Below, piece by piece: positions 1 through 64,000 of a stretch of DNA of 64,000 nt. Source of the DNA: an uncultured delta proteobacterium (lineage in GTDB: Bacteria; Desulfobacterota; Binatia; UBA9968). Position numbers and translations under genes: made by a program. The DNA is taken from positions 32,001-96,000 of the forward strand of contig CAVTUQ010000010.1 of the NCBI GenBank assembly GCA_963737905.1, given 5' to 3'. The first letter of the stretch is position 1. Each line of letters begins with the position of its first letter. The notes under the pieces were generated by a model, which saw nothing but the letters and a program-made list of their open reading frames with translations, ran no database searches and was not told where the DNA came from.

Positions 1-1
1 C

Positions 2-169
2 GTAGCTATCAGAGAAAATCCTCGCTTCTCAGCCAAAAAAGTTCTCGATGTTGACGAAGATACCGAGTTAAGCATCGTCGAGAACAAAGGCGATTGGCTC
101 AAAGTAAAAATAGCCGATGCTGGCTTCATCGGCTTTGTTAGAAAAGAATTTGTCTCGCCGATCAACTAG
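2..169 (+). CDS. C-terminal fragment of SH3b-domain protein (5' end outside window)
   Basis: Manual translation of frame 2: VAIRENPRFSAKKVLDVDEDTELSIVENKGDWLKVKIADAGFIGFVRKEFVSPIN*; pattern IRxxP...GDWLKV...GFV typical of bacterial SH3 domains. Confidence 0.7.
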   Translation, partial: VAIRENPRFSAKKVLDVDEDTELSIVENKGDWLKVKIADAGFIGFVRKEFVSPIN

Positions 170-302
170 CCGATTGCTGAAAAAGCCTTTGGGAGTCCTT
201 CGACCGGGCTCAGGACGAACGGAGGAAACTTGATATTGTTGATGAATTTCCGTTCATGCTGAAGTTCTCGAAGCATTCTTAATCTTTTTTTTCACCAACC
301 TG
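170..302. repeat. MITE/REP-like palindromic intergenic element
   Basis: Imperfect terminal inverted repeats (TTGCTGAAAAA ... TTTTTTCACCAA) enclosing inverted arms CTTCGACCGGGCTCAGGACGAACGGA / TCCGTTCATGCTGAAGTTCTCGAAG; starts right after the TAG stop. Confidence 0.7.
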
Positions 303-536
303 TCAGTGAGTTGTAAGGCTGAGTCGCTCAGGCCCAACAGAGCTAAGAGTTCCTCATCGAACCCGTCCCTGCACACAATTGTTTCGGAGTGCCTCCTTGA
401 CTCCGCTACGCTTCTTCTAAAGCTTCTCGAGAATCCAAACTCAAAATCGCCTTCCGTGTGTCTTGCCGTCAACGTCGGTCTGAGGTATTGGATAGCTCAT
501 AGATCGCTCACGATAAATCGCGGAGAATTGCTAAAA

Positions 537-947
537 ATGTCCGCTCTTAGAAAGGCCGCCGCATCCGTGGCATCGGAAAATTTTGGCTATCCAACGGGGA
601 TGGTCTGGTGTCCGATGAAAAGGAGCGGTATGGCCATCATGAAGTGCGCGCGATTGCAGAAGGAACTCGGGTGCGGAACTCGTCGAGAGCTTCAAATGCT
701 TAAAGCAACCAAGCCCGAACGTGTTGTTCTCTTCTGGCCCTGGCTCCGAAATCGAGGCGAGTGCCCAGAGCGGGCGACCGAAAAGCAGATTCGAGAGATC
801 CTACTGGTGCTTACCCCTCTGAAGCTAGTGGAGCGCAGCAGAAAAAATCCGCGGACTTACCAGTGTCCGAGGTGCGGAGGTCCGAAGATCTTCGGTGCGC
901 GTCAGTGCCGCCAATGCTGGCTCATTTCGGTGAGGAGATCGGTGTGA
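537..947 (+). CDS. Small Cys-rich hypothetical protein with C-terminal zinc ribbon
   Basis: Part of ORF 306..947; GGAG upstream of ATG 537; CPRC-x10-CRQC at C-terminus plus four further Cys. Confidence 0.5.
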   Translation: MSALRKAAASVASENFGYPTGMVWCPMKRSGMAIMKCARLQKELGCGTRRELQMLKATKPERVVLFWPWLRNRGECPERATEKQIREILLVLTPLKLVERSRKNPRTYQCPRCGGPKIFGARQCRQCWLISVRRSV

Positions 948-990
948 CGGTTCAACTACTCGAACGATTTGAAATGCTTCAACTATTATT

Positions 991-1317
991 ATGATGAATT
1001 CGGAACGGCAAAAGCGGGAAAAAGAAATCGAGAGGCTCATGCAGGGGACGGGTGTAAGCCAAGAGGCAGACGCCGCTTTCCAGGAAGAAGTCAGGAAAGC
1101 CGCTGCCGCCATGGTTGAGCAAGAAACGAGCAGGATTCAGAAAAGTGAGCGAACGGAGCGGCGTAAACGAGCGATCAGCCCGGCGACAGCTGGCCTATGG
1201 CTGCTCGCGATCGGAGCCGGACTGACATTTGCCATGCCGATCCTGGGAGAGGTGCTTATCGTTTGCGGTGTTGCCGCCATCATCTGGGCTACTTTTCTGA
1301 AGCCGTCAAAAAAATAG
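991..1317 (+). CDS. Hypothetical membrane protein (charged N-terminus, two C-terminal TM helices)
   Basis: 108-aa ORF; hydrophobic hairpin AGLWLLAIGAGLTFAMPILGEVLIVCGVAAIIWATF. Confidence 0.65.
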   Translation: MMNSERQKREKEIERLMQGTGVSQEADAAFQEEVRKAAAAMVEQETSRIQKSERTERRKRAISPATAGLWLLAIGAGLTFAMPILGEVLIVCGVAAIIWATFLKPSKK

Positions 1318-1540
1318 CTCTCCACCACTTGTGGTGAGTCCGTTTATCCGTCTTCTCGCGACCGCGACTCTTGTTACGAGCCAAACTCACAGGTTTCTCG
1401 CAACGGAAACGTTGCCTCTCCCCTCTTCCTTCTCAATTCGAACATCGGGTTTTGTCAATCGTTTTTTCAATCTCGCCCGGGGTCAAAAGGACGAGACGAT
1501 TTGAGCTCGCTTTCAGCTCGTGACCAAGCCAGACTTCAAG

Positions 1541-1570
1541 TTGACACCAAAGTGCCTTATCAGATATTTT
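1541..1570 (+). promoter_or_regulatory. Candidate sigma70 promoter for the Rieske/ABC cluster
   Basis: TTGACA at 1541-1546, 18-nt spacer, TATTTT at 1565-1570, about 170 nt upstream of the first Rieske gene. Confidence 0.35.
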
Positions 1571-1739
1571 CCGCCACAAATGGCGCACCGTACCAATTAA
1601 GTCAATCGGTCGCTGAAAGCCAAGTTTGCTTTCCGTTTCGACAACCAGTCGCTCAATTTTTCAGAGGTCAGACTGAATCGAACAAGACGTGCTCCAGTGC
1701 AAATCGAAAGCACGGTAAATAACAAGGAAGGAAAGAACC

Positions 1740-2906
1740 ATGGCATTGAGTTTTGACGAGAACGAAATGTTAACCCGTGTGGGTCCCGGGACGCCTGGAG
1801 GCGACTTATTGCGCCGTTATTGGCATCCCGTCGGGTTTTCTACGGAATTAAAGGATAGACCGAAGCGGAGAAGGCTTCTAGGCGAAGACCTCGTTCTCTT
1901 TCGCGATGATGCCCGCAGACTCGGGTTACTTGAGCTACGGTGCTTACACAGAGGAACTTCTCTTGAATTCGGCCATATCGAGGATGGCGGCCTGCGTTGT
2001 TGTTACCATGGTTGGCTTTACGATGTTGACGGGCGTGTGTTGGAGCAGCCGGGCGAGCCGCCGGAGAGCAGCTTTAAAGAGCGCATTCGTCAACGCGCCT
2101 ATAAGGTTCAAGAGCTTGCCGGGATCATTTTTGCCTACCTCGGTCCCGACCCGGCGCCGCTCTTGCCCCGCTACGATGTACTGGTGCGAGAAGACGGAGT
2201 TCGATCCTTGAGCGCGCGGCTGGTTCACTGCAACTATTTGCAAATGGTGGAGAACAGCGTCGATCAGCACCATTTCAAGTGGCTCCATCGAACTCCCAAG
2301 ACCAGGCACTGGAAAGAAGAAAAGCTCACTTCTGAAGTTACCGATTTCGGCATCCGCGACACGTTTACGCGCCGTGTGGGAGACGATTACTTCAGGACCA
2401 TAAGCTTATTTCTCATGCCCAATATGAACAAAGTCGGTTATCACCTGTCTGAAGACCATCCGGCCGCCTTTGCCGCTACTCACGAAGGATATGAGGCGCT
2501 ACGCTGGCGTGTTGCAGTGGATGACACTACGACCATGCACTTCACGCTCTACTTCGCTCCGAGCGTCGACGGCAAGGTAGCGGCGAAGATTCCTGAAGAT
2601 CGACAGCACGAAGGTCTCGGCGATAGCATTCCGGGGAAATATCGCTGGGACGAGGAAACGGGTTGGATTGCACGAGGCGATCAGGACCGCTGCGCGCAGG
2701 AGAGTCAAGGACCGGTTTTGGACCGAACGGCAGAACACCTGGGCGTGTCCGACGAAGGTGTCATCCTGCTGCGGCGGTTATTCAAGGACTGCATCGAATC
2801 GGTGGAGAAGGGACAAGATCCCGTGGGCGTTGTTCGAGATACGGCGAAAAACGAAATCATTCGCCTGGTGCCAGGCGAGTACAAGGTCAATCCAGCGGGG
2901 TTATAA
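1740..2906 (+). CDS. Rieske non-heme iron oxygenase alpha subunit (LigXa/phthalate 4,5-dioxygenase-like), subtype A
   Basis: LTRVGPGTPGG..RRYWHP N-terminus; Rieske ligands CLH...CCYH; mononuclear Fe motif ENSVDQHHFKWLH and DQDRCAQESQG; RBS AAGGAAGG. Confidence 0.92.
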   Translation: MALSFDENEMLTRVGPGTPGGDLLRRYWHPVGFSTELKDRPKRRRLLGEDLVLFRDDARRLGLLELRCLHRGTSLEFGHIEDGGLRCCYHGWLYDVDGRVLEQPGEPPESSFKERIRQRAYKVQELAGIIFAYLGPDPAPLLPRYDVLVREDGVRSLSARLVHCNYLQMVENSVDQHHFKWLHRTPKTRHWKEEKLTSEVTDFGIRDTFTRRVGDDYFRTISLFLMPNMNKVGYHLSEDHPAAFAATHEGYEALRWRVAVDDTTTMHFTLYFAPSVDGKVAAKIPEDRQHEGLGDSIPGKYRWDEETGWIARGDQDRCAQESQGPVLDRTAEHLGVSDEGVILLRRLFKDCIESVEKGQDPVGVVRDTAKNEIIRLVPGEYKVNPAGL

Positions 2907-2907
2907 A

Positions 2908-3999
2908 ATGCGGCCATCTGGAAACGGCTTTCTTTGGTTAGGAATAGTAGGTTTAGCCGCCACGTTAGTTGGAACTTGCCCGGTCGATGCAGCGGAAAGC
3001 GTGGACGCGATTGTCGCCGCCTCCAAAAAAGAGGGAGATGAGATTGTCTTTGTCGCCGGAGCGCAAACTTTCGGCGGACGAAAAGGCCTCGCCGAGCTGG
3101 AGACGGGCTTTAACAAGAGATTCGGCCTCAAAGCAAATATCAATTTCGCCGCCGGTCCGGATATGAATGCGCGAGCGGCGCGGCTTATCACCGAGGTAAA
3201 AGCCGGCAGAAAATCTTCCACCGATCTCTACCTCGGCTCGCAATCCCATTTCGCGCTGCTCCATAAGGAGAACGCACTAGAGATAGTGAACTATTCAGGA
3301 ATATTTCCCTGGTTAACCAAAGAGATGGAGATCTTTCCCGGAGAGGGGGTGCTCGTTTACACGTCGCCCAACGGGATCATTTACAACACCAATTTGATTC
3401 CCAAGGACAAGGCGCCGAAGAACTACATGGACTTGATTGATCCTCGCCTAAGCCCCATGTGGGCGGGGAAGTTGGCGATCCCGCCCTACGTAGCATGGCT
3501 TGCTGAGTTGTCCCTGGCGTGGGGACAGGAAAAAGTGAAAGATTTTGCCCGCAAACTGGTTGCCATCAGCGGCGGCCGGCTCCGGTACAGCGAGGAGGAA
3601 CGGATTGTCAGCGGGGAATTTCCGATCATGGCGAATATCGGAGATGCCTTCGGAGCAATGTGGACCTGGCAGGCCAAGGGAGCGCCGTTGGTTGGTGTGC
3701 CTGGTCTGAATCCGATCAATACCGACTACTTCCAGTTAGGCGTTCCAAAAAACGCCGCACATCCGAACCTGGCAAAGTTGTTCGTCGCTTTCATGGCCTC
3801 CAAGGAGGCGCAGGCCGTTCTGCAGAAGCACGAATCCCGTAGTTCTCATCTCGTAGAGGGTACGATAATGGCGAAATATCTCCGGGATAATCATATCAAG
3901 GTCCAAGAGCCCAAGGAGTCGATCGATTATTACCTCAAGGGAGACTCGGCGGAGGGGCTACAATTCAAAGAAGATCTAGCGAAGATACTGAAGCAATAA
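2908..3999 (+). CDS. ABC transporter substrate-binding protein (Fe3+/thiamine/polyamine-type cluster)
   Basis: ATG 2 nt after Rieske stop; signal peptide; YNTNLIP..APK.Y.DL.DP and PKNAAHPNLAKLF motifs. Confidence 0.88.
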   Translation: MRPSGNGFLWLGIVGLAATLVGTCPVDAAESVDAIVAASKKEGDEIVFVAGAQTFGGRKGLAELETGFNKRFGLKANINFAAGPDMNARAARLITEVKAGRKSSTDLYLGSQSHFALLHKENALEIVNYSGIFPWLTKEMEIFPGEGVLVYTSPNGIIYNTNLIPKDKAPKNYMDLIDPRLSPMWAGKLAIPPYVAWLAELSLAWGQEKVKDFARKLVAISGGRLRYSEEERIVSGEFPIMANIGDAFGAMWTWQAKGAPLVGVPGLNPINTDYFQLGVPKNAAHPNLAKLFVAFMASKEAQAVLQKHESRSSHLVEGTIMAKYLRDNHIKVQEPKESIDYYLKGDSAEGLQFKEDLAKILKQ

Positions 4000-4000
4000 A

Positions 4001-4173
4001 CAGGCCGATGAAAAAAGCCCACCTGCTTCGTTGCGCTTCGATCGACTCGCTCTAGTTGGCTTATGGCGTATGGCTCATAGCGTATGGTTCGTATGTTTCA
4101 ACTATATGCCATAAGCTATCAGCCATATGCGAACTACGCGCGCCTCGCATCTGGGACTTTTTTGATCGGCCTG
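4001..4173. mobile_element. 173-bp MITE-like element, copy 1 (with internal heptamer palindrome)
   Basis: TIRs CAGGCCGATGAAAAAAG / CTTTTTTGATCGGCCTG; near-identical copy at 10146..10318. Confidence 0.8.
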
Positions 4174-4202
4174 AAAACCGGCTTGATCAAAAGGAGGAAA
4201 TA

Positions 4203-5183
4203 TTGAAGATCGTAATTTTGGCAGTTAGCCTGCTTTTATCTTTTTCTCCCGTTGCCTCGGCTCAGCTCACCAAATTGATCGCTGGCTACGGTTCAATTAG
4301 CTCAGCGCAGTTGCCAGCCTGGATGGCGAAAGAATCAGGAATATTTCGCCAAAACGGTTTGGAGGTCGAGCTGGTTTTTTTTAGAGGAAGCACCACCGCG
4401 GTGATGGCCCTACTAGCAAGGGAAACCCCGATAAGTCAGGTGACTGGTCCGCCGGTCGTGAGTGCAAGCCTCAGGGGCGCCGATTCGGTGATGGTTGCTG
4501 GGGGAGCCGTGGTCGCGGACTACTGGCTCATGAGTCGATCAGAGACCAAAACCGCTGAGGAGCTCAAAGGGGGCTCCGTTGCCGTCTCCACGTTTGGCGG
4601 CCAGTCCGAGTTTGTCGCTCGCATTGCGCTGAAGAAGCTCGGCCTGACTCCGGGGAAGGATGTCACAATGGTGCAGATCGGAGCGCCACCGGATCGCCTG
4701 ACTGCCTTGCAGACAGGAAAGGTCCGAGGCGCTTTGCTCAACCCACCCGACAGCTTCGTCGGCGAGAAAAAGGGCTTTTACACTCTAGTGCAGGTGAGCG
4801 TGGCTACTCAGAGCACCGGAGTGGCAACAACTCGTAGATTCATTCGGGAAAATCCTGACGTCGTCAAAAAATACGTCAGGTCTCAGATCGAGGCTGTCCA
4901 CCGAATTAAGACAGATCGGGTGGCCGGGATGAATGTCCTCGTGAAATACCTCGGCCCGCAGGACAAGGAGATTCTAGAAAAAACCTACGATGACGCTAGC
5001 AATGACCGAAAGCTTCCTCCTAAACAATATCCGACACTGGAAGGCATCAAGAACATCTTAGATCCGCTAGCGGAGACGGATCCTAAGGCAAAGGCTGCCA
5101 AGCCTGAGGACTTTGTCGATATGAGTTTTATTCGAGAGCTGGATCAGAGCGGATACATTGACAGTCTATACAAGAAGAGATGA
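4203..5183 (+). CDS. ABC transporter substrate-binding protein, NMT1/SsuA/TauA family
   Basis: AAGGAGG RBS then TTG 4203; signal peptide; W.AKE.G.F...GL.VEL and LKGG.VAVS.FG motifs. Confidence 0.88.
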   Translation: MKIVILAVSLLLSFSPVASAQLTKLIAGYGSISSAQLPAWMAKESGIFRQNGLEVELVFFRGSTTAVMALLARETPISQVTGPPVVSASLRGADSVMVAGGAVVADYWLMSRSETKTAEELKGGSVAVSTFGGQSEFVARIALKKLGLTPGKDVTMVQIGAPPDRLTALQTGKVRGALLNPPDSFVGEKKGFYTLVQVSVATQSTGVATTRRFIRENPDVVKKYVRSQIEAVHRIKTDRVAGMNVLVKYLGPQDKEILEKTYDDASNDRKLPPKQYPTLEGIKNILDPLAETDPKAKAAKPEDFVDMSFIRELDQSGYIDSLYKKR

Positions 5184-5207
5184 TTCGAACAAGAACTCGA
5201 CGTAATA

Positions 5208-5258
5208 GGAAATGGAATAATGGAGTGATGGATTTAAATTCCAATCTCAGTACTCCAC
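5208..5258. repeat. 8-bp periodic repeat with inverted arm (TGGAGTAN-type)
   Basis: TGGAATAA TGGAGTGA TGG ... TCCAATCTCAGTACTCCA; same family at 7648..7687 and 24158..24177. Confidence 0.6.
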
Positions 5259-5306
5259 CGTTCTGACCTTGCCGGATGCCCACGTTAGAAAGAAGGGGAT
5301 AGACCC

Positions 5307-6443
5307 ATGTTGTCGAAGGAAGAAAACGAATTATTGACACGAGTGGGACCCGGAACGCCCGCAGGGGAGATGCTCAGACGCTACTGGTGGCCGGTGGGAT
5401 TTACCGAGCAGGTCAAGTTGAAAGGCAGTCCGACTCGCGTTCGACTGCTCAGCGAGGACCTGGTTCTCTTTCGCGATGGCAGCGGCAAGCTAGGACTCTT
5501 AGGCCTCCACTGCTCGCACCGTGGGACTTCCCTGGAGTTCGGCCGAGTCGAAGATTCCGGCATTCGGTGCTGCTATCACGGCTGGCTTTACGATGTTGGC
5601 GGGCGATGTTTAGATCAGCCGGCGGAGCCTGAAAACGGTACTTTCAAGAACCGTGTCCAACATCCGGTTTACCAAGCTCAGGAAATCGGCGGATTCATCT
5701 TTGCTTACCTTGGTCCTGAGCCCGCTCCGTTATTGCCGAACTATGACTTGTTTCTCAGGGACGACGGCGAGCGCCACATTGGAGCGGGTCATGATTTTTG
5801 CAATTGGCTGCAGCGAGCTGAGAACTCGGTCGACCAGACGCATCTCGTCGCGCTTCATGCCCCGGAATACCCGCACATGGCTTTGAAGCGGCCGGTGATC
5901 GGCTGGGAGAGAACGCGCTATGGGGCGAAGATCTCCATGCATGTGCCGGATGTAACGAAGCCGAAGCTTTCGCACTGGGTATTTCCCTCGCACACCCGCC
6001 ACACCACGGCGCGCCGCGGGCGCATACCCGACCACGCGATTCGCTTCCGCGTTCCGATGGACGATACAAATACGATGACTTTCTGGCTGAGATTCTATCC
6101 GCATAGTGACGAAGAGCACGCGAAGCCTTTCGTCATGAAAACCCTCGGGTTCGAAGACGACCAGCCGGGCGTCTATACGCGCGTCGAAGACGGCTGGTGG
6201 GGTATTGCCTCACATGACCAGGATCGCGTAGCCCAGGAGAGTCAGGGGCTCATCTATGACCGGACCAAAGAACATCTTGGGGCCTCGGACCAGGGCGTTA
6301 TCATGCTGCGCAACATGATCAAAGAATCCATCGACGCCGTTGGGCAAGGCAAAGATCCCATCTGGATTATCCGAGACGCGAGCCAAAACGAAAATATAAC
6401 TTTCGATGCCAGCATGCAGCAGGAGATCGGAGCGTTGGGGTAG
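5307..6443 (+). CDS. Rieske non-heme iron oxygenase alpha subunit, subtype B
   Basis: RRYWWP; CSH...CCYH; CNWLQRAENSVDQTHLVALH; HDQDRVAQESQG. Confidence 0.92.
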   Translation: MLSKEENELLTRVGPGTPAGEMLRRYWWPVGFTEQVKLKGSPTRVRLLSEDLVLFRDGSGKLGLLGLHCSHRGTSLEFGRVEDSGIRCCYHGWLYDVGGRCLDQPAEPENGTFKNRVQHPVYQAQEIGGFIFAYLGPEPAPLLPNYDLFLRDDGERHIGAGHDFCNWLQRAENSVDQTHLVALHAPEYPHMALKRPVIGWERTRYGAKISMHVPDVTKPKLSHWVFPSHTRHTTARRGRIPDHAIRFRVPMDDTNTMTFWLRFYPHSDEEHAKPFVMKTLGFEDDQPGVYTRVEDGWWGIASHDQDRVAQESQGLIYDRTKEHLGASDQGVIMLRNMIKESIDAVGQGKDPIWIIRDASQNENITFDASMQQEIGALG

Positions 6444-6451
6444 ATTAAGGG

Positions 6452-6547
6452 CGTTCAAATCGTTCAAACGGTTCAAGCCGTTCAAAGCGCGCAGAAGCTC
6501 CGCCGAAGGCGGATCAGCCTCTGGCTGAGATTGAACAGCTTGAACGC
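6452..6547. repeat. 9-bp periodic repeat (CGTTCAANN) arms enclosing a REP-like hairpin
   Basis: CGTTCAAAT CGTTCAAAC GGTTCAAGC CGTTCAAAG; inner TCCGCCGAAGGCGGATCAGCCTCTGGCTGA; inverted arm TTGAACAGCTTGAACG. Confidence 0.75.
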
Positions 6548-6608
6548 ATGGACCTCTAGGGTCAGACGCGCAGAGGGCGCGAAGTCGGAAACACTATAGG
6601 AGAGTACA

Positions 6609-7646
6609 ATGAAGCAACCTGTTCTTATTGCAGATAGCGTCGAAACTCTCAACCGAGATATGGCCAAGAAGAATCTCGGGGGGCATTGGCAGTTGGGTCT
6701 TGAAAGTTGTGCTCCGTACCCGGAGACCACGGTTCAGCCGTGCCTGTGGAAATGGCAGGATGTTTACGAAAGCTTGATGCGGGCCGGCGAAGTAGTCAGC
6801 ATGGAAGAGGCTGAACGTCGAACTGTGCGTCTGCTAAATCCTGCGCTCCGCGATCGTCAAGCGACCACGCATACGATTCATTTTTCGTTCCAGTATGTAA
6901 AAACAGGCGAACACGCAAGGCCGCACCGGCACACTGCCGCCGCTTTCCGCTTTATTCTCAAGGGAAGCGGTGCCTACACCACGGTCAATGGGCAAAAGTG
7001 CGTGATGGAAGAGGGCGATCTGATCCTGACGCCGCAACTTAGCTGGCATGATCACACGAACGACTCGGGAAAACCGATTATCTGGCTCGACGGGCTTGAC
7101 ATTCCCCTGGTCCAATCTCTACAGCAGCTTCTTTTTGAGCCGCACCCTGAGTACGCGCAGCCGATTGAGAAAACCAGCGAAGAGGTGGCCGGTTCATACG
7201 GTCTTGTTCGGCCAGCTGATGTACTGGCAACCGAGTTTTTTCACTACAAGTGGTCTGACACACATCGAAGATTAAACGCACTGCTTGAGGCGGCCGCTCC
7301 CAATTGCTTTGACGGCTACCTTTTGGAATATCGGAACCCAACAACAGAGGGTCCCACGATGCCGACGATCCAGTGCTCTTTGAGTCTTCTCCGCCCAAAT
7401 CAAGAAACCGAAGCGCATCGACACACCAGCACAGTCATCTACCACGCGTTTCGCGGCCGCGGCTCGAGTTTTGTTGGTGACGAGCGCTTTGATTGGGAAG
7501 CGGGGGACTCTTTCGTTGTCCCGCTTTGGTATCCCCATCGTCACGTCAATCGCGCGGCTTCGGAAGAAGCGATTCTGTTCTCGATGACCGATGCTCCAGT
7601 GTTAAAGTCTCTTGGTCTATATCGCGAGGAGCCGATGGGGGTATAG
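6609..7646 (+). CDS. Gentisate 1,2-dioxygenase-like bicupin ring-cleavage dioxygenase
   Basis: AERR..RL.NP, HRHTAAAFRF, WHDH, WLDGLDIPLV, second cupin HRHT...W..GD.FVVP.W. Confidence 0.85.
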   Translation: MKQPVLIADSVETLNRDMAKKNLGGHWQLGLESCAPYPETTVQPCLWKWQDVYESLMRAGEVVSMEEAERRTVRLLNPALRDRQATTHTIHFSFQYVKTGEHARPHRHTAAAFRFILKGSGAYTTVNGQKCVMEEGDLILTPQLSWHDHTNDSGKPIIWLDGLDIPLVQSLQQLLFEPHPEYAQPIEKTSEEVAGSYGLVRPADVLATEFFHYKWSDTHRRLNALLEAAAPNCFDGYLLEYRNPTTEGPTMPTIQCSLSLLRPNQETEAHRHTSTVIYHAFRGRGSSFVGDERFDWEAGDSFVVPLWYPHRHVNRAASEEAILFSMTDAPVLKSLGLYREEPMGV

Positions 7647-7647
7647 G

Positions 7648-7687
7648 CAATGGAATAGTGGAGTACTGGAGTATTGGGGTGCTGGAT
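7648..7687. repeat. 8-bp periodic repeat
   Basis: TGGAATAG TGGAGTAC TGGAGTAT TGGGGTGC TGGA directly after the cupin stop. Confidence 0.65.
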
Positions 7688-7757
7688 TCAAGATGCCGGC
7701 ATTGCTTTACTCGAACGGAAGAATCATCGCCGTGTTCAGAAAGAGGAGATCGTTCCA

Positions 7758-8906
7758 ATGTTAACGAAGGAAGAGAACGAGTTTCTCACCAGAGTAGGGC
7801 CGGGGACGCCCGCGGGAGAAATGTTGCGGCGCTATTGGCATCCGATGGCGTTTGTCAAAGAACTGAAGGGAAGGCCGCTGCGCAGACGAATTTTGGGCGA
7901 AGATCTTGTTCTCTTTCGCGACGAGCAAAATCGACTGGGATTGCTCGCGCTCCGCTGCTCGCATCGCGGTACTTCTCTGGAATTCGGCCACCTGGAGGAT
8001 GGCGGTTTGCGTTGCTGCTACCATGGCTGGCTTTACGATGTCGAAGGGCGGGTGCTGGAAATGCCCGGCGAGCCTGGCGACAGCACCTTCGGGCAACGCG
8101 TTCGTCACCCCGCTTATAAAGTTCAAGAGTTGGGCGGTGTGGTTTTCGCCTATCTTGGACCCGAGCCGGCGTCGCTTCTGCCGCGCTGGGACGTGCTGGT
8201 CAGGGAGGACGGTGTGCGAGCTCGGCGAGCCAGAACCGTGAATTGTAATTTTTTTCAGATGATCGAAAATTCCGTGGATCAAAATCACTTGCGCTGGCTC
8301 CATCGAACAGCCTCGACGCCAACGTGGGAGGACGGCGAGATCAATCCTCAAGTTTTCGAATATGGCGTTTTGAACACTTACACCCGGCGGGTCGCCGATG
8401 GAAAACGATATGCTCACGTTAATTTTTTCGTCATGCCGACCATGAACAAAACCGGCAATGTCGAAGAGGGTCACCCGACGGAGCACCGCGCGAGCAGTGC
8501 AGGCGAGGTGATGCGTTGGCGAGTGCCCATCGACGACACCCATACGATGCACTTCACTGTGGAATTCGGCGCTACCGTCGATGGCGGGCCGGTCGCGAAA
8601 ATCATGAAGGATGCATCTGAGCAAGGACTTGTTGAGAGCAAGCCCGGGGTCTACAAATGGGATGAATCGATCAACTGGTTTGCTCGCGGAGACCAGGACC
8701 GGGTCGCGCAGGAGAGCCAGGGACCGATCTATGACCGGACCAGTGAGCATCTGGGCTACACGGATCGGGGTGTCATCCTTTTGCGCCGTCTCTATAAGGA
8801 ATCCATCGAAGCGGTGCAGAAAGGTCTGGATCCGCTGGGCGTCGTCAGAGACTTAGGGAAAAATGAGATGATTCGGCTGGTACCGCATGAAGATTTGCTG
8901 GATTAG
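7758..8906 (+). CDS. Rieske non-heme iron oxygenase alpha subunit, subtype A
   Basis: GAGGAG RBS, ATG 7758 (MLTKEENE); CSH...CCYH; ENSVDQNHLRWLH; ARGDQDRVAQESQG; closest in window to 1740..2906. Confidence 0.92.
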   Translation: MLTKEENEFLTRVGPGTPAGEMLRRYWHPMAFVKELKGRPLRRRILGEDLVLFRDEQNRLGLLALRCSHRGTSLEFGHLEDGGLRCCYHGWLYDVEGRVLEMPGEPGDSTFGQRVRHPAYKVQELGGVVFAYLGPEPASLLPRWDVLVREDGVRARRARTVNCNFFQMIENSVDQNHLRWLHRTASTPTWEDGEINPQVFEYGVLNTYTRRVADGKRYAHVNFFVMPTMNKTGNVEEGHPTEHRASSAGEVMRWRVPIDDTHTMHFTVEFGATVDGGPVAKIMKDASEQGLVESKPGVYKWDESINWFARGDQDRVAQESQGPIYDRTSEHLGYTDRGVILLRRLYKESIEAVQKGLDPLGVVRDLGKNEMIRLVPHEDLLD

Positions 8907-9033
8907 CAGACCGATGAAAAAGGCCCATCTGCTTCGTTGCGCCTCGATCGGCTCGCTCCAACGTACGACCGTAGTACGCCTCCGCTTGCCGATCATCGCG
9001 CGCCTTGCTGCTGAGACCTTTTTGATCGGTCTG
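8907..9033. mobile_element. 127-bp MITE-like element, same family as 4001/10146 but with a different core
   Basis: TIRs CAGACCGATGAAAAAGG / CCTTTTTGATCGGTCTG; shared subterminal GCCCATCTGCTTCGTTGCGC; core CGTACGACCGTAGTACG; begins immediately after TAG. Confidence 0.75.
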
Positions 9034-9071
9034 CAAACTGGTATGGCCAGCAGCTGATGAGGGAGAATTCA

Positions 9072-10145
9072 ATGAAGAAATATGAGAGCAGCTTTCTCCT
9101 CACGGGTTGGCTCATACTGGCAGCGGCTTTCCCGGTCGGTGCAGCAGAGAGTTTGGATTCGTTAATCGCCGGGGCCAGGAAAGAACCCGAATTTACATTT
9201 ATCGCCGGGGCTCAGACCTTTGGCGGGACGAAGACTCTTTCCGCTCTCGAGGCGGCCTTCAATAAGAGATTCGGTCTTAACGCGAAAATCCGCTTCGCTG
9301 CCGGACCGGAGATGAATGCGATGGCGGCGCGGGTCATTACCGAATTGAAAAGCGGTAACAAAGCGTCCACGGATATCTACCACGGCTCCCAATCTCACTT
9401 CGCGTTGCTGCACAAAGAGAAAGCGCTGGAGCGGGTCAACTGGTCCGGCGTTTTTCCTTGGATCACTAAACCGATGGAAATTTTTCCTGAGGAAGGGCTG
9501 CTGGTTTTCACGTCGCTGCGCGGGATGATCTACAACTCCAATATCATTCCTAAAGAGAAAGCGCCGAAAACTTATGAAGACCTGGTGGATCCTCGTCTAA
9601 GTCCGAACTGGGCAGGCAAACTGGCCATTCCACCCTATGTTTCTTGGCTGGTGGAGTTGTCGATGATTTGGAGCGAAGAACGGGTGAAAAATCTTACGCG
9701 CAAATTAGTTGCCATCAGCGGAGGAAGACTCCGTTACAGCGAAGAGGAGCGGGTGGTCAGCGGCGAGTTTCCCATCGCGGCGAATATGGGCGGCGCGGTG
9801 GAGCAGATGTGGCAGTGGCAAGCCAAAGGCGCGCCGCTCATGGCGGTTATCGGCTCAACGCCGGTGCTGCCGTCTTATTTTCAATTGGGCGTGCCGAAGA
9901 ACTCCGCCCATCCGAATCTGGCGAAGCTGTTCGTGGGTTTTATGGCCTCGAAGGAAGCTCAAGACATTCTCGATAAATTGGACTTTCGTTCTTCCCATTT
10001 GGTGGAAGGAACCCGGATGGCGAAGTATTTGCGCCAAAACCCCATCAAGCTTCAAGAGCCCAAGGATTCCATTTCTTATTATCTCCAGGACGAGGAAAGC
10101 GGTTTGCAGTTTAAAGAGGAGTTGACGAGGATGCTGAAACAGTAA
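9072..10145 (+). CDS. ABC transporter substrate-binding protein, paralog of 2908..3999
   Basis: Signal peptide; shared AGAQTFGG, GSQSHFALLH, SGGRLRYSEEER, FQLGVPKN motifs. Confidence 0.88.
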   Translation: MKKYESSFLLTGWLILAAAFPVGAAESLDSLIAGARKEPEFTFIAGAQTFGGTKTLSALEAAFNKRFGLNAKIRFAAGPEMNAMAARVITELKSGNKASTDIYHGSQSHFALLHKEKALERVNWSGVFPWITKPMEIFPEEGLLVFTSLRGMIYNSNIIPKEKAPKTYEDLVDPRLSPNWAGKLAIPPYVSWLVELSMIWSEERVKNLTRKLVAISGGRLRYSEEERVVSGEFPIAANMGGAVEQMWQWQAKGAPLMAVIGSTPVLPSYFQLGVPKNSAHPNLAKLFVGFMASKEAQDILDKLDFRSSHLVEGTRMAKYLRQNPIKLQEPKDSISYYLQDEESGLQFKEELTRMLKQ

Positions 10146-10318
10146 CAGGCCAATGAAAAAAGCCCACCTGCGTCGTTGCGCTGCGATCGACTCGCTCTAG
10201 TTGGCTTATGGCGTATGGCCTATAGCGTATGGTTCGTATGTTCCAACTATATGCCATAAGCTATCAGCCATATGCGAAGTACGCGCGCCTCGCATCTGGG
10301 ACTTTTTTGATCGGCCTG
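10146..10318. mobile_element. 173-bp MITE-like element, copy 2
   Basis: Same length as 4001..4173, seven substitutions counted by eye; directly after TAA of the binding-protein gene. Confidence 0.8.
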
Positions 10319-10350
10319 AAGACTAGGTCGATAACAACAGGAAAGATTGC

Positions 10351-11484
10351 ATGTTGCCAATCGAAGAAAACGAACTGATGACCAGAGTCGGTCCCGGCAC
10401 TCCCGCCGGTGAGATGCTGAGGCGCTATTGGTGGCCGGTGGGCTTCAGCGAGGAAGTGACGCCGAAAGGCGCGCCGGTCAAGGTGCGGCTTCTCGGCGAA
10501 GACTTTGTCCTTTTTCGCGACGGCGGTGGAGAGCTTGGGCTTCTGGAGCTCCACTGTTCCCATCGCGGCACGTCGCTCGAGTTCGGGCGGATCGAGGACA
10601 ACGGAATTCGCTGCTGTTACCACGGCTGGTTATACGATCGGCGCGGCAAATGTTTGGAACAGCCCGCCGAGCCGGAAGACAGCACCTTCAAGGATCGGAT
10701 TCAGCACCCGGCGTACCATGCCCAAGAAGCGGCTGGTCTGGTGTTCGCCTACATCGGCCCCGAGCCGGCGCCGTTGCTGCCCGGCTATGACTTGCTGGTT
10801 CGAGACGACGGCTGCCGCGTGGTCGGCGGGGGCGAAGAGTTTTGTAACTGGCTGCAGCGTGCCGAGAATTCCGCCGACGGCGCGCATTCCATCGCGCTCC
10901 ATGCCGCCGGCTACCCGAACATGGCGATGAAACGGCCGACGATCAACTGGGAGCAGACCCAGTTCGGCATCAAGGAAACGACTTGGGTCGAAGGCGTCTC
11001 CCGGCCGAGAATCACCCATTTCATTTTTCCTTCACATGTGCGCCATTCGGCTGCGCGCGTGGGCGAGAATCCGCGGCAAGTGATTCGCTTTCGCGTGCCC
11101 ACGGACGATTTCAAGACGACGAGTTATTGGATTGATTTCTATCCGCATAAAGACGGAAAGCCAACCCAGCCCGCGCTGCTCAAGACGCAGGGATTCAAGA
11201 AAAGCGAGCCCGGCGTCTACAAACGGGTTCAGGACGGCTGGTGGAATATTTACACGCATGAACAAGACCGCGTCGCACAGGAATCCCAAGGGGTTATCGC
11301 CGACCGCACCAAGGAACATCTAGCGTCGTCCGACCAGGGAATCATCTTGCTGCGCAAGATGATTCGCGATTCCATCGAAGCGGTTCGAGCGGGGAAAGAT
11401 CCGCTTGGGGTAATCAGAAATCCGAATGAAAACATGTCGATAACCTTCGATTCCAGCAGGGACGCCGTGGCGGCTCTTGGCTAA
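10351..11484 (+). CDS. Rieske non-heme iron oxygenase alpha subunit, subtype B
   Basis: RRYWWP; CSH...CCYH; CNWLQRAENSADGAHSIALH; HEQDRVAQESQG; closest in window to 5307..6443. Confidence 0.92.
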   Translation: MLPIEENELMTRVGPGTPAGEMLRRYWWPVGFSEEVTPKGAPVKVRLLGEDFVLFRDGGGELGLLELHCSHRGTSLEFGRIEDNGIRCCYHGWLYDRRGKCLEQPAEPEDSTFKDRIQHPAYHAQEAAGLVFAYIGPEPAPLLPGYDLLVRDDGCRVVGGGEEFCNWLQRAENSADGAHSIALHAAGYPNMAMKRPTINWEQTQFGIKETTWVEGVSRPRITHFIFPSHVRHSAARVGENPRQVIRFRVPTDDFKTTSYWIDFYPHKDGKPTQPALLKTQGFKKSEPGVYKRVQDGWWNIYTHEQDRVAQESQGVIADRTKEHLASSDQGIILLRKMIRDSIEAVRAGKDPLGVIRNPNENMSITFDSSRDAVAALG

Positions 11485-11491
11485 AGAGAAC

Positions 11492-11521
11492 TCGAGGATG
11501 GAAGATAGAGGATGGAAGAGG
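11492..11521. repeat. 7-bp periodic repeat (GAGGATN-type)
   Basis: TCGAGGA TGGAAGA TAGAGGA TGGAAGA; related tracts at 34636..34693 and 58913..58980. Confidence 0.55.
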
Positions 11522-11542
11522 GAATGTTCTTTGGAGATTCTA

Positions 11543-12605
11543 ATGCTTAGCCTGATTACTGTGTTGTGCGTGCACATGCTTTTGGTCGGTGTTCACCAGG
11601 CCGCGGCGGCGGAACAGACCCTCGAACAACTCTTGACCGGCGCCAAAAAAGAAGGCGAAGTTACTCTCATGGCGAGCGCATCGACCTTTGGCGGGAAGAA
11701 AGGATTCGCTGAGCTCGAGGCAGGATTCAACAAAAGATATGGCTTGACATCGAAAGTTAATTTAGCGCCGGGGCCGAGCTTTCCACAGGTGGCCGCGCGC
11801 GTTCTGACCGAGCTTAAAGCCGGCGCGAAATCGTCGACGGATCTGTATCTCGGTTCGGACGGCACGATGAGCGACATGCACCGGGAAAAAGCGTTACAGA
11901 AAGTCGACTGGTCAGGTGTCTTTCCCTGGGTAACTAAAGAAATGGAAATCTTTCCCCAGGAGACATTGCTCGTCTATGCGTCATTTCACGGCATAATCTA
12001 TAACTCGAATGCGATTCCAAAAGACAAGGCGCCGAAGGGCTATGAAGATTTGGTTGATCCGGCGTTATCCCCACTTTGGGCCGGAAAAATGGCGATCCCC
12101 GCCTATATCCATTGGCTGATTCGAGTCTCGGGGAGTTGGGGCAAAGAAAAAGTCTTAGCGTATGCGCGCAAGCTCGCGCCGCTTTCCGGAGGGCGGCTGC
12201 GCCAGGGCGAGGAAGAGCGCATCGTCAGCGGCGAGTTCCCGATTATGGCGAGCACCGGCGGCGCATTGGAGGCGATGTGGAAGTGGCAAGCGAAAGGCGC
12301 GCCGCTCGGTGGGGCTGCCCGGCGCCTCACCGGCCACTTCTTCGTACTATCAGCTGGGGGTGCCGCGAAATTCAGCCCATCCCAATTCCGCTAAGCTGTT
12401 CATCGCCTTCATGACGACTAGGGAAGCGCAGGCGGTGATAGAAAAGCATGACTATCGTTCGTCCTATTTGGTCGACGGAACTCTGATGGCGAAATACGTG
12501 CGCAACAACAAGATCAAACTCCAAGATCCGCGGGAACTGAACGAGCTGTTTCAGCGGGACGATACGGCTTTGGAGGAGGAGCTCACCAGGATACTCCTGA
12601 AATAG
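11543..12605 (+). CDS. ABC transporter substrate-binding protein, third paralog; apparent frameshift near 12310
   Basis: N-part in ORF 11477..12394 (…WKWQAKGAPL) continues as VGLPGASPATSSYYQLGVPRNSAHPNSAKLF in ORF 12162..12605; break near a G run. Confidence 0.8.
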
Positions 12606-12614
12606 GACTTGACC

Positions 12615-12830
12615 ATGCCCCCTATTGATCCATTGAAGCCAAGCATCGAGGACGTGGATTTCGTCCATACCGGTCCCGCCACTTTGGCTGGAAGATATAT
12701 GCGAAGGTTTTGGCAGCCGGTCTATGAAAATGGCGTTGACCAGGCCCATGTCCCCTTCACTCATGCCAAGTCCAATTTCACCAAGTTTGGCCTCAACTGG
12801 GACATTCCCAAGATCACCGCGAGGAGTTGG
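12615..12830 (+). pseudogene. Rieske oxygenase remnant lacking the [2Fe-2S] domain, in frame with the downstream permease
   Basis: HTGPATLAGRYMRRFWQPVY joined directly to ENGVDQAHVPFTH; about 138 residues separate these motifs in the 1740..2906 paralog. Confidence 0.7.
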
Positions 12831-12881
12831 CCAAATTACTCAAACGGTAGACGGCTCAGCAATGGCGACGTAAAGGCAGCC

Positions 12882-14642
12882 ATGGAATCCACGCCAACAG
12901 CCAACAGTACCTTCTCGCTCAGACCCTTTTTCTGGGGGTTCGACGGGTCCAAGCTCGTTCTCTTCGGGCTGGCGGGAGCCGCAGCGCTGGCAATAGTGGG
13001 CCTGCTGCTCACCATCGTCTGGATGAGCCTGCGGACCGGAGTCCCGGGCCAACCTTCGCCCTATACGCTCAGCAACTACACATCGTTGCTTGCCGACCCT
13101 TACACTTATCGCGTGATGGTGACGACGTTGATCTTTTCCGCTGTTACGATCGCGGTTTCAGTTCCCTTGGGATTCGTGTTTGCGTGGCTCATCGAGCGCA
13201 CCAACCTGCCCTACAAAGCGTTCGCCATGAGCCTGCTGAGCATCGGTGTCCTCTTTCCGACTTTTTTGAAGGCGATGGGCTGGGTGTTTCTCTGCCATCC
13301 GCGGATCGGGGTGATCAACATTTTCTTGATGCAGCTTTTTGGACTGAGGAATGCTCCGTTAAACATCGCGACGTTGGGCGGCATCGGCTTCGTTCAAGGC
13401 TTAACCTTGGCGCCGCTGGCATACGTGATGATCTCTGCGGCCCTGCGCGGCATGAATCCTCTGCTGGTTGAAGCCGCCAGCGTCCACGGGGTGAACAAAT
13501 GGCGCACCCTCGTCCGCATCGAGCTGCCTCTGGTGTGGCCGGCTTTGCTCTCGGCAATCATCTGGATGTTTACCGTTGCCATCGCCGCCTTCGACGTTCC
13601 CGGCGTGATTGGCATGGCGAATAACATTTTTACCTTCAGCACTGCCGTCTATTTCATGATCAACCCCAACGAGGGGCTTCCGCGCTACGGGCTAAGCGGC
13701 GCTTACGGAACCCTCATGGTCGGGCTGTCTTTGATCTTGATGATTCCGTATTTCGTAGCGTTGAAGCAGAGCCACCGCTACCAGATCATTTCCGGAAAAT
13801 CTTACCAGTCGCGGCCCGTCGAACTCAGGCGCTGGTGGATGCTCGGTTGGGGGCTTCTTGGAACTTACTTTCTGCTGGCTTTTGTTTTGCCGTTGCTCGC
13901 CATTTTCTGGGTGTCACTGCTTCCCTACGTTCAGATTCCTTCGCGGCAAGCTCTGGCCGTCGCTTCCTTCGAGCGTTACAGTGCCATTGCCTTCGATAGC
14001 GCGCTTTTGCGAGCCGCCGGAAATACGCTGCTCCTCATGGTGATCGTCCCCACCCTTATTGTGGTGATGAGCTCGGCAATTTCGTGGATCGTGACTCGCT
14101 CGCGCCTGCGCTGGCGCATTGCTTTAGATGCGATTGCCTTTCTACCCCACCCCGTGCCCAACCTGTTGTTTGCTCTGGCGATCGCCTATTTCGCGTTGCT
14201 CGTATCCAACGTGGTTCCTGTGTACGGCACCCTCGTTGTCCTTATGGCGGTCTACGTTATTTGTTGGATTAGTTTTGGAACCAGAGTGCTAAACAATAGC
14301 ATGATTCAGGTGCACCGCGAGCTGGAAGAGGCGGCTCAGGTGGGCGGGGTTTCAACGTTTCGTACCTTTTACAAAGTGATTGTCCCGTTGATTCGTCCGG
14401 GATTGATCTACGCCTGGATCTGGACATCGCTTTCGGCATACCGGGAGCTTACCATGGCGGTTTTTCTAGCTTCGCCGAAGAGCCAGGTTCTGTCCACCTA
14501 CATTTGGGGGCAATGGCATGGTGGTGGGCTGGGCGATGCGGCGGCGATCGCCGTGATCATGATGGCGGTTATGTCCCCGCTGGTCACGACCTTTTGGATC
14601 TATGCGCGGCATCAACAACATGTCGCTTCTTCGGCAGCGTAG
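12882..14642 (+). CDS. ABC transporter permease, FbpB/ThiP-type (two fused TM domains)
   Basis: Many TM helices; two EAA loops (LVEAASVHG, LEEAAQVGG); probable start ATG 12882, ORF open from 12609. Confidence 0.88.
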   Translation: MESTPTANSTFSLRPFFWGFDGSKLVLFGLAGAAALAIVGLLLTIVWMSLRTGVPGQPSPYTLSNYTSLLADPYTYRVMVTTLIFSAVTIAVSVPLGFVFAWLIERTNLPYKAFAMSLLSIGVLFPTFLKAMGWVFLCHPRIGVINIFLMQLFGLRNAPLNIATLGGIGFVQGLTLAPLAYVMISAALRGMNPLLVEAASVHGVNKWRTLVRIELPLVWPALLSAIIWMFTVAIAAFDVPGVIGMANNIFTFSTAVYFMINPNEGLPRYGLSGAYGTLMVGLSLILMIPYFVALKQSHRYQIISGKSYQSRPVELRRWWMLGWGLLGTYFLLAFVLPLLAIFWVSLLPYVQIPSRQALAVASFERYSAIAFDSALLRAAGNTLLLMVIVPTLIVVMSSAISWIVTRSRLRWRIALDAIAFLPHPVPNLLFALAIAYFALLVSNVVPVYGTLVVLMAVYVICWISFGTRVLNNSMIQVHRELEEAAQVGGVSTFRTFYKVIVPLIRPGLIYAWIWTSLSAYRELTMAVFLASPKSQVLSTYIWGQWHGGGLGDAAAIAVIMMAVMSPLVTTFWIYARHQQHVASSAA

Positions 14643-14663
14643 GGCGGGTCATGCAACTCTGCC

Positions 14664-14706
14664 TGTTCAAATCGTTCAAAACGTTCAAGCCGTTCAAGTA
14701 GTTCAC
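14664..14706. repeat. 9-bp periodic repeat (CGTTCAANN)
   Basis: TGTTCAAAT CGTTCAAAA CGTTCAAGC CGTTCAAGT AGTTCA immediately before the ATPase start. Confidence 0.75.
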
Positions 14707-14707
14707 G

Positions 14708-15781
14708 ATGATCGGAATCCACTCCCTTAGGAAGACTTTCAAAACCGGGACTGATGCAGTCCAGGCGGTGGACGGAGTCGATCTACAGGTGAACGAGAAG
14801 GAGTTCTTCGTGCTTCTCGGCCTGAGTGGATCCGGCAAGACCACGCTGCTCAGATGCGTTGCGGGGTTGGAAAGGCCGGAAGCTGGAGAAATTGCTTTAG
14901 GGGAGCAACTAGTGAGCTCCGCGGAGCGGGGTATTTTCATCACTCCGGAGGATCGGGCGATCGGTATGGTATTTCAGTCCTATGCCGTGTGGCCCCACAT
15001 GACCGTATTTGACAACGTGGCTTTCCCTCTAACCGACGGAAAGAGAAGATTACCGCGAGCCAAGGTCCGAGATCGAGTCATGAGCGCTCTCGAATTGGTG
15101 CAGCTATCGGCCCTCGCGGATCGGCCGGTGCCCTTTCTCAGCGGAGGCCAGCAGCAGAGGGTGGCACTTGCGCGGGCGCTGGCTGTGGAGCCAAAGGTGC
15201 TTTTGATGGACGAGCCTTTGAGTAACTTGGACGCCCGGCTGAGAGAAGAAGTTCGAGATGAGATCAGGGGCTTGGCAAAAAAACTCGGAATCACGGTCCT
15301 GTACGTGACTCACGATCAGGTGGAAGCGATGGCGTTGGCTGACAGAATCGCCGTGATGAGCTCGGGAAAGATTTTACAGATCGGCGTGTCTAGAGACCTG
15401 TATCATTTTCCTCTCAACCGGAAGGTAGGCGAATTTTTGGGCTCGATGAACGAATTCGAGGGCGCGCTGCAACCTGATGGCAGTGTCAAAATCGATTTTG
15501 GGGTCGTGAATTGCACCGTCCCGAACGGCACCGTCAAAGAAATGATTGTCGCCATCAGACCCGAAGATGTTTCGCTATCGCGGGAACCGAGTGGTTTAAG
15601 CAATGAGTTCCCGGCTCAACTGGTCTCCCAGCTTTTCCTCGGGGACATTACCCTCTATCACCTCTCTGCCAAGGGGAAAAACCTGCGAGGTAAGACGGCA
15701 GGTACGGATCAACAATTGGAACCAGGTAGCTCCATCTACGTCCGGCTTCCTGGAGAAAAACTGAAGATCTTCCCGAGGTGA
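14708..15781 (+). CDS. ABC transporter ATP-binding protein (FbpC/PotA-like)
   Basis: Walker A GLSGSGKT, signature LSGGQQQR, Walker B LLMDEP, H-loop VTHD, C-terminal TOBE-like region. Confidence 0.93.
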   Translation: MIGIHSLRKTFKTGTDAVQAVDGVDLQVNEKEFFVLLGLSGSGKTTLLRCVAGLERPEAGEIALGEQLVSSAERGIFITPEDRAIGMVFQSYAVWPHMTVFDNVAFPLTDGKRRLPRAKVRDRVMSALELVQLSALADRPVPFLSGGQQQRVALARALAVEPKVLLMDEPLSNLDARLREEVRDEIRGLAKKLGITVLYVTHDQVEAMALADRIAVMSSGKILQIGVSRDLYHFPLNRKVGEFLGSMNEFEGALQPDGSVKIDFGVVNCTVPNGTVKEMIVAIRPEDVSLSREPSGLSNEFPAQLVSQLFLGDITLYHLSAKGKNLRGKTAGTDQQLEPGSSIYVRLPGEKLKIFPR

Positions 15782-15857
15782 TGGCTTTTGCTATTTGAAT
15801 TTTTGGATGGCGGAGCGAGTTCGATGACAACAGACGCAATAACAGATGGGAGGAGCC

Positions 15858-16397
15858 ATGAGCCGACTACCACTTATCAACCGTGATGCGTTGTCGCCGG
15901 ACGATCAAGCGGTTTGGGACCGGATCGCCGCGGTCCGCACTGGAGTGCGCGGACCCTTCGGAGCATTGATGCATGTGCCAACTCTCGCCGACCGCGTCGC
16001 CGCGCTGGAGGATTACTTTCGTTTCAACGCAGCCCTGCCGGCGGTCGACCGCGAGCTCGTGATTATGGCCACCGCTCGCGAGATGGGCGCGCGTTACCCG
16101 TGGGCACGGCACGAGGCCAGAGGGCGCGAGGTGGGCACGAGAACAGAGGCGATCGAAGCGGTACGCGCCAACGGCACGTTGGAGCAATTGACGCCGCGCG
16201 AGCGTTTGCTCGTGGAAATCGTGCGCGCTCTCTTGCGCACGCGGGCGTTGCCCGACGAGTTGTATGCGCGCGGGGTGGCTGAACTGGGCCGCCAACAGCT
16301 GATCGAGATGGTCGGGCTCGTCGGCCATTACAGCTTGATCGGACTTACCGTGAACGCTTTCGATGTCGCGCCGCCGGATAACAGTCAGACATTCTGA
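15858..16397 (+). CDS. Carboxymuconolactone decarboxylase/AhpD-like family protein
   Basis: GGAGGAG RBS; GPF..L.H.P, RELVI.ATAR....YPW..H pattern. Confidence 0.75.
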   Translation: MSRLPLINRDALSPDDQAVWDRIAAVRTGVRGPFGALMHVPTLADRVAALEDYFRFNAALPAVDRELVIMATAREMGARYPWARHEARGREVGTRTEAIEAVRANGTLEQLTPRERLLVEIVRALLRTRALPDELYARGVAELGRQQLIEMVGLVGHYSLIGLTVNAFDVAPPDNSQTF

Positions 16398-16449
16398 ACT
16401 GTGTACAGAAGGTTTCAGTTTCAGAGGAAAGAGTGAGTGTATGTAATGT

Positions 16450-16605
16450 TCATAAATCTCCCTTTGCTCCCATATTCCGGGATCGGAAGGAAGTAAGGAC
16501 CGAGGCCGTGGCCAAGACGAGAAAGAGCAACGAGATGGGCTGGGTGACGAAAACCGTGGGGTCGCCTCGGGACTCGACCAGCGCGCGCCGAAAGTTGGTC
16601 TCTAA
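16450..16605 (-). pseudogene. C-terminal remnant of TctA-type tripartite tricarboxylate transporter permease
   Basis: Manual translation LETNFRRALVESRGDPTVFVTQPISLLFLVLATASVLTSFRSRNMGAKGDL*; E.NFRRAL..S.GD...F...PIS matches the TctA C-terminus. Confidence 0.6.
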
Positions 16606-16607
16606 CC

Positions 16608-17636
16608 CTATCCCTCGGTGCAGGACGATTTCCAGCTTGGGTCGTCCGTCCAGCGCCCGAGCTTGGCCAAGGCGGCGTTCGCCGGCCCTCGAACCACCGC
16701 CTGTTCGCCTTTTGGCTTCGCGTTTTCCTTCAGAAGGCCCATGTCCACCGCTGTTGATTCACCCCCACCTTTCGGTCGGCATCCCATCATTACTGGCTAG
16801 ACCCGCAGCGGCCAGCGGATCATAGGCTGGGCTCGGGACTTCCTCCGGATAGCCAGTGTGCTTGCTTGCCAGATCGAGGGTGCGATCCTCATCGCCGGGA
16901 CATGAAACGGTGAGCCCGCGTGAGGCCGAACTGCGCGGCCGAGGAGGTCCGGATCCTTCCGCAGCAAATCCTCCGTGGAGCTAAATGTACCATACCAGAG
17001 CTGGGCATGACCTCCCAGAGCGGGACCAAGGAGTGGAGGGACGCCTCTTTTTGTGCGCGCCATGTACGCTTGGCCGATGTGCAGGATGGCCGTGTCGATC
17101 TTGTTAGCCGTGAGTGCAGCGATGTAGCCGGCGCTCGACACGGGGACGTAATTGACGTCCTGCGGGGTAAGCCCGGCGCTGTGGAGGACGGCCCGTGTCA
17201 TCACCTCGCGGAATGCTCCAACCTCCTGGATACCGAGGTTCTTCCCCCGCAGATCGGCGGGTCTGCGGATGTTCTCCTGAGCCGCCATGACAACCGTGAG
17301 CCTGTGAGCATAGCTGAAGATGCTCCGGATCTTCGCTCCACGAACTGATGGCCGTGGTCACTGGTTCGCTGCTGGCCCCAAGAATATCCAGTCCCCCGGC
17401 CACACCGCCGCGCAAGGCCAGCAGGCCCGATTCAACTGCGCAAAGTCGACGTTAATCCCCTCCTCTTCGAAGTAGCCGAGGTCTTTCGCGACGTAGACGC
17501 CGACGTGAGGCAGGTTCGGGGGCGTAACGGGCATCCCAATAACGAGCGTCCGCCGGGGAGCCTGGGCCCTCGCGATCCCGCCCAGTCCTAGGGCCGTCAG
17601 AAGTACCACTGTCATCACCGATGGACGCGTTCGCAT
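16608..17636 (-). pseudogene. NMT1/TauA-family ABC substrate-binding protein broken by several frameshifts
   Basis: Consecutive fragments in ORFs 17358..17636 (signal peptide, VAKDLGYFEEEGI), 17104..17415, 16797..17288 (ADLRGKNLG) and 16608..16790. Confidence 0.7.
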
Positions 17637-17684
17637 ATTCCGTTTCCTTAGGATCGAGCTTTCCAGGCCTCTTTCAATGACGGC

Positions 17685-18749
17685 TTAGACATGGATGATC
17701 ACCTTCAACGCATTGCCGATCCGCTCGACGTAAGTCCGGAACGCTTCGTGAATCTGATCCAGCGTGAAGTGATGCGTGATGATCGGGTCGGCCGTGATCT
17801 TGCCCCCGCTCATGAGAGCTAGCGACCGTCCGCAGTTCATTCCACCCTCTCCTCGTGCCGCGTAAATGCGGACGTTGCTCCGAACCGCGAGATTCATATC
17901 CATCTCTACCGGACCCGTGTACCAGGCCACAACCCCGATGCGGCCTCCGCGCTTGACGTTTTCCAGCGCTTCTTGCATGGAGGTCGAACCACCAGCGCAT
18001 TCGAGGACGGAGTCAGCACCCTTGCCCTGGGTTATTTCACGTACACGATCCGCCAAATTCTCTTTTCGCACGTTGATCGTGAAGTCCGCACCATACTGTT
18101 TGCCGATTTCCAGGCGCGAATCCCGCGTGCCACTGAGGATGACCCGTTCCGCACCGAGCGCCTTGCATAGCTGTACAGCGATGAGACCAATGGGCCCCGG
18201 CCCGAGGACCAACACGGTCTCGCCGGCAACGTAGCCGCCCATAAGGTCGATGGCCCAGAGCGGCGAAGCGGCGGTGGTCACCATGCAGGCCTGCTCAAGT
18301 GTCAGATTGTCGGGTAACCGGTAAAGTGTGTTGATATGATTGACGGCGTACTCGGCGAAGCCTCCGTCGCAGGTGAGACCTTTCGCGCGGTGGCCTTTGG
18401 CGAGATCGCCGTAATTCAGGCAGGAGGTGTACCAGCCTTTGATGCAGTTTTCGCAGCGGTCGCAACCCTTGTGCACCTCCACGGCGACCCGCTCTCCGAT
18501 CTGGAACTCGTTGACGCCTGGTCCCAGCGCTGCCACGGTGCCGGCGTACTCGTGGCCCATGATAAACTCACCGGCGGGTTGCCCCTGGAGCGTCCTGTGC
18601 AAGACCTTCACGTCGGTTCCGCAGATCGAGGCGACATTTACCTTGAGGAGAACCTCGCCGGGGCCGAGCTGCGGCACCGACCGCGTCTCCACCCGCATAT
18701 CGTCGGCGTCATGCAGCACTACTGCGTTCATCGTAGTGGGAATCGGCAT
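17685..18749 (-). CDS. Zinc-dependent medium-chain dehydrogenase (threonine/sorbitol DH-like)
   Basis: CGTD, GHEYAG, structural Zn C..C..C.......C, GPGPIG Rossmann motif. Confidence 0.9.
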   Translation of the reverse strand: MPIPTTMNAVVLHDADDMRVETRSVPQLGPGEVLLKVNVASICGTDVKVLHRTLQGQPAGEFIMGHEYAGTVAALGPGVNEFQIGERVAVEVHKGCDRCENCIKGWYTSCLNYGDLAKGHRAKGLTCDGGFAEYAVNHINTLYRLPDNLTLEQACMVTTAASPLWAIDLMGGYVAGETVLVLGPGPIGLIAVQLCKALGAERVILSGTRDSRLEIGKQYGADFTINVRKENLADRVREITQGKGADSVLECAGGSTSMQEALENVKRGGRIGVVAWYTGPVEMDMNLAVRSNVRIYAARGEGGMNCGRSLALMSGGKITADPIITHHFTLDQIHEAFRTYVERIGNALKVIIHV

Positions 18750-18970
18750 GGACTTTACCTCCCGTTTCGGTCTTGTGCTGCGTCAGGAGCAGTCATCCCG
18801 GCCGCAGTCTCAAAGAAGACGCCGGTTCGCGGGATGGTGCTTGAGGGCGTGTCTCGAATTCTACCACGTAGCCTTGCGATCTGCGGCGCTGCCATGACAA
18901 TAGGGGAGATCCATCATGGGCGTCAAGGGACGAAAAGCAGAAATGCAATCGCAGAGACAGAGGCTGCTTT

Positions 18971-20684
18971 TCAACGGGAGAGCCCAAAGGAGCTGATATC
19001 TCCGCCGGAAAAGAAGGTGCCGATCAAGTTGCCGCGCGTGATCGGCAGGTCCAGGTGCGATGGATGCGACTCGTCGTGATGAATGGTAATCCGAGCCGCG
19101 CGCGGGCGCCGCAAATGGTTTCGGGCGAGAGCTTGGAGCGAGCTCAAGGCGGGCTCGTCGTCGGCTCCCTTGATGCGAACGGCGATCCGGTCGCCGGCCT
19201 GGAACAGGCGCGCCGTCGCTACAATCGGAATGCGCAACTCGTAAATTTTTCCCGGCTGCAGCGGGTCCCGGTCCTCATGCACTTGAATCGGCTCCCACGG
19301 CTTGCTGTCTTCGCGCAAGCGTCGTTGCGAAGCGCGCAACCAACCGCGGGTCAGCTCCTCCGCCTTGCCCTCGCGATCGATCGCCAGCAAGGTTACGAAT
19401 AGCAACGCGTCGGTATCCGTGGTGGAAAGATAGAGCGTCAGCACGCTCGGTCCCAACACTTCGGTGTTCTCGACGAGCAACGGTGTAGAATAGGTCACCG
19501 AACCGTGTTCGAAGTTCGATTCATCGAATGCGTCCGCGCCCTCGCTCGGCCATAGCTCATGCTCGCTGAGTATGCCGTCTTTATGCAGGTAGAAGGGGGT
19601 CCAGCGGGCCTCCGGCGGCGGCCAATCAACGAGCGATTTCCATTCGCCGGTAGGCGGGATGAAGCAGCGGATCGGCGGTTCGTCCATTACGCCATTGTCT
19701 ATGCCTTTGAGCCAGTGATCGAACCAGCGCAGCGATTCGTCTTGATACTGATACACGGGGCGATCGAGATAGATTCCCGGGCCGATAACCATCTTCTTCG
19801 GGCCTCGCCAATCTTTCCAGGCGGTAAAAGCCCCGGGCAGGTGAAGACCATAGTTGCCCCAGCAGGCGCCGAGGTAAGCGGGAATAGTCGCCTTCGCGTC
19901 CTGCGCGCTGTGCTCGCGCCAAAACGGCCCGTCGAAGGGATGCAACAGGAAATCGACGATCAACGCGTTGGTTCCCGCCTCGGGATTCTGCAGCGCCTCG
20001 CGCAGCCCGGGCACAGCCATGATCTCTTCGTCTTGCATCGCCCGGGCGATGGCATCCTTGTACGCGGCTTCGCCGCGGGCTTCTTTGTACAGGCTGCGGT
20101 AGTTAGGGCGGTGCAGGCTGTTTCGCCAGTGAGTAATAAAGCCGTGCGCAAGAATGCCGCCGTGGTAGCAGCGGTGGCGATAATCGTCGGTGCCGGCGAA
20201 TGGAGCGAAAATCGCTTTGAGTGGCTTCGGGCCCATGGCGGCTACTGCTTTGGCGAGCCGGGCAAAATAAGAGACGCCGAACATGCCGACATCGCCGGTG
20301 CTCCAAGATTGCGCCGCCAGCCAATCGATGAGGTTGCAGATATCTTGAACCTCGATGCGGGCCCATGAGCTGATAGAAGCCTTCGGACTTACCGCTGCCT
20401 CGGACGTTGAAGACGGCGTGAACGTAGCCGCGGCGCGCAAAGAAAGTGGAGTCGCCGCTTTCCATGTAGCCCCGCATCGGTGTGAAACCCACCGGGCGCA
20501 TCGGCGGCGATTGCAGGTCTTTGTTATAGGCGTGGGCGCCAAGAATGACCGGGAAACACTCGGAGGCGGCGGGACGATAAATATTGCCATCAAGCAGAGT
20601 GCCATCCGGCATCCGTACCTTGACGTCGCGCTCAACAATGACGTCGTACTTTCGTTCCGAAGTAGACCACTTAGTTGTGAACAC
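18971..20684 (-). CDS. CocE/NonD family serine hydrolase; apparent frameshift near 20360
   Basis: AGGAGG then GTG 20684; N-part (MPDGTLLDGNIYRP, RGSGKSEG) in ORF 20103..20771 continues in ORF 18971..20638 (WLAAQSWSTGDVGMFGVSY, RWFDHWLKG). Confidence 0.82.
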
Positions 20685-20951
20685 GAGCTCGGTCCTCCTT
20701 ATGCTCATTTCGTATGGACTCAAACCCCATACATCAAGCGGAACGAAATGTCCATTTTTGCTTGGCCCCATTGCAATGGATTGCTCCTATAGGCTTTTTT
20801 CCTTGACTCACCTCTTATGTTTGCCCTATTTTACGCGCAACGGACTGCTAAGCGATTCGTTAATTCGGTTATATCGTCGATCAGCAGCGGTTGGTTCGCT
20901 GACCTGTCTCGAGCACAACTGTGGTCACAAACTCTAAGAGGGAGTTCGGTT

Positions 20952-21827
20952 ATGCCAGTCACAGTCGAACAGCTTCAGTCCATTCGATCAACGATCAACG
21001 ACAATATTAGGCCCTTACTGGCAACTGCAGGAGCTGCGGGCCCATATGCAATGGCAATAGGATTTGCCGCCGACCTTATTCTCCGCGCTATAACGCTTGG
21101 TGTCCAAATAAGAATTGTCAGAGACAAGTTAGTTGCCGAACTAGATCTGGAAAGCAAGAAGTTAAATATCTTTCGACGTCCTTACATCGTTAGCATCGAT
21201 GACTTCGACGTAACGAGTTTTTTCACTAACAAGGGTTATCTCAGGATTCAGTACCCACAGTTGTTAGAGCAGTTTGACGCAGAAATTAAGGCTGTCGATT
21301 TTGTTGGCAACACGGGCTACGACTCGGCGCTTAGACTGTTAAAGATTGCGCATCAGGTTATTTTACCAGCGTATCACACGGGTAAATTCATTAATCCACT
21401 TTCGCGGGATATGTTCGGTAATGAACTAGAAAAGCCGATGCCGGACTATTACGCTATTGTCAGGGAAATCGACGTGTTGGGATATCGAGACGACAGCGAG
21501 ATGGACAACCTAGCAGCTAAACTGCCGCCGTACTGGGAGACGAAATTGGAGTTGGCCAGACTCTCGTTGGAGAGGACTTACAAAGAACAGAACGCCAAAT
21601 ATAAGGACGAAGTGATCAGTGCGATCCTAGAGGCGCTGTCTGGAAAAGACGGAGCGATTTCTGCTTTGACGACATTTGCAAAAGAGATCGCCAAAAATAA
21701 CGTGGAAAACGAGCTTGCAAAAATAGACAACGCTCTTAGCGCAAATCCAGACGAGTCCGTCAAAGCCAAACTCAGTGAACAAATGAAAGAGCTGCAGCAA
21801 CGTTTGTCGGCGATAGAGGGTCGTTAA
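20952..21827 (+). CDS. Hypothetical helical protein with N-proximal hydrophobic segment and C-terminal coiled coil
   Basis: GAGGGAG RBS, ATG 20952; 291 aa; visibly AT-richer than flanks; no family recognised. Confidence 0.7.
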   Translation: MPVTVEQLQSIRSTINDNIRPLLATAGAAGPYAMAIGFAADLILRAITLGVQIRIVRDKLVAELDLESKKLNIFRRPYIVSIDDFDVTSFFTNKGYLRIQYPQLLEQFDAEIKAVDFVGNTGYDSALRLLKIAHQVILPAYHTGKFINPLSRDMFGNELEKPMPDYYAIVREIDVLGYRDDSEMDNLAAKLPPYWETKLELARLSLERTYKEQNAKYKDEVISAILEALSGKDGAISALTTFAKEIAKNNVENELAKIDNALSANPDESVKAKLSEQMKELQQRLSAIEGR

Positions 21828-21870
21828 AAGGAAGCTCATACGGTTTTCTTGTTTCACGGATAGTTTTCTT

Positions 21871-22824
21871 ATGAAAACGATTTGTCATGTTCTCTTGTCA
21901 TTGTTATTAGCGTTGTCTGGTTTGATTGCTAGCGGGTGCAGTCCAGCTCTCCCGAAGCCCTCCTCTGTAAGCAATCTTGAAGCTCTTAACAGAGCGATGG
22001 CTCTCCATACGGAGAGTGCATACAATGAAGCGCTTGCGGAAATTTCCAAGAATCTACAAAACAATCCGACCGATCTGCATTCGAGAATATCGAGGGTCAT
22101 AGCGGCACAAAACAGGATTACTGTTGTTGCGGATCAGTCCCAGAAATTGAAGATTTTTCACGACAGTCTCCCAACAATTTTGCGCGATCTTATTATCATT
22201 GTCGAATTGGCTCCGCAGGTGTCTGATACGATGGCTTGGATTGTCCCGCGAGCGCTCGTCGTGGCCGGCGATCTTTTCTTAATTAGAGCGAGCATCTCCA
22301 CAGCAGAGACGTACGATAAGAACCCTACCGTCGATCGAATCAAAAAGACCATAATAGTTAGGGCCTATTACCAGATTGCTAAAGGGTACTTTGTTCAAGC
22401 ACTGGGTCTGGTTTCCCAAGTCAAGGATATTGCTCCTGCCTTGACTGCCGTAAAGCAACAGGCCGTCAACGGTCTGGTCAATACCCAGGTCGGGGTATTG
22501 ACAAACAACCGCAGACTAGGTGACAAAGAAAGGGTTCGGAATGACTTGGAAGAGATTAAGAGCTTGCTATTAATCGACCAGCAAAAGACAGTTGAGGCAA
22601 TGACTGAGTTTTCGCCTTCTTTCGATCCTGAGATCCATCGAGTGTTAAGTGTGGTTTATCGGGAGTTAGCGGATGACGGAACCGATCAAGCAGCTGAAGC
22701 TAAGTCGATCGAGGTCGCGCTTGTAAACGAGCTAATGTACGTTACGTATTCAGGTGACAAAAACCAAGCCAACCTAAATGATCTGTTGACTAGGGCGGCC
22801 CAACCTTATCTGTCGCGGCTCTAG
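21871..22824 (+). CDS. Hypothetical lipoprotein, all-helical/TPR-like
   Basis: Signal peptide ending LIASG|C; amphipathic helices (YNEALAEISKNL, YYQIAKGYFVQAL). Confidence 0.72.
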   Translation: MKTICHVLLSLLLALSGLIASGCSPALPKPSSVSNLEALNRAMALHTESAYNEALAEISKNLQNNPTDLHSRISRVIAAQNRITVVADQSQKLKIFHDSLPTILRDLIIIVELAPQVSDTMAWIVPRALVVAGDLFLIRASISTAETYDKNPTVDRIKKTIIVRAYYQIAKGYFVQALGLVSQVKDIAPALTAVKQQAVNGLVNTQVGVLTNNRRLGDKERVRNDLEEIKSLLLIDQQKTVEAMTEFSPSFDPEIHRVLSVVYRELADDGTDQAAEAKSIEVALVNELMYVTYSGDKNQANLNDLLTRAAQPYLSRL

Positions 22825-23090
22825 TTTACTGCAAGATTTGCAGGCACCATCGTGGTCAAGAGGGAGACGTTTAGACCCGGAGGAGCTCCCAATAAATCTT
22901 GCAATCCTTTCACGTTCTTTGGTATTTTCGTGCCCATAAGCCAATTGTCTGGGAATGATTTCGCCATTGCCTGGCGCAAAGTATTGACCAAAGGGAACGG
23001 TGTGTTGTCTTGGTTGGCCGCGATCCTGCCACTGTCGGCAGCATTTTCAAGCAGAGAGAGAAAGCCCTCGCCTCGCCCACACGAGTTGTC

Positions 23091-23120
23091 TTGACACGCT
23101 AGATTGCGGGGTGTTAGTTT
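23091..23120 (+). promoter_or_regulatory. Candidate sigma70 promoter
   Basis: TTGACA-N18-TAGTTT with TG extended -10, 40 nt upstream of the amidohydrolase start. Confidence 0.4.
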
Positions 23121-23159
23121 CGCTCGCGCTGGAGCGAAAATCTTCGTCAGGGAGTACCC

Positions 23160-24144
23160 ATGAATATTGATTTTCACTGCCATTTCTATCCCGAAGAATA
23201 CTTGAAGAAACTGGAAGCCTCCAAAGGCGACGTCAGGATCGAAAAGAACGACAAGGGCGAGAAAATTATTTTGAGCATGGGGGCCAAGGCAGGACCCGTG
23301 ACCGAGGACTTTTTCGATATCGAAGTGAGGGTGGACAAGATCAGGCAGAACAGGATCGACATGCAGATCTTGACCGCGCCTCATCCCGGCGTCGACCGCT
23401 TTTCACCGGACGAGAGCGCCGAGATGAGCCGGACGATCAACGATGGTCTGTCGAAGGTCGTTAAAAAATATCCGAAGAACTTTCAGGCCCTCGCGATGTT
23501 GCCTCTCATCGATACCAAGCTCGCTCTCAAAGAACTGGATCGGGCGATTTTTGATCTGGGGCTAAAGGGAATTTGCATGTTGACCAACGTAGCGGGACAG
23601 ACATCGGATTCAAACTTCTTGCTACCGGTCTATGAAAAAGCGCAGTCCCTCGGTGTGCCGATCTTTATTCATCCGACAACTCCGGTGGGCGCACAAGTCA
23701 TGCAAGAGTGGCGTCTCGCGATCATTCTTGGATTTGAATTTGACATCATGCTTTCGGCGACGCGGCTTGCTTACTCCGGAATACTCGAGAGATTTCCCGA
23801 GCTCAACTTTGTCATCGCCCATCTTGGAGCCGGCATTCCGTTTCTCGCCGGCAGAATCGACCGAGGCTACCACGATCCGATGTGCGGCGTTAAAACCAAA
23901 AAGCCGACTTCCGAGCACCTCAAGGAGTTGCATACGGATACCGTCTGCTTTTATCAGCCGACTCTGAAGTTCGCCTATGAGTTTTTTGGCGCGGGGACGG
24001 ATGGTAATGGGGAGTGACTTCCCGCTACCGATCGGCGATCTAGAAGCTGCGGTTCCCAGCATTGAGCAAATGGATATCTCCGGAGACGAAAAAGAGAAGA
24101 TTCTGGGAAAGAATGTTCAAAGGCTCCTAAAACTGAATTCTTGA
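23160..24144 (+). CDS. Amidohydrolase_2 family protein (ACMSD/aromatic decarboxylase-like); apparent frameshift near 23995
   Basis: IDFHCH, IFIHP, HLGAG motifs; after a G run the expected RMVMGSDFP...KILGKNVQRLLKL continues in another frame to TGA 24142-24144. Confidence 0.85.
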
Positions 24145-24200
24145 AGGTTTCTGATCTCACTATCCCGAATATTCCAAGATAAAATGGCGAGAGGGGTCAG

Positions 24201-24974
24201 TTGCAAATCGTGAGTAGTGATAAGCCTACGGCTCTGGTTACGGGCGCATCCACGGGTATCGGCAGAAGCGCGGCTATAGCACTGGCGAAAAACGGTTATG
24301 ATGTAGTCATTAATTTCAGCCGCAGCGAGGATGCGGCCAAGATTACGGCTCGTGATGCCGCAGCTACGGGTGCGCGGACGTTGCTTTACCGCTGCGATGT
24401 CAGCGACGAGACTTGCGTGCGCGCCATGATCGCGGCCACGGAAAAGGAATTTGGGCGCCTCGATGTCCTGATCAACAATGCGGGAACCACGGCCGATGTC
24501 GAGCCCAAGAATCTGGAAGGCATGAAGGTCGAAGACTGGAATCGTGTCTTCAATGTCAACGTCCTCGGTCTGTTTCTGGTCACGCGCGCGGCCGTGCCGC
24601 TACTGAAAAAATCGCCTAACGGCTGCATCGTGAATACCTGCAGTATCGCCGGCCTGAGACCAAGCGCACAACCATTGCCTTATGCTGCCAGCAAAGCTGC
24701 AGTGGCAAACCTGACCAAGACTCTCGCGAACGCGCTCGGACCTCAAATCCGCGTCAACGCGGTGGCGCCGGGATGGATCGAAGGGGACTGGATGAAACGG
24801 ACACTGGCGGATAACTACGAGGGGTTGATGGCGCGCCGCGCCAAATACACGCCGCTCAAGCGCTGCTGTACTGAAGACGACGTCGCCGACAGTATGCTAA
24901 GCCTAATTTTGCATAACCGCTTCGTCACCGGCGAGATCATCATCGTCGATGGCGGGTTTTCAAGCACGACTTAA
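24201..24974 (+). CDS. Short-chain dehydrogenase/reductase (SDR)
   Basis: TGASTGIG, NNAG, YAASK, IRVNAVAPG. Confidence 0.92.
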   Translation: MQIVSSDKPTALVTGASTGIGRSAAIALAKNGYDVVINFSRSEDAAKITARDAAATGARTLLYRCDVSDETCVRAMIAATEKEFGRLDVLINNAGTTADVEPKNLEGMKVEDWNRVFNVNVLGLFLVTRAAVPLLKKSPNGCIVNTCSIAGLRPSAQPLPYAASKAAVANLTKTLANALGPQIRVNAVAPGWIEGDWMKRTLADNYEGLMARRAKYTPLKRCCTEDDVADSMLSLILHNRFVTGEIIIVDGGFSSTT

Positions 24975-24985
24975 ACTAAGAGTAC

Positions 24986-25113
24986 TGTTCAAAACGTTCA
25001 AGTCGTTCAAGTTGTTCAAAACGTTTTCGGAGGTTCAAGTCGTTGGAAGGTTCAATTCGTTTATATCGTTTTAAACGTCTTGAACTTTTTGAACGATTGG
25101 AACGACTGGAACG
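24986..25113. repeat. Long 9-bp periodic palindromic repeat (CGTTCAANN arms)
   Basis: Multiple GTTCAA units followed by inverted TTGAAC/TGGAAC units, forming a long imperfect hairpin. Confidence 0.8.
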
Positions 25114-25137
25114 CGACGAGCGCTAGCGAGGAGATGA

Positions 25138-26787
25138 ATGTTAGACGGTGTCGTTCGATTTCCTCCAGAATTCGCGGCGCGGTATCGGGCGAAGGGCTAC
25201 TGGGAAGATCGGTCGCTGCGAGACGTATTCGCCGACGTTTTTGCCAAATACGGCGATCGAATCGCGATCATTGATCGTGACGAATCCGTTACCTACGCGC
25301 AATTGAACGAACGCGCCGAGCGTCTAGCGCTGAACCTTCTGGAAGAAGGGCTTCAGCCACTCGACCGCGCCGTCATGCAGCTGCCCAATGTGGTTGAGTT
25401 CGCTTACTTCTATTTCGCACTGCAAAAGATCGGCTGCATACCGATCATGGCGCTGCCGAGCCACCGTTACCGCGAAATGAGTCAGTTCGTCCAACTTGCC
25501 GGCGCCGTGGCTTGTGCGACACCGGACCGAAGCAAAGACTTCGACTACAGAGATCTCGTGGGTCGCATCCGCGAGGCGAATGCGACCTTACGCTTCGGAA
25601 TCGTTTTGGGAGACGCCCCGGCAGGGTTTTTATCGTTGAAAGAACTAGTCGAGCGGCCGAGCAGACATTCTCGGGATGATTTGAAAAAAATCACCATTGA
25701 TCCCGAAGACCCCGCAGTGTTTCAACTCTCAGGCGGCACCACGGGCATTCCCAAGCTCATCCCAAGAACGCATAACGACTACATCTATAATTCTAAAATG
25801 GCGGCGGCGGTGACCGGAGTAGGGCCAGACAAGATTTTTTTGAACGTACTTCCACTGGCACATAATCTGCCGCTCGCCTGTCCCGGCTTGCAGGGTTTTC
25901 TGTTGCACGGTGGCAAGGTGGTGCTGGCCAACACAACGCGAGCCGAGGATATTTTTCGTATCGTCGAGCGCCATCGGGTCACACACATCGCTGTCGTGCC
26001 GGCGCTTTTGATTCGTCTGATCAATGATCCGTCGATCAAGAACTTCGATCTATCATCCCTGCAAGTTATCCAGAGCGGCGGCCAGCGGCTGCAACCGGAA
26101 GTCCGCCGCCGTACAAAAGAACTGATTCCAAGCGTTACCGTTCAAGAAAACTTCGGGATGGCGGAGGGGATGCTGCTATTTGTCCGGCTGGATGATCCTG
26201 AAGAAGTGCGCATGGAAACTGTCGGCAGGCCCGTCAGCCCCGATGATGAGATCCGGATAGTGGACGACGAGGATAATGAAGTTTCGCCGGGCGAAGTCGG
26301 CGAATTGTTAGCTCGTGGTCCCTACACGCTCCGGGGTTACTTCGGCGTGCCGGAGTACAACGCCAGAGCGTTCACGTCCGATGGCTTTTACCGATCAGGC
26401 GATTTGATGCGGCGGCATCCTTCCGGGAACTATATGGTCGAAGGACGAAAGAAAGATCTCATTAACCGGGGAGGCGAAAAAATCAGCGCCGAGGAGATCG
26501 AGAACCTCATTCTCACTCATCCATCCGTCCAAAACGTTGCGTGCGTGCCGATGCCGGATCCGATTCTGGGCGAGCGCATGTGCGCCTGCGTGATCCTGCG
26601 GCAGGGCAAGGCTTTGAGTTTGGACCAACTGGTAGTTTTCCTTATGAAAGAGGAAATTGCCAAGCACAAACTACCCGAGCGGCTGGAAACGATGGGCGAT
26701 TTCCCTCTCTCAGCCTTTGGCAAGGTATCGAAAAGAGATCTAACTGAAACCATCGCACAAAAGCTTAAGGCAGAGGGTAAGACTTGA
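25138..26787 (+). CDS. Aryl-acid AMP ligase, DhbE/EntE/salicylate-AMP ligase family
   Basis: FQLSGGTTGIPKLIPRTHNDY, HNLPLACPG, FGMAEG, RGPYT.RGY, GFYRSGD, INRGGEKI. Confidence 0.9.
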   Translation: MLDGVVRFPPEFAARYRAKGYWEDRSLRDVFADVFAKYGDRIAIIDRDESVTYAQLNERAERLALNLLEEGLQPLDRAVMQLPNVVEFAYFYFALQKIGCIPIMALPSHRYREMSQFVQLAGAVACATPDRSKDFDYRDLVGRIREANATLRFGIVLGDAPAGFLSLKELVERPSRHSRDDLKKITIDPEDPAVFQLSGGTTGIPKLIPRTHNDYIYNSKMAAAVTGVGPDKIFLNVLPLAHNLPLACPGLQGFLLHGGKVVLANTTRAEDIFRIVERHRVTHIAVVPALLIRLINDPSIKNFDLSSLQVIQSGGQRLQPEVRRRTKELIPSVTVQENFGMAEGMLLFVRLDDPEEVRMETVGRPVSPDDEIRIVDDEDNEVSPGEVGELLARGPYTLRGYFGVPEYNARAFTSDGFYRSGDLMRRHPSGNYMVEGRKKDLINRGGEKISAEEIENLILTHPSVQNVACVPMPDPILGERMCACVILRQGKALSLDQLVVFLMKEEIAKHKLPERLETMGDFPLSAFGKVSKRDLTETIAQKLKAEGKT

Positions 26788-26942
26788 AGGATACTCGTGC
26801 GAGGTTGTCGAACCGCTAAACCAGCTTCGATTATTATTTGCCGCCGACTGCACCTGTGTGTATGGCGATACCTTTGTTTTGGAGACACTCCTGACCGAAC
26901 AGAGAATAGTCTTTCGGATCCGAGCGTCCGGGAACGTAAGCC

Positions 26943-28520
26943 CTACTCAACGACCTCAATCGCCAGGCGATAAGCAGGTAATCGATAGCCGAGCGCCAGG
27001 GCAGGGAAGTCGCGGGCATAGGTGAGAAAGGGCGTCTGATAATTCAACGGCACCTTGTCTTTGCCCTTATAGATGGCAGGATAGATATCGATTAGATGGG
27101 TCCCCGGGTGCCCGGTGGCCACTAGATTGATCGTGACATCACCGTTGCTATTGAAAGCGCAGGCGTAACCTATGGATGCGTTGTCGTAAGTCACGGCGAC
27201 TGTGTTATCCAACTCGGTCCAGCCGCCTCCTTTGATCTGAATGGTGAAAGGCTCACCGACCTTAACGCGCTTCGGCTCTACCTGCACCAGCTTCTGCTCA
27301 ACGTAGTAAGGGATTTCCATTAGCACCTGATCCCGCGCCACCAGTTTCACCACGTGCCAGCCTCCCAGATCATCTGGAATTTGGATGTTGGTGGTCAGTG
27401 ATCCGTCTGACTTCGTCGTTGCGCTGGAAAGCGGAACGTTTTCCAGATTCCATCCGCTAGGGCCCATGCGGTTACCTCTGGCGGTAACAAAAAATAGCCC
27501 AACTTCTGTGTTGGGAGGCAGACCAGTAACTCGCAGACTAGTCTTGGACAGAATGGGCCCGGAAGCAGGACTCAGAGTCGCAGAGCTGGACGCCGCGGGC
27601 TTCGTGTTCATGGCCGTCCGTGACACATGGCTGTTGAGTCGAGCAACGCGCTCGGTGTCCGGCCATTGGAGAGTGTCGGGAGGCGGTCCGGTGTCCTTGG
27701 TTACGTTGAAAACAAAACGAAACTCTTGTTTGTTGTCCAGATGGGCGTAGATATAATCCTGCGGCGATTGCTGCGTGTTTAAATAGGCGCCGGGGGCGGT
27801 GGCGGTGCTGTTGTTGAGTTGAATAATATGCTTGCCAGTCGGTCCTGCGGCACGGATTTGAAAGACAGCGGTGCCATTAGTCGTTACACCTGATATTTCA
27901 CCGGTGTACTTGTTGTCGTAGCGCAGCGCCATAAAGTGCTCGAATCCTCGCCAGCTCAACCCCTTTACCATGATGGTGACCGGCGCTCCCACGGGCCCTT
28001 CGGCGGGAGCGATGGTAGCGCTGCGCAAGATGCGAAAGCCGCCGCGGCCCACGTCCTGTCCATCCACCACAGCATAGATCTCGTGCACTTCGCCGAAATC
28101 CTCCGGCGCGGTAAAGACCGTATTCACTCGCCCTTGGGAATCGACCAAGTTGCCGCCTAAATGGAGGCGCTTCTCGTCATACTTCCGCTCATGGTACTCG
28201 ACATTGTCAGGTATAACTTTAGTTGCGTAGGCGCCATCGACAGTGCTCCAGAAGAAATTCACTTTCTTGCCGGGTGTGAATCCGTTAGCCGTCACTGTGA
28301 AGGAATCTCCCACGTAGCCCTTAACCGGCTCGACCTTGAGCAACTTAATTGGCGTTGGTGCTGCGGTGGATTTATTGGCTTGAGCGAGAGTAGGTGAGGT
28401 GGCGGGGGCGGTAGCCGCAGAAGCAGCAATCCCGGGCAGCGCGTTGGAGCCCAAGACGACCAGCAGTCCGAGCAGTGCTACGAGCGTAATTGCTGAGTCT
28501 GTTGCCGGCGGCTTGCGCAT
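26943..28520 (-). CDS. Exported beta-rich protein with internally duplicated Ig-like domains
   Basis: Signal peptide; two homologous halves (APEDFGEVH..KGLSW..YDNKYTG..AAGPTGKHII vs IPDDLGGWH..KGGGW..YDNASIG..ATGHPGTHLI). Confidence 0.8.
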   Translation of the reverse strand: MRKPPATDSAITLVALLGLLVVLGSNALPGIAASAATAPATSPTLAQANKSTAAPTPIKLLKVEPVKGYVGDSFTVTANGFTPGKKVNFFWSTVDGAYATKVIPDNVEYHERKYDEKRLHLGGNLVDSQGRVNTVFTAPEDFGEVHEIYAVVDGQDVGRGGFRILRSATIAPAEGPVGAPVTIMVKGLSWRGFEHFMALRYDNKYTGEISGVTTNGTAVFQIRAAGPTGKHIIQLNNSTATAPGAYLNTQQSPQDYIYAHLDNKQEFRFVFNVTKDTGPPPDTLQWPDTERVARLNSHVSRTAMNTKPAASSSATLSPASGPILSKTSLRVTGLPPNTEVGLFFVTARGNRMGPSGWNLENVPLSSATTKSDGSLTTNIQIPDDLGGWHVVKLVARDQVLMEIPYYVEQKLVQVEPKRVKVGEPFTIQIKGGGWTELDNTVAVTYDNASIGYACAFNSNGDVTINLVATGHPGTHLIDIYPAIYKGKDKVPLNYQTPFLTYARDFPALALGYRLPAYRLAIEVVE

Positions 28521-28544
28521 GGAACAAAGGATAGCGTAATCACG

Positions 28545-29213
28545 TTAGTCGATGATCCTCACACGAGTATCCATCGTCGCCGTTTTTTGAATCGGCGGAG
28601 TGAAAGTCCCGGTGCGACCATCTTTAGTCGTGACGACGATACGATAATCGAGGGAGCCTACCGGGTAGTCCGGCGGAATGTCCCAAGAGGTATCCCACAT
28701 CCAGGCAGAGTCAGGCAGGGCAGCCGCGCTGCCGCGAATCGTCCAGCGCCCGGGAACTTCCTCACCGTGCGGCAATACGAGTTTAATGGTGGCTCCATCT
28801 TTATCCGTCACCCGCTTGCCAGTCTTAATATCCAAAACCTCGAATCGAACCACCATCTTCATGCCCCGTTTGAACACTCCGCTCTGAACACATGCGACCG
28901 TTGGCGCAAAACCGTACTTGTTTGGGGGGGTGATGTTGGCCGTCAAAGTTTCCACATAGAAAAAGAATGGTCCTACCGGTTCATAGTAAGATGCTGGCGT
29001 CGTGAGTTTTTGTGCCGGAGGCGCGCCCGGCCCGGCCGGCGGGGGAGGAGGTAGTTTTTGCGCTCCGATCAGCATCGTAACGCCGCTGCCTCCTGCGCCT
29101 TTATCCCGCTCACTTTGCGTACCGACAGACGAGGCGCAAGCGGCGACGAGCCAGGGCGTGAGAGCTAATATCCCAACAAAGATCAACTTTCGTAGGGCGA
29201 TGTTTTTTACCAT
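28545..29213 (-). CDS. Hypothetical lipoprotein with a single Ig-like domain
   Basis: ATG 29213, lipobox LVAA|C, Pro-rich linker, CVQSGVFKRG and W.IP.DYP.G.L.Y motifs; 24 nt upstream of 26943..28520. Confidence 0.78.
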   Translation of the reverse strand: MVKNIALRKLIFVGILALTPWLVAACASSVGTQSERDKGAGGSGVTMLIGAQKLPPPPPAGPGAPPAQKLTTPASYYEPVGPFFFYVETLTANITPPNKYGFAPTVACVQSGVFKRGMKMVVRFEVLDIKTGKRVTDKDGATIKLVLPHGEEVPGRWTIRGSAAALPDSAWMWDTSWDIPPDYPVGSLDYRIVVTTKDGRTGTFTPPIQKTATMDTRVRIID

Positions 29214-29357
29214 TTTTTGCCCCCATCCGGTTGAACGGTTTTTTAAACCACTGCTTAATTTGACCCTGAACATAGGGGAAGCTCTCGACTCCTGTCAAGT
29301 GCAATAAATGCGGATTGAGTTAACGACGAATTGACACGGAGGTTCTTCCTCCGATAA

Positions 29358-30209
29358 GTGAAAACCATGAGAATCATCGATCTGCATTGCTATCCCAACA
29401 CGGAGCCCTGGATCAAGTCTCAGGGACCCTATGTAGAAGCGCTTGCCAAGTATTGGAACCGTGCCTGGACTGCCAAGACTGAAGACGCGGTTATTGAGGA
29501 GTTCAAACAAGCGAAGGTGGAAGCCGTGCTGGTAGCTTTCGATATCGAGTCTGTTACCGGATCACCACCGTGTACCAATGACTACGTCGCCAGGATGCGC
29601 GCCGATCATCCCGGTGTAATTCGCCAAGCATGGGGCGCCGTGGACCCGCTGAAAGGCGAGGCCGCCATCGAAGAAGCGAGAAAGGCGATCAAAGAGTTCG
29701 ACCTGTTGGGTTTTCACTTTCATCCCATCATGGGCCATTTTTCCGTTGATGAGCGGCGGTTTTATCCCTTGTGGGAGGCGATTAACGAATTGGCCGTTCC
29801 CGTGATGATCGATGTCGGGACCACCGGGATGGGCGCGGGTATGCCTGGCGGCTTGGGCGCCGTCCTAAGAAACGCGCATCCGGCTGCAATCGATCGCCTG
29901 GCCGCTGATTTCCCAAATCTCAAAATCGTCGCGGCGCATCCCGGATGGCCGTGGACGGACGAGATGATCGCCGTAGCGCTGCACAAGGGCAATGTGTCAT
30001 GGGAGCTATCGGGCTGGGCGCCCCAGTATTTCCCCGATGCTTTGAAACGGGACATCAAGGGACGGCTCAAGGACAAGATCATGTTCGGCAGCGACTATCC
30101 GAGCATCCCTTATGAGCGCCTTTTCAAGGAGTGGAATGAACTAGGTTATCCGGATGGGCTGTTGGAGAAAATTTTTCACGGCAACGCGGAGCGAATTCTA
30201 GGATTGTAA
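29358..30209 (+). CDS. Amidohydrolase_2 family protein
   Basis: IIDLHCY, GFHFHP, AAHPGWPW, MFGSDYP, NAERILGL. Confidence 0.88.
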   Translation: MKTMRIIDLHCYPNTEPWIKSQGPYVEALAKYWNRAWTAKTEDAVIEEFKQAKVEAVLVAFDIESVTGSPPCTNDYVARMRADHPGVIRQAWGAVDPLKGEAAIEEARKAIKEFDLLGFHFHPIMGHFSVDERRFYPLWEAINELAVPVMIDVGTTGMGAGMPGGLGAVLRNAHPAAIDRLAADFPNLKIVAAHPGWPWTDEMIAVALHKGNVSWELSGWAPQYFPDALKRDIKGRLKDKIMFGSDYPSIPYERLFKEWNELGYPDGLLEKIFHGNAERILGL

Positions 30210-30216
30210 GAAAGTT

Positions 30217-30277
30217 AACCGCAAAGAACGCAAGGAAGACAAAGGTTGACTATGTGAACTTTGCGTTCTCTGCGGTT
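30217..30277. repeat. Palindromic 9-bp periodic intergenic repeat (AACCGCAAAGAACGCAA-type)
   Basis: AACCGCAAAGAACGCAAGG ... CTTTGCGTTCTCTGCGGTT inverted pair after the stop codon. Confidence 0.7.
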
Positions 30278-30348
30278 GATCGAATTTTTTAACCACTGCC
30301 TCTCAGCTTTCAGTTGATCTTTGAATCGGTGTCAGTTAAGCGAGTTAG

Positions 30349-31095
30349 ATGCTTTTCTCTTCGCGGTTTCGCCAGGGGGCGAAGGCGGCCATCCCCATCT
30401 GGATGGCTTTCGTCCCGTCGTCGATCGCTTGGGGCATCGCCGCGCAAGCGCATGGGCTGAAACTCGACGAAGTCATTCTCATGTCCGCCTGGGTTTACTC
30501 CGGACCAGCGCAGTTCGCGGTTCTCGCTCCGTTGGCGGAAGGGAAATCTTCACTTCAGGTTCTTGTCGCAGGGTTCCTTATGAACCTGCGCTTCTTGCCG
30601 ATGAGCACGGCGCTGGCGCCCTATTTCAACGACGTGAAGCGGCTTCCGTTGCTGTTTGCGTCCCATGTGATCAGCGCCAGCAGTTTCATCGTGCCCTATT
30701 TACAATTTCAGAAAGAGCGACAGGGTGTCCCGGACGACTCCGGCGCGTCGCAACGAATCGACGGCTATAGGAATTTAGCTTTTTTCCTCGGCGTCGGGGC
30801 GACCAGTTTTCTCATCTGGGTCATCGGCACCGGAGTCGGTTACGGTGTCGCGCTCGGCTTTCCACCCGGATTCGAAGAAGCACTGAAGTTCATTTTACCC
30901 GGATATTTTGCCGGTCTATTGGTGGTCGAAATGAAGGGCTGGGCGATGCCGCTCGTATGCGCCGCGAGTCTACTCGCCGCGATTCCAGGAGTGATCATCA
31001 GCTTCGGGTGGGGATGGCTTGTGACCGCGATTTCGGTTGCGATTTTGGTTTGGGCACTAGAGCAGTGGAAAATACGCGCATCGTCATCATTTTAA
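30349..31095 (+). CDS. azlC: AzlC family branched-chain amino acid exporter permease
   Basis: G.K...PI, MS..VYSGPAQF, NLR.L.MS motifs; multiple TM helices. Confidence 0.8.
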   Translation: MLFSSRFRQGAKAAIPIWMAFVPSSIAWGIAAQAHGLKLDEVILMSAWVYSGPAQFAVLAPLAEGKSSLQVLVAGFLMNLRFLPMSTALAPYFNDVKRLPLLFASHVISASSFIVPYLQFQKERQGVPDDSGASQRIDGYRNLAFFLGVGATSFLIWVIGTGVGYGVALGFPPGFEEALKFILPGYFAGLLVVEMKGWAMPLVCAASLLAAIPGVIISFGWGWLVTAISVAILVWALEQWKIRASSSF

Positions 31096-31385
31096 TTATG
31101 GGTCTGATGGCGTTCGCCGTCCGCGCCGGGCCGCAAGTTGTTTTCGTGAGGCGAAAGTTTCCTGAACGTTGGGATCGGTTGCTCCGTTATCTCTCGTATG
31201 CCCTTATTTGCAGCATTATCTCCATTACGCTTTTCCTGACCGACGCAAAGTTTGATAGTCAAGCTGCGCCGTACCGGAGCGCGGCTTTGGCCGTCACGAT
31301 TATTATCGCGCATAAGACTAAGAGCGCTGTAACCGGGATGATAGTCGGAACGGTTCTCGTGCTGATGCTTTCCTGGATGCGTTAG
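31065..31385 (+). CDS. azlD: AzlD domain small membrane protein
   Basis: GTG 31065 overlapping azlC end; MGL..F..R..P...R.LRY pattern; hydrophobic. Confidence 0.7.
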   Translation: MENTRIVIILIMGLMAFAVRAGPQVVFVRRKFPERWDRLLRYLSYALICSIISITLFLTDAKFDSQAAPYRSAALAVTIIIAHKTKSAVTGMIVGTVLVLMLSWMR

Positions 31386-32608
31386 CCGGGGGTTGTTCGG
31401 CTGCGCTCCCGGACAGTGCTGATCAGACCACCGTAGAGGAGGAGGGGAAGCGCGGAGACCAAGATCATCGCAAGCACGATGTTACCGGTTGCGATGATGA
31501 GCTGCGCGGCAATCAACGGCGCCACTACGCCCGAGGTGTAATGGAGCGACATGATGATGCCGCTGGCGGTGCCTGCGCTTCCTGCGGGTGCCGCTTCCTG
31601 AGCAAGCGCTACCACCAAAGCCGGCACCGATGCTTTGAGGGTGCCGAAAACGAGAATGCCCACTGCAAGACTCGCCGCCGATTCCAACCAATAGAACACT
31701 ACAAACGCCGCCAGCGCCGCCGGGAAGGCGCTCAGTGCGATCACCGTTTTGCGGCCGAATTTGTCGGACAACGAGCCGAGTGAAAAAGAGCCAAGCATGT
31801 TTGCCAAGCTTAAGACGCCCATCACCCAGCCGGTTTCTTGCAGGGTGAGCGCCTTGGCGGTGCGCAACAATGTCGGTGTCCAGGCCGCGGAGCTCCAGAA
31901 CACCGAACCGCCGATAAACTCAGCCAGCGCAAGAATCAGAATGGGAGCGCTAAGCGTGTCTTTGAAGGAACCGCTGCGGCTCGCGGTCCGTATCGAATGA
32001 ATATTTCGAATCCAATAGAGTTGCAGCAGCATGTCCGCGGCGGCAATGCCACCGACCGCCACGAAAGCCGCGCGCCAGCCGAAGGTGGCGATAATTCTAC
32101 TCGCAAGCACGGCGCCGATTGCGCCACCGATTCCATAGGACACCGAGACTAGGCTTGCGCCGAGCCCGCGGCGATTCGGCAGCAGATCGGACATGATCGC
32201 GTAGAGCGACGGAGGGGTAAAACCGTAGCCGATCCCCGTGAGGGCGAGAAAAAAGAAGAATAAGATCGGGTGACCACTCACTCCGGCCAAGCCGAAACCG
32301 AGCGCGAGAAGACTCAACCCGGTAATCAATACGGTCTTGCGTCCGATTTTATCCGCTAGACGGCCGGCGATACCGCTCGTTAACGCCGCGATGATCATCA
32401 TTACCGAGAACAGGCTGCCGGCTGCGATCGTGGAAAGTGAAAAGGTTTGACGGATTTCAGGAAGAGCGATGCCCAGGGTCGCTACCATCATCGATGGCAT
32501 CAGGTTGGAGCATGGGACGATGCAGAGCGTCAGGCGTTGCTGCCGCCTGTCTGCCGCTGGTTTAAGGCTTTCGATGAGAATCCTTATTTGAGAGGAATCA
32601 TGATGCAA
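31382..32608 (-). CDS. MFS transporter
   Basis: GRLADKIGRK and GSLSDKFGRK motif-A loops; about 12 TM helices; start uncertain. Confidence 0.88.
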   Translation of the reverse strand: MHHDSSQIRILIESLKPAADRRQQRLTLCIVPCSNLMPSMMVATLGIALPEIRQTFSLSTIAAGSLFSVMMIIAALTSGIAGRLADKIGRKTVLITGLSLLALGFGLAGVSGHPILFFFFLALTGIGYGFTPPSLYAIMSDLLPNRRGLGASLVSVSYGIGGAIGAVLASRIIATFGWRAAFVAVGGIAAADMLLQLYWIRNIHSIRTASRSGSFKDTLSAPILILALAEFIGGSVFWSSAAWTPTLLRTAKALTLQETGWVMGVLSLANMLGSFSLGSLSDKFGRKTVIALSAFPAALAAFVVFYWLESAASLAVGILVFGTLKASVPALVVALAQEAAPAGSAGTASGIIMSLHYTSGVVAPLIAAQLIIATGNIVLAMILVSALPLLLYGGLISTVRERSRTTPG

Positions 32609-32931
32609 TCGCGAGGCTGGCCGCCGATCACCCGAGTGATGTGACCATGGCCAGTGGTATCGTCCGCAAGCATGACGTCGCCGGGCCCGAAACGCCTCAC
32701 CGTACCGTCGCCGGTTTCGATCTCGACCTGTCCGGCGAGCGTGACGACATACTGACGCCGTGGTGCCGGATGATAATTGCTCCGATGGGTTGGCGGCACG
32801 CGACGAAAGATGATCCCGTCCACCGATTGAAGCTCGGAAACTTCCATGTGTCCCCGGAGGTTGAGTTCAATCTCAAGGTCTTCGAAATGAGATTCGTTGT
32901 CCGTTCCGGTGTATATTCTAACGACCTTCAT
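32584..32931 (-). CDS. Small cupin-domain protein
   Basis: Y.G.D.ESHF, HPAPRRQY, GDVMLADDTTG.GH. Confidence 0.82.
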   Translation of the reverse strand: MKVVRIYTGTDNESHFEDLEIELNLRGHMEVSELQSVDGIIFRRVPPTHRSNYHPAPRRQYVVTLAGQVEIETGDGTVRRFGPGDVMLADDTTGHGHITRVIGGQPRDCIMIPLK

Positions 32932-32988
32932 GAGTTGGGTTGTAGGAGAATCGGTGGGAAAAAGCAAGGCGAAAAAACCCCGAATCAT

Positions 32989-33028
32989 AGTTCCAATCGT
33001 TCCAGCCGTTCAAGTCGTTCCAAACGTT
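32989..33028. repeat. 9-bp periodic repeat (CGTTCMANN)
   Basis: AGTTCCAAT CGTTCCAGC CGTTCAAGT CGTTCCAAA CGTT. Confidence 0.7.
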
Positions 33029-33130
33029 GGGCTCTGATTTGTGACCACGAAAGGTCTTTGCCGTGAGGAAGAAAATGGCCTATAAACGGTTCTAGTAAAT
33101 TCCTTGGTCCTGAGAGTGAGGAGTAATTCC

Positions 33131-34552
33131 ATGAGCGAAGAAATTTTAAATCAGCTGGCCGCAGATATGAACAAACTCCTCACCGAACCGGTGGGGAGCC
33201 GCAGTGTCAAAATAACCGACCTGACGCCGCGAGACGGGCAGCAGTGCAAACTGGCGACCCGGGTGACCACTGACGACTTGATGCCACTGTGTGCTGCGCT
33301 GGACAACTGTGGGTTTTATGCCGTGGAAGTTTGGGGCGGCGCGACCTTCGACGTGTGCATGCGCTACCTTAAAGAAGATCCGTGGGAGCGTCTACGGCGC
33401 ATCAAAGCAGTGATGCCCAAAACCAAATTGCAGATGCTCCTTCGCGGGCAGCATATTCTGGCCTATCGGCCCTACACCGACAAAATCGTTTGGAAGTTCG
33501 TCGAACGGGCCATCGCTAATGGTATGAACGTCTTCCGGATTTTCGAGGCGACCAATGATTTCCGAAACATCGAGACCGCGACCAAGGCCGTGAAAGAGCT
33601 CGGCGGCGAGGCTCACGTCGAAGTCAACTACACCGTGAGCCCGGTTCATACTCTGGCTAAATGGATGGAGTATGCCGAGCAACTCATCGAGGTCGGCGCG
33701 GATTGGTTGTCGTTCAAGGATGCCACGGGAATCCTCACACCTTTCGATAGCTACAGGATTATCAAGGGGATAAAAGATCGCGCGAAGGGCAACCTGCCGG
33801 TTTTGCTCCATTGCCACGACATGGGTGGAACCTCCAGCATGTCTCACCTGATGGCCATCTTGGCGGGCGTCGATATGATCGACACGGTGTTGTCCCCGCT
33901 CTCGTTCGGCTCGGCGCATCCGGCCACCGAGACCATGGTAGCATCGTTAAAAGGGACGCCTTTCGATACCGGTATCGATGTGAAGATCTTGGAAGAGCCG
34001 GCGCAAATCACGCGCCAGATCAAAGAAAAATACGAAAAGTACGAGACTGGATATACGGGTGTGAGTGCAGACGTGTTCATTCATAAGGTGCCCGGCGGCA
34101 TGATCTCGAACATGGTGGCGCAATTGAAGGAAGCCAAGCGGATGGATCTGATGGAGGCGGTGCTGAAAGAAACGCCGAGCGTCGAGAAGGACTTAGGCCA
34201 TCCGCCGTTATTGACGCCGACGAGCCAGATCGTGGGAGTTCAAGCCGTGCTCAATGTCCTGGCGGGCGAGCGATACAAGATCGTTAGCAGGGAGACCAGC
34301 GATTACGTAAAGGGAAAGTATGGGCGTCCACCGGGTCCGGTGAGCCAGGAACTGATCAAGAAAATCATGAAAGACAAAGAGCCGGATTATTCGCTCCGCT
34401 CGGGCGAGCTGGCCGATCCTGGGGATTGGGATAAGGCGGCCAAAGATCTCGGGCCGCTGGCGAAAAGCGATGAAGATCTTCTGCTCGGAGTGCTTTTCCC
34501 GATGCAGGCAAAGGAGTTTCTAACGCTCAGGGAAGGTAAGGGACTGCACTAA
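33131..34552 (+). CDS. Pyruvate carboxylase B / oxaloacetate decarboxylase alpha-like carboxyltransferase without biotinyl domain
   Basis: RDGQQ, EVWGGATFD, EDPWERL, LQMLLRGQ, HCH, PGGMISN, TPTSQIVG; ends before any AMKM biotin carrier domain. Confidence 0.88.
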   Translation: MSEEILNQLAADMNKLLTEPVGSRSVKITDLTPRDGQQCKLATRVTTDDLMPLCAALDNCGFYAVEVWGGATFDVCMRYLKEDPWERLRRIKAVMPKTKLQMLLRGQHILAYRPYTDKIVWKFVERAIANGMNVFRIFEATNDFRNIETATKAVKELGGEAHVEVNYTVSPVHTLAKWMEYAEQLIEVGADWLSFKDATGILTPFDSYRIIKGIKDRAKGNLPVLLHCHDMGGTSSMSHLMAILAGVDMIDTVLSPLSFGSAHPATETMVASLKGTPFDTGIDVKILEEPAQITRQIKEKYEKYETGYTGVSADVFIHKVPGGMISNMVAQLKEAKRMDLMEAVLKETPSVEKDLGHPPLLTPTSQIVGVQAVLNVLAGERYKIVSRETSDYVKGKYGRPPGPVSQELIKKIMKDKEPDYSLRSGELADPGDWDKAAKDLGPLAKSDEDLLLGVLFPMQAKEFLTLREGKGLH

Positions 34553-34554
34553 GA

Positions 34555-34693
34555 AGTTCAAGACGTTCAAATCGTTCAAGCCGTTCAAATCGTTTTTCGG
34601 AGATGGCTTGCCAAAAAGCAGCCAACGATATTTCGGGGATCGAAAATAGAGGATCGAGGATCGCGATCTCCAATTTTCCATTCTCGATTTTCC
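34555..34693. repeat. Adjacent 9-bp and 7-bp periodic repeat tracts
   Basis: 34555..34594 GTTCAA units; 34636..34693 GGGGATC GAAAATA GAGGATC GAGGATC with inverted arm GATCTCCAATTTTCCATTCTCGATTTTCC. Confidence 0.7.
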
Positions 34694-34699
34694 AGAAAC

Positions 34700-35608
34700 A
34701 TGCCTGAGCTTCCGGACGTTACCGTTTACATCGAGGCGCTCGCGGAACGGGTCCTGAATCGGGCGATTCAGAAGATCCGCATCGGCAGTCCGTTTGTTTT
34801 GCGCTCCTTCGATCCGCCGATTGGCGCCGCAGAAGGAAAGATAGTTTTAGCGCTTCGACGGCTGGGCAAACGCATCGTCTTCGAGCTGGAAGAGGAGCTT
34901 TATCTTATCGTTCATCTCATGATCGCTGGGCGGCTTCATTGGAAACCGAAGGGAGCGAAGATCGCCCGCAAATACGGACAGGCGGCGTTCGATTTTGGCA
35001 ATGGCACGCTCCTTTTAACCGAAGCCGGAACCAAGAAGCGAGCCTCGATCTACTTGGTACACGGAAAGGCCGCCTTACGAGAGCATGATCCCGGGGGTCT
35101 GGAAGTCTTTGATGCGAGCCTCGAACAATTCCGCGAAGCGCTCACGCGTGAAAATCACACATTGAAACGCTCGCTCACCGATCCCCATTTGTTCAGTGGG
35201 ATCGGCAACGCCTACTCCGACGAGATTCTCCACCGTGCGCGGCTCTCGCCGATTCGCCTCACCCAGCAAATGACGGCCGCTGAAATTGAAACACTTTACC
35301 GCGCGATCAGAGAATCGCTCAACGAATGGGTGGAACGGTTGCGCAAAGAAAGAGGCTCAGGATTCCCGGAAAAAGTCACGGCCTTCCGCCCCGACATGGC
35401 CGTCCACGGCAAGTACCGTAAGCCCTGTCCGGTTTGCGGCTCTCCAGTCCAGCGCATCGTCCACGCCGAGAACGAAACCAACTACTGCGCGACATGCCAG
35501 ACCGGCGGAAAGTTACTGGCCGACCGATCGTTGTCGCGACTGTTAAAACAGGATTGGCCGCGGACCTTGGAGGAGTTGGAGGAAGTACGTAGGGCACGAA
35601 CGGAGTGA
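34700..35608 (+). CDS. Fpg/Nei family DNA glycosylase
   Basis: N-terminal MPELP, HLMIAG, GIGNAYSDEIL H2TH motif, CPVC...CATCQ zinc finger. Confidence 0.92.
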   Translation: MPELPDVTVYIEALAERVLNRAIQKIRIGSPFVLRSFDPPIGAAEGKIVLALRRLGKRIVFELEEELYLIVHLMIAGRLHWKPKGAKIARKYGQAAFDFGNGTLLLTEAGTKKRASIYLVHGKAALREHDPGGLEVFDASLEQFREALTRENHTLKRSLTDPHLFSGIGNAYSDEILHRARLSPIRLTQQMTAAEIETLYRAIRESLNEWVERLRKERGSGFPEKVTAFRPDMAVHGKYRKPCPVCGSPVQRIVHAENETNYCATCQTGGKLLADRSLSRLLKQDWPRTLEELEEVRRARTE

Positions 35609-35626
35609 AGCTCGTCAAGTTGTTTT

Positions 35627-36217
35627 TTACGTCATCGGGATAAATCCAGGTTGGGCGTTCACCCGTTCGATCCAACTCCGAATCTTGGGAAAATCGTCCA
35701 GCGGGAAACCGCCTTCGTGGGAGACGTGCGTGTAGGCGAAGAGGGCGATATCGGCGATGGTGTAGTCCAGAACGAGGAAATCATTTTTTCCCAAGTGGGT
35801 TTCCATGATTTTGAGCGCCGCCCAGCCGCCGTCGCGCCGGGCCGCTAGAGTCGCGTCGCGTTCGGGTGAATCAGCTTTGTGTTGTAGCCAAAAACGCGAG
35901 GTGGCGATGTAGGGTTCGTGGCTATATTGTTCGAAGAACAGCCATTGAAACACTCGGGCCCAACACTTGCGGTCCTCCGGCAAGAACTTTGTGTCCCTCG
36001 CAAGATAGGCCAGAATCGCGTTCGATTCGGCAAGAACGAAACCGTTGTCATCAAGCACCGGGGTACGGCCGTTAGAGTTGATCTTCAGAAACTCCGGTGT
36101 CCTGCTTTCGCCTTTCAAGATGTCGACTTCAACGATTTCACAGGCCATGCCAAGTTGAGCCAGCAGCAGCCGAACTTTGTATGAGTTGCCGGAGTAGGCG
36201 ACGTTATAGAGTCTCAT
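35627..36217 (-). CDS. Glutathione S-transferase family protein
   Basis: SGNSYKVRL, N.NG.TPVL, ESNAIL.YLA, TIADIAL. Confidence 0.92.
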   Translation of the reverse strand: MRLYNVAYSGNSYKVRLLLAQLGMACEIVEVDILKGESRTPEFLKINSNGRTPVLDDNGFVLAESNAILAYLARDTKFLPEDRKCWARVFQWLFFEQYSHEPYIATSRFWLQHKADSPERDATLAARRDGGWAALKIMETHLGKNDFLVLDYTIADIALFAYTHVSHEGGFPLDDFPKIRSWIERVNAQPGFIPMT

Positions 36218-36225
36218 GGGAATGA

Positions 36226-36425
36226 GGGTTCAACGTTCAAGGTTCCATGTTCAATGTAACGAAGCTACTGCAATACCGATACAGCGAGGGTTCTTCGAAT
36301 AAGCAAGATTTCTCGTCGCTTCGCTCCATCGGAATGACAAATGATGGGGTCGTGTACTGAGTGCCATTTCGAGCGAGAACCGAGAAATCTTTAACGTTGA
36401 ACGTTGAACCTGGAACCTTGAACTT
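36226..36425. repeat. Composite element: 7-bp periodic arms enclosing a REP-like inverted pair
   Basis: Left GGTTCAA CGTTCAA GGTTCCA TGTTCAA; right TTGAACG TTGAACC TGGAACC TTGAACT; inner AGATTTCTCG...GGAATGACA / TGCCATTTCG...CGAGAAATCT. Confidence 0.75.
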
Positions 36426-37562
36426 CTAAATCTGGCTTTCGAGTATCTCCAGCCCATCCAAGCGATCGATGAGGTAAAGCTTACCGTCGTCCGAACGGAA
36501 AACATCATTGCTCTGAACCGCCGTTTGATCTTTACCTGGCAATGGAACGTAATAGCCGACTTCCTTCGGGGCGAAAGGGTTTGAGAGGTCAAGGGCGCGC
36601 AGGCCGCCGGCGAACCACGTGACATAGTGTATGTTGTCGTAGACTTGTTCTGCGGGTTGATGGGCGCCAAAACGGCTGCCGGGCTTGGACTCGCCGTCGT
36701 ACGGAATCATGTAGTTTGCGACCGGGATGGGGCGGGTCTCTTCTGTGATATCGACCACCCAGAGAAAAGCGTTGGGCGTCGGCATCAGCTTCTCGCCGAC
36801 TTCCTCGTCCGTGACGATCATAAAATCGCGGTCCATAATCTTATTCGCCAATGGCAAGGTCGTGTGCGTGGGGCACGGGTAGGGCGGGCTCCAGTCGAAC
36901 ATGCTCAGGGTTTTGGGTTTGCTCATGTCCGAGATATCGACGATGGCGAATCCGCCGAACCAGTAACTGATGTATAAACGGTCGTCGCGGCGGATCGGAT
37001 GATGACATCGGCGGTCCCAGCCATGCCAAGTGGGTGTTTCGCCGCCGGCGGCCCATTGGCCCGGCATCCACCAGCGACCTACTTCTTCCGGCTTCTCTGG
37101 ATTTTTTAGGTCTAGAATCAACGCAATGTTTCCGACGTAGCCTTCCATGTGCGGTGAAAGATACGCGTAGCGGCCGTCGAAGGTGAAACGATGAACGCCC
37201 TTGGCGGCGGCCTTGAAAAACGCGATCTCGCGCGGTCTTGTGCGATTCGAGATGTCGAGGACTTTCAGACCGCCTTGCGGTTCTCCCTTGGTCTTATAAC
37301 GCTCGTAGTTGATCAGCATCACGTCGCCGCTGACGCGGACCTTGTGAGAATGAATGCCCTCGGGCACTTCGAGCTGAGCGACAAGCTTCGGGTTCTTTGG
37401 ATCGTGGACGTCGATGATGGATGTGCCGTGCGGCGGTTCGATGTGACCCACGTAGGCGTAGCCGTTCTCCACGACGATGGAGCCTCCACCGGGAAGGTCC
37501 ATGCGTCCGATCTGTTTGATTTTTTGACTCACGCCGACTGGCAGTTTGCCGTTCGTTGCCAT
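36426..37562 (-). CDS. LVIVD-repeat beta-propeller protein
   Basis: Repeated (I/L)(I/V)D(V/I)S.P..P units, YAY strands, conserved His (HSHK, CHH, THT, GAHQ); GGGAGG RBS before ATG 37562. Confidence 0.85.
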   Translation of the reverse strand: MATNGKLPVGVSQKIKQIGRMDLPGGGSIVVENGYAYVGHIEPPHGTSIIDVHDPKNPKLVAQLEVPEGIHSHKVRVSGDVMLINYERYKTKGEPQGGLKVLDISNRTRPREIAFFKAAAKGVHRFTFDGRYAYLSPHMEGYVGNIALILDLKNPEKPEEVGRWWMPGQWAAGGETPTWHGWDRRCHHPIRRDDRLYISYWFGGFAIVDISDMSKPKTLSMFDWSPPYPCPTHTTLPLANKIMDRDFMIVTDEEVGEKLMPTPNAFLWVVDITEETRPIPVANYMIPYDGESKPGSRFGAHQPAEQVYDNIHYVTWFAGGLRALDLSNPFAPKEVGYYVPLPGKDQTAVQSNDVFRSDDGKLYLIDRLDGLEILESQI

Positions 37563-37606
37563 GGGTATTGCCTCCCTCTGGGTTGTTGGAATTGGTGTTA
37601 GATTAA

Positions 37607-37751
37607 TCCAGGTTTCCTGTGAAGAAGCATTCACCACAGAGACACAGAGTCCGCAGAGTTCGGAGAGTTTTTTTCAAGAAATCTCTTACTCCGCGTCCTC
37701 GGCGCCTCCGCGGTGCAATCTCCGAGTCCTGCTTCACAAGAAAGCCTGAAG
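37607..37751. repeat. About 145-bp MITE-like repeat, copy 1
   Basis: Imperfect TIRs CAGGTTTCCTGTGAAG / CTTCACAAGAAAGCCTG; inner CACCACAGAGACACAGAG ... CTCCGCGTCCTCGGCGCCTCCGCGGTG; inverted copy at 48460..48605. Confidence 0.75.
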
Positions 37752-37754
37752 CCC

Positions 37755-38393
37755 CTAGTTTTTTGCCTTCTGAATCATCTCCAGAACTTGGTCGGTGGTT
37801 CGCACGCGCGACATCCGCGGAAAAATAAGCTCCATCAGAGTGTCGTGAGCGCGTTGGTCATGAGAGGTGCCACAGCCATCCCGCACGACGATCATGTTGT
37901 AGTCCAGATCTCTGCCCGAGTAAACCGTGGACGTTACACCTACATCGGTGGAGCCACCGGAAATGATCAAGGTGTCGATGTGGCGCGAACGAAGGGCGAG
38001 ATCTAGATAGGTCTGATGGAAAGCGCTCCAGCGATATTTGGGAATATAGTAGTCGTCCGCTTGCGGTTCCAGGTCGGCAAGCACGTCGGAGCTCTTGTCA
38101 CCGGCGATGACGTGCATTTTCGTCTGGGTTACTTCGCCCTTCGGCCAGGGTGTCAGTGAATTGTTCGTATCGGTGAGAAGTAACGCTGTGGTCGCGTTGT
38201 CCGGACGATGATTCCCTTTGGCGAAAAAAAGCGGCAGCCCAGCAGCCCGTCCTGCCTTACTGAGCCGGACGGCGTTTTGAATCCAGGGTTTCAGCACCCT
38301 GGGTTTGCCTGGTTCCGGCGCGGGCACATAGCCGTTCAAAATATCGAAAAAGAGCAGTGCCGTTTTCTTTAGACTGAAATCACTTACATTCAT
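37755..38393 (-). CDS. Isochorismatase/cysteine hydrolase family protein
   Basis: TALL.FD..N, K.RWSAF..T.LD..LR, IISGGSTDVGV.ST. Confidence 0.88.
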   Translation of the reverse strand: MNVSDFSLKKTALLFFDILNGYVPAPEPGKPRVLKPWIQNAVRLSKAGRAAGLPLFFAKGNHRPDNATTALLLTDTNNSLTPWPKGEVTQTKMHVIAGDKSSDVLADLEPQADDYYIPKYRWSAFHQTYLDLALRSRHIDTLIISGGSTDVGVTSTVYSGRDLDYNMIVVRDGCGTSHDQRAHDTLMELIFPRMSRVRTTDQVLEMIQKAKN

Positions 38394-38403
38394 GGCGGAT
38401 CTC

Positions 38404-39162
38404 CTAGCGGATCTTGATGCCCCGTTTTTCCTTTTCCTCTATCACTTTCCAACCCTGATCGGTATACCATTCGATCTGCCGGAATAGTCCAGTAAAAATC
38501 CGCACGTCTTTGTCTTCGAGGCCCGCGCGGCCCAGGATTCGTCGGAAGGCCAAGAGCATATGTTCGGGATTCTCCGAATCGAGAAAGCCGATTTTCAATA
38601 ACACCTTCCGCATGCGGTCAAACAAGCGCTCGACATCCTCAGCCCGGGCGCGCTGAATTCCGGCATTCTCTACCGGCGACAGCGATGCCAGATAAAGTTC
38701 ATAAAGGCAGATGACGGCGGTTTGAGCGACGTTGAGCGATGGGTAGTCCGGATGCGTCGGGATGGTCATGAGTAGCTGGCAATGCTCGACGTCCTTGTTA
38801 CTCAAACCGTGATCCTCGGGCCCAAAGATGAGCGCTACCTTGCTTGTGTTTGCCACCGCAGTGATTTCACGGGCCAGGTCTCGCGGGGTCTTACTGTGTT
38901 TGCGGTAAAGTCCGGTTCGGCAAGTTGTTCCCACGACGAGAGCACAATCCGCGATCGCTTCACGCAGGGTGTCGTAGCCTTTTGCGTTGCCGAGGATATC
39001 GCGGCCGTGGGCGGCCATGGCCCGTGCCAAAAAGCTCCGGGTGCGAGCTTTGCCGACGATGGCCAATTCGGTCTGACCCATATTTTTCATGGCCCGGGCG
39101 ACGGAGCCGATGTTTCCCGATCCCCGCGGTCTTACGAGTACGATCCGAATGTTGCCCAACAT
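38404..39162 (-). CDS. trmJ: TrmJ/LasT family tRNA/rRNA 2'-O-methyltransferase (SPOUT)
   Basis: IRIVLV.P...GNIG..ARAMKNMG, FGPEDHGLSN, YPSLNVAQ. Confidence 0.88.
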   Translation of the reverse strand: MLGNIRIVLVRPRGSGNIGSVARAMKNMGQTELAIVGKARTRSFLARAMAAHGRDILGNAKGYDTLREAIADCALVVGTTCRTGLYRKHSKTPRDLAREITAVANTSKVALIFGPEDHGLSNKDVEHCQLLMTIPTHPDYPSLNVAQTAVICLYELYLASLSPVENAGIQRARAEDVERLFDRMRKVLLKIGFLDSENPEHMLLAFRRILGRAGLEDKDVRIFTGLFRQIEWYTDQGWKVIEEKEKRGIKIR

Positions 39163-39204
39163 GAAGATGCTTCTACTCAGTTTTTCGGCAGGGTGAAAGA
39201 GCGG

Positions 39205-39858
39205 TCACCCTTTGGCAAAAGGACAAAACTTATTCTTCCGGATGATGCTCCGGTTCATATCGTCGAATTCAGTTCTGTAGCCCAAGTCTTCGTGCATGAT
39301 AGATGCACGGTCGTCAACGTGTTCCGCGCCAAAGATGTGGGCAAGTTCGTGAATCAAAGCAACAACATCCGGTTCCGGTTCGGCGTTTGCGTCCTTGTAA
39401 TGAAATGGCTTATTGACTGGGGTGACGACATAATTTCCCAGTCCTTGTTGACAATTGCCGATTCGGTCGACGCGCGGCCGGCCGGCGACGAAGTATCGGC
39501 TGGTCCCTTCCGCAGTGAACGCAACGATCAAGTCATAGCTTCCATCCTTCTTCTGGCTGGGAAAGTCTTGCTCGACCCTGGCCAGCAAATCGACAGTGGA
39601 GTGTATCCTTTCCTGTGCGGGCCAGGGTAAGGCACTCTGAGTAACAAGCCGAATGCCGAATTCGCGTTCGTAATAGTCGGAGGCTGATTCGATCAGGCCG
39701 CGAGCCTCATCTGGCCAGCGGGAGTTTCGTGCTCTGAAGCTCACATCGGCCAGCGCTTTGACGCGCACGACCCGCTGGGGTTCGGGAGCGAAAACAGCGC
39801 AGGAAGAAAGGCAAAGCGCACTAAGGATGGAGCAAATTATCCGTCGGCGCGTAATCAT
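39205..39858 (-). CDS. Metzincin zinc metallopeptidase lipoprotein (reprolysin/matrixin-like)
   Basis: Lipobox LSS|C; HELAHIFGAEH (HExxHxxGxxH) and Met-turn SIM. Confidence 0.82.
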   Translation of the reverse strand: MITRRRIICSILSALCLSSCAVFAPEPQRVVRVKALADVSFRARNSRWPDEARGLIESASDYYEREFGIRLVTQSALPWPAQERIHSTVDLLARVEQDFPSQKKDGSYDLIVAFTAEGTSRYFVAGRPRVDRIGNCQQGLGNYVVTPVNKPFHYKDANAEPEPDVVALIHELAHIFGAEHVDDRASIMHEDLGYRTEFDDMNRSIIRKNKFCPFAKG

Positions 39859-41337
39859 CTGTCAATACGGGAACGTCTTGATCGGCTAACACGCCGTCAT
39901 AATAGGCGACGCCAAGGTCGTTGATAGGGTCAGGGAAGAGGCCTTTATCGAGGCGGCGGCGCGCTTGACGATTTCCTTGATATCGAGTCGCTGTTTGTCT
40001 TTGGTCGCGACGACGATCACGTTTTGTATGGTGTCCACGCTGACGTTGTCCGGACGGCGGGCGGCAAAAACGTAGGTTTGCGGGAAGATGCGGCGTTGGG
40101 TTTTGACAAAGGCGCGAGCGATTCTACCGGAGGGGCCGGTGACGGCGCTTATGAGATTGGCGACGACGATACCGTTGGTGGTCAGTTTTTTCTGCGCCAG
40201 CTCGAAAAACTCCTGCGTGGCCAGGTGAAACGGCATCGCATCTGAGTAGTAGGCGTCGATCAGGATGATATCGTATTGATTTGGCGTACGGGTTAAAAAA
40301 AGCCGTCCGTCCTGGGCGTAGAGCCGAAGATTTTTACCGTCCCGGACGTTAAAATGACTTTTTGCCAATTGGATGACTTCAGGATCAATTTCGACAACGT
40401 CGATCTCCAAGGATGGAAATTCTTTCTGGAGCTTTTTCGGGATCGAGCCGCCGCCGAGCCCGATAATAAGGATCTTCTTCGCATCGGGTCTAAAGGCGAA
40501 GCCCAAGGAGGTATAGCGGGAATAGATCAGGCGGAGCGCCGTTGGATCCTTCAAATTCATGGCGCTTTGCAGTGTCCGGTCGAAATACATATACCGGGCC
40601 TCGTCGTCTTCCTCGATGCGAATGCGATGGTAGAACGTATCCTTCTCCAGCAATGTTTTCGTTCGCGCCCAAAGCGCCGGTGTCCAAGCCATCGTGATGG
40701 ATCCAATAATGACCGATAACGTCGTCACCGCGCGGGCCAGCTCAATTCCCTTTATCTTTACCATTGGCACCACGACCAGTGAAAGGCAGACTAATATGAT
40801 ACCGAGAAAGTGAATGATATTACTGACACCCATAAGCGGTATCAAGTAAAAAGCGGTCAAAAGGGTACCAAGGATACTGCCGCAGGTAGACACGGCATAG
40901 AGAGTTCCAGCGGTGCTGCCAACAGTGGAAAGTTTAGTCGCTGCCAATCGTATGACGTAGGGCGAGATGGTTCCCAAGAAAACCCCCGGCAACAGGAAGT
41001 AGATGCTGCTCGCGATCAAAGGATTCAGCCGGGTACCGAAATCGATGCCGGCGATCCACTCATTAACATCTCGGTAGATGAAGGGAAGGCAAAAAATCAG
41101 AATACCCGGAATCAATAGCAAAGTGAGAAGCCGGGAATAAGAAGGTTCGCGAGCTGAAAGCCACCCGCCCCAGTAATAACCGATGCTGAGAGCAGCCATC
41201 ACTACAGAGATCAGGCTCCCCCAAACAAAAATTGAGCTGCCGAAATAGGGAGCCAACACGCGGCTGCCGACGATCTCAAGACTCATCAAGACGGCCCCGC
41301 TTACGAACACGACGACATTGAGCAGAAATTGCACCAT
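39821..41337 (-). CDS. Fused membrane domain / spermidine synthase-like SAM-dependent protein; apparent frameshift near 39950
   Basis: LEIVGSRVLAPYFG TM region; IGLGGG, VVEIDP, DGR.FL, YDII.IDAY; expected C-terminus VPVLTDDYAPTDNLLHP* lies in another frame ending at 39821. Confidence 0.85.
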
Positions 41338-41339
41338 GG

Positions 41340-43340
41340 TTAAGGTTCCCAACTCCAATTTCTTTCCTCATCGACAACCGTGACCGGCTCGAGCAGGTCT
41401 TCTGAAATACCCTCGATGAATTGAGAGGGACGAGACAGGACCATGCGTAGCCCGCGGTCGAAGATCTTGATCGGATAGCTGATGAAAAGATTTTCTTTGG
41501 CCCGCGTGGCCGCGACATACAAGAGCCGGCGCTCTTCTTCGAGTTCCTCGTCCGTGTTGATATTGTAGAAGGAGGGAAATCTTCCCTCCAAAGCCCAGAT
41601 GATGAAGACGGAATGCCATTCCAGCCCCTTCGCCGAATGGACCGTCGAAAGGATGAGCGGGCCCTCGTCGGGATTCACAGCCAAGACGCCGGCGACACTA
41701 TCGTTAGGGGGTTCGAGCGCCATGTCAGCCAATAGACGCTCCAGGCTGCGATAGCGGTCGGTGATTCCCTGAAAGTGCTCCAGGTCACGAAGCCGCTTCG
41801 GGTGATCATCCGGATGGGTTCGCTTGAGGATCGGCGCGTAATACTGCATGAGGTATTGGGTCTGCTCTGCGGGACGTTCCGCTTGCGCCGCGTATTGTAG
41901 GACCTGAGCCAGGGTTTTGAGCTCGTGGGCAATCCTCGCCTTGGCTTGAAAGGTGCGCAACCGTTCGATGGGTTGGCTTCCTTGCAGGAGCCAGCTCGTG
42001 ATCTTCTGGCTCATTTGCGGTCCGACTCCTTCCAGGAGCAGCAAAACCCGGTTCCATGAAATCGTGTCCTGTGGATTGGCCAGGACGCGCAAATGGGCCA
42101 AGAGGTCCTTAATGTGGGTGGTCTCCATAAACTGAAAGCCGCCGCGCTTGATGAACGGAATATTGTGCCGCGCCAGCTCCAGTTCCAAGTCGAATGAATG
42201 GAAGCTCGATCGAAACAAGACCGCGATGTCCCAGAGCGGCACGCCTTCCTCGCGCAGCTCCAAGATCTTCTGACAGACGAAACGGGACTGCATTTGTTCG
42301 CTCTCGGCCTGGACCAGAACGGGGGTCTCGCCTTCTTGTTTGTGGGTAAAGAGTCGCTTGTCATAGCGCTCCTTGGCCCGCTGGATGATATTATTGGTCA
42401 AATTCAAAATGGGCTGCGTGCTGCGATAGTTTTCTTCAAGTTTGATGATGCGAGTTTCCGGAAACGCCTCGGGAAAATCCATGATGTTGCGGAAATCGGC
42501 GCCCCGAAATGAGTAGATACTCTGCGCATCGTCGCCCACGACGGCCACGTTGTTGTGCGTGGCGGCCAACAAGCGGATAATCCGGGCTTGAAGATAATTG
42601 GTGTCCTGGTATTCGTCGACCATGATGAACTGGTAAATCTGGGAAAGACGGCGGCGGATCTCTTCCTGATTACTAAGCAGACCCTTCAGCTTGGTTAAAA
42701 GGTCGTCGTAGTCGAGGAGTGCTTTGGTGGTTTTGTAATCGACGTAACGCTCATAGAGCCGCAGCAGCTCTTCCAGTGAATCATAGAGATGAGGGTACTC
42801 TCGCTCCAGCAAATCCGGCACGGTGATTTGTTTGTTGACGGCCATACTGAATATTTCCGCGACCGTCTGCTTGCGTGGAAACCGCCGGTCTTTGGAATTG
42901 AGGCCCATCTCGGTTCGCAGCAGCTGAATCGCGTCCTCGCTATCCGACCGGTCCATAATGGTAAAGGAAGGAGAGAGACCGTCCCGCCGGCCGAACTGGC
43001 GCAACACCAGGTTGGCGAACGAATGAAAAGTTCCTCCCGCGACTTGCGTGCAGCGGTTATCGATCAGCAGGCTAGCGCGCCGCAGCATCTCCTCGGCAGC
43101 CCGGCGAGTGAAGGTCAGCAGTAAAATGGAACGGGGATCAACACCGATATCGATAAGATGCGCAACGCGATAAACCAAGGTGCGGGTCTTGCCGGTGCCG
43201 GCGCCGGCGATGATCAGCAACGGTCCCTCGACCGTCGTCGCCGCTTGGTACTGAGCGTGGTTGAGCTCTTTACGATAATCGAGGCTTGAGGGACGATGTG
43301 GGGAGAGAGTTGTATTTTTGAGAATGTACTGTTTCGTCAA
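41340..43340 (-). CDS. UvrD/PcrA/Rep family ATP-dependent DNA helicase
   Basis: AGAGTGKT, TFT, DEYQD, VGDDAQSIYSFRGA, ENYRS, STVHSAKGLE, EERRLLYVA.TRA. Confidence 0.93.
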   Translation of the reverse strand: MTKQYILKNTTLSPHRPSSLDYRKELNHAQYQAATTVEGPLLIIAGAGTGKTRTLVYRVAHLIDIGVDPRSILLLTFTRRAAEEMLRRASLLIDNRCTQVAGGTFHSFANLVLRQFGRRDGLSPSFTIMDRSDSEDAIQLLRTEMGLNSKDRRFPRKQTVAEIFSMAVNKQITVPDLLEREYPHLYDSLEELLRLYERYVDYKTTKALLDYDDLLTKLKGLLSNQEEIRRRLSQIYQFIMVDEYQDTNYLQARIIRLLAATHNNVAVVGDDAQSIYSFRGADFRNIMDFPEAFPETRIIKLEENYRSTQPILNLTNNIIQRAKERYDKRLFTHKQEGETPVLVQAESEQMQSRFVCQKILELREEGVPLWDIAVLFRSSFHSFDLELELARHNIPFIKRGGFQFMETTHIKDLLAHLRVLANPQDTISWNRVLLLLEGVGPQMSQKITSWLLQGSQPIERLRTFQAKARIAHELKTLAQVLQYAAQAERPAEQTQYLMQYYAPILKRTHPDDHPKRLRDLEHFQGITDRYRSLERLLADMALEPPNDSVAGVLAVNPDEGPLILSTVHSAKGLEWHSVFIIWALEGRFPSFYNINTDEELEEERRLLYVAATRAKENLFISYPIKIFDRGLRMVLSRPSQFIEGISEDLLEPVTVVDEERNWSWEP

Positions 43341-43511
43341 TGGGGCTCCAGTTGCAGGTTAAATTACCTATTTTCCCGGAATCCGGCAAGGGATGAGCGG
43401 CGACTATTAAATATGGAGGGTGACCGAAGAGGGACGAGGGTGCACCGAATTATAAGAGGCCAGGATGTTTCGTGTTGTTAGCCGTGTAATCTATGATAGC
43501 CTTGTAGCATC

Positions 43512-44193
43512 GTGAAATCGGTACCGAAGCGCCGCTCGCCGGCACACTTCTGGTGGTGGACTTGCAGCTTGATGGTCGTGCTGGCTCTGGTCAAATCCCA
43601 TCCGGCCAATGGCCAGATGAAGGTCCAAGAGTATTACGACCGGGACTACGGCTATGTGTTTCAATATCCCATGCAGTTGGAAGCTCCAGCGGTTGCCAGA
43701 GGGCGATGCCAACAAGGACATTCGGCTCTTGCTTCAGGGACCAGAGGGAAGCGACTTCATGGTGGTCGTCGATAAAACAAAAACAACCCTTGAGAAAACC
43801 GACTTCGAAAACGGTTCCGAGCGAGCACAGCGCGTCGACGCGCTGATGCAACAAACGATTGCCCAGATTTACCAATCGATCTCAGAGGACATCAAAGCGG
43901 TGAGCATGAAGGTCGGCGAGCGCCGTGACCTCTCTAATGAATTCGGGATCAAATTTTATATTGCGACCCTCAATGAGATGAAAAACGGGAAACCGATTAT
44001 TGTGGCCGGAATTCATGCTTTCCCCTTCAACAAGGATTACTCCGTTAACTTCACCATGACCACGTTTTACGACCCGGCGGCGACCCAGGAGAACCAAACA
44101 CTGACAGATGTCTTTAACTCATTCCGATTGATCGGAGAGCCTCCAACGGGCAACAGCGAGGTAAAGCCTCCCGCAGATAAAGAACCCCGCTAA
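43512..44193 (+). CDS. Exported hypothetical protein (PsbP/DcrB-like N-terminal motif); apparent frameshift near 43670
   Basis: Signal peptide and YYDRDYGYVFQYP in ORF 43512..43775 continue as SWKLQRLPEG in ORF 43654..44193. Confidence 0.6.
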
Positions 44194-44212
44194 TTAATAA
44201 CGGTTCGTCTCT

Positions 44213-44875
44213 TCAGTTCGACGGCACGGCCGACGGCCTCTGCGCTGTCGGGTTGGGCACAAAAATCAGGAAAGATTGCCGGTCAAGAAAGTTGAACTCG
44301 TTTTGCAATCTGTAGCCCGCTTGCTCCATCTCTCTTTTGATAAATTCGCTAGGCGTGTAGTGCTTCCACAAGCCGTCCAGCCATCCCCTGCGATCGAATT
44401 CGACAATGGCGATCCGGCCGTTTGGGCGGAGATATTTCCGTAGGTTGGTAAGATAGCTTACGCGGTTATCGATATGATGATAGGTATTACTGGTAAAGAT
44501 GAGATCGACCCCAGGGGAGGGCAGCAAGGGATCGTCTGGTTTAGCGAGAATCACTTCAATGTTTCCAACCCCATCCTTCCTTGCCCGTTGTGCGACCAAA
44601 TCGTTCATCTCTTCGTCGACATCAACGGCGTAGACTTTGCCCTGGGGACCGACGGCCTTGGCAAGTGAAAAGACAAAATAACCACCGCCGGATCCGATGT
44701 CGGCAACCCGGTCTCCCGGACGGATCCGAAGTGATTCGATGACCCGGTCCCGCTGCTGCCATTGATCCCGGCTGAAGCCTTCGTAGGCGCACTGCTTCAG
44801 CCGCGCGCAGCCGACAATGAGAAAAAGGATCAGCAGCTGAACTTTGATTAGCTTCGTGGCGCGCGGGAGCGTCAT
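44213..44875 (-). CDS. Class I SAM-dependent methyltransferase with lipoprotein-like signal
   Basis: VADIGSGGGYF, GKVYAVDV, YHHI, L.P.GRIAIVEF; IVG|C. Confidence 0.88.
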   Translation of the reverse strand: MTLPRATKLIKVQLLILFLIVGCARLKQCAYEGFSRDQWQQRDRVIESLRIRPGDRVADIGSGGGYFVFSLAKAVGPQGKVYAVDVDEEMNDLVAQRARKDGVGNIEVILAKPDDPLLPSPGVDLIFTSNTYHHIDNRVSYLTNLRKYLRPNGRIAIVEFDRRGWLDGLWKHYTPSEFIKREMEQAGYRLQNEFNFLDRQSFLIFVPNPTAQRPSAVPSN

Positions 44876-44896
44876 TAGAAGAGTCGCCGGGGTAAG

Positions 44897-45286
44897 TTAG
44901 TGCTGTGATTCAGTTTTCCGGGCGAGGTTTTCGAGAGCTTTTTTGACTTTTTGGCGCAGTTCCACAACGTCGAAGGGTTTGCCGATGAAATCGAATGCGC
45001 CGAAATCCATAGCCTTGGCGGCCAATTGCTGGGAATTCACTCCGGTGAGCATGATGACTTCGCAGCTAGGGTGAATCGTTTTGATCTGTCTCAGGATCTC
45101 GATGCCGTCGGTTTTCGGCATGAGAATATCGAGCAATACCACCTGGGGTCTTTCCTCTCGGACTTTACTGATTGCCGCATCCACCGACGCCGCTTCCAGC
45201 AAGCGATATTCTTTGCAAAAAACCATTTTGAGGGATTCGCGGACCCCCACTTCATCGTCGACTGCCAGTAACAGCGGTGAACTCAT
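44897..45286 (-). CDS. Single-domain response regulator receiver
   Basis: AVDDE, LLDILMP..DG, IMLTG, KPF. Confidence 0.88.
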   Translation of the reverse strand: MSSPLLLAVDDEVGVRESLKMVFCKEYRLLEAASVDAAISKVREERPQVVLLDILMPKTDGIEILRQIKTIHPSCEVIMLTGVNSQQLAAKAMDFGAFDFIGKPFDVVELRQKVKKALENLARKTESQH

Positions 45287-45551
45287 GGAATCTAAGCAGC
45301 TTAAGCTAGCTGAGACTGATTGCAATTGGTTGCTTAAGTTAATGTGTCACTAAGTCGGCGACCTCGCAAGGGGAAAATTCGCTATGCGAAATAATTACCT
45401 AAAGCACATTGTTTGGGAAGGAGGTGATCGACTTCCGTGGAATGCAGAATCGTGCACCCGGCCCGAGGATTTTCCGTTTGGAAGATCCACCGAGGCAATA
45501 TCAAAGCAGGTTTGCGACTACGAGCGTTAAATCTTTAGAACCCCTCGTTTG

Positions 45552-46736
45552 TTATCGCCGGACAGCCAGTTCTGCACAGCGCGGAGAGTCAGCCGCATGA
45601 CGCGAGCAGTCTCGGGCGATATCCTCGATGGGTTTATCAAAAAAGGTCCGTAAGTACTGAATGCTCACTGCAAAGCAATGTTCGCGATCGGCACTGTTGG
45701 CGAACGCGGCGCAAAAAGGCATGGCATAGCGGCCGTCCCAGGTATTGTCCACCAGCGCATAGACCACCCCCTCCATGCAGGCAAAACGATTGTTGTCATG
45801 GACCCGCTCGCAGGCTTGAGCGACGGGTCGGGGTTGCCCGGTGCGCGCTTCGTTGGAAAGATCGCGTCCGATGGAAACTGTGCAAGCCACTCGATAAGCT
45901 CCGGCTTTTGCGCACTCTTGAAGCATTTGTTCCGTAGAAAGCCCCATTTCCATCATCCTCGAGGTTTGCATCATGTAACATTCCTGCCGATACTGGTCGG
46001 GCAGCTGGTTGCAGGGAGCGTGGTAATCCGTAGGACTGAAGTTCTTTTTTTCATTCGTTGCGTTGGAGACATTTTCCATGAATACGCCACCGTAACAAGA
46101 ACTCCGGCTCCAGTCGTCGTCGAGCGCATCGCAAATATCCAGTGATGATTCCAGCTGATAAGCGGAAAAAAACAGGATCGCATGACCGAGTCCGTGCAGG
46201 CACTGATAGCGCAATCTTAAGGGCGTGTTGGAATCACAGGCGGCGGTCGCTTTTTGTTTCAGCTCTGCTTGGCTGGGGTGCTTATAGGTTTCCGAATAGA
46301 TGTCGTCGCCGCGGAGAAAGCGTTCCACCGAACCATGATAGCAACCAGAGTGGCAGGTCTGGTCGCAGGCGGAAAAAGAGTCGTGAATATTGCCCTTGAG
46401 CCGAAACGTCTCCCGACCGATGGCATGGACGACGGGATGACAGTCGCGCCGCAACTCAGGGTCCTCCGCTTCAAAACGCTGAATCAATTGGAGCACCTCG
46501 GCGGTTGTGTGGTTCTCGAAGGCCTCGCGAAAAAGATGATCAAGGCATTCCGTACTGCGAGATTTTTTGAGGCAATCCTTCATGGCTTCCAAAGACGGCA
46601 GACCGGCATCTGTTTTATTTGCGGGACGTTGATCGGTCTCCTGAGCCTGGATCACAAACGGAGCCAAGCATACGATTAGGCCAAACAAAAAAAATAAACT
46701 CTTATCAATGAATATGGCGGAACGAAAATTACCCAC
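45552..46736 (-). CDS. Exported Cys/His-rich helical-repeat protein of unknown function
   Basis: Signal peptide; CHPVVHAIG, CDQTCHSGCYHG, CLHGLGH, CYGGVFMEN; 20 Cys after the signal. Confidence 0.8.
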   Translation of the reverse strand: MGNFRSAIFIDKSLFFLFGLIVCLAPFVIQAQETDQRPANKTDAGLPSLEAMKDCLKKSRSTECLDHLFREAFENHTTAEVLQLIQRFEAEDPELRRDCHPVVHAIGRETFRLKGNIHDSFSACDQTCHSGCYHGSVERFLRGDDIYSETYKHPSQAELKQKATAACDSNTPLRLRYQCLHGLGHAILFFSAYQLESSLDICDALDDDWSRSSCYGGVFMENVSNATNEKKNFSPTDYHAPCNQLPDQYRQECYMMQTSRMMEMGLSTEQMLQECAKAGAYRVACTVSIGRDLSNEARTGQPRPVAQACERVHDNNRFACMEGVVYALVDNTWDGRYAMPFCAAFANSADREHCFAVSIQYLRTFFDKPIEDIARDCSRHAADSPRCAELAVRR

Positions 46737-46954
46737 CAGGCATCCTCCCAGTTATTGCGGAGCATTCTAGCGAAAAGTGGCTCGAGGCGCAATTATTTGA
46801 TAGGCTCGCGGCGCGAAAATGGTATCATGAATGGAGACTCGTCATTCCGTCAACCATTGAGCCGGAGGAATTACCGTCACCAGATTGTGTTTGCGAGCGT
46901 TTTCTGAATTAATTGTCAGAGTTTTTCATCGTCTAAAGAGAGCCGAGAGTCGGG

Positions 46955-47809
46955 ATGAAAAAGAGATTTTTGTCTTTTGCTTGGATTGGCGTCATTTTTT
47001 TAGTGGGGTCCGCCGTGCCCGCCGGTCAACCGATAGTCAACTCACCCACGCCGGAGAAAGTACCCGTCTATCAGCCAAAGCACTACCCCTTCGACGGAGG
47101 CGAGAGGGCCGTTTACAGGGCGAGCTGGAACGGTATTCCCGTGGCCACCGCAGAGATCTCTACGACTTCTCAGATAATCGATGGCAAGAAATTCTACAGC
47201 GTTCGTGTCGAGGCCAAGACATCGGCAATACTCGACTTAATTTGGAAAATGCGCGATACGATCACTTCAACCATCGAGGCCAAGGCGCTAGCACCGACCC
47301 GGTTTACCTTTAGTCAAAGGGAGAACCGAAAGGTCATCGATACTGAAGCCAAGTTCGATCCCAGGACGAAAAAATGGTCGGTTCATCGTGACGAACGACG
47401 CAAGATAAAGAAATACGAATTCGATCAGCCGCCCAATACCATCGACCCGATCACCGCCGTTTACCTGGCGCGGAGTCAGGATTTGAGGGTTGGCGATCAC
47501 CTTTACTTCAATATCTTCGGGGGAAAGTATCGTTATTTGCTGGATTTGGAAGTCGAGCGGCGAGAGAAAATCCAGATCGCGTCCGGTAGGATCGATGCCT
47601 TCAAGATTGTTCCGCGGATCCAAAACCTTATGAAGCACGGTTACGCGCAAAGAATGAATGACGCTTCGGTTTGGATCTCCGCGGATGAGAGACGCATTCC
47701 CGTCATGCTCAGCAGTAAGATTTTCGTCGGAAACGTCTACATGGAAAGGATCGAAGACGAGATTGGGAACCAAGCGGCGGAAGTTCGGCATCCCGATCAT
47801 TCAAGCTAG
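46955..47809 (+). CDS. DUF3108-like exported protein
   Basis: Signal peptide; PF..GE...Y..SW.GI, DPITAVY..R, VWIS.D.RRIPV. Confidence 0.75.
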   Translation: MKKRFLSFAWIGVIFLVGSAVPAGQPIVNSPTPEKVPVYQPKHYPFDGGERAVYRASWNGIPVATAEISTTSQIIDGKKFYSVRVEAKTSAILDLIWKMRDTITSTIEAKALAPTRFTFSQRENRKVIDTEAKFDPRTKKWSVHRDERRKIKKYEFDQPPNTIDPITAVYLARSQDLRVGDHLYFNIFGGKYRYLLDLEVERREKIQIASGRIDAFKIVPRIQNLMKHGYAQRMNDASVWISADERRIPVMLSSKIFVGNVYMERIEDEIGNQAAEVRHPDHSS

Positions 47810-48082
47810 CCATCCGGATGCAAGGTATTTCAATCGTTAGATTTATAGGGACAGAAGGCAATGTCCGTTAGCGAAACTCGATCGATCCTTCTCTTGCTCT
47901 TGCCCGCCCGGTCCTCTTCGATTGTTTCCTGGCGGTTTCCGCCGCGGCCCGGCTAAACGCCAAAAAAAGCTGACGGAATAGTTTGTCGTCCGAGACCTGA
48001 ACACTGACATCTGGTTTCTGTGCCGGTGTCAGTAAACGAAGCTCCTGCCCGGTCGTCTAACGGGCAAAGGAGGATGTTCACG

Positions 48083-48448
48083 ATGAACATCAAATCCGGG
48101 GCGACCAAACAGGCAATCGGCATGATCGCTGGTGCGGCCCTGATCGGGACGCTAGTTGCGGGATGTGCCGGCGGGCCTATTACGACGCGGGAAAAGGGGG
48201 CGGGTATCGGGGCTCTCGGCGGCGCGGCAGTTGGCGGGCTGATCGGCTCCGCTGTCCGGCATCCCGCTTTAGGCGCAGCCATCGGAGGGGGTCTTGGTTT
48301 GGGCGCAGGTGCTTTAATCGGCGATCAATTGCAAGGGCGTGAAAACCAAGCTTGGGAGCAAGATCAACAAATCTACAGGAATCAGCAAGACATTTCGCGG
48401 CAGCGCCAAGAATTGGAAGATCTCCGGCGCCGGGGACCGGAATATTAG
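48083..48448 (+). CDS. Glycine-zipper lipoprotein
   Basis: AGGAGG 9 nt upstream of ATG 48083; LVAG|C; GAGIGALGGAAVGGLIG...GAAIGGGLG; C-terminal coiled coil. Confidence 0.82.
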   Translation: MNIKSGATKQAIGMIAGAALIGTLVAGCAGGPITTREKGAGIGALGGAAVGGLIGSAVRHPALGAAIGGGLGLGAGALIGDQLQGRENQAWEQDQQIYRNQQDISRQRQELEDLRRRGPEY

Positions 48449-48459
48449 GTTTTTAGGGA

Positions 48460-48605
48460 CTTCAGGCATTTCTGTGAAGTAGGACTCGGAAATTGTACCG
48501 CGAAGGCGCGGAGGACGCGGAGTAAAGAGTTCTTGAGTAAGAAATGCTCCGATCTCTGCGAACTCGGCGCCTCTGTGGTGAAACTTCTTCACAGAAAACC
48601 CGGGA
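48460..48605. repeat. About 145-bp MITE-like repeat, copy 2 (inverted relative to 37607..37751)
   Basis: Reverse complement aligns along its length with the 37.6-kb copy. Confidence 0.75.
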
Positions 48606-48630
48606 ATAACCGTTTTTTAAAGAGACGCCT

Positions 48631-48753
48631 ATGTGGGCTGCGATACGCAAAAACTGGGACTACCTGGCTCTCACGTTTCTACTCGGAGTGTACCTGACGG
48701 GCGCGGTTGCTGTGGCCATTATCTTGATACTGACGCTGTCTCAGACGTTTTGA
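48631..48753 (+). CDS. Possible 40-aa single-pass membrane microprotein
   Basis: MWAAIRKNWDYLALTFLLGVYLTGAVAVAIILILTLSQTF*; purine-rich AAAGAGA upstream. Confidence 0.4.
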   Translation: MWAAIRKNWDYLALTFLLGVYLTGAVAVAIILILTLSQTF

Positions 48754-48782
48754 CCGGCCATTCAATTCTCTAACAACTATCA

Positions 48783-49397
48783 TTACTCGCTGGATTCATG
48801 ATTCGGGGACTTGGCTGCATGTTCAACGAGTTGCTCAAGCTCCTCATAGGGCTGCGCTCCGACCATGAGATAGCGCCCCGCGAGGAAAGTCGGCACGGCG
48901 TTCACACCGACGGCGGCGCAGCGGCGCCAGTCATTATCAACGGCCTCTTTGAAGCTGCGACCTATGAGAACGTCGGTTGCTTCGTCGGCCGGAAGGCTGA
49001 CTTCCTTGGCAATCTCCACGAGGGGCTCTACTTGCCCGATATTTTTTACATCGACAAAATAGGCTCGGAAGAGCGCCGAGTGTATCTCGTCCCCTTTCCC
49101 TTTGCTTTCGGCCCATTTTGAAAGTTCCTGCGCCAGCCGGCTGTTGTAGGACATGTTGCGCTCGGTGTTATACGGGAGCCCCTCGCGGTCCATGTTCACT
49201 TTCATGCGCTGATTTCTTGCGACGATTTCGGGTCCCCTCATGCTCCCCTCCACCGGAGTCTCAGGATGAAGCGGGAATTGCGTGAACTTGGTCGTCAGAT
49301 CGTAATTCGCTTTGAGTTTCTCGACACGCCCGGTGACGAGATAGCACCATGGTCAAACAAAGTCTGAAAAGATTTCGAGAACGAGTGGCTCGGACAT
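48783..49397 (-). CDS. DsbA/FrnE family oxidoreductase, selenocysteine-containing (UPWC)
   Basis: GGAGG RBS, ATG 49397, MSEPLVLEIFSDFV-TGA-PWCY...FPLHP, in frame with ORF 48783..49253 (GVNAVPTF, GAQPY); TGA (49353-49355) sits at the first Cys of the CPWC site. Confidence 0.88.
49318..49341 (-). other. Candidate bacterial SECIS hairpin
   Basis: Beginning 11 nt 3' of the UGA: UCUCG-U-CAC-CGGGC-GUG-U-CGAGA stem-loop with G-rich apical loop. Confidence 0.6.
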
Positions 49398-49470
49398 AAT
49401 CCCTCCGTTTTCAGCTGTGTTTCTCGGATAATCAGGATTCTACTGTTCCTGGTTGGCCGAAGTCAAAGGG

Positions 49471-50028
49471 CTATCGTTGTTTTGTGAGCTCAAGCTGAGG
49501 CGAAGTCGGATAGAAGATCTTTGTCCCCTTTGGCGTTGCGAATGGCGGCAAGTGATGCTCGTGACAGCCATCGTCCAGAATATGACGTACAGAAAAGCCG
49601 CGAACTAGAAACGCATCGGCCAGAAGCTGCCGATGGCAGCGCCACGGCACGGCCTCGGCGCACATGATGGCGATCCGTTTGCTCGCCACGAGCTGTTCCA
49701 TTTCTTGCATAATTTTTTCGAATCCAGGCGTGAGCATAAAATCCGCGTAGGCGCGAAATGCGCCTACTTTCCAAGCCGTGTTCTGAGAATCACTAGATGG
49801 CTGTCGGAACCCGCCGAGATCTTCCCGCCAGAGGTAATCGAGGTTCTCGTTGCGCAAATATTCGACCAACGCCTCTTGGCGAAAATGCGGATAACGGCGC
49901 GAGGAGGGCCAGCGGCGCACATCGACGAGCAGTTCAATGCCATGAGCCTTCAGAAGCGCTGTGAAATTCTCAATGGTTCTTGTGGAATGGCCGATGGTAT
50001 GAACGGTGCTTGGCAAGTTGGAATTCAT
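49471..50028 (-). CDS. DUF488 family protein
   Basis: TIGHS, LVDVR..P.S, LGG.R, MCAE...WRCHR. Confidence 0.88.
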   Translation of the reverse strand: MNSNLPSTVHTIGHSTRTIENFTALLKAHGIELLVDVRRWPSSRRYPHFRQEALVEYLRNENLDYLWREDLGGFRQPSSDSQNTAWKVGAFRAYADFMLTPGFEKIMQEMEQLVASKRIAIMCAEAVPWRCHRQLLADAFLVRGFSVRHILDDGCHEHHLPPFATPKGTKIFYPTSPQLELTKQR

Positions 50029-50106
50029 AGGATTTATCTTTGGCCTCATTACCAAAATAGCCGAATCCTAGCTGATCGCAACGGAAGGGGATGCTATGAT
50101 CGCGCC

Positions 50107-51322
50107 ATGTTTCGTTCCGTGCCGCTGACGCTTTTTTGGTTCGTCTACATGGGTTCTGTGGGGATCGTGCTGCCATACTACAGCCTTTATCTCAAGGAGA
50201 ACGCCGGCTTGTCGGGAACGGAGTTGGGTTGGGTCCTGGCCACCCTCCCGCTCGTGAGCATCGTCGTGCAGCCCTTCTGGGGACACGTCGCAGATCGAAC
50301 CGGCGCCCGCAGCCGCATCGTGGTCGTTCTCTCCATTGGAACGGCGCTCGGCTACCTCGCCCTCGCTGCGGCCGGAGGTTTTTGGGCCATCTTGTTTGCT
50401 ACGGCGGCGATGGCGGTTTTCGGGGCCGCTGTGCTGCCTATCACCGTTTCCGTGAGTCTGGCAATCCTCCGCGACGCTGGACCCCATGCTTTCGGCTTCG
50501 TGCGTGTTTGGGGCACCATTGGATATTTTGTCTTGATTGTGAGTTTTCCTTGGATTCTGGAAAGCTATCAGGCAGCTCGAGGGTTTTCACCGCCAAAAGG
50601 CGGGGCTACCGAGCCGGGATTGGGGATCATGTTTGTTGTCACCGCCGTCCTCGCCGCGATATCAGCGCTGGTCGGCTTTTTTTCTGCCCCGGCAAGGTAT
50701 TGTCTCCATGCGCGCTGCGCGCGGCGATTGGCGTATGCTCTTGGGCAATCGCGCCTACATTCGTTTTCTTCTCTTCTCATTTGCGGCATATCTTCTATCG
50801 CAGGGACCGATGTGGCTGTTTCCGATTTTCGTTCGCTCGCGCGGCGGCGATATCGAGACGATTCGCAACATGTGGGTTTATATGCTTGTCGTCGAGATTC
50901 CGCTGGTGCTGGCCTCGGGGAGTGGCTTACAGCGCCTCGGCGCCCGCGGGTTACTCGGGGTCGGCGTTGTCGTGGGTGGACTACGTTGGCTTCTTTGCGC
51001 TTTTATCAACGACCTGCACCTTCTCTCACTCGTGCAGACCCTTCACGGCGTGACGGTAGTGGGTCTCCTCATGGGCGGCCCGCTTTATCTCGACGTCGTG
51101 GCGCCGGAAAAATTGCGCTCCACAGCTCAAGCGCTCCTGTCCATGGTCGGGGTCGGAATCGCAGGGATTGTATCGAATCTTGGGTCGGGGTGGTTGTTGG
51201 ATGCCGCAGGAATCAATGCACTCTACGCGGCGACGGGGATCGGTTCGGCTCTTCTGGGTTGCCTTGTCTGGTGGATACTGCCTGCGCCCAAGCGCGCGGG
51301 AAGCGGATCAACTTGCAATTGA
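50107..51322 (+). CDS. MFS transporter (nucleoside/3-phenylpropionate permease-like); apparent frameshift in T run near 50680
   Basis: PYYSLYL, WG.VADRTG, FG.VRVWGTIG in ORF 49633..51327; FLPRQG onward in ORF 50633..51322. Confidence 0.82.
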
Positions 51323-51391
51323 CGTGATGCCCGTTTATACGAGATCATAATTGCTAGAACCAAGTCGCACAATATTTGGGAGCAACGTCAC

Positions 51392-52480
51392 ATGAAGAAG
51401 ATCGTCACTATCCTGATTGTCATCATTTCGGCTGCACTGCTTTCGGCGAGCCACTCAGAAACTCTGTACGCGGCTGCGGCTCAGACGACGGCTGAGCAGC
51501 TCTACGCGGAATTGGCGAAACTCAAGCCCGATCAGCGGGCCAAGAGACTGGAGGAAGGCGCGCGCAAGGAAGGCAAGCTCACTTTCGTTCATACCTGGCG
51601 CGGCAAGATCGCACGCGATTTCGGGAGCGCCTTTGAAAAACGATACTCCTATATCAAGTTTGAGATGAGCGACCTGGGTTCTCAGGATGCCGCGGAACGC
51701 TTTATCGCGGAAGAGCGGACGGGACGTCATCTGACGGATATCCTTAGCCTAGCCGTCCCAGATCTCGCCGTGGTTCTGAAACAGAACTTGGTTGCCCGGT
51801 ACCCGACACCCGCGACCGGTAAGATCCTGAAACAGTACGCCGGATTTGTCGATCAGGAGAATCGCTGGACGGCGTGGTACTGGAGCGAGCACGGGATTTC
51901 TTACAATACAAATCTGGTGAGTGCCGCTCAGGCGCCCAAAGAATGGTTCGATTTGTGTAAACCGGCGTTCAAGGGCCAGGTATCCTTTGATCCGGCGGAA
52001 ACACGTTTCCTAGCCGGGCTCTACACGATGATGGGCGAGGAGAAGACCAAGCAGTGGCTAAAATGCATCGGTGAGAATCAACCGATCATCCAGACGGGAC
52101 ATACTCAACGGATGGAGCTCATGCTGACCGGCGACCACGCGTTGCAGGGAGACAACTATCTCTACGCGGGCATCGAGGCGATGAGAAAAAACCCTAAGGC
52201 CCCCTACGCGATTGTCTATACGGCGCCGATTCTGGCTTTTGCGGGATCCATGGTCATCAGCAGGAACACGCAGAATCCTCATGCGGCGGCGTTAATGGCG
52301 GATTGGGCGCTTTCGGATGAGGCGCAAAAACTGACCAGCGACTTCCTGCGCGGCCCGTTGACCATTAAGCACCCGTATCTTCCGGACAACATCAAACTGG
52401 TGACTTACAACATCGTGAGCGAGGATATTACTAACCGGCTACACGAGGCCTGGAATCAATACATCGGCCGGCAGAAGTAG
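51392..52480 (+). CDS. ABC transporter substrate-binding protein (Fe3+/thiamine-type cluster)
   Basis: Signal peptide; GARKEGKL, YNTNLV...APK.W.DL, NPHAAALM.DW.LS. Confidence 0.88.
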   Translation: MKKIVTILIVIISAALLSASHSETLYAAAAQTTAEQLYAELAKLKPDQRAKRLEEGARKEGKLTFVHTWRGKIARDFGSAFEKRYSYIKFEMSDLGSQDAAERFIAEERTGRHLTDILSLAVPDLAVVLKQNLVARYPTPATGKILKQYAGFVDQENRWTAWYWSEHGISYNTNLVSAAQAPKEWFDLCKPAFKGQVSFDPAETRFLAGLYTMMGEEKTKQWLKCIGENQPIIQTGHTQRMELMLTGDHALQGDNYLYAGIEAMRKNPKAPYAIVYTAPILAFAGSMVISRNTQNPHAAALMADWALSDEAQKLTSDFLRGPLTIKHPYLPDNIKLVTYNIVSEDITNRLHEAWNQYIGRQK

Positions 52481-52568
52481 CGCTCCGGCGATTTCAAGTC
52501 GGTTTTAAGACACAGGCGTAACGCCTTCTACTCGGAGGGCTCATCCTGAGGCCATCGGCAGAGTGTGA

Positions 52569-54293
52569 ATGACTCGGACTAGTGACCGGCTGCTCCCGAG
52601 CGGCGGCGGGATCGTTTTCGTATGTCTGGTCGTCGTTCTCATTTATCAGGTCTTGCTGCCGTTCCTGCTGATCATCTGGACAAGCCTGAAAGTCGCCCAT
52701 CCCGGAGATCCCGAATTCCTTGAACTGAGCTTTACGGCCGCCAATTATTTCCGAGCCTTCGCGATCAAAGAGTTTTGGGAGGCGAGCCTCAACACATTTT
52801 ATTTCGCGTCGGTATCCACGCTGTTCTCGTTCGTGTTTGGAACCTTCCTCGCCTGGGCCGTCGTTCGCACGAACACTCCGCTGGCGCCGTTGATCGGCAT
52901 GATCACACTCGGGCGCATTATTATCCCGGGAGTCATCATCACGATTTCCTGGATACTGCTAGCTAGCCCCAGCATAGGGATTCTGAATTATTTTATTACC
53001 GCGATCACCGGAGTGCGACGGTTCCTGAACATCTACTCCTTCTGGGGGATGGTTTGGGTGCAGTCGCTGGAAATGGCTCCGCTGGCCTACCTGCTGATGT
53101 CGGCGGCTTTCCAATCCACAGATCCACGACTGGAGGAAGCCTCAGCCATTGCCGGAGCCGGAGCATGGCCGACGTTTTATCGCGTCTCGTTGCCGCTTAT
53201 CCTGCCGGCTACGGCAGCGTCGGCACTCTTGTTGTTTATTCAAACGGTGGAGAGCTTTGAGGTTCCGTTATTGCTCGGCGGCCGCGCGCGGGTCCCGGTC
53301 TACACCACCGAGGTTTATTTCAACACGGCGCGCACGCCGACGGATTGGGGCTTGGCGAGCACGTATTCGATGATGCTTCTGGTTTTATCGATGGCCTTAC
53401 TCTTTGTCTATTTTAGATTGGTGCGTCATACCGAACGCTACCAAACCATTACCGGCAAAGACTTCAGGCCCCGTCGCATCGATCTCGGCAGCTGGCGGTA
53501 CCTGACCTGCGCGCTGAGTCTGCTTTTGGTTTTTCTCATCACCGGTCTGCCTTTTATTATAATGTTGTACGCTTCGCTGATGCCGCGTTTTCAGCCGCCA
53601 ACCTTCGAAGCATTGCGTGATGTAACCTTGGTTAATTATCGAAGCCTGCTGGCGGATTGGAACTATTCCGTGAGGCCGCTTTGGAACAGCACCCTGCTCG
53701 GCGTGGGGTCAGCTTCGGTGGTGATGCTGTTGGTTGCTGCCATCAGCTATTTTGTCAACAAGAGCCGTGTTCGTGGCCGCAAAATTCTTGACTTTCTCGG
53801 CTTCGCGCCGATTGCCTTGCCAAGCGTAGTCCTGGGCACGGCCTTCCTATGGTTTTATCTCCTCGTGCCGCTGCCGGTTATCGGAAGCCTCAGCATCATC
53901 GGTCTCGCCTATCTCACGAGGTATATGCCCTACGCGCTCCGTTTTGTCTCGGCGTCGATGGTGCAAATTCATACCGAGCTCGAAGAAGCCGCCGCCGTGG
54001 CAGGAGGGACCTGGTGGAAAAATCTTTATCGGATTTACCTTCCCTTGCTTCGCCCTGGTCTCATGGCCGGATGGTTTTGGGTGATGGTTCACGCGTATCG
54101 AGAGCTCACGATTGCGCTGATGCTGGCCCGGTCCAGAAATCGCACCGCCGCCGTGATCATCTTCGATCTCTGGTCCAATGGATCGTTTCCACAGTTGAGC
54201 GCTTTCGGAGTGCTTATGTTCGTAATACTGATCGTCCTGGTTTCCATTGGCCAGACTGTAGGAAAGCGGTTCGGGGTTCAGGAGCAGGTTTAG
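52569..54293 (+). CDS. ABC transporter permease, FbpB-type
   Basis: Two EAA loops (LEEASAIAG, LEEAAAVAG); homologous to 12882..14642. Confidence 0.9.
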   Translation: MTRTSDRLLPSGGGIVFVCLVVVLIYQVLLPFLLIIWTSLKVAHPGDPEFLELSFTAANYFRAFAIKEFWEASLNTFYFASVSTLFSFVFGTFLAWAVVRTNTPLAPLIGMITLGRIIIPGVIITISWILLASPSIGILNYFITAITGVRRFLNIYSFWGMVWVQSLEMAPLAYLLMSAAFQSTDPRLEEASAIAGAGAWPTFYRVSLPLILPATAASALLLFIQTVESFEVPLLLGGRARVPVYTTEVYFNTARTPTDWGLASTYSMMLLVLSMALLFVYFRLVRHTERYQTITGKDFRPRRIDLGSWRYLTCALSLLLVFLITGLPFIIMLYASLMPRFQPPTFEALRDVTLVNYRSLLADWNYSVRPLWNSTLLGVGSASVVMLLVAAISYFVNKSRVRGRKILDFLGFAPIALPSVVLGTAFLWFYLLVPLPVIGSLSIIGLAYLTRYMPYALRFVSASMVQIHTELEEAAAVAGGTWWKNLYRIYLPLLRPGLMAGWFWVMVHAYRELTIALMLARSRNRTAAVIIFDLWSNGSFPQLSAFGVLMFVILIVLVSIGQTVGKRFGVQEQV

Positions 54294-54351
54294 ATTATGT
54301 TGCAGAAGTTCGCAAAGGATGGCTTGCCGGCGTCATACCCACGAAGCGACC

Positions 54352-54384
54352 TTGTAGGGGCGGGTTTGAAACCCGCCCCTACAA
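54352..54384. repeat. GTAG-family REP palindrome
   Basis: TTGTAGGGGCGGGTTT-G-AAACCCGCCCCTACAA perfect inverted repeat. Confidence 0.8.
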
Positions 54385-54447
54385 CAGATGCAGGACAGGC
54401 AGCGACTGTCTAGCATTCTGTTAGAATGACGAGTAATAAGGAAGCGT

Positions 54448-55098
54448 ATGTTCAAGCCTATGTGTCCGCCACGGACGATAATCGTGGTCGGTTGGCTTTT
54501 TTGTCTACTGCTCAGACCGGTGTCGGCAGCGTCCCAGAGTAAATCCGCAAACCAAGCTTTAGTGGGGCCGGGACCGACTCTAGGATCAGCCAGCGCCGCC
54601 GTGACTATTATCGAGTTCTCTGATTTTCAATGCAGTTTCTGTAAAAGGTTTTGGACCGACACTCTGCCCAAGCTTAAAAGTGATTACATCAATACAGGAA
54701 AGACGCTTTTTATTTATCGGCACTTCGCTATTCTAGGAAAACATTCCGAGCAAGCTGCCCTGGCGTCGGAGTGCGCCGCGGAGCAAGGGAAATTCTGGGA
54801 GTATCATGACCAGCTATTTAAGAATCAGGGCGGGCTGGCCTTCACCGAAGCCAAGCTTAAACAATACGCGGGCGGTATCGGCTTGAACGCCGGAGCATTC
54901 GGAACCTGTCTGGGAACCGGCAAGTATAGAGAAAAAGTCGAGCGCGAGACTGTGGCTGCTGCTAATCTAGGAGGGCGGGGGACGCCATTGTTCATCGTTA
55001 ATCAGCGTCCTGTGGTTGGAGCCCAGCCTTACGCTGTCTTTCAGAAGATGATCGAGGAAGAGTTAAAATCCCAAGAGGAGAAAAAGAAAACCAAGTGA
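54448..55098 (+). CDS. DsbA-like thioredoxin-fold protein (exported)
   Basis: EFSDFQCSFC, EQGKFW.YHD.LF, GTP, GAQPY. Confidence 0.9.
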   Translation: MFKPMCPPRTIIVVGWLFCLLLRPVSAASQSKSANQALVGPGPTLGSASAAVTIIEFSDFQCSFCKRFWTDTLPKLKSDYINTGKTLFIYRHFAILGKHSEQAALASECAAEQGKFWEYHDQLFKNQGGLAFTEAKLKQYAGGIGLNAGAFGTCLGTGKYREKVERETVAAANLGGRGTPLFIVNQRPVVGAQPYAVFQKMIEEELKSQEEKKKTK

Positions 55099-55211
55099 CA
55101 GAGCGCAGGCGCACTGGAAGCGAGGATCTGGCGATCAACACACTGCCCGGCCCGACCGCAACCGCGTCCGCCAACCCTCTCAACCCATGAAACGCAACTT
55201 CGATGACCAAC

Positions 55212-55669
55212 CTAGCTCTGATTGCCATACTTTAGTCGGGTCACACTTCCCGGCCCTGACTGAAGACTGTTACTACAAACAGATTATCGAATTCGCTATC
55301 ATCAATCACCGGCACGCTTCCTGCACCAAGTCGGGCGATTATATCAGGGACGGTATCGCTATGGCCGATCACCAGCACGGTTTGCCCTGTGCGGTTCGAT
55401 AAGATGTCATTCCTTACTTGCAATGCTTCATCCATCTCAATAGCTGAGAGCCCGAGATGGGTGGCTAAGGGTTGCGCTGTCTCTTTCGCGCGAACGTAGT
55501 GAGACCTGTAGATAGCTTTAATACCCGACTGGCCGACTGCATGGATCAACTTTTTTGCCCGCGCTTTCCCGGCGGCATTCAGGTGAGGATCTGGATTAGC
55601 GGAGGTGGGAGCATTCCTTTCCCCATGCCGAATAAGAATTACCGTTGTCACCAAAGAAGCGCTCGCCAT
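55212..55669 (-). CDS. Histidine phosphatase (phosphoglycerate mutase/SixA-like); apparent frameshift near 55250
   Basis: LIRHGE, RA.ETA, VIGHS; plausible C-terminus SVTRLKYGNQS* in adjacent frame ending 55212. Confidence 0.8.
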
Positions 55670-55877
55670 AGGAATCCCCCAATTTTCTTAGGTCTAATGG
55701 AAAACTCTACGCGCTACGTGAACGAACTGTCAAACAGGAGTGAATCCACACCTTAGTGGATTATGGTTTATACGCACCGGCCATTAACAGAATTTGCTTT
55801 CGCTTGATGGACTCCGCACCATTTGATGAGTCACAATAATGCGATACGCTTTCTTCGACTGAATGGTCTGGGTCACT

Positions 55878-56720
55878 ATGCGTAGTTCGGAATCGATGAC
55901 GCAAGGGGGCGAGCGATTTTTTTCGCCTGACAGGATGATCTGGCAGGTGGACCGCGAGATGGTTTTGCTCCTGGCGGGCGGGCGGGCGCTGCTCATGCAA
56001 CTGGCTCATCCCAAGGTCGCCGCCGGCGTTGCTGGGCACAGCCATTTCAAAGCCGACCCCCTCGGTCGCCTCTACAGGACGATGAGCGCGATGTGGTCGA
56101 TCGTTTTCGACGAGGCTTCGGAGGCGCGTGCCTCGCTGAAACAGGTGAAAAGTGTCCACCGAAGGATTCATGGGATCGTTTCCCCGGCAGAACGATTGCC
56201 TCTCGGGACTCACTATGACGCTCTGGACGCCGAGCTGCTGCTCTGGGTACATGCCACGCTCATCGATTCAGCGATGGTGGCCTATGATCTTTTCGTCAAG
56301 CGGTTCTCGTTCGATGAAAAGTCGCGCTATTACGATGACTCAAAAAAGCTGGCGCGCCTATTCGAGATTCCGGAAGCGCTTGTTCCGGTGTCCCTTGCGG
56401 ACTTCAATACTTATGTTGAGCGAATGTTGCTGGGTGGTGAAATCACCGCGGGGCCTATGGCTCGCGCTCTCGCGGGGGAAATCCTCTATCCCAGCCCATG
56501 GATTTTGCGACCGGCAGCACCATTGTTTCGCCTGATTACTGCGGGCCTGCTGCCGGAAAGATTGCGGGAAGGCTATGCAATTGGCTGGAACGAACGCCGA
56601 GAAAAAGCATTTTGGTTAATTGCCAAAAGCGTCCGACGCTTGCTGCCGCTCATCCCCGGACCGTTACGGATCGTCCCTAATGCCCGCGCTGCGAAGAAAA
56701 CCTTGCCCGCGTCGCCGTAG
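55878..56720 (+). CDS. Oxygenase MpaB/DUF2236 family protein
   Basis: GGRALLMQLAHP.VAAGV..HS, RL.RT, H..I.G, Y.A.D..LLLWVHATL. Confidence 0.88.
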   Translation: MRSSESMTQGGERFFSPDRMIWQVDREMVLLLAGGRALLMQLAHPKVAAGVAGHSHFKADPLGRLYRTMSAMWSIVFDEASEARASLKQVKSVHRRIHGIVSPAERLPLGTHYDALDAELLLWVHATLIDSAMVAYDLFVKRFSFDEKSRYYDDSKKLARLFEIPEALVPVSLADFNTYVERMLLGGEITAGPMARALAGEILYPSPWILRPAAPLFRLITAGLLPERLREGYAIGWNERREKAFWLIAKSVRRLLPLIPGPLRIVPNARAAKKTLPASP

Positions 56721-56748
56721 ATCACGGAAACCAAAAAACCGCCTGGAA

Positions 56749-56819
56749 CCCCTTCGACGGAGTTTATCCCGAGCGAGTAGCCGAAGGGCTCGGGACATGC
56801 TTTGCTCCTTTGCGCGAGG
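56749..56819. repeat. REP-like nested palindromic element
   Basis: CCCTTCGAC...TCCCGAGC...CGAAGGGCTCGGGAC; related to the arms of the 170..302 element. Confidence 0.55.
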
Positions 56820-56856
56820 TATATTAAAGGGTCAGCTGAAGTAGTGAGTTTCCATT

Positions 56857-57534
56857 ATGCGAATCCTGCTGGTTGAAGATGATGTGAAAATAGCCGCGTT
56901 CGTTGAGAAAGGATTGCGGGCCGCGGGGTATGCAGTCGATCATACTCCCGATGGGGAAACAGGCTTGCATCTGGCTTTAACAGAACCCTACGATGCCGCC
57001 GTCGTCGACATTATGCTACCGAAACTGAACGGGTTGTCGCTGATCGAAGGGATGCGACTGAAGAAGATCAATACACCGGTTATCATCCTAAGCGCGAAAG
57101 ATTCCGTCGATGATCGCGTCAAAGGGCTCCAGACCGGCAGCGACGACTATATGACCAAGCCCTTCGCTTTTTCCGAGCTGCTGGCACGCGTGCAGGCTCT
57201 AATCCGGCGCGCCGGCGGGGTGTCTGAACCGACGCAGTTGGCCACCGGAAATCTCTCCATGAACCTGTTGACCCGGGAAGTGGTCCGGGAAGGGAAAAGG
57301 ATCGAATTGCAGCCCATAGAATTCTCTTTGCTTGAATATCTTCTACGCAATACCGGGCGGGTGGTTTCAAAGACGATGATTATGGAGCACGTGTGGGACT
57401 ATAATTTCGACCCCCAGACCAACGTTGTCGAGGCGCGGATCTCCCGGCTCCGCGACAAAATCGACAGGGATTTTTCTAAAAAGCTCATCCATACGATCCG
57501 CGGGGTCGGCTATGTCCTTAGGGAAAATCCTTAG
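56857..57534 (+). CDS. OmpR-family response regulator (CusR/CzcR-like)
   Basis: MRILLVEDD, DIMLP..G, GSDDYMTKPF, VWDYNFD..TNVVE, LIHTIRGVGY. Confidence 0.92.
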   Translation: MRILLVEDDVKIAAFVEKGLRAAGYAVDHTPDGETGLHLALTEPYDAAVVDIMLPKLNGLSLIEGMRLKKINTPVIILSAKDSVDDRVKGLQTGSDDYMTKPFAFSELLARVQALIRRAGGVSEPTQLATGNLSMNLLTREVVREGKRIELQPIEFSLLEYLLRNTGRVVSKTMIMEHVWDYNFDPQTNVVEARISRLRDKIDRDFSKKLIHTIRGVGYVLRENP

Positions 57535-58924
57535 ACTGCCGAACACGCTCGCCTTCCGTCTCACGCTCTGGTACGCGGGAATTTTTGCCCTTTGTTCTGG
57601 CGTGGCGTTTCTACTCTTTTACACGCTTATCACTTCGGTGCTTCAAGAACGAACCGATCAGGAGCTGCTGGCTCAAGCGCAGAGGTTCTCCAGCTTGCTG
57701 GCCGGTGACGGCATCGGAGCGGTCAATAACAGCGCGGTTATCGAGGCCCAAGCCGCCGGCGAAAAGAAAGTCTTTTTTCGACTCCTGAATCTCACGGGAG
57801 AGGCCTTTTCTTCCTCCAACATGTCCTATTGGAAAGATATCCATGTGGATGTCGGGGCGATTGAGAAGCTGCTGCGAGGCAGCGGTCCTATTCTGGAAAC
57901 CATTACGATTTCAAACCGCAGCGATGAAGTGCGCATCCTTTATGCCATGCTCAGTCCGACTGTCCTCGTGCAAGTAGGGCAGGCGATGGAAAGTCAGGCT
58001 CGTCTGCTTGACGCGTTCAAGCGAATTTTTATCATCACCATGAGTTTATTGATTTTCCTGGCCGCAGGAGTCGGTTGGTTCATGGCCAGGCGAGCTGTTT
58101 CAGGTATCGAGGCGGTTACCCACACTGCGCGAAAGATCTCCGGCGGCTCGCTTCAGGAGCGGGTCCCGGTAAAACCCAGGGGCGATGAGATCGATCAGCT
58201 GGCCACGACGTTCAATCGGATGGTGGACCGGATTCAAACTCTGCTCACGGAAATCAAGGAAATGAGCGACAACATCGCCCATGACCTGAGAAGTCCGGTC
58301 ACCCGAATCCGTGGCACGGCGGAAGTTACCCTGACGACCGGCAAGTCTCTCGAGGATTACGAGAACATGGCAGCCAGCACGATCGAGGACTGCGACCAGC
58401 TCCTCGATATGATCAACACGATGCTGCTGATATCAAAGACGGAGGCCGGAGTCGAAAAGCCTTCGGGTGAGGCGGTCGAGATCGCGGCTCTCATCCGCAA
58501 AGCCTGCGAACTTTTCGACCCTATTGCAGAAGACAAGAACGTGAGCCTGAACTATAACGCGGCCGAGAAAACCCTCGTCAGCGGCGACGCTCGAATGCTC
58601 CAGCGGATGCTCGCCAATATTCTGGACAATGCCGTGAAATATACCCCGTCAGGGGGAAAAATCGAGGTCTCTCTGACCGGGACCAAGAACCAAAATGTCA
58701 CCATCTCCATTAAAGACTGGGGAGTCGGCATCTCCGGGGCTGATCTGAACCGTATTTTCGAGCGATTCTACCGCTGTGATCAGAGCCGCTCCCAACCGGG
58801 AACGGGGCTGGGTCTCAGCCTGGCAAGGGCCATTGCCAGGGCTCATGGGGGGGACATTACCGTAACGAGCACCCCGAATCAGGGCAGTACTTTTAATATT
58901 ACCCTTCCGAAAGTCGAGGGTTGA
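57512..58924 (+). CDS. Sensor histidine kinase (2 TM, HAMP, HisKA, HATPase)
   Basis: RLTLWY, DEI..LA..FN.M, IAHDLRSP, NILDNAVKY, D.G.GI, G.GLGL. Confidence 0.92.
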   Translation: MSLGKILRLPNTLAFRLTLWYAGIFALCSGVAFLLFYTLITSVLQERTDQELLAQAQRFSSLLAGDGIGAVNNSAVIEAQAAGEKKVFFRLLNLTGEAFSSSNMSYWKDIHVDVGAIEKLLRGSGPILETITISNRSDEVRILYAMLSPTVLVQVGQAMESQARLLDAFKRIFIITMSLLIFLAAGVGWFMARRAVSGIEAVTHTARKISGGSLQERVPVKPRGDEIDQLATTFNRMVDRIQTLLTEIKEMSDNIAHDLRSPVTRIRGTAEVTLTTGKSLEDYENMAASTIEDCDQLLDMINTMLLISKTEAGVEKPSGEAVEIAALIRKACELFDPIAEDKNVSLNYNAAEKTLVSGDARMLQRMLANILDNAVKYTPSGGKIEVSLTGTKNQNVTISIKDWGVGISGADLNRIFERFYRCDQSRSQPGTGLGLSLARAIARAHGGDITVTSTPNQGSTFNITLPKVEG

Positions 58925-58980
58925 GGGTCGAGAGGAAATTGTTCCTCATTCAATCCTCGATCCCCGACCCTCGACACTCT
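58913..58980. repeat. 7-bp periodic palindromic repeat overlapping the kinase stop
   Basis: GTCGAGG GTTGAGG GTCGAGA ... TCCTCGA TCCCCGA CCCTCGA CACTCT. Confidence 0.6.
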
Positions 58981-58992
58981 TTCTTATCCAAC

Positions 58993-59008
58993 ATTACCAA
59001 TTGGTAAT
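58993..59008. promoter_or_regulatory. Perfect 16-bp palindrome ATTAC-N6-GTAAT, candidate response-regulator box
   Basis: ATTACCAATTGGTAAT about 90 nt upstream of the degP/degQ-like start, next to a CusR/CzcR-like regulator pair. Confidence 0.6.
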
Positions 59009-59096
59009 CTTCCGGTCAGCGTCCGGTTAACCTCGATTATTTATATTGAGTCAAAATTAACGGGCGATCAGGCCCCTAAACGAGAGGAGACTCATT

Positions 59097-60557
59097 ATGG
59101 AGAACAATTATTTTAAACGGTATTTGCTTGCCCCGGTCCTGGTTAGCGTCTTACTGGGAACTGGATATGGGATATCGAAAGCGGTGAAGGCTTCCGATGC
59201 AGCAGCTACTCCGCCAACCAAGTCGGTTGAAGTGCCGATGGTTCCGGGCAACTTTAGCGAGCTTGCAGAAACGGTTCGCCCTGGGGTGGTCAATATCCAG
59301 GTGGTCAAGAAGGTAAAGAACGTTGCCTTTGGATCGCGTGATTTCTCGGGAAATCCGTTTGGTGAGGACAGTCCATTTGGAGACTTCTTTGGGCGCTATT
59401 TTCAGGGTAATCCGTCGCCTGCTCCCGAGCAGCGCGGTGTCGGCTCCGGGTTCATCATGAGCCGCGACGGGTACATCGTGACGAATAACCACGTGGTCGA
59501 AGATGCGGACCAGATCAAAGTGAAGCTCGCCAGCGGCAAAGAATATAATGCCAAAGTCATCGGTCGAGACCCGAAAACAGATTTAGCCCTGGTAAAGATC
59601 GACGGAGCCTCGGACCTGCATGCTCTACCGATGGGTAATTCGGACGACCTCAAGGTCGGTAGTTGGGTCGTCGCGATCGGCAGTCCCTTCGGTTTGGAAC
59701 AAACCGTGACCGCAGGCATCGTCAGTGCCAAGGGAAGAGTCATTGGCTCCGGACCCTATGACAATTTCATTCAGACCGATGCCTCGATTAACCCCGGCAA
59801 CAGCGGTGGCCCGCTTATCAATACAAAGGGCGAGGTTGTGGGCATCAATACAGCGATTGTTGCCGAGGGCAAAGGCATAGGATTCGCCATCCCAATCAAC
59901 ATGGCCAAGGACATCGCTCCCCAGCTTCAGGAAAAAGGACACGTGACCCGTGGATGGTTGGGCGTAAGCATTCAGGAGATGACACCGGAACTAGCGAAAT
60001 CATTGGGCCTTAAAGAAGATAGCAAGGGGGCGCTGGTTGCGCAGGTCGTCCCAGGGAGCCCGGCGGAAAAGGCTGGAATCGCGCAGGGTGATGTGATCGT
60101 TGAGTTTGGCGGCAAAACAGTCGCCGAGTCCAAAGATCTGCCCCAGATTGTTGCATCGACGGCGGTAGGAAAATCAGTCGATGTGAAACTCTTGCGCGAT
60201 GGTAAAGCGCTCGACCGACAGGTGAAAATCTCTGAGATGGAAGAGAACGTCACAGTCAACAACGCACCTGCTCGGAAAACCTTGGGGATTGCCGTGCAGA
60301 ATCTCACCCCTGAAATGGCCAGAAGGCTCCGGCTCACGATAGAGAGCGGCGTAGTTGTCACCCGAGTTGAATCCGGAAGCCCAGCAGCCGATGCGGGAAT
60401 TCAAACCGGTGATATCATCCGCGAGGTTAACCGCAAGCCGGTAAAAGATGCGGACGACCTAGTTCAAAAGATTGAACAGGTCAAAGATCAGAGTAGTATC
60501 CTTCTGCTTGTCCAGCGCGGACAAAATAACCTGTTCGCCGCTGTCACACCGAAGTAG
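59097..60557 (+). CDS. DegP/DegQ (HtrA) periplasmic serine protease, two PDZ domains
   Basis: GSGF, TNNHVV, DLA, IQTDASINPGNSGGPL, two PDZ repeats (GSPA..AG...GD.I). Confidence 0.93.
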   Translation: MENNYFKRYLLAPVLVSVLLGTGYGISKAVKASDAAATPPTKSVEVPMVPGNFSELAETVRPGVVNIQVVKKVKNVAFGSRDFSGNPFGEDSPFGDFFGRYFQGNPSPAPEQRGVGSGFIMSRDGYIVTNNHVVEDADQIKVKLASGKEYNAKVIGRDPKTDLALVKIDGASDLHALPMGNSDDLKVGSWVVAIGSPFGLEQTVTAGIVSAKGRVIGSGPYDNFIQTDASINPGNSGGPLINTKGEVVGINTAIVAEGKGIGFAIPINMAKDIAPQLQEKGHVTRGWLGVSIQEMTPELAKSLGLKEDSKGALVAQVVPGSPAEKAGIAQGDVIVEFGGKTVAESKDLPQIVASTAVGKSVDVKLLRDGKALDRQVKISEMEENVTVNNAPARKTLGIAVQNLTPEMARRLRLTIESGVVVTRVESGSPAADAGIQTGDIIREVNRKPVKDADDLVQKIEQVKDQSSILLLVQRGQNNLFAAVTPK

Positions 60558-60583
60558 CCGCTCACTAACTTATCTCCCACCCA

Positions 60584-60618
60584 ACAACCCCTCCGCCGGC
60601 AGCGGAGGGGTTGTCTTT
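60584..60618. terminator. Strong hairpin between convergent genes, probable terminator
   Basis: ACAACCCCTCCGC-CGGCA-GCGGAGGGGTTGT followed by CTTT. Confidence 0.6.
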
Positions 60619-60622
60619 ACTC

Positions 60623-62104
60623 TCATGCATGTAACCGGAAGAAGTGGCAGTTCCAGGCTTTCAGGTCAACGTACAGCCCGGGGTCGTGCATCTCATCTCC
60701 ATTCCGTTCATAGGTCTGGCCGGATAAAACGTCGACCAAGCGCCAGGTTTTTCCTCGTAACTCGTTCCAAGGCACTTGAACAACGGCCTGTGCAGCGCTG
60801 TCACTGAGATTGACTATGATGAGATAACGCTCCTCGTCCTTGACCCAGCTCCATGCGATGAGATTTTGATAGCTCGAATTATCCGGCCAGCCCGTGCGCT
60901 TGCAGAGAGCCCATCGACCGTCCCGGAACACCGGGGTATTAATGGCGTCCAGGAGCCAGTGATAAAAAATCTGCAATGTTTTATCGGGGATCTCCGGAGG
61001 GCGTCTGCCGAGAAAGACCGGGACTCTAACCTTTCGTCCCTCAAATTGGCCTTCATGGAAGAGTCTCGCTCCCGGCAGGGTAGAGGTCGTTATCACAGCC
61101 GCCCGCTCCTTCGCTGTTACGAACGTCGCGGCGGCACGGGGTTCGTCGTGGTTTTCGATGAAACGAAGGAGCTTCGCCTGGTAGGCAAGCTCGGCGCAGA
61201 GATGAAGCCGCACACTTTCCGCATTGTCGTGCTCCAGACGGTCATAGAGCCGCTTGTCGTAACAAAAGTCGAACCCCTGTTGCTGCAGCTCCCACTCGAG
61301 GTCCCAGTAAGCCTCGGCAACAAACAGGAAGTCGGGATAAGTTTTCTTGACGGTAGGAATCAGGTCGCGCCAGTATTCCGTTGCCGGCCGTTTTCCCACC
61401 CGGCTGCCCCAGGTGCGTTCGAAGATGGAATTCAGCAGAAGCATCGCCATATCGCAGCGAATGCCGTCGCATTGGCCGGCGATACTCAAAACGGTTTCGC
61501 GAACGGCCTGACGAAGCTCGGGTTGGAAGGCATTCAGCTGCAGCACATCCTGCCAGGCCGGAAAATAAGGATCGCGTCCGTATGCGAAAACATGTCCGCC
61601 TAAGTTAATAAAGGACGCAGGATCAATCTTCGCATCGTCAAGATTGCCTTGAACGAAGTAGTTGGGATGGACAATGACCCAAGGATGGTCCGGTGCCACG
61701 TGGTTGGGGACAAAATCGAGAATCAGTCGGATACCTCTCTTCGCCAGTTCCTGGCGAGCCACGGAAAGTCCTTCCGGCCCGCCCAGCTGTTTGTCAACCA
61801 CGTAGCGGCGAACACAATAAGCCGATCCCACATTGTCCTGGGGACGAAAATCGGGCAATGCCCGCTTAAAATCCTCAAGCAGACTTTGGTTCCGATTGGC
61901 AATCGCGATGCCGGCGGGGCTGCGCTCCCAAACCCCCATCAGCCACACCGCATCGAATCCGTGTGCGGCGAGCGCATCCCATTCAGCTGCCGGTACCGAG
62001 CTTAGGGTGACGGAGGTTCCCGCTCTTGTGCTTAGCTCAGAAAGCCAGACCCAAGTATTGATCTCGTAGATAGTTGGATTTCGGGCCCAATTGGACACGT
62101 TCAA
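60623..62104 (-). CDS. Alpha-amylase family (GH13) glycoside hydrolase
   Basis: LDFVPNH, DGIRCDMA, AEAYW, ENHDE catalytic regions. Confidence 0.9.
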   Translation of the reverse strand: MNVSNWARNPTIYEINTWVWLSELSTRAGTSVTLSSVPAAEWDALAAHGFDAVWLMGVWERSPAGIAIANRNQSLLEDFKRALPDFRPQDNVGSAYCVRRYVVDKQLGGPEGLSVARQELAKRGIRLILDFVPNHVAPDHPWVIVHPNYFVQGNLDDAKIDPASFINLGGHVFAYGRDPYFPAWQDVLQLNAFQPELRQAVRETVLSIAGQCDGIRCDMAMLLLNSIFERTWGSRVGKRPATEYWRDLIPTVKKTYPDFLFVAEAYWDLEWELQQQGFDFCYDKRLYDRLEHDNAESVRLHLCAELAYQAKLLRFIENHDEPRAAATFVTAKERAAVITTSTLPGARLFHEGQFEGRKVRVPVFLGRRPPEIPDKTLQIFYHWLLDAINTPVFRDGRWALCKRTGWPDNSSYQNLIAWSWVKDEERYLIIVNLSDSAAQAVVQVPWNELRGKTWRLVDVLSGQTYERNGDEMHDPGLYVDLKAWNCHFFRLHA

Positions 62105-62115
62105 ATACCTCTTCC

Positions 62116-63999
62116 TTACTTCTTGGTGAATGCGGCGACTCTGCCCATCTCGAGGAAGTGAGCGCCGTCGAGCCGACCGAATAACTCAATCATCGTCGCC
62201 ACGAGACCCGTCCAACCGGTCTGGTGACTCGCCCCGAGACCCGCGCCGTTGTCGCCGTGGAAATACTCGTAGAACAGCAGATGATCTCTCCAGTGGGGAT
62301 CCGTCTGGAACTTTTCCGTCCCGCCGTATACCGGACGCTGGCCAGAGTCATTTCGGAGAAAGATTCGTGTCAAACGATGGGTGATCTCCTGCGCCACCTC
62401 GAACAGGTTCATCAACCGGCCGGTGCCGGTGGGACATTCGATCTTGAAGGTATCACCGTAGTAGAGGTAAAAGTTCAGTAATGCGCGGATGATCAGCGCG
62501 TTCACCGGCATCCAGATCGGCCCGCGCCAGTTCGAGTTGCCGCCGAACATGCCGCTGTCGGATTCGGCGGGGAGATAACTTACCTCGTGATCCTGCCCCT
62601 CCGCGTTGAATACATACGGATGATCTTTATGGTAACGCGATAGCGACCGGATGCCGTAGCGGCTCAGGAACTCGTCCTCATCGAGCATTCGCGTAAGGAT
62701 GCGGCGCAGCCGCTCGGGATTGACGACCGCGAGAATGCCGCGGTCGCCGTATCCGCGGTGTCCCTGGCCCGTCGGGTGGATACCCTGCAGCAGTTCGGGC
62801 ATCCGCCGGATCCGCTCGCTGAAGTGCGCCAATAGCCGCGGTAACCGCTCGCGCTGCCAAGGCTCAATCACGGTGGTGGCGCACAGCGGCAATAGGCCGA
62901 CCATCGAGCGCACCTTAAGACGGATGGCGCGACCATCGGGCAAGCGCAGGACGTCGTAATAGAACCCATCCTCCTCGTCCCACATGCCGTCCTGACCGAC
63001 GTGGTTCATCGCCCTCCCGATCCACAGGAAATGCTCGACAAACTTCATCGCCAGATCTTCATAGGTCGTGTCGTAGGCCGCAATCTCTACGCCGATATCG
63101 AGCATGTTTTGGCAGAAGAGCGCCATCCAGGCGGTGCCGTCGGCCTGTTCGAGATGGCCGCCGGTTGGCAGCGACGCTGAGCGATCGAAGACGCCGATGT
63201 TGTCGAGACCCAGAAAGCCGCCTTCGAAGACGTTTTTCCCGAAGCGGTCCTTACGATTGACCCACCAGGTGAAGTTGGCCAGTAACTTGCCGAAAGACCG
63301 CTTCATGAACTCGACGTCCCCCTGGCCGCGCAATGCCTGCTCCACGCGATAAAGAAAGATCGTGGCCCAGGCGTGCACGGGCGGGTTTACATCTCCGAAG
63401 TTCCACTCGTAAGCCGGGATCTGCCCGCTCGGGTGGAGGTAGAACGCGCGCAGCATCAGCTCGAGCTGCTCCTTGGCAAAATCCACGTCCACTTCCGCGA
63501 GCGCGATGGTGTGAAAGGCGAGGTCCCAGGCCGCGTACCAGGGGTACTCCCACTTGTCGGGCATGGAGATCACGTGGTCGTTGATCATGTGCACCCATTC
63601 GCGGTTGCGCACCGGCCGGCTCTGCGCGGCAAACGGATCCACGCCGTGCTCTTCGAGCCACTTGTCGACGTCGAAGAAATAGTACTGCTTGCTCCAGAGC
63701 ATGCCCCCCAGGGCTTGCCGCATGATGTTGGCAGCGTCTTCGCTCACTGAGCTCGGCGTGATGCACCGATAGAATTCATCCGCCTCGTTTCGGCGCGTTC
63801 TCAATATCGCATCGAAATCGCTGCCAAAGGGCTCTTCCTTCAGCGCCTCAGGCGCTAGATCCGTTAGGCGCAGCTGAATTTCAGTCTCGGCCCCGCCGGG
63901 CACAGTTATCTGGTAATGGGCGGCGGCTTTGGTTCCGGTGCGGTCTGGATTCACCGCCTCCTGCCGACCGTGGATGACGTAATCATTGATGCCGTCTTT
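62116..63999 (-). CDS. MGH1-like/GH63 glycoside hydrolase (5' end outside window)
   Basis: SMPDKWEYPWYAAWDLAFH, GGFLGLDNI, EQADGT, NSNWRGPIW, GLGASHQTGWTG; frame open to the window edge. Confidence 0.9.
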   Translation of the reverse strand, partial: KDGINDYVIHGRQEAVNPDRTGTKAAAHYQITVPGGAETEIQLRLTDLAPEALKEEPFGSDFDAILRTRRNEADEFYRCITPSSVSEDAANIMRQALGGMLWSKQYYFFDVDKWLEEHGVDPFAAQSRPVRNREWVHMINDHVISMPDKWEYPWYAAWDLAFHTIALAEVDVDFAKEQLELMLRAFYLHPSGQIPAYEWNFGDVNPPVHAWATIFLYRVEQALRGQGDVEFMKRSFGKLLANFTWWVNRKDRFGKNVFEGGFLGLDNIGVFDRSASLPTGGHLEQADGTAWMALFCQNMLDIGVEIAAYDTTYEDLAMKFVEHFLWIGRAMNHVGQDGMWDEEDGFYYDVLRLPDGRAIRLKVRSMVGLLPLCATTVIEPWQRERLPRLLAHFSERIRRMPELLQGIHPTGQGHRGYGDRGILAVVNPERLRRILTRMLDEDEFLSRYGIRSLSRYHKDHPYVFNAEGQDHEVSYLPAESDSGMFGGNSNWRGPIWMPVNALIIRALLNFYLYYGDTFKIECPTGTGRLMNLFEVAQEITHRLTRIFLRNDSGQRPVYGGTEKFQTDPHWRDHLLFYEYFHGDNGAGLGASHQTGWTGLVATMIELFGRLDGAHFLEMGRVAAFTKK

Positions 64000-64000
64000 T

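Follow-up and report, generated by a model that had tools for sequence, protein, structure and literature searches.

Phthalate and isophthalate dioxygenase systems have an FMN/[2Fe-2S] reductase of their own and use binding proteins of the TTT type. Their solved oxygenases, from Comamonas testosteroni KF1 (PDB 7fjl/7v25/7v28 and 9ina/9ioy), together with the Cupriavidus structure 7fhr, have the alpha-only Rieske non-heme iron oxygenase fold. A second described system is the cluster of LigXa, the oxygenase of 5,5'-dehydrodivanillate O-demethylase, in Sphingobium SYK-6, in which an oxygenase gene is clustered with transporter and ring-cleavage genes; the published passage on this cluster lists ligXa, ligZ, ligY, ddvK, and ddvR, and names the ferredoxin LigXc and the reductase LigXd only as separate components (PMC6874591). 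For transport, the closest parallels are the His/Lys/Arg system, HisJ-ArgT with HisQMP, and the Opp systems, in which several paralogous substrate-binding protein (SBP) genes accompany one translocator gene set. Such an arrangement is known, and the relevant passage of a review describes it as comparatively uncommon (PMC3971661).

Here, we describe an array to which these systems are among the closest known. It occupies positions 1740-16397 on the + strand of a 64-kb stretch of DNA (the window) from an uncultured soil Binatia bacterium, and all features of the array given below lie on that strand. The array contains four intact phthalate-family Rieske alpha subunits (R1 to R4), three paralogous Fe3+/citrate-type SBPs (S1 to S3), one NMT1-type SBP, a gentisate-dioxygenase-like bicupin, and a single fused ABC permease with a single ATPase. 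Pfam and motif analyses agree with an earlier note on this DNA that there are four intact alpha subunits and three SBPs, each directly 3' of a Rieske gene. For comparison, we used the window and 52 related loci, almost all of them from Binatia MAGs; a few MAGs carry other labels (delta proteobacterium, Thermodesulfobacteriota, Syntrophobacter, and Verrucomicrobia), and all of the loci represent one lineage.

The Rieske oxygenases

R1 (1740-2906), R2 (5307-6443), R3 (7758-8906), and R4 (10351-11484) fall into separate clades, with R3 sister to R1 and R4 sister to R2. R1 and R3 are 64% identical, R2 and R4 are 65% identical, and identity between the two pairs is 48-51%. All four match the Pfam Rieske profile (E 2e-19 to 4e-16, R1 giving the latter value), keep the CxH...CxxH motif intact, and retain the iron-site columns N/E/D-x2-H-x4-H and D252; the Rieske and Fe-site residues are invariant across 31 aligned sequences. 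In sequence, R4 matches 7fhr (E 9.5e-54), phthalate dioxygenase 7fjl (E 1.2e-48), and isophthalate dioxygenase 9ina (E 5.3e-40), and its AF2 model (pLDDT 81.4) superimposes on phthalate and isophthalate dioxygenases with TMq values of 0.78-0.81 at 29-31% identity, compared with 0.57-0.71 for NdmA, SxtT, and CarAa. The alignment with the PDB oxygenases covers the N-terminal ~190 residues (E 1e-40 to 1e-54) and includes the CxH/CxxH and D-x2-H-x4-H motifs. However, overall identity to these enzymes is only 29-31%, and the catalytic domain is shorter in the window proteins (377-388 amino acids versus ~440). The likeness to LigXa is one of annotation and profile: relatives carry the LigXa name in their source annotations, and each of R1 to R4 has a short C-terminal LigXa_C match (30-39 bits; cutoff, 27) that spans only ~52-63 of the 304 profile positions. 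Among 15 longer relatives of R4, 8 have fused O-methyltransferase domains and 4 have a fused NMT1-type SBP.

The earlier note had also reported the remnant of a fifth Rieske gene, and blastx against relatives identifies it as a gutted copy of clade R5 (12615-12827), in which residues 1-22 are fused to residues 159-192. Positions 12660-12827 are 91-94% identical to R5 proteins of two related loci, L043 and L002 (E 2e-17 and 2e-9). The entire Rieske domain is deleted, the 3' half is lost, and the cognate SBP gene, S5, is absent from the window; Pfam sees the remnant only weakly (VanA_C, E 0.006), and it shares its reading frame with the permease ORF.

Binding proteins and spacers

S1, S2, and S3 belong to the SBP_bac_1/6/8/11 families. 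S1 (2908-3999) is the cognate of R1; its ATG lies 1 nucleotide past the R1 stop codon. S2 (9057-10145; the Met at 9072 is the start used in relatives) is the cognate of R3. S3 (11543-12596), the cognate of R4, is a pseudogene or an assembly error: its reading frame is broken near 12247 by a 1-bp insertion that none of the aligned related loci has, and its tblastn match is split over two frames. S1 and S2 are 67% identical, S3 is 56-59% identical to either, and the SBPs have signal-peptide-like N termini. The AF2 model of S2 (pLDDT 93.3) places it in the same fold class, and its sequence in the same Pfam families, as MctA (7f6e and others), FbpA/HitA/FutA, the PLP binder P5PA, and the glucose-6-phosphate binder AfuA (TMq 0.60-0.70), and PotD is also among the fold neighbors. 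Metal-chelated substrates, as suggested in the earlier note, are a possibility: the best structural neighbor is the metal-citrate binder MctA (TMq 0.67-0.70; 18-20% identity), but its lead over ferric, PLP, and sugar-phosphate binders is bare. Identity to any solved SBP is only 13-20%, ferric-ion binders score nearly as high as organic-anion binders, and by sequence alone, the top PDB match reaches only E 0.0035.

The single NMT1-type SBP of the earlier note is N1 (4203-5183; NMT1_2, E 3e-14), an NMT1/SsuA-type protein with no cognate permease nearby. It scores 69 bits against TIGR01728, under the cutoff of that model, and its TTG start is preceded by AAGGAGG. Two copies of a long-hairpin element lie in intergenic spacers at 3999-4192 (fold of -79.6 kcal/mol, z -7.1) and 10144-10337, with 93% identity to each other, and a degenerate copy without the central insert lies at 8902-9041 (-61.5 kcal/mol, z -6.3). 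A (GTTCAANNN)n tandem repeat is found in the spacer between R2 and the bicupin gene (6444-6494) and again at 14656-14715, where it extends into the ATPase start codon.

Pairing of oxygenases and binding proteins across related loci

The central observation is that across the window and the 52 related loci, the cognate Rieske clade lies upstream of all 83 SBP genes that could be placed in the tree. The Rieske gene is immediately upstream in 82, and a racemase gene intervenes in one. By clade, S1 follows R1 in 26/26 cases (the racemase case included), S2 follows R3 in 23/23, S3 follows R4 in 25/25, S5 follows R5 in 5/5, and S1b follows R2 in 4/4; thus, five SBP clades, 54-69% identical to one another, are each tied to one oxygenase clade. 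Each cassette behaves as a unit in gain, loss, and relocation. R1-S1 stands alone with the permease and ATPase in L025, the order R3-S2-R4-S3-permease-R5-S5 occurs in L005, L007, and L011, and the window itself has lost S5 along with most of R5. The proposal that oxygenase/binding-protein cassettes are modular units is therefore upheld by the 83/83 pairing and by joint gain, loss, and relocation. Because the loci all come from one lineage, part of the conserved adjacency reflects shared inheritance.

The pairing is less strict when viewed from the oxygenase. R2 is followed by an SBP in only 4 of 22 cases and stands without one in the other 18, including the window. In addition, four R3 genes are intact despite the loss of S2 (L043, L045, L047, and L049). 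Together, these cases indicate that a private SBP is dispensable for the oxygenase.

Co-phylogeny of Rieske and SBP genes, a check named beforehand, came out divided. The deep trees are congruent for four clades, an outcome with a one-in-three expectation by chance, and the SBP and Rieske trees disagree for R2/S1b. An AU test rejects an S1b+S3 grouping (P = 0.007), a group that was named after inspection of the tree. Co-duplication of oxygenases and SBPs is thus only partly supported, and its strict form fails for R2/S1b.

At most one permease of this family per cluster

The fused permease (12882-14642) has two BPD_transp_1 domains and is 78-93% identical to its relatives; its start is uncertain (12882-12999), as the open frame reaches back across the R5 remnant to 12609. 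The ATPase (14708-15781) has a C-terminal TOBE domain. The NCBIfam best matches of both are putative 2-aminoethylphosphonate components, far under the cutoffs (PhnU2 for the permease, 134 bits against 593; PhnT2 for the ATPase, 310 bits against 458). That there is only one permease/ATPase pair is correct for the cluster but not for the whole window, as a distant second SBP and fused permease (32% identity), without an ATPase, lie at 51392-54293. A CMD/AhpD-family gene (15846-16397) adjoins the cluster, in a position that is not conserved in relatives.

A permease of this family is present in 31/52 loci, never more than once per locus, and in 14 of these 31 the ATPase is not adjacent to it. Furthermore, 10 loci have an R1-S1-R2 module without such a permease, with at least 8 kb of flank on each side. 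With at most one such permease per locus, and none beside some modules, transporter sharing, partly in trans, is the simplest reading, in line with the earlier suggestion of shared transport. The SBPs would thus all use one translocator, docking on the single permease. Unlike in the HisJ-ArgT/HisQMP and Opp systems, up to four or five SBPs occur here. Each is tied to the gene of a catabolic enzyme, and some of them are encoded on contigs other than that of the permease.

Ring cleavage and electron supply

The gentisate-dioxygenase-like cupin noticed earlier is a bicupin ring-cleavage dioxygenase (6609-7646) with two Cupin_2 domains. It shares its architecture and a full-length match with gentisate 1,2-dioxygenase (3bu7, E 1e-71; 2d40) and the 5-aminosalicylate 1,2-dioxygenase MabB. 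Its NCBIfam scores lie below both equivalog cutoffs (MabB, 312 bits against 650; gentisate 1,2-dioxygenase, 282 bits against 442), and thus, its substrate is not assignable. Ring cleavage shared through this enzyme is not a conserved feature: a bicupin with 81-82% identity lies within the array in only 2/52 loci (L001 and L012), and other loci instead have LigAB-type or distant bicupin genes. Array neighbors in relatives include LigB/LigA, bicupins, Amidohydro_2, UbiD, and dienelactone hydrolase.

As the earlier note stated, no reductase or ferredoxin domain is detected by Pfam in the 64 kb (18 plus 36 main ORFs, together with 56 ORFs from the gaps). No Fe-S cysteine motif beyond those of the four Rieske genes occurs in 780 stop-to-stop frames of at least 45 amino acids, and no electron donor in cis was found among all 208 cluster representatives of ORFs flanking the 52 related loci. 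The absence of a nearby reductase gene sets the window apart from the phthalate and isophthalate dioxygenase systems, as does the succession of four to five paralogues, each accompanied by an ABC-type SBP (R2 and the R5 remnant excepted here). It is not unusual in itself, given that the LigXa cluster is described likewise in the passage cited (PMC6874591). SYK-6 differs in having an MFS transporter, a TonB receptor, and one oxygenase, with no array with ABC binding proteins.

A proposed function and its alternatives

On balance, we lean toward reading the array as a locus with which Binatia take up and degrade related anionic aromatics, served by paired SBP/oxygenase cassettes and one permease/ATPase. 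The compounds would most likely come from plant or humic matter and be either substituted benzoates or aromatic acids that are phthalate-like or methoxylated. Each secreted SBP (S1, S2, and S3, with S5 in relatives) would capture one compound in the periplasm and, once loaded, dock on the single fused permease/ATPase for import. The alpha-only Rieske enzyme encoded just upstream (R1, R3, R4, or R5) would then hydroxylate or demethylate that compound, such that the ligand of an SBP would be the substrate of its oxygenase. The product may pass to ring-cleavage enzymes whose type differs by genome (the bicupin here, LigAB elsewhere), and the electron donor would act in trans: a reductase, alone or together with a ferredoxin, that is encoded in another part of the genome and that the oxygenases probably share.

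Pairing could instead be a historical accident, with a tandemly duplicated array inherited vertically in one lineage and SBPs and oxygenases that have unrelated substrates. The origin of 52/52 loci in closely related MAGs, the congruence of only four clades, with its one-in-three expectation by chance and its failure for R2/S1b, and the absence of an adjacent SBP for R2 (18/22) and some R3 genes (4) are all compatible with this. Nevertheless, the 83/83 adjacency outlasts rearrangements, deletions, and insertions (N1, the bicupin, and the racemase), the units move together to other contigs, only 1 nucleotide separates R1 from S1, and in four protein clusters, a related Rieske domain is covalently fused to an NMT1-type SBP. 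We therefore regard an accidental pairing as unlikely.

Two further alternatives concern the cargo. The enzymes might be monooxygenases or demethylases whose substrates are small charged aliphatics (quaternary amines, aminophosphonates, or polyamines) imported in a PhnSTUV/PotABCD-like manner, as the PhnU2 and PhnT2 matches, weak matches of the Rieske proteins to GbcA and SdmA, and PotD among the fold neighbors of S2 might suggest. This appears improbable, given that all these NCBIfam matches fall far under their cutoffs (600-670 for GbcA/SdmA), that phthalate and isophthalate dioxygenases are the nearest solved oxygenases whether judged by sequence or by fold, and that genes for bicupin and LigAB ring-cleavage dioxygenases belong to the array or adjoin it, both in the window and in relatives. 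Alternatively, the transporter might import iron or metal chelates and act as a general source of metal, for the iron-rich oxygenases among others, instead of bringing in the substrates of these enzymes. Source annotations do read "iron(III) transport system substrate-binding protein," and HitA, FbpA, FutA, and the metal-citrate binder MctA are fold neighbors of S2. However, five diverged SBP clades with one oxygenase clade each are hard to explain by one metal, and S2 is only 14-18% identical to ferric binders. Also, the MctA Tyr by which the wild type differs from the Y221A mutant aligns with a Val in S2, a weak point taken from a single phmmer alignment. We consider general metal supply very unlikely.

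An uptake and catabolic locus for anionic aromatics thus remains the reading toward which we lean. The lack of a reductase gene is an ordinary property of the locus; its notable part is the strict pairing of each binding protein with its own oxygenase.

Organization of the array

From position 1740 to 16397 of the window, every gene lies on the plus strand. The series opens with R1 (1740-2906), a gene for a Rieske oxygenase alpha subunit, whose stop codon stands 1 nt from the start of S1 (2908-3999), a gene for a solute-binding protein (SBP). N1 (4203-5183), encoding an NMT1/SsuA-type binding protein, begins with a TTG codon preceded by AAGGAGG and is followed by the alpha-subunit gene R2 (5307-6443) and a bicupin gene (6609-7646) for a ring-cleavage dioxygenase. 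Two further oxygenase-SBP pairs, R3 (7758-8906) with S2 (9057-10145) and R4 (10351-11484) with the frameshifted S3 (11543-12596), lead to the gutted Rieske gene R5 (remnant at 12615-12827), a fused two-domain ABC permease (about 12882-14642), an ABC ATPase with a TOBE domain (14708-15781), and a CMD-family protein (15846-16397).

Farther along, a second NMT1-type SBP gene, split into two ORFs, occupies 16797-17684 on the minus strand, and 51392-54293 holds a second SBP_bac_6 SBP and a fused two-domain permease (32% identical to that of the cluster); a DsbA-like gene comes next, and there is no ATPase. GC content rises up to 0.61 over 16-20 kb; a foreign island was rejected as the explanation because the PepX_S15, Amidohydro_2, SDR, and AMP-ligase genes of that stretch show conserved synteny with relatives.

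Related loci and cognate pairing

A profile built from S1, S2, and seven relatives was run over GTDB species-representative genomes and yielded 52 related loci; the adjacency counts below cover the same genomes. Almost all hosts are metagenome-assembled genomes (MAGs) titled Candidatus Binatia, "delta proteobacterium," Thermodesulfobacteriota, or Syntrophobacter, and Candidatus Binatota is the commonest taxon in the protein atlas. The closest locus, L049, shares 89-95% amino acid identity with the window for R2, R3, R4, the permease, and the ATPase. Three loci (L001, L024, and L046), one of them on a 63.8-kb contig, come from MAGs labeled Udaeobacter or Verrucomicrobiia and contain the same array, with 61-86% identity to S1/S2 of the window; these labels could reflect mis-binning or transfer.

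Trees of 104 Rieske proteins and 83 binding proteins from the 52 loci and the window each resolved five clades, and a Rieske gene of the cognate clade lies upstream of all 83 tree-placed SBP genes. S1 follows R1 in 26 of 26 cases (with a racemase gene between them in one), S2 follows R3 in 23 of 23, and S3 follows R4 in 25 of 25, while the two SBP clades found in relatives, S5 and S1b, follow R5 (5/5) and R2 (4/4), respectively. Upstream genes that were partial or outside the clade definition were assigned via their best window paralogue. Read from the oxygenase, R1 is followed by S1 (19/19) and R4 by an S3-type gene (22/22); in 4 of 24 cases R3 lacks an SBP and R4 comes next, and only 4 of 22 R2 genes have an SBP. 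Pairing is thus strict from the SBP side and not strict from the Rieske side.

The pairs also occur in different combinations. L025 carries R1-S1-permease-ATPase alone, and R3-S2-R4-S3-permease-R5-S5 is the order in many loci. In 10 loci with at least 8 kb of flank on each side, R1-S1-R2 stands alone with no permease of the cluster family, and several MAGs with such a lone module carry a permease-bearing module on another contig.

The earlier note had put forward co-phylogeny of Rieske and SBP genes as a check on cassette diversification. Careful trees bore this out in part: R1/S1, R3/S2, R4/S3, and R5/S5 are congruent, an agreement of four cassettes that is expected by chance in one of three topologies, and R2/S1b conflicts. 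The Rieske tree sets R5 apart from ((R1,R3),(R2,R4)), whereas the SBP tree sets S3 and S5 each apart from (S2,(S1,S1b)), so that S1b, the SBP behind R2 in four loci, descends from the S1 lineage. A tree uniting S1b with S3 was rejected by the AU test (p 0.007), for a group that was named after the tree was known. Because the two trees disagree at R2/S1b, we dropped strict co-duplication of whole cassettes as a general rule. Judging from these sequences, cassettes appear mostly to duplicate as units, and SBPs can apparently also be re-assorted.

Decayed genes

The fifth Rieske remnant reported in the earlier note proved to be a decayed gene of a fifth clade, R5, as evidenced by 91-94% identity of 12660-12827 to the R5 proteins of L043 and L002. 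Its residues 1-22 are joined directly to residues 159-192, with nothing past residue 192, and the whole [2Fe-2S] domain is therefore lost. In L043 the gene order is S3-R5-S5-permease, which indicates that the window lost most of an R5-S5 cassette. Within 12609-12999, the remnant retains an ATG at 12615 and reads in frame, without a stop, into the permease ORF; the permease could thus bear a foreign N-terminal extension of roughly 90 residues if translated from 12615.

S3 spans two reading frames owing to one extra base near 12247 that none of the aligned related loci has, the closest (92% nucleotide identity) included. The insertion site has no long homopolymer, and split genes also occur in several related long-read MAGs. 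S3 is either a pseudogene or the product of an assembly error.

Alpha-only oxygenases of the phthalate family

R1 to R4 match the Pfam Rieske domain with E values of 2e-19 to 4e-16 and form two pairs, R1 with R3 (64% identity) and R2 with R4 (65%), with 48-51% identity between pairs. All four contain the Rieske [2Fe-2S] motif CxH-x(15-17)-CxxH, and its ligands C69, H71, C88, and H91 are invariant across 31 aligned sequences, as are the columns of N166, E172, D176, H179, H184, and D252. Within the latter set, D176, H179, H184, and D252 make up the mononuclear iron site (bridging Asp, His-x4-His, and distal Asp), a motif also present in the alignment with 7fhr; which Asp serves as the iron ligand is a choice that we infer.

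Sequence and fold comparisons agree on the family. Over its first about 190 residues, R4 matches the PDB sequences 7fhr (E 9.5e-54), 7fjl (phthalate dioxygenase; E 1.2e-48), and 9ina (isophthalate dioxygenase; E 5.3e-40). Its AlphaFold model (pLDDT 81.4) superposes on the phthalate-type structures 7v25, 7fjl, and 9ina with a TMq of 0.78-0.81 at 29-31% identity, and NdmA, SxtT, GxtA, and carbazole dioxygenase rank well behind the phthalate and isophthalate dioxygenases. As for a putative relation to LigXa, the DDVA O-demethylase oxygenase of Sphingobium SYK-6, the C termini of R1 to R4 each give a short LigXa_C match of 30-39 bits (cutoff, 27) that spans profile positions about 202-265 (of 304). 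The Pfam matches of the window ORFs include no beta-subunit family. R1 to R4 are Rieske non-heme iron oxygenases of the phthalate family, of the alpha-only kind.

A search for the oxygenase subfamily recovered 5872 proteins at E<=0.001 among 8000 candidates scored, and both this subfamily and the SBP family are very abundant in metagenomes. Database relatives carry the automatic label "DDVA O-demethylase" without evidence.

Electron donor

The earlier note had found no reductase within 64 kb, and our scans confirm it. Across the window, neither the main ORFs (18 + 36) nor the 56 gap ORFs have a reductase, ferredoxin-reductase, or ferredoxin Pfam domain, and no Fe-S cysteine motif lies outside the four Rieske genes among 780 stop-to-stop frames of at least 45 aa. 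A dedicated reductase just beyond the array was likewise sought in the flanks of the 52 loci (699 kb), where 372 ORFs of at least 80 aa fell into 208 clusters; none of the 208 representatives, all scanned (143 + 65), is an NAD(P)H reductase or ferredoxin, and the sole iron-sulfur or flavin matches are fumarate-reductase/succinate-dehydrogenase subunits in L020, L022, and L025. Fusion to a donor was also looked for, and none of 15 longer R4 relatives (E<=1e-20) has a reductase or ferredoxin domain, a blank that is weak evidence.

Electron-transfer partners of Rieske oxygenases are often shared or unlinked. A paper on SYK-6 gives the DDVA cluster as ligXa, ligZ, ligY, ddvK, and ddvR and names the ferredoxin LigXc and the reductase LigXd as separate components (PMC6874591). 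The absence of an electron donor in cis is real but ordinary, and it carries no weight alone.

Ring cleavage, neighborhood, and fusions

Over its full length, the bicupin is related to gentisate 1,2-dioxygenases (E 1e-71); it scores below the equivalog cutoffs for both TIGR02272 (gentisate 1,2-dioxygenase; 282 versus 442 bits) and MabB (5-aminosalicylate dioxygenase; 312 versus 650). Its insertion together with N1 within the array is confined to the window and L012, and the bicupin alone lies at the edge of L001. Elsewhere, LigB/LigA genes sit just before R1 (L003 and L043) or LigB follows the ATPase (L019-L025), and the place before R1 is taken in other loci by a distant bicupin (37-39%), an enoyl-CoA hydratase, a citrate-synthase-like gene, or a CoA-transferase. 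As in the window, relatives carry Amidohydro_2, SDR, and AMP-ligase genes on the downstream side. The earlier suggestion of a shared ring cleavage is not supported for the bicupin, and the ring-cleavage enzyme varies between loci; the predicted neighborhood is aromatic-catabolic, with no fixed ring-cleavage enzyme.

Gene fusions extend the picture to the wider subfamily. Eight of the 15 longer R4 relatives (P0395, P0397-P0400, P0402, P0403, and P0405; longer relatives are 35-39% identical to R4) are fused to an O-methyltransferase (PF00891), which hints at phenolic or methoxy-aromatic chemistry. Another four (P0392, P0393, P0394, and P0396; 725-736 aa), one labeled Candidatus Binatia, join a Rieske oxygenase to an NMT1-type SBP through a hydrophobic linker resembling a signal peptide or transmembrane segment, and N1 is 32% identical to their SBP part, linker included (E 7e-52). 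From sequence, these four could represent either fusions of oxygenase and SBP that span the membrane or run-on gene calls; if real, they provide a second, independent link of the oxygenase family to binding proteins.

Just upstream of R3, L015 (2073-8067), L016 (153-3203), L018 (2620-7506), L005, and L017 carry two to five NMT1-type SBP genes in tandem, with 25-35% identity to N1. The flanks of these arrays showed no NMT1-type permease.

Intergenic elements

Tandem repeats with a 9-nt period, (GTTCAANNN)x4-6, occupy intergenic spacers in the window and in 12 of the 52 related loci. The window arrays lie at 6444-6494, 14656-14715, 24987-25019 (plus strand) with 25071-25103 (minus strand), and 34556-34588; the three-unit pattern has 11 matches against 0.00 expected, and one array overlaps the start codon of the ATPase. 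Their counterparts in relatives likewise stand behind R2, R3, or permease genes, and they may serve as a lineage-specific array that binds a protein or RNA.

Also, an element of 140-190 nt with terminal inverted repeats stands behind S1 (3999-4192), S2 (10144-10337), and R3 (8902-9041), and in L001 (3443-3545). Two copies are 93% identical, versus 62-73% for the flanking paralogous coding DNA, and the element is predicted to form long hairpins (z -7.1 and -6.3). It may be an mRNA-stabilizing or processing hairpin behind SBP genes or a small mobile palindrome. An Rfam scan of 1-17500 at E<=1 matched no known RNA family, tandem repeats included, and a promoter and terminator scan was uninformative (3 promoter-like sites versus 7.9 expected; 22 terminator-like sites versus 20.5).

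Binding proteins and their putative shared transporter

S1 and S2 share 67% identity, and S3 shares 56-59% with either. All three match Pfam SBP_bac_1/6/8/11 at 27-39 bits against cutoffs of 24.6-27, and hydrophobic N termini that resemble signal peptides are present in the S proteins and N1, ending in AxA-like sites in the S proteins, as judged by eye. By sequence, S2 has no close relative among solved structures (best E 0.0035). Its model (pLDDT 93.3) has the bilobed SBP fold, with a Foldseek probability of 1.00 to many SBPs; the nearest is the metal-citrate binder MctA (TMq 0.67-0.70), followed by a PLP binder, an Agrobacterium SBP, ferric binders, glucose-6-phosphate binders, and PotD, and identity to these neighbors is 13-20%. 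The modeled S2 would thus sit among binders of metals and organic anions, with no single ligand singled out.

The window encodes three S-type SBPs and N1 versus one cluster permease and one ATPase, a gene content that fits a putative multi-SBP ABC importer. None of the 52 related loci has more than one permease. Among the 31 permease-bearing loci, the ATPase is adjacent in 14 and missing in 14 despite at least 1.2 kb of following sequence, and 3 end at a contig edge. Several SBPs acting on one translocator have precedent and are described as relatively rare in a review (PMC3971661).

A proposed capture-and-oxidize model and its rivals

We propose that the compounds taken up form a related series of anionic aromatics, and that each secreted S protein would capture one of them for import by the single permease/ATPase. 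The oxygenase whose gene precedes that of the S protein would then oxidize this compound with electrons from a donor encoded elsewhere, and variable ring-cleavage enzymes would act afterwards. For this mechanism as a whole, our confidence is slightly better than even.

The rivals differ in which part of this scheme they give up. Oxygenase and SBP genes might be paired without any coupling of their substrates, a reading we think improbable, weighing the SBP-side adjacency together with the R2 and R3 genes that have no SBP. Charged, non-aromatic substrates, to which we give an equally small share, would suit the presence of PotD among the fold neighbors of S2; on the other side stand the phthalate-type fold of R4 and the aromatic-catabolic neighborhood. 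A plain metal importer seems to us the least probable: MctA and ferric binders are among the fold neighbors of S2, yet S2 is only 14-18% identical to the ferric-ion-binding proteins FbpA, HitA, and FutA.

Beyond the capture-and-oxidize mechanism lies a broader idea, which we offer tentatively and regard as rather unlikely. The unit of catabolic innovation in Binatia might be a cassette of a cytoplasmic Rieske oxygenase and a periplasmic SBP tuned to the same compound, with up to five SBPs, some encoded far from the permease, served by one translocator. Substrate range would evolve through cassette duplication, swapping, and loss, and in some relatives the partners would be one polypeptide (oxygenase, membrane-spanning linker, and binding domain). 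If so, the ligand of an SBP would point straight to the substrate of an oxygenase that could not otherwise be assigned one.

Significance

Every part of the array comes from known families, and unlinked reductases and multi-SBP importers both have precedent. In the literature, we found no description of an iterated array of strictly cognate oxygenase-SBP cassettes on one translocator, phylum-wide; no report on Rieske oxygenases of Binatia came up, none of those listed for aromatic dioxygenases of Binatota is on this locus, and the sole Rieske-SBP-transporter match was an unrelated, TRAP-linked phthalate cluster. What appears new here, therefore, is the iteration of such cassettes on a single translocator and their conservation across a candidate phylum. 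A transporter with four or five SBPs would stand at the extreme of what the review calls a relatively rare arrangement (PMC3971661).

The subfamily is very abundant in soil metagenomes, and the assignment of its substrates therefore matters. If adjacent SBPs recognize the substrates of their oxygenases, simple SBP ligand screens would assign substrates family-wide, and the diet of an abundant, uncultured soil phylum would become visible.
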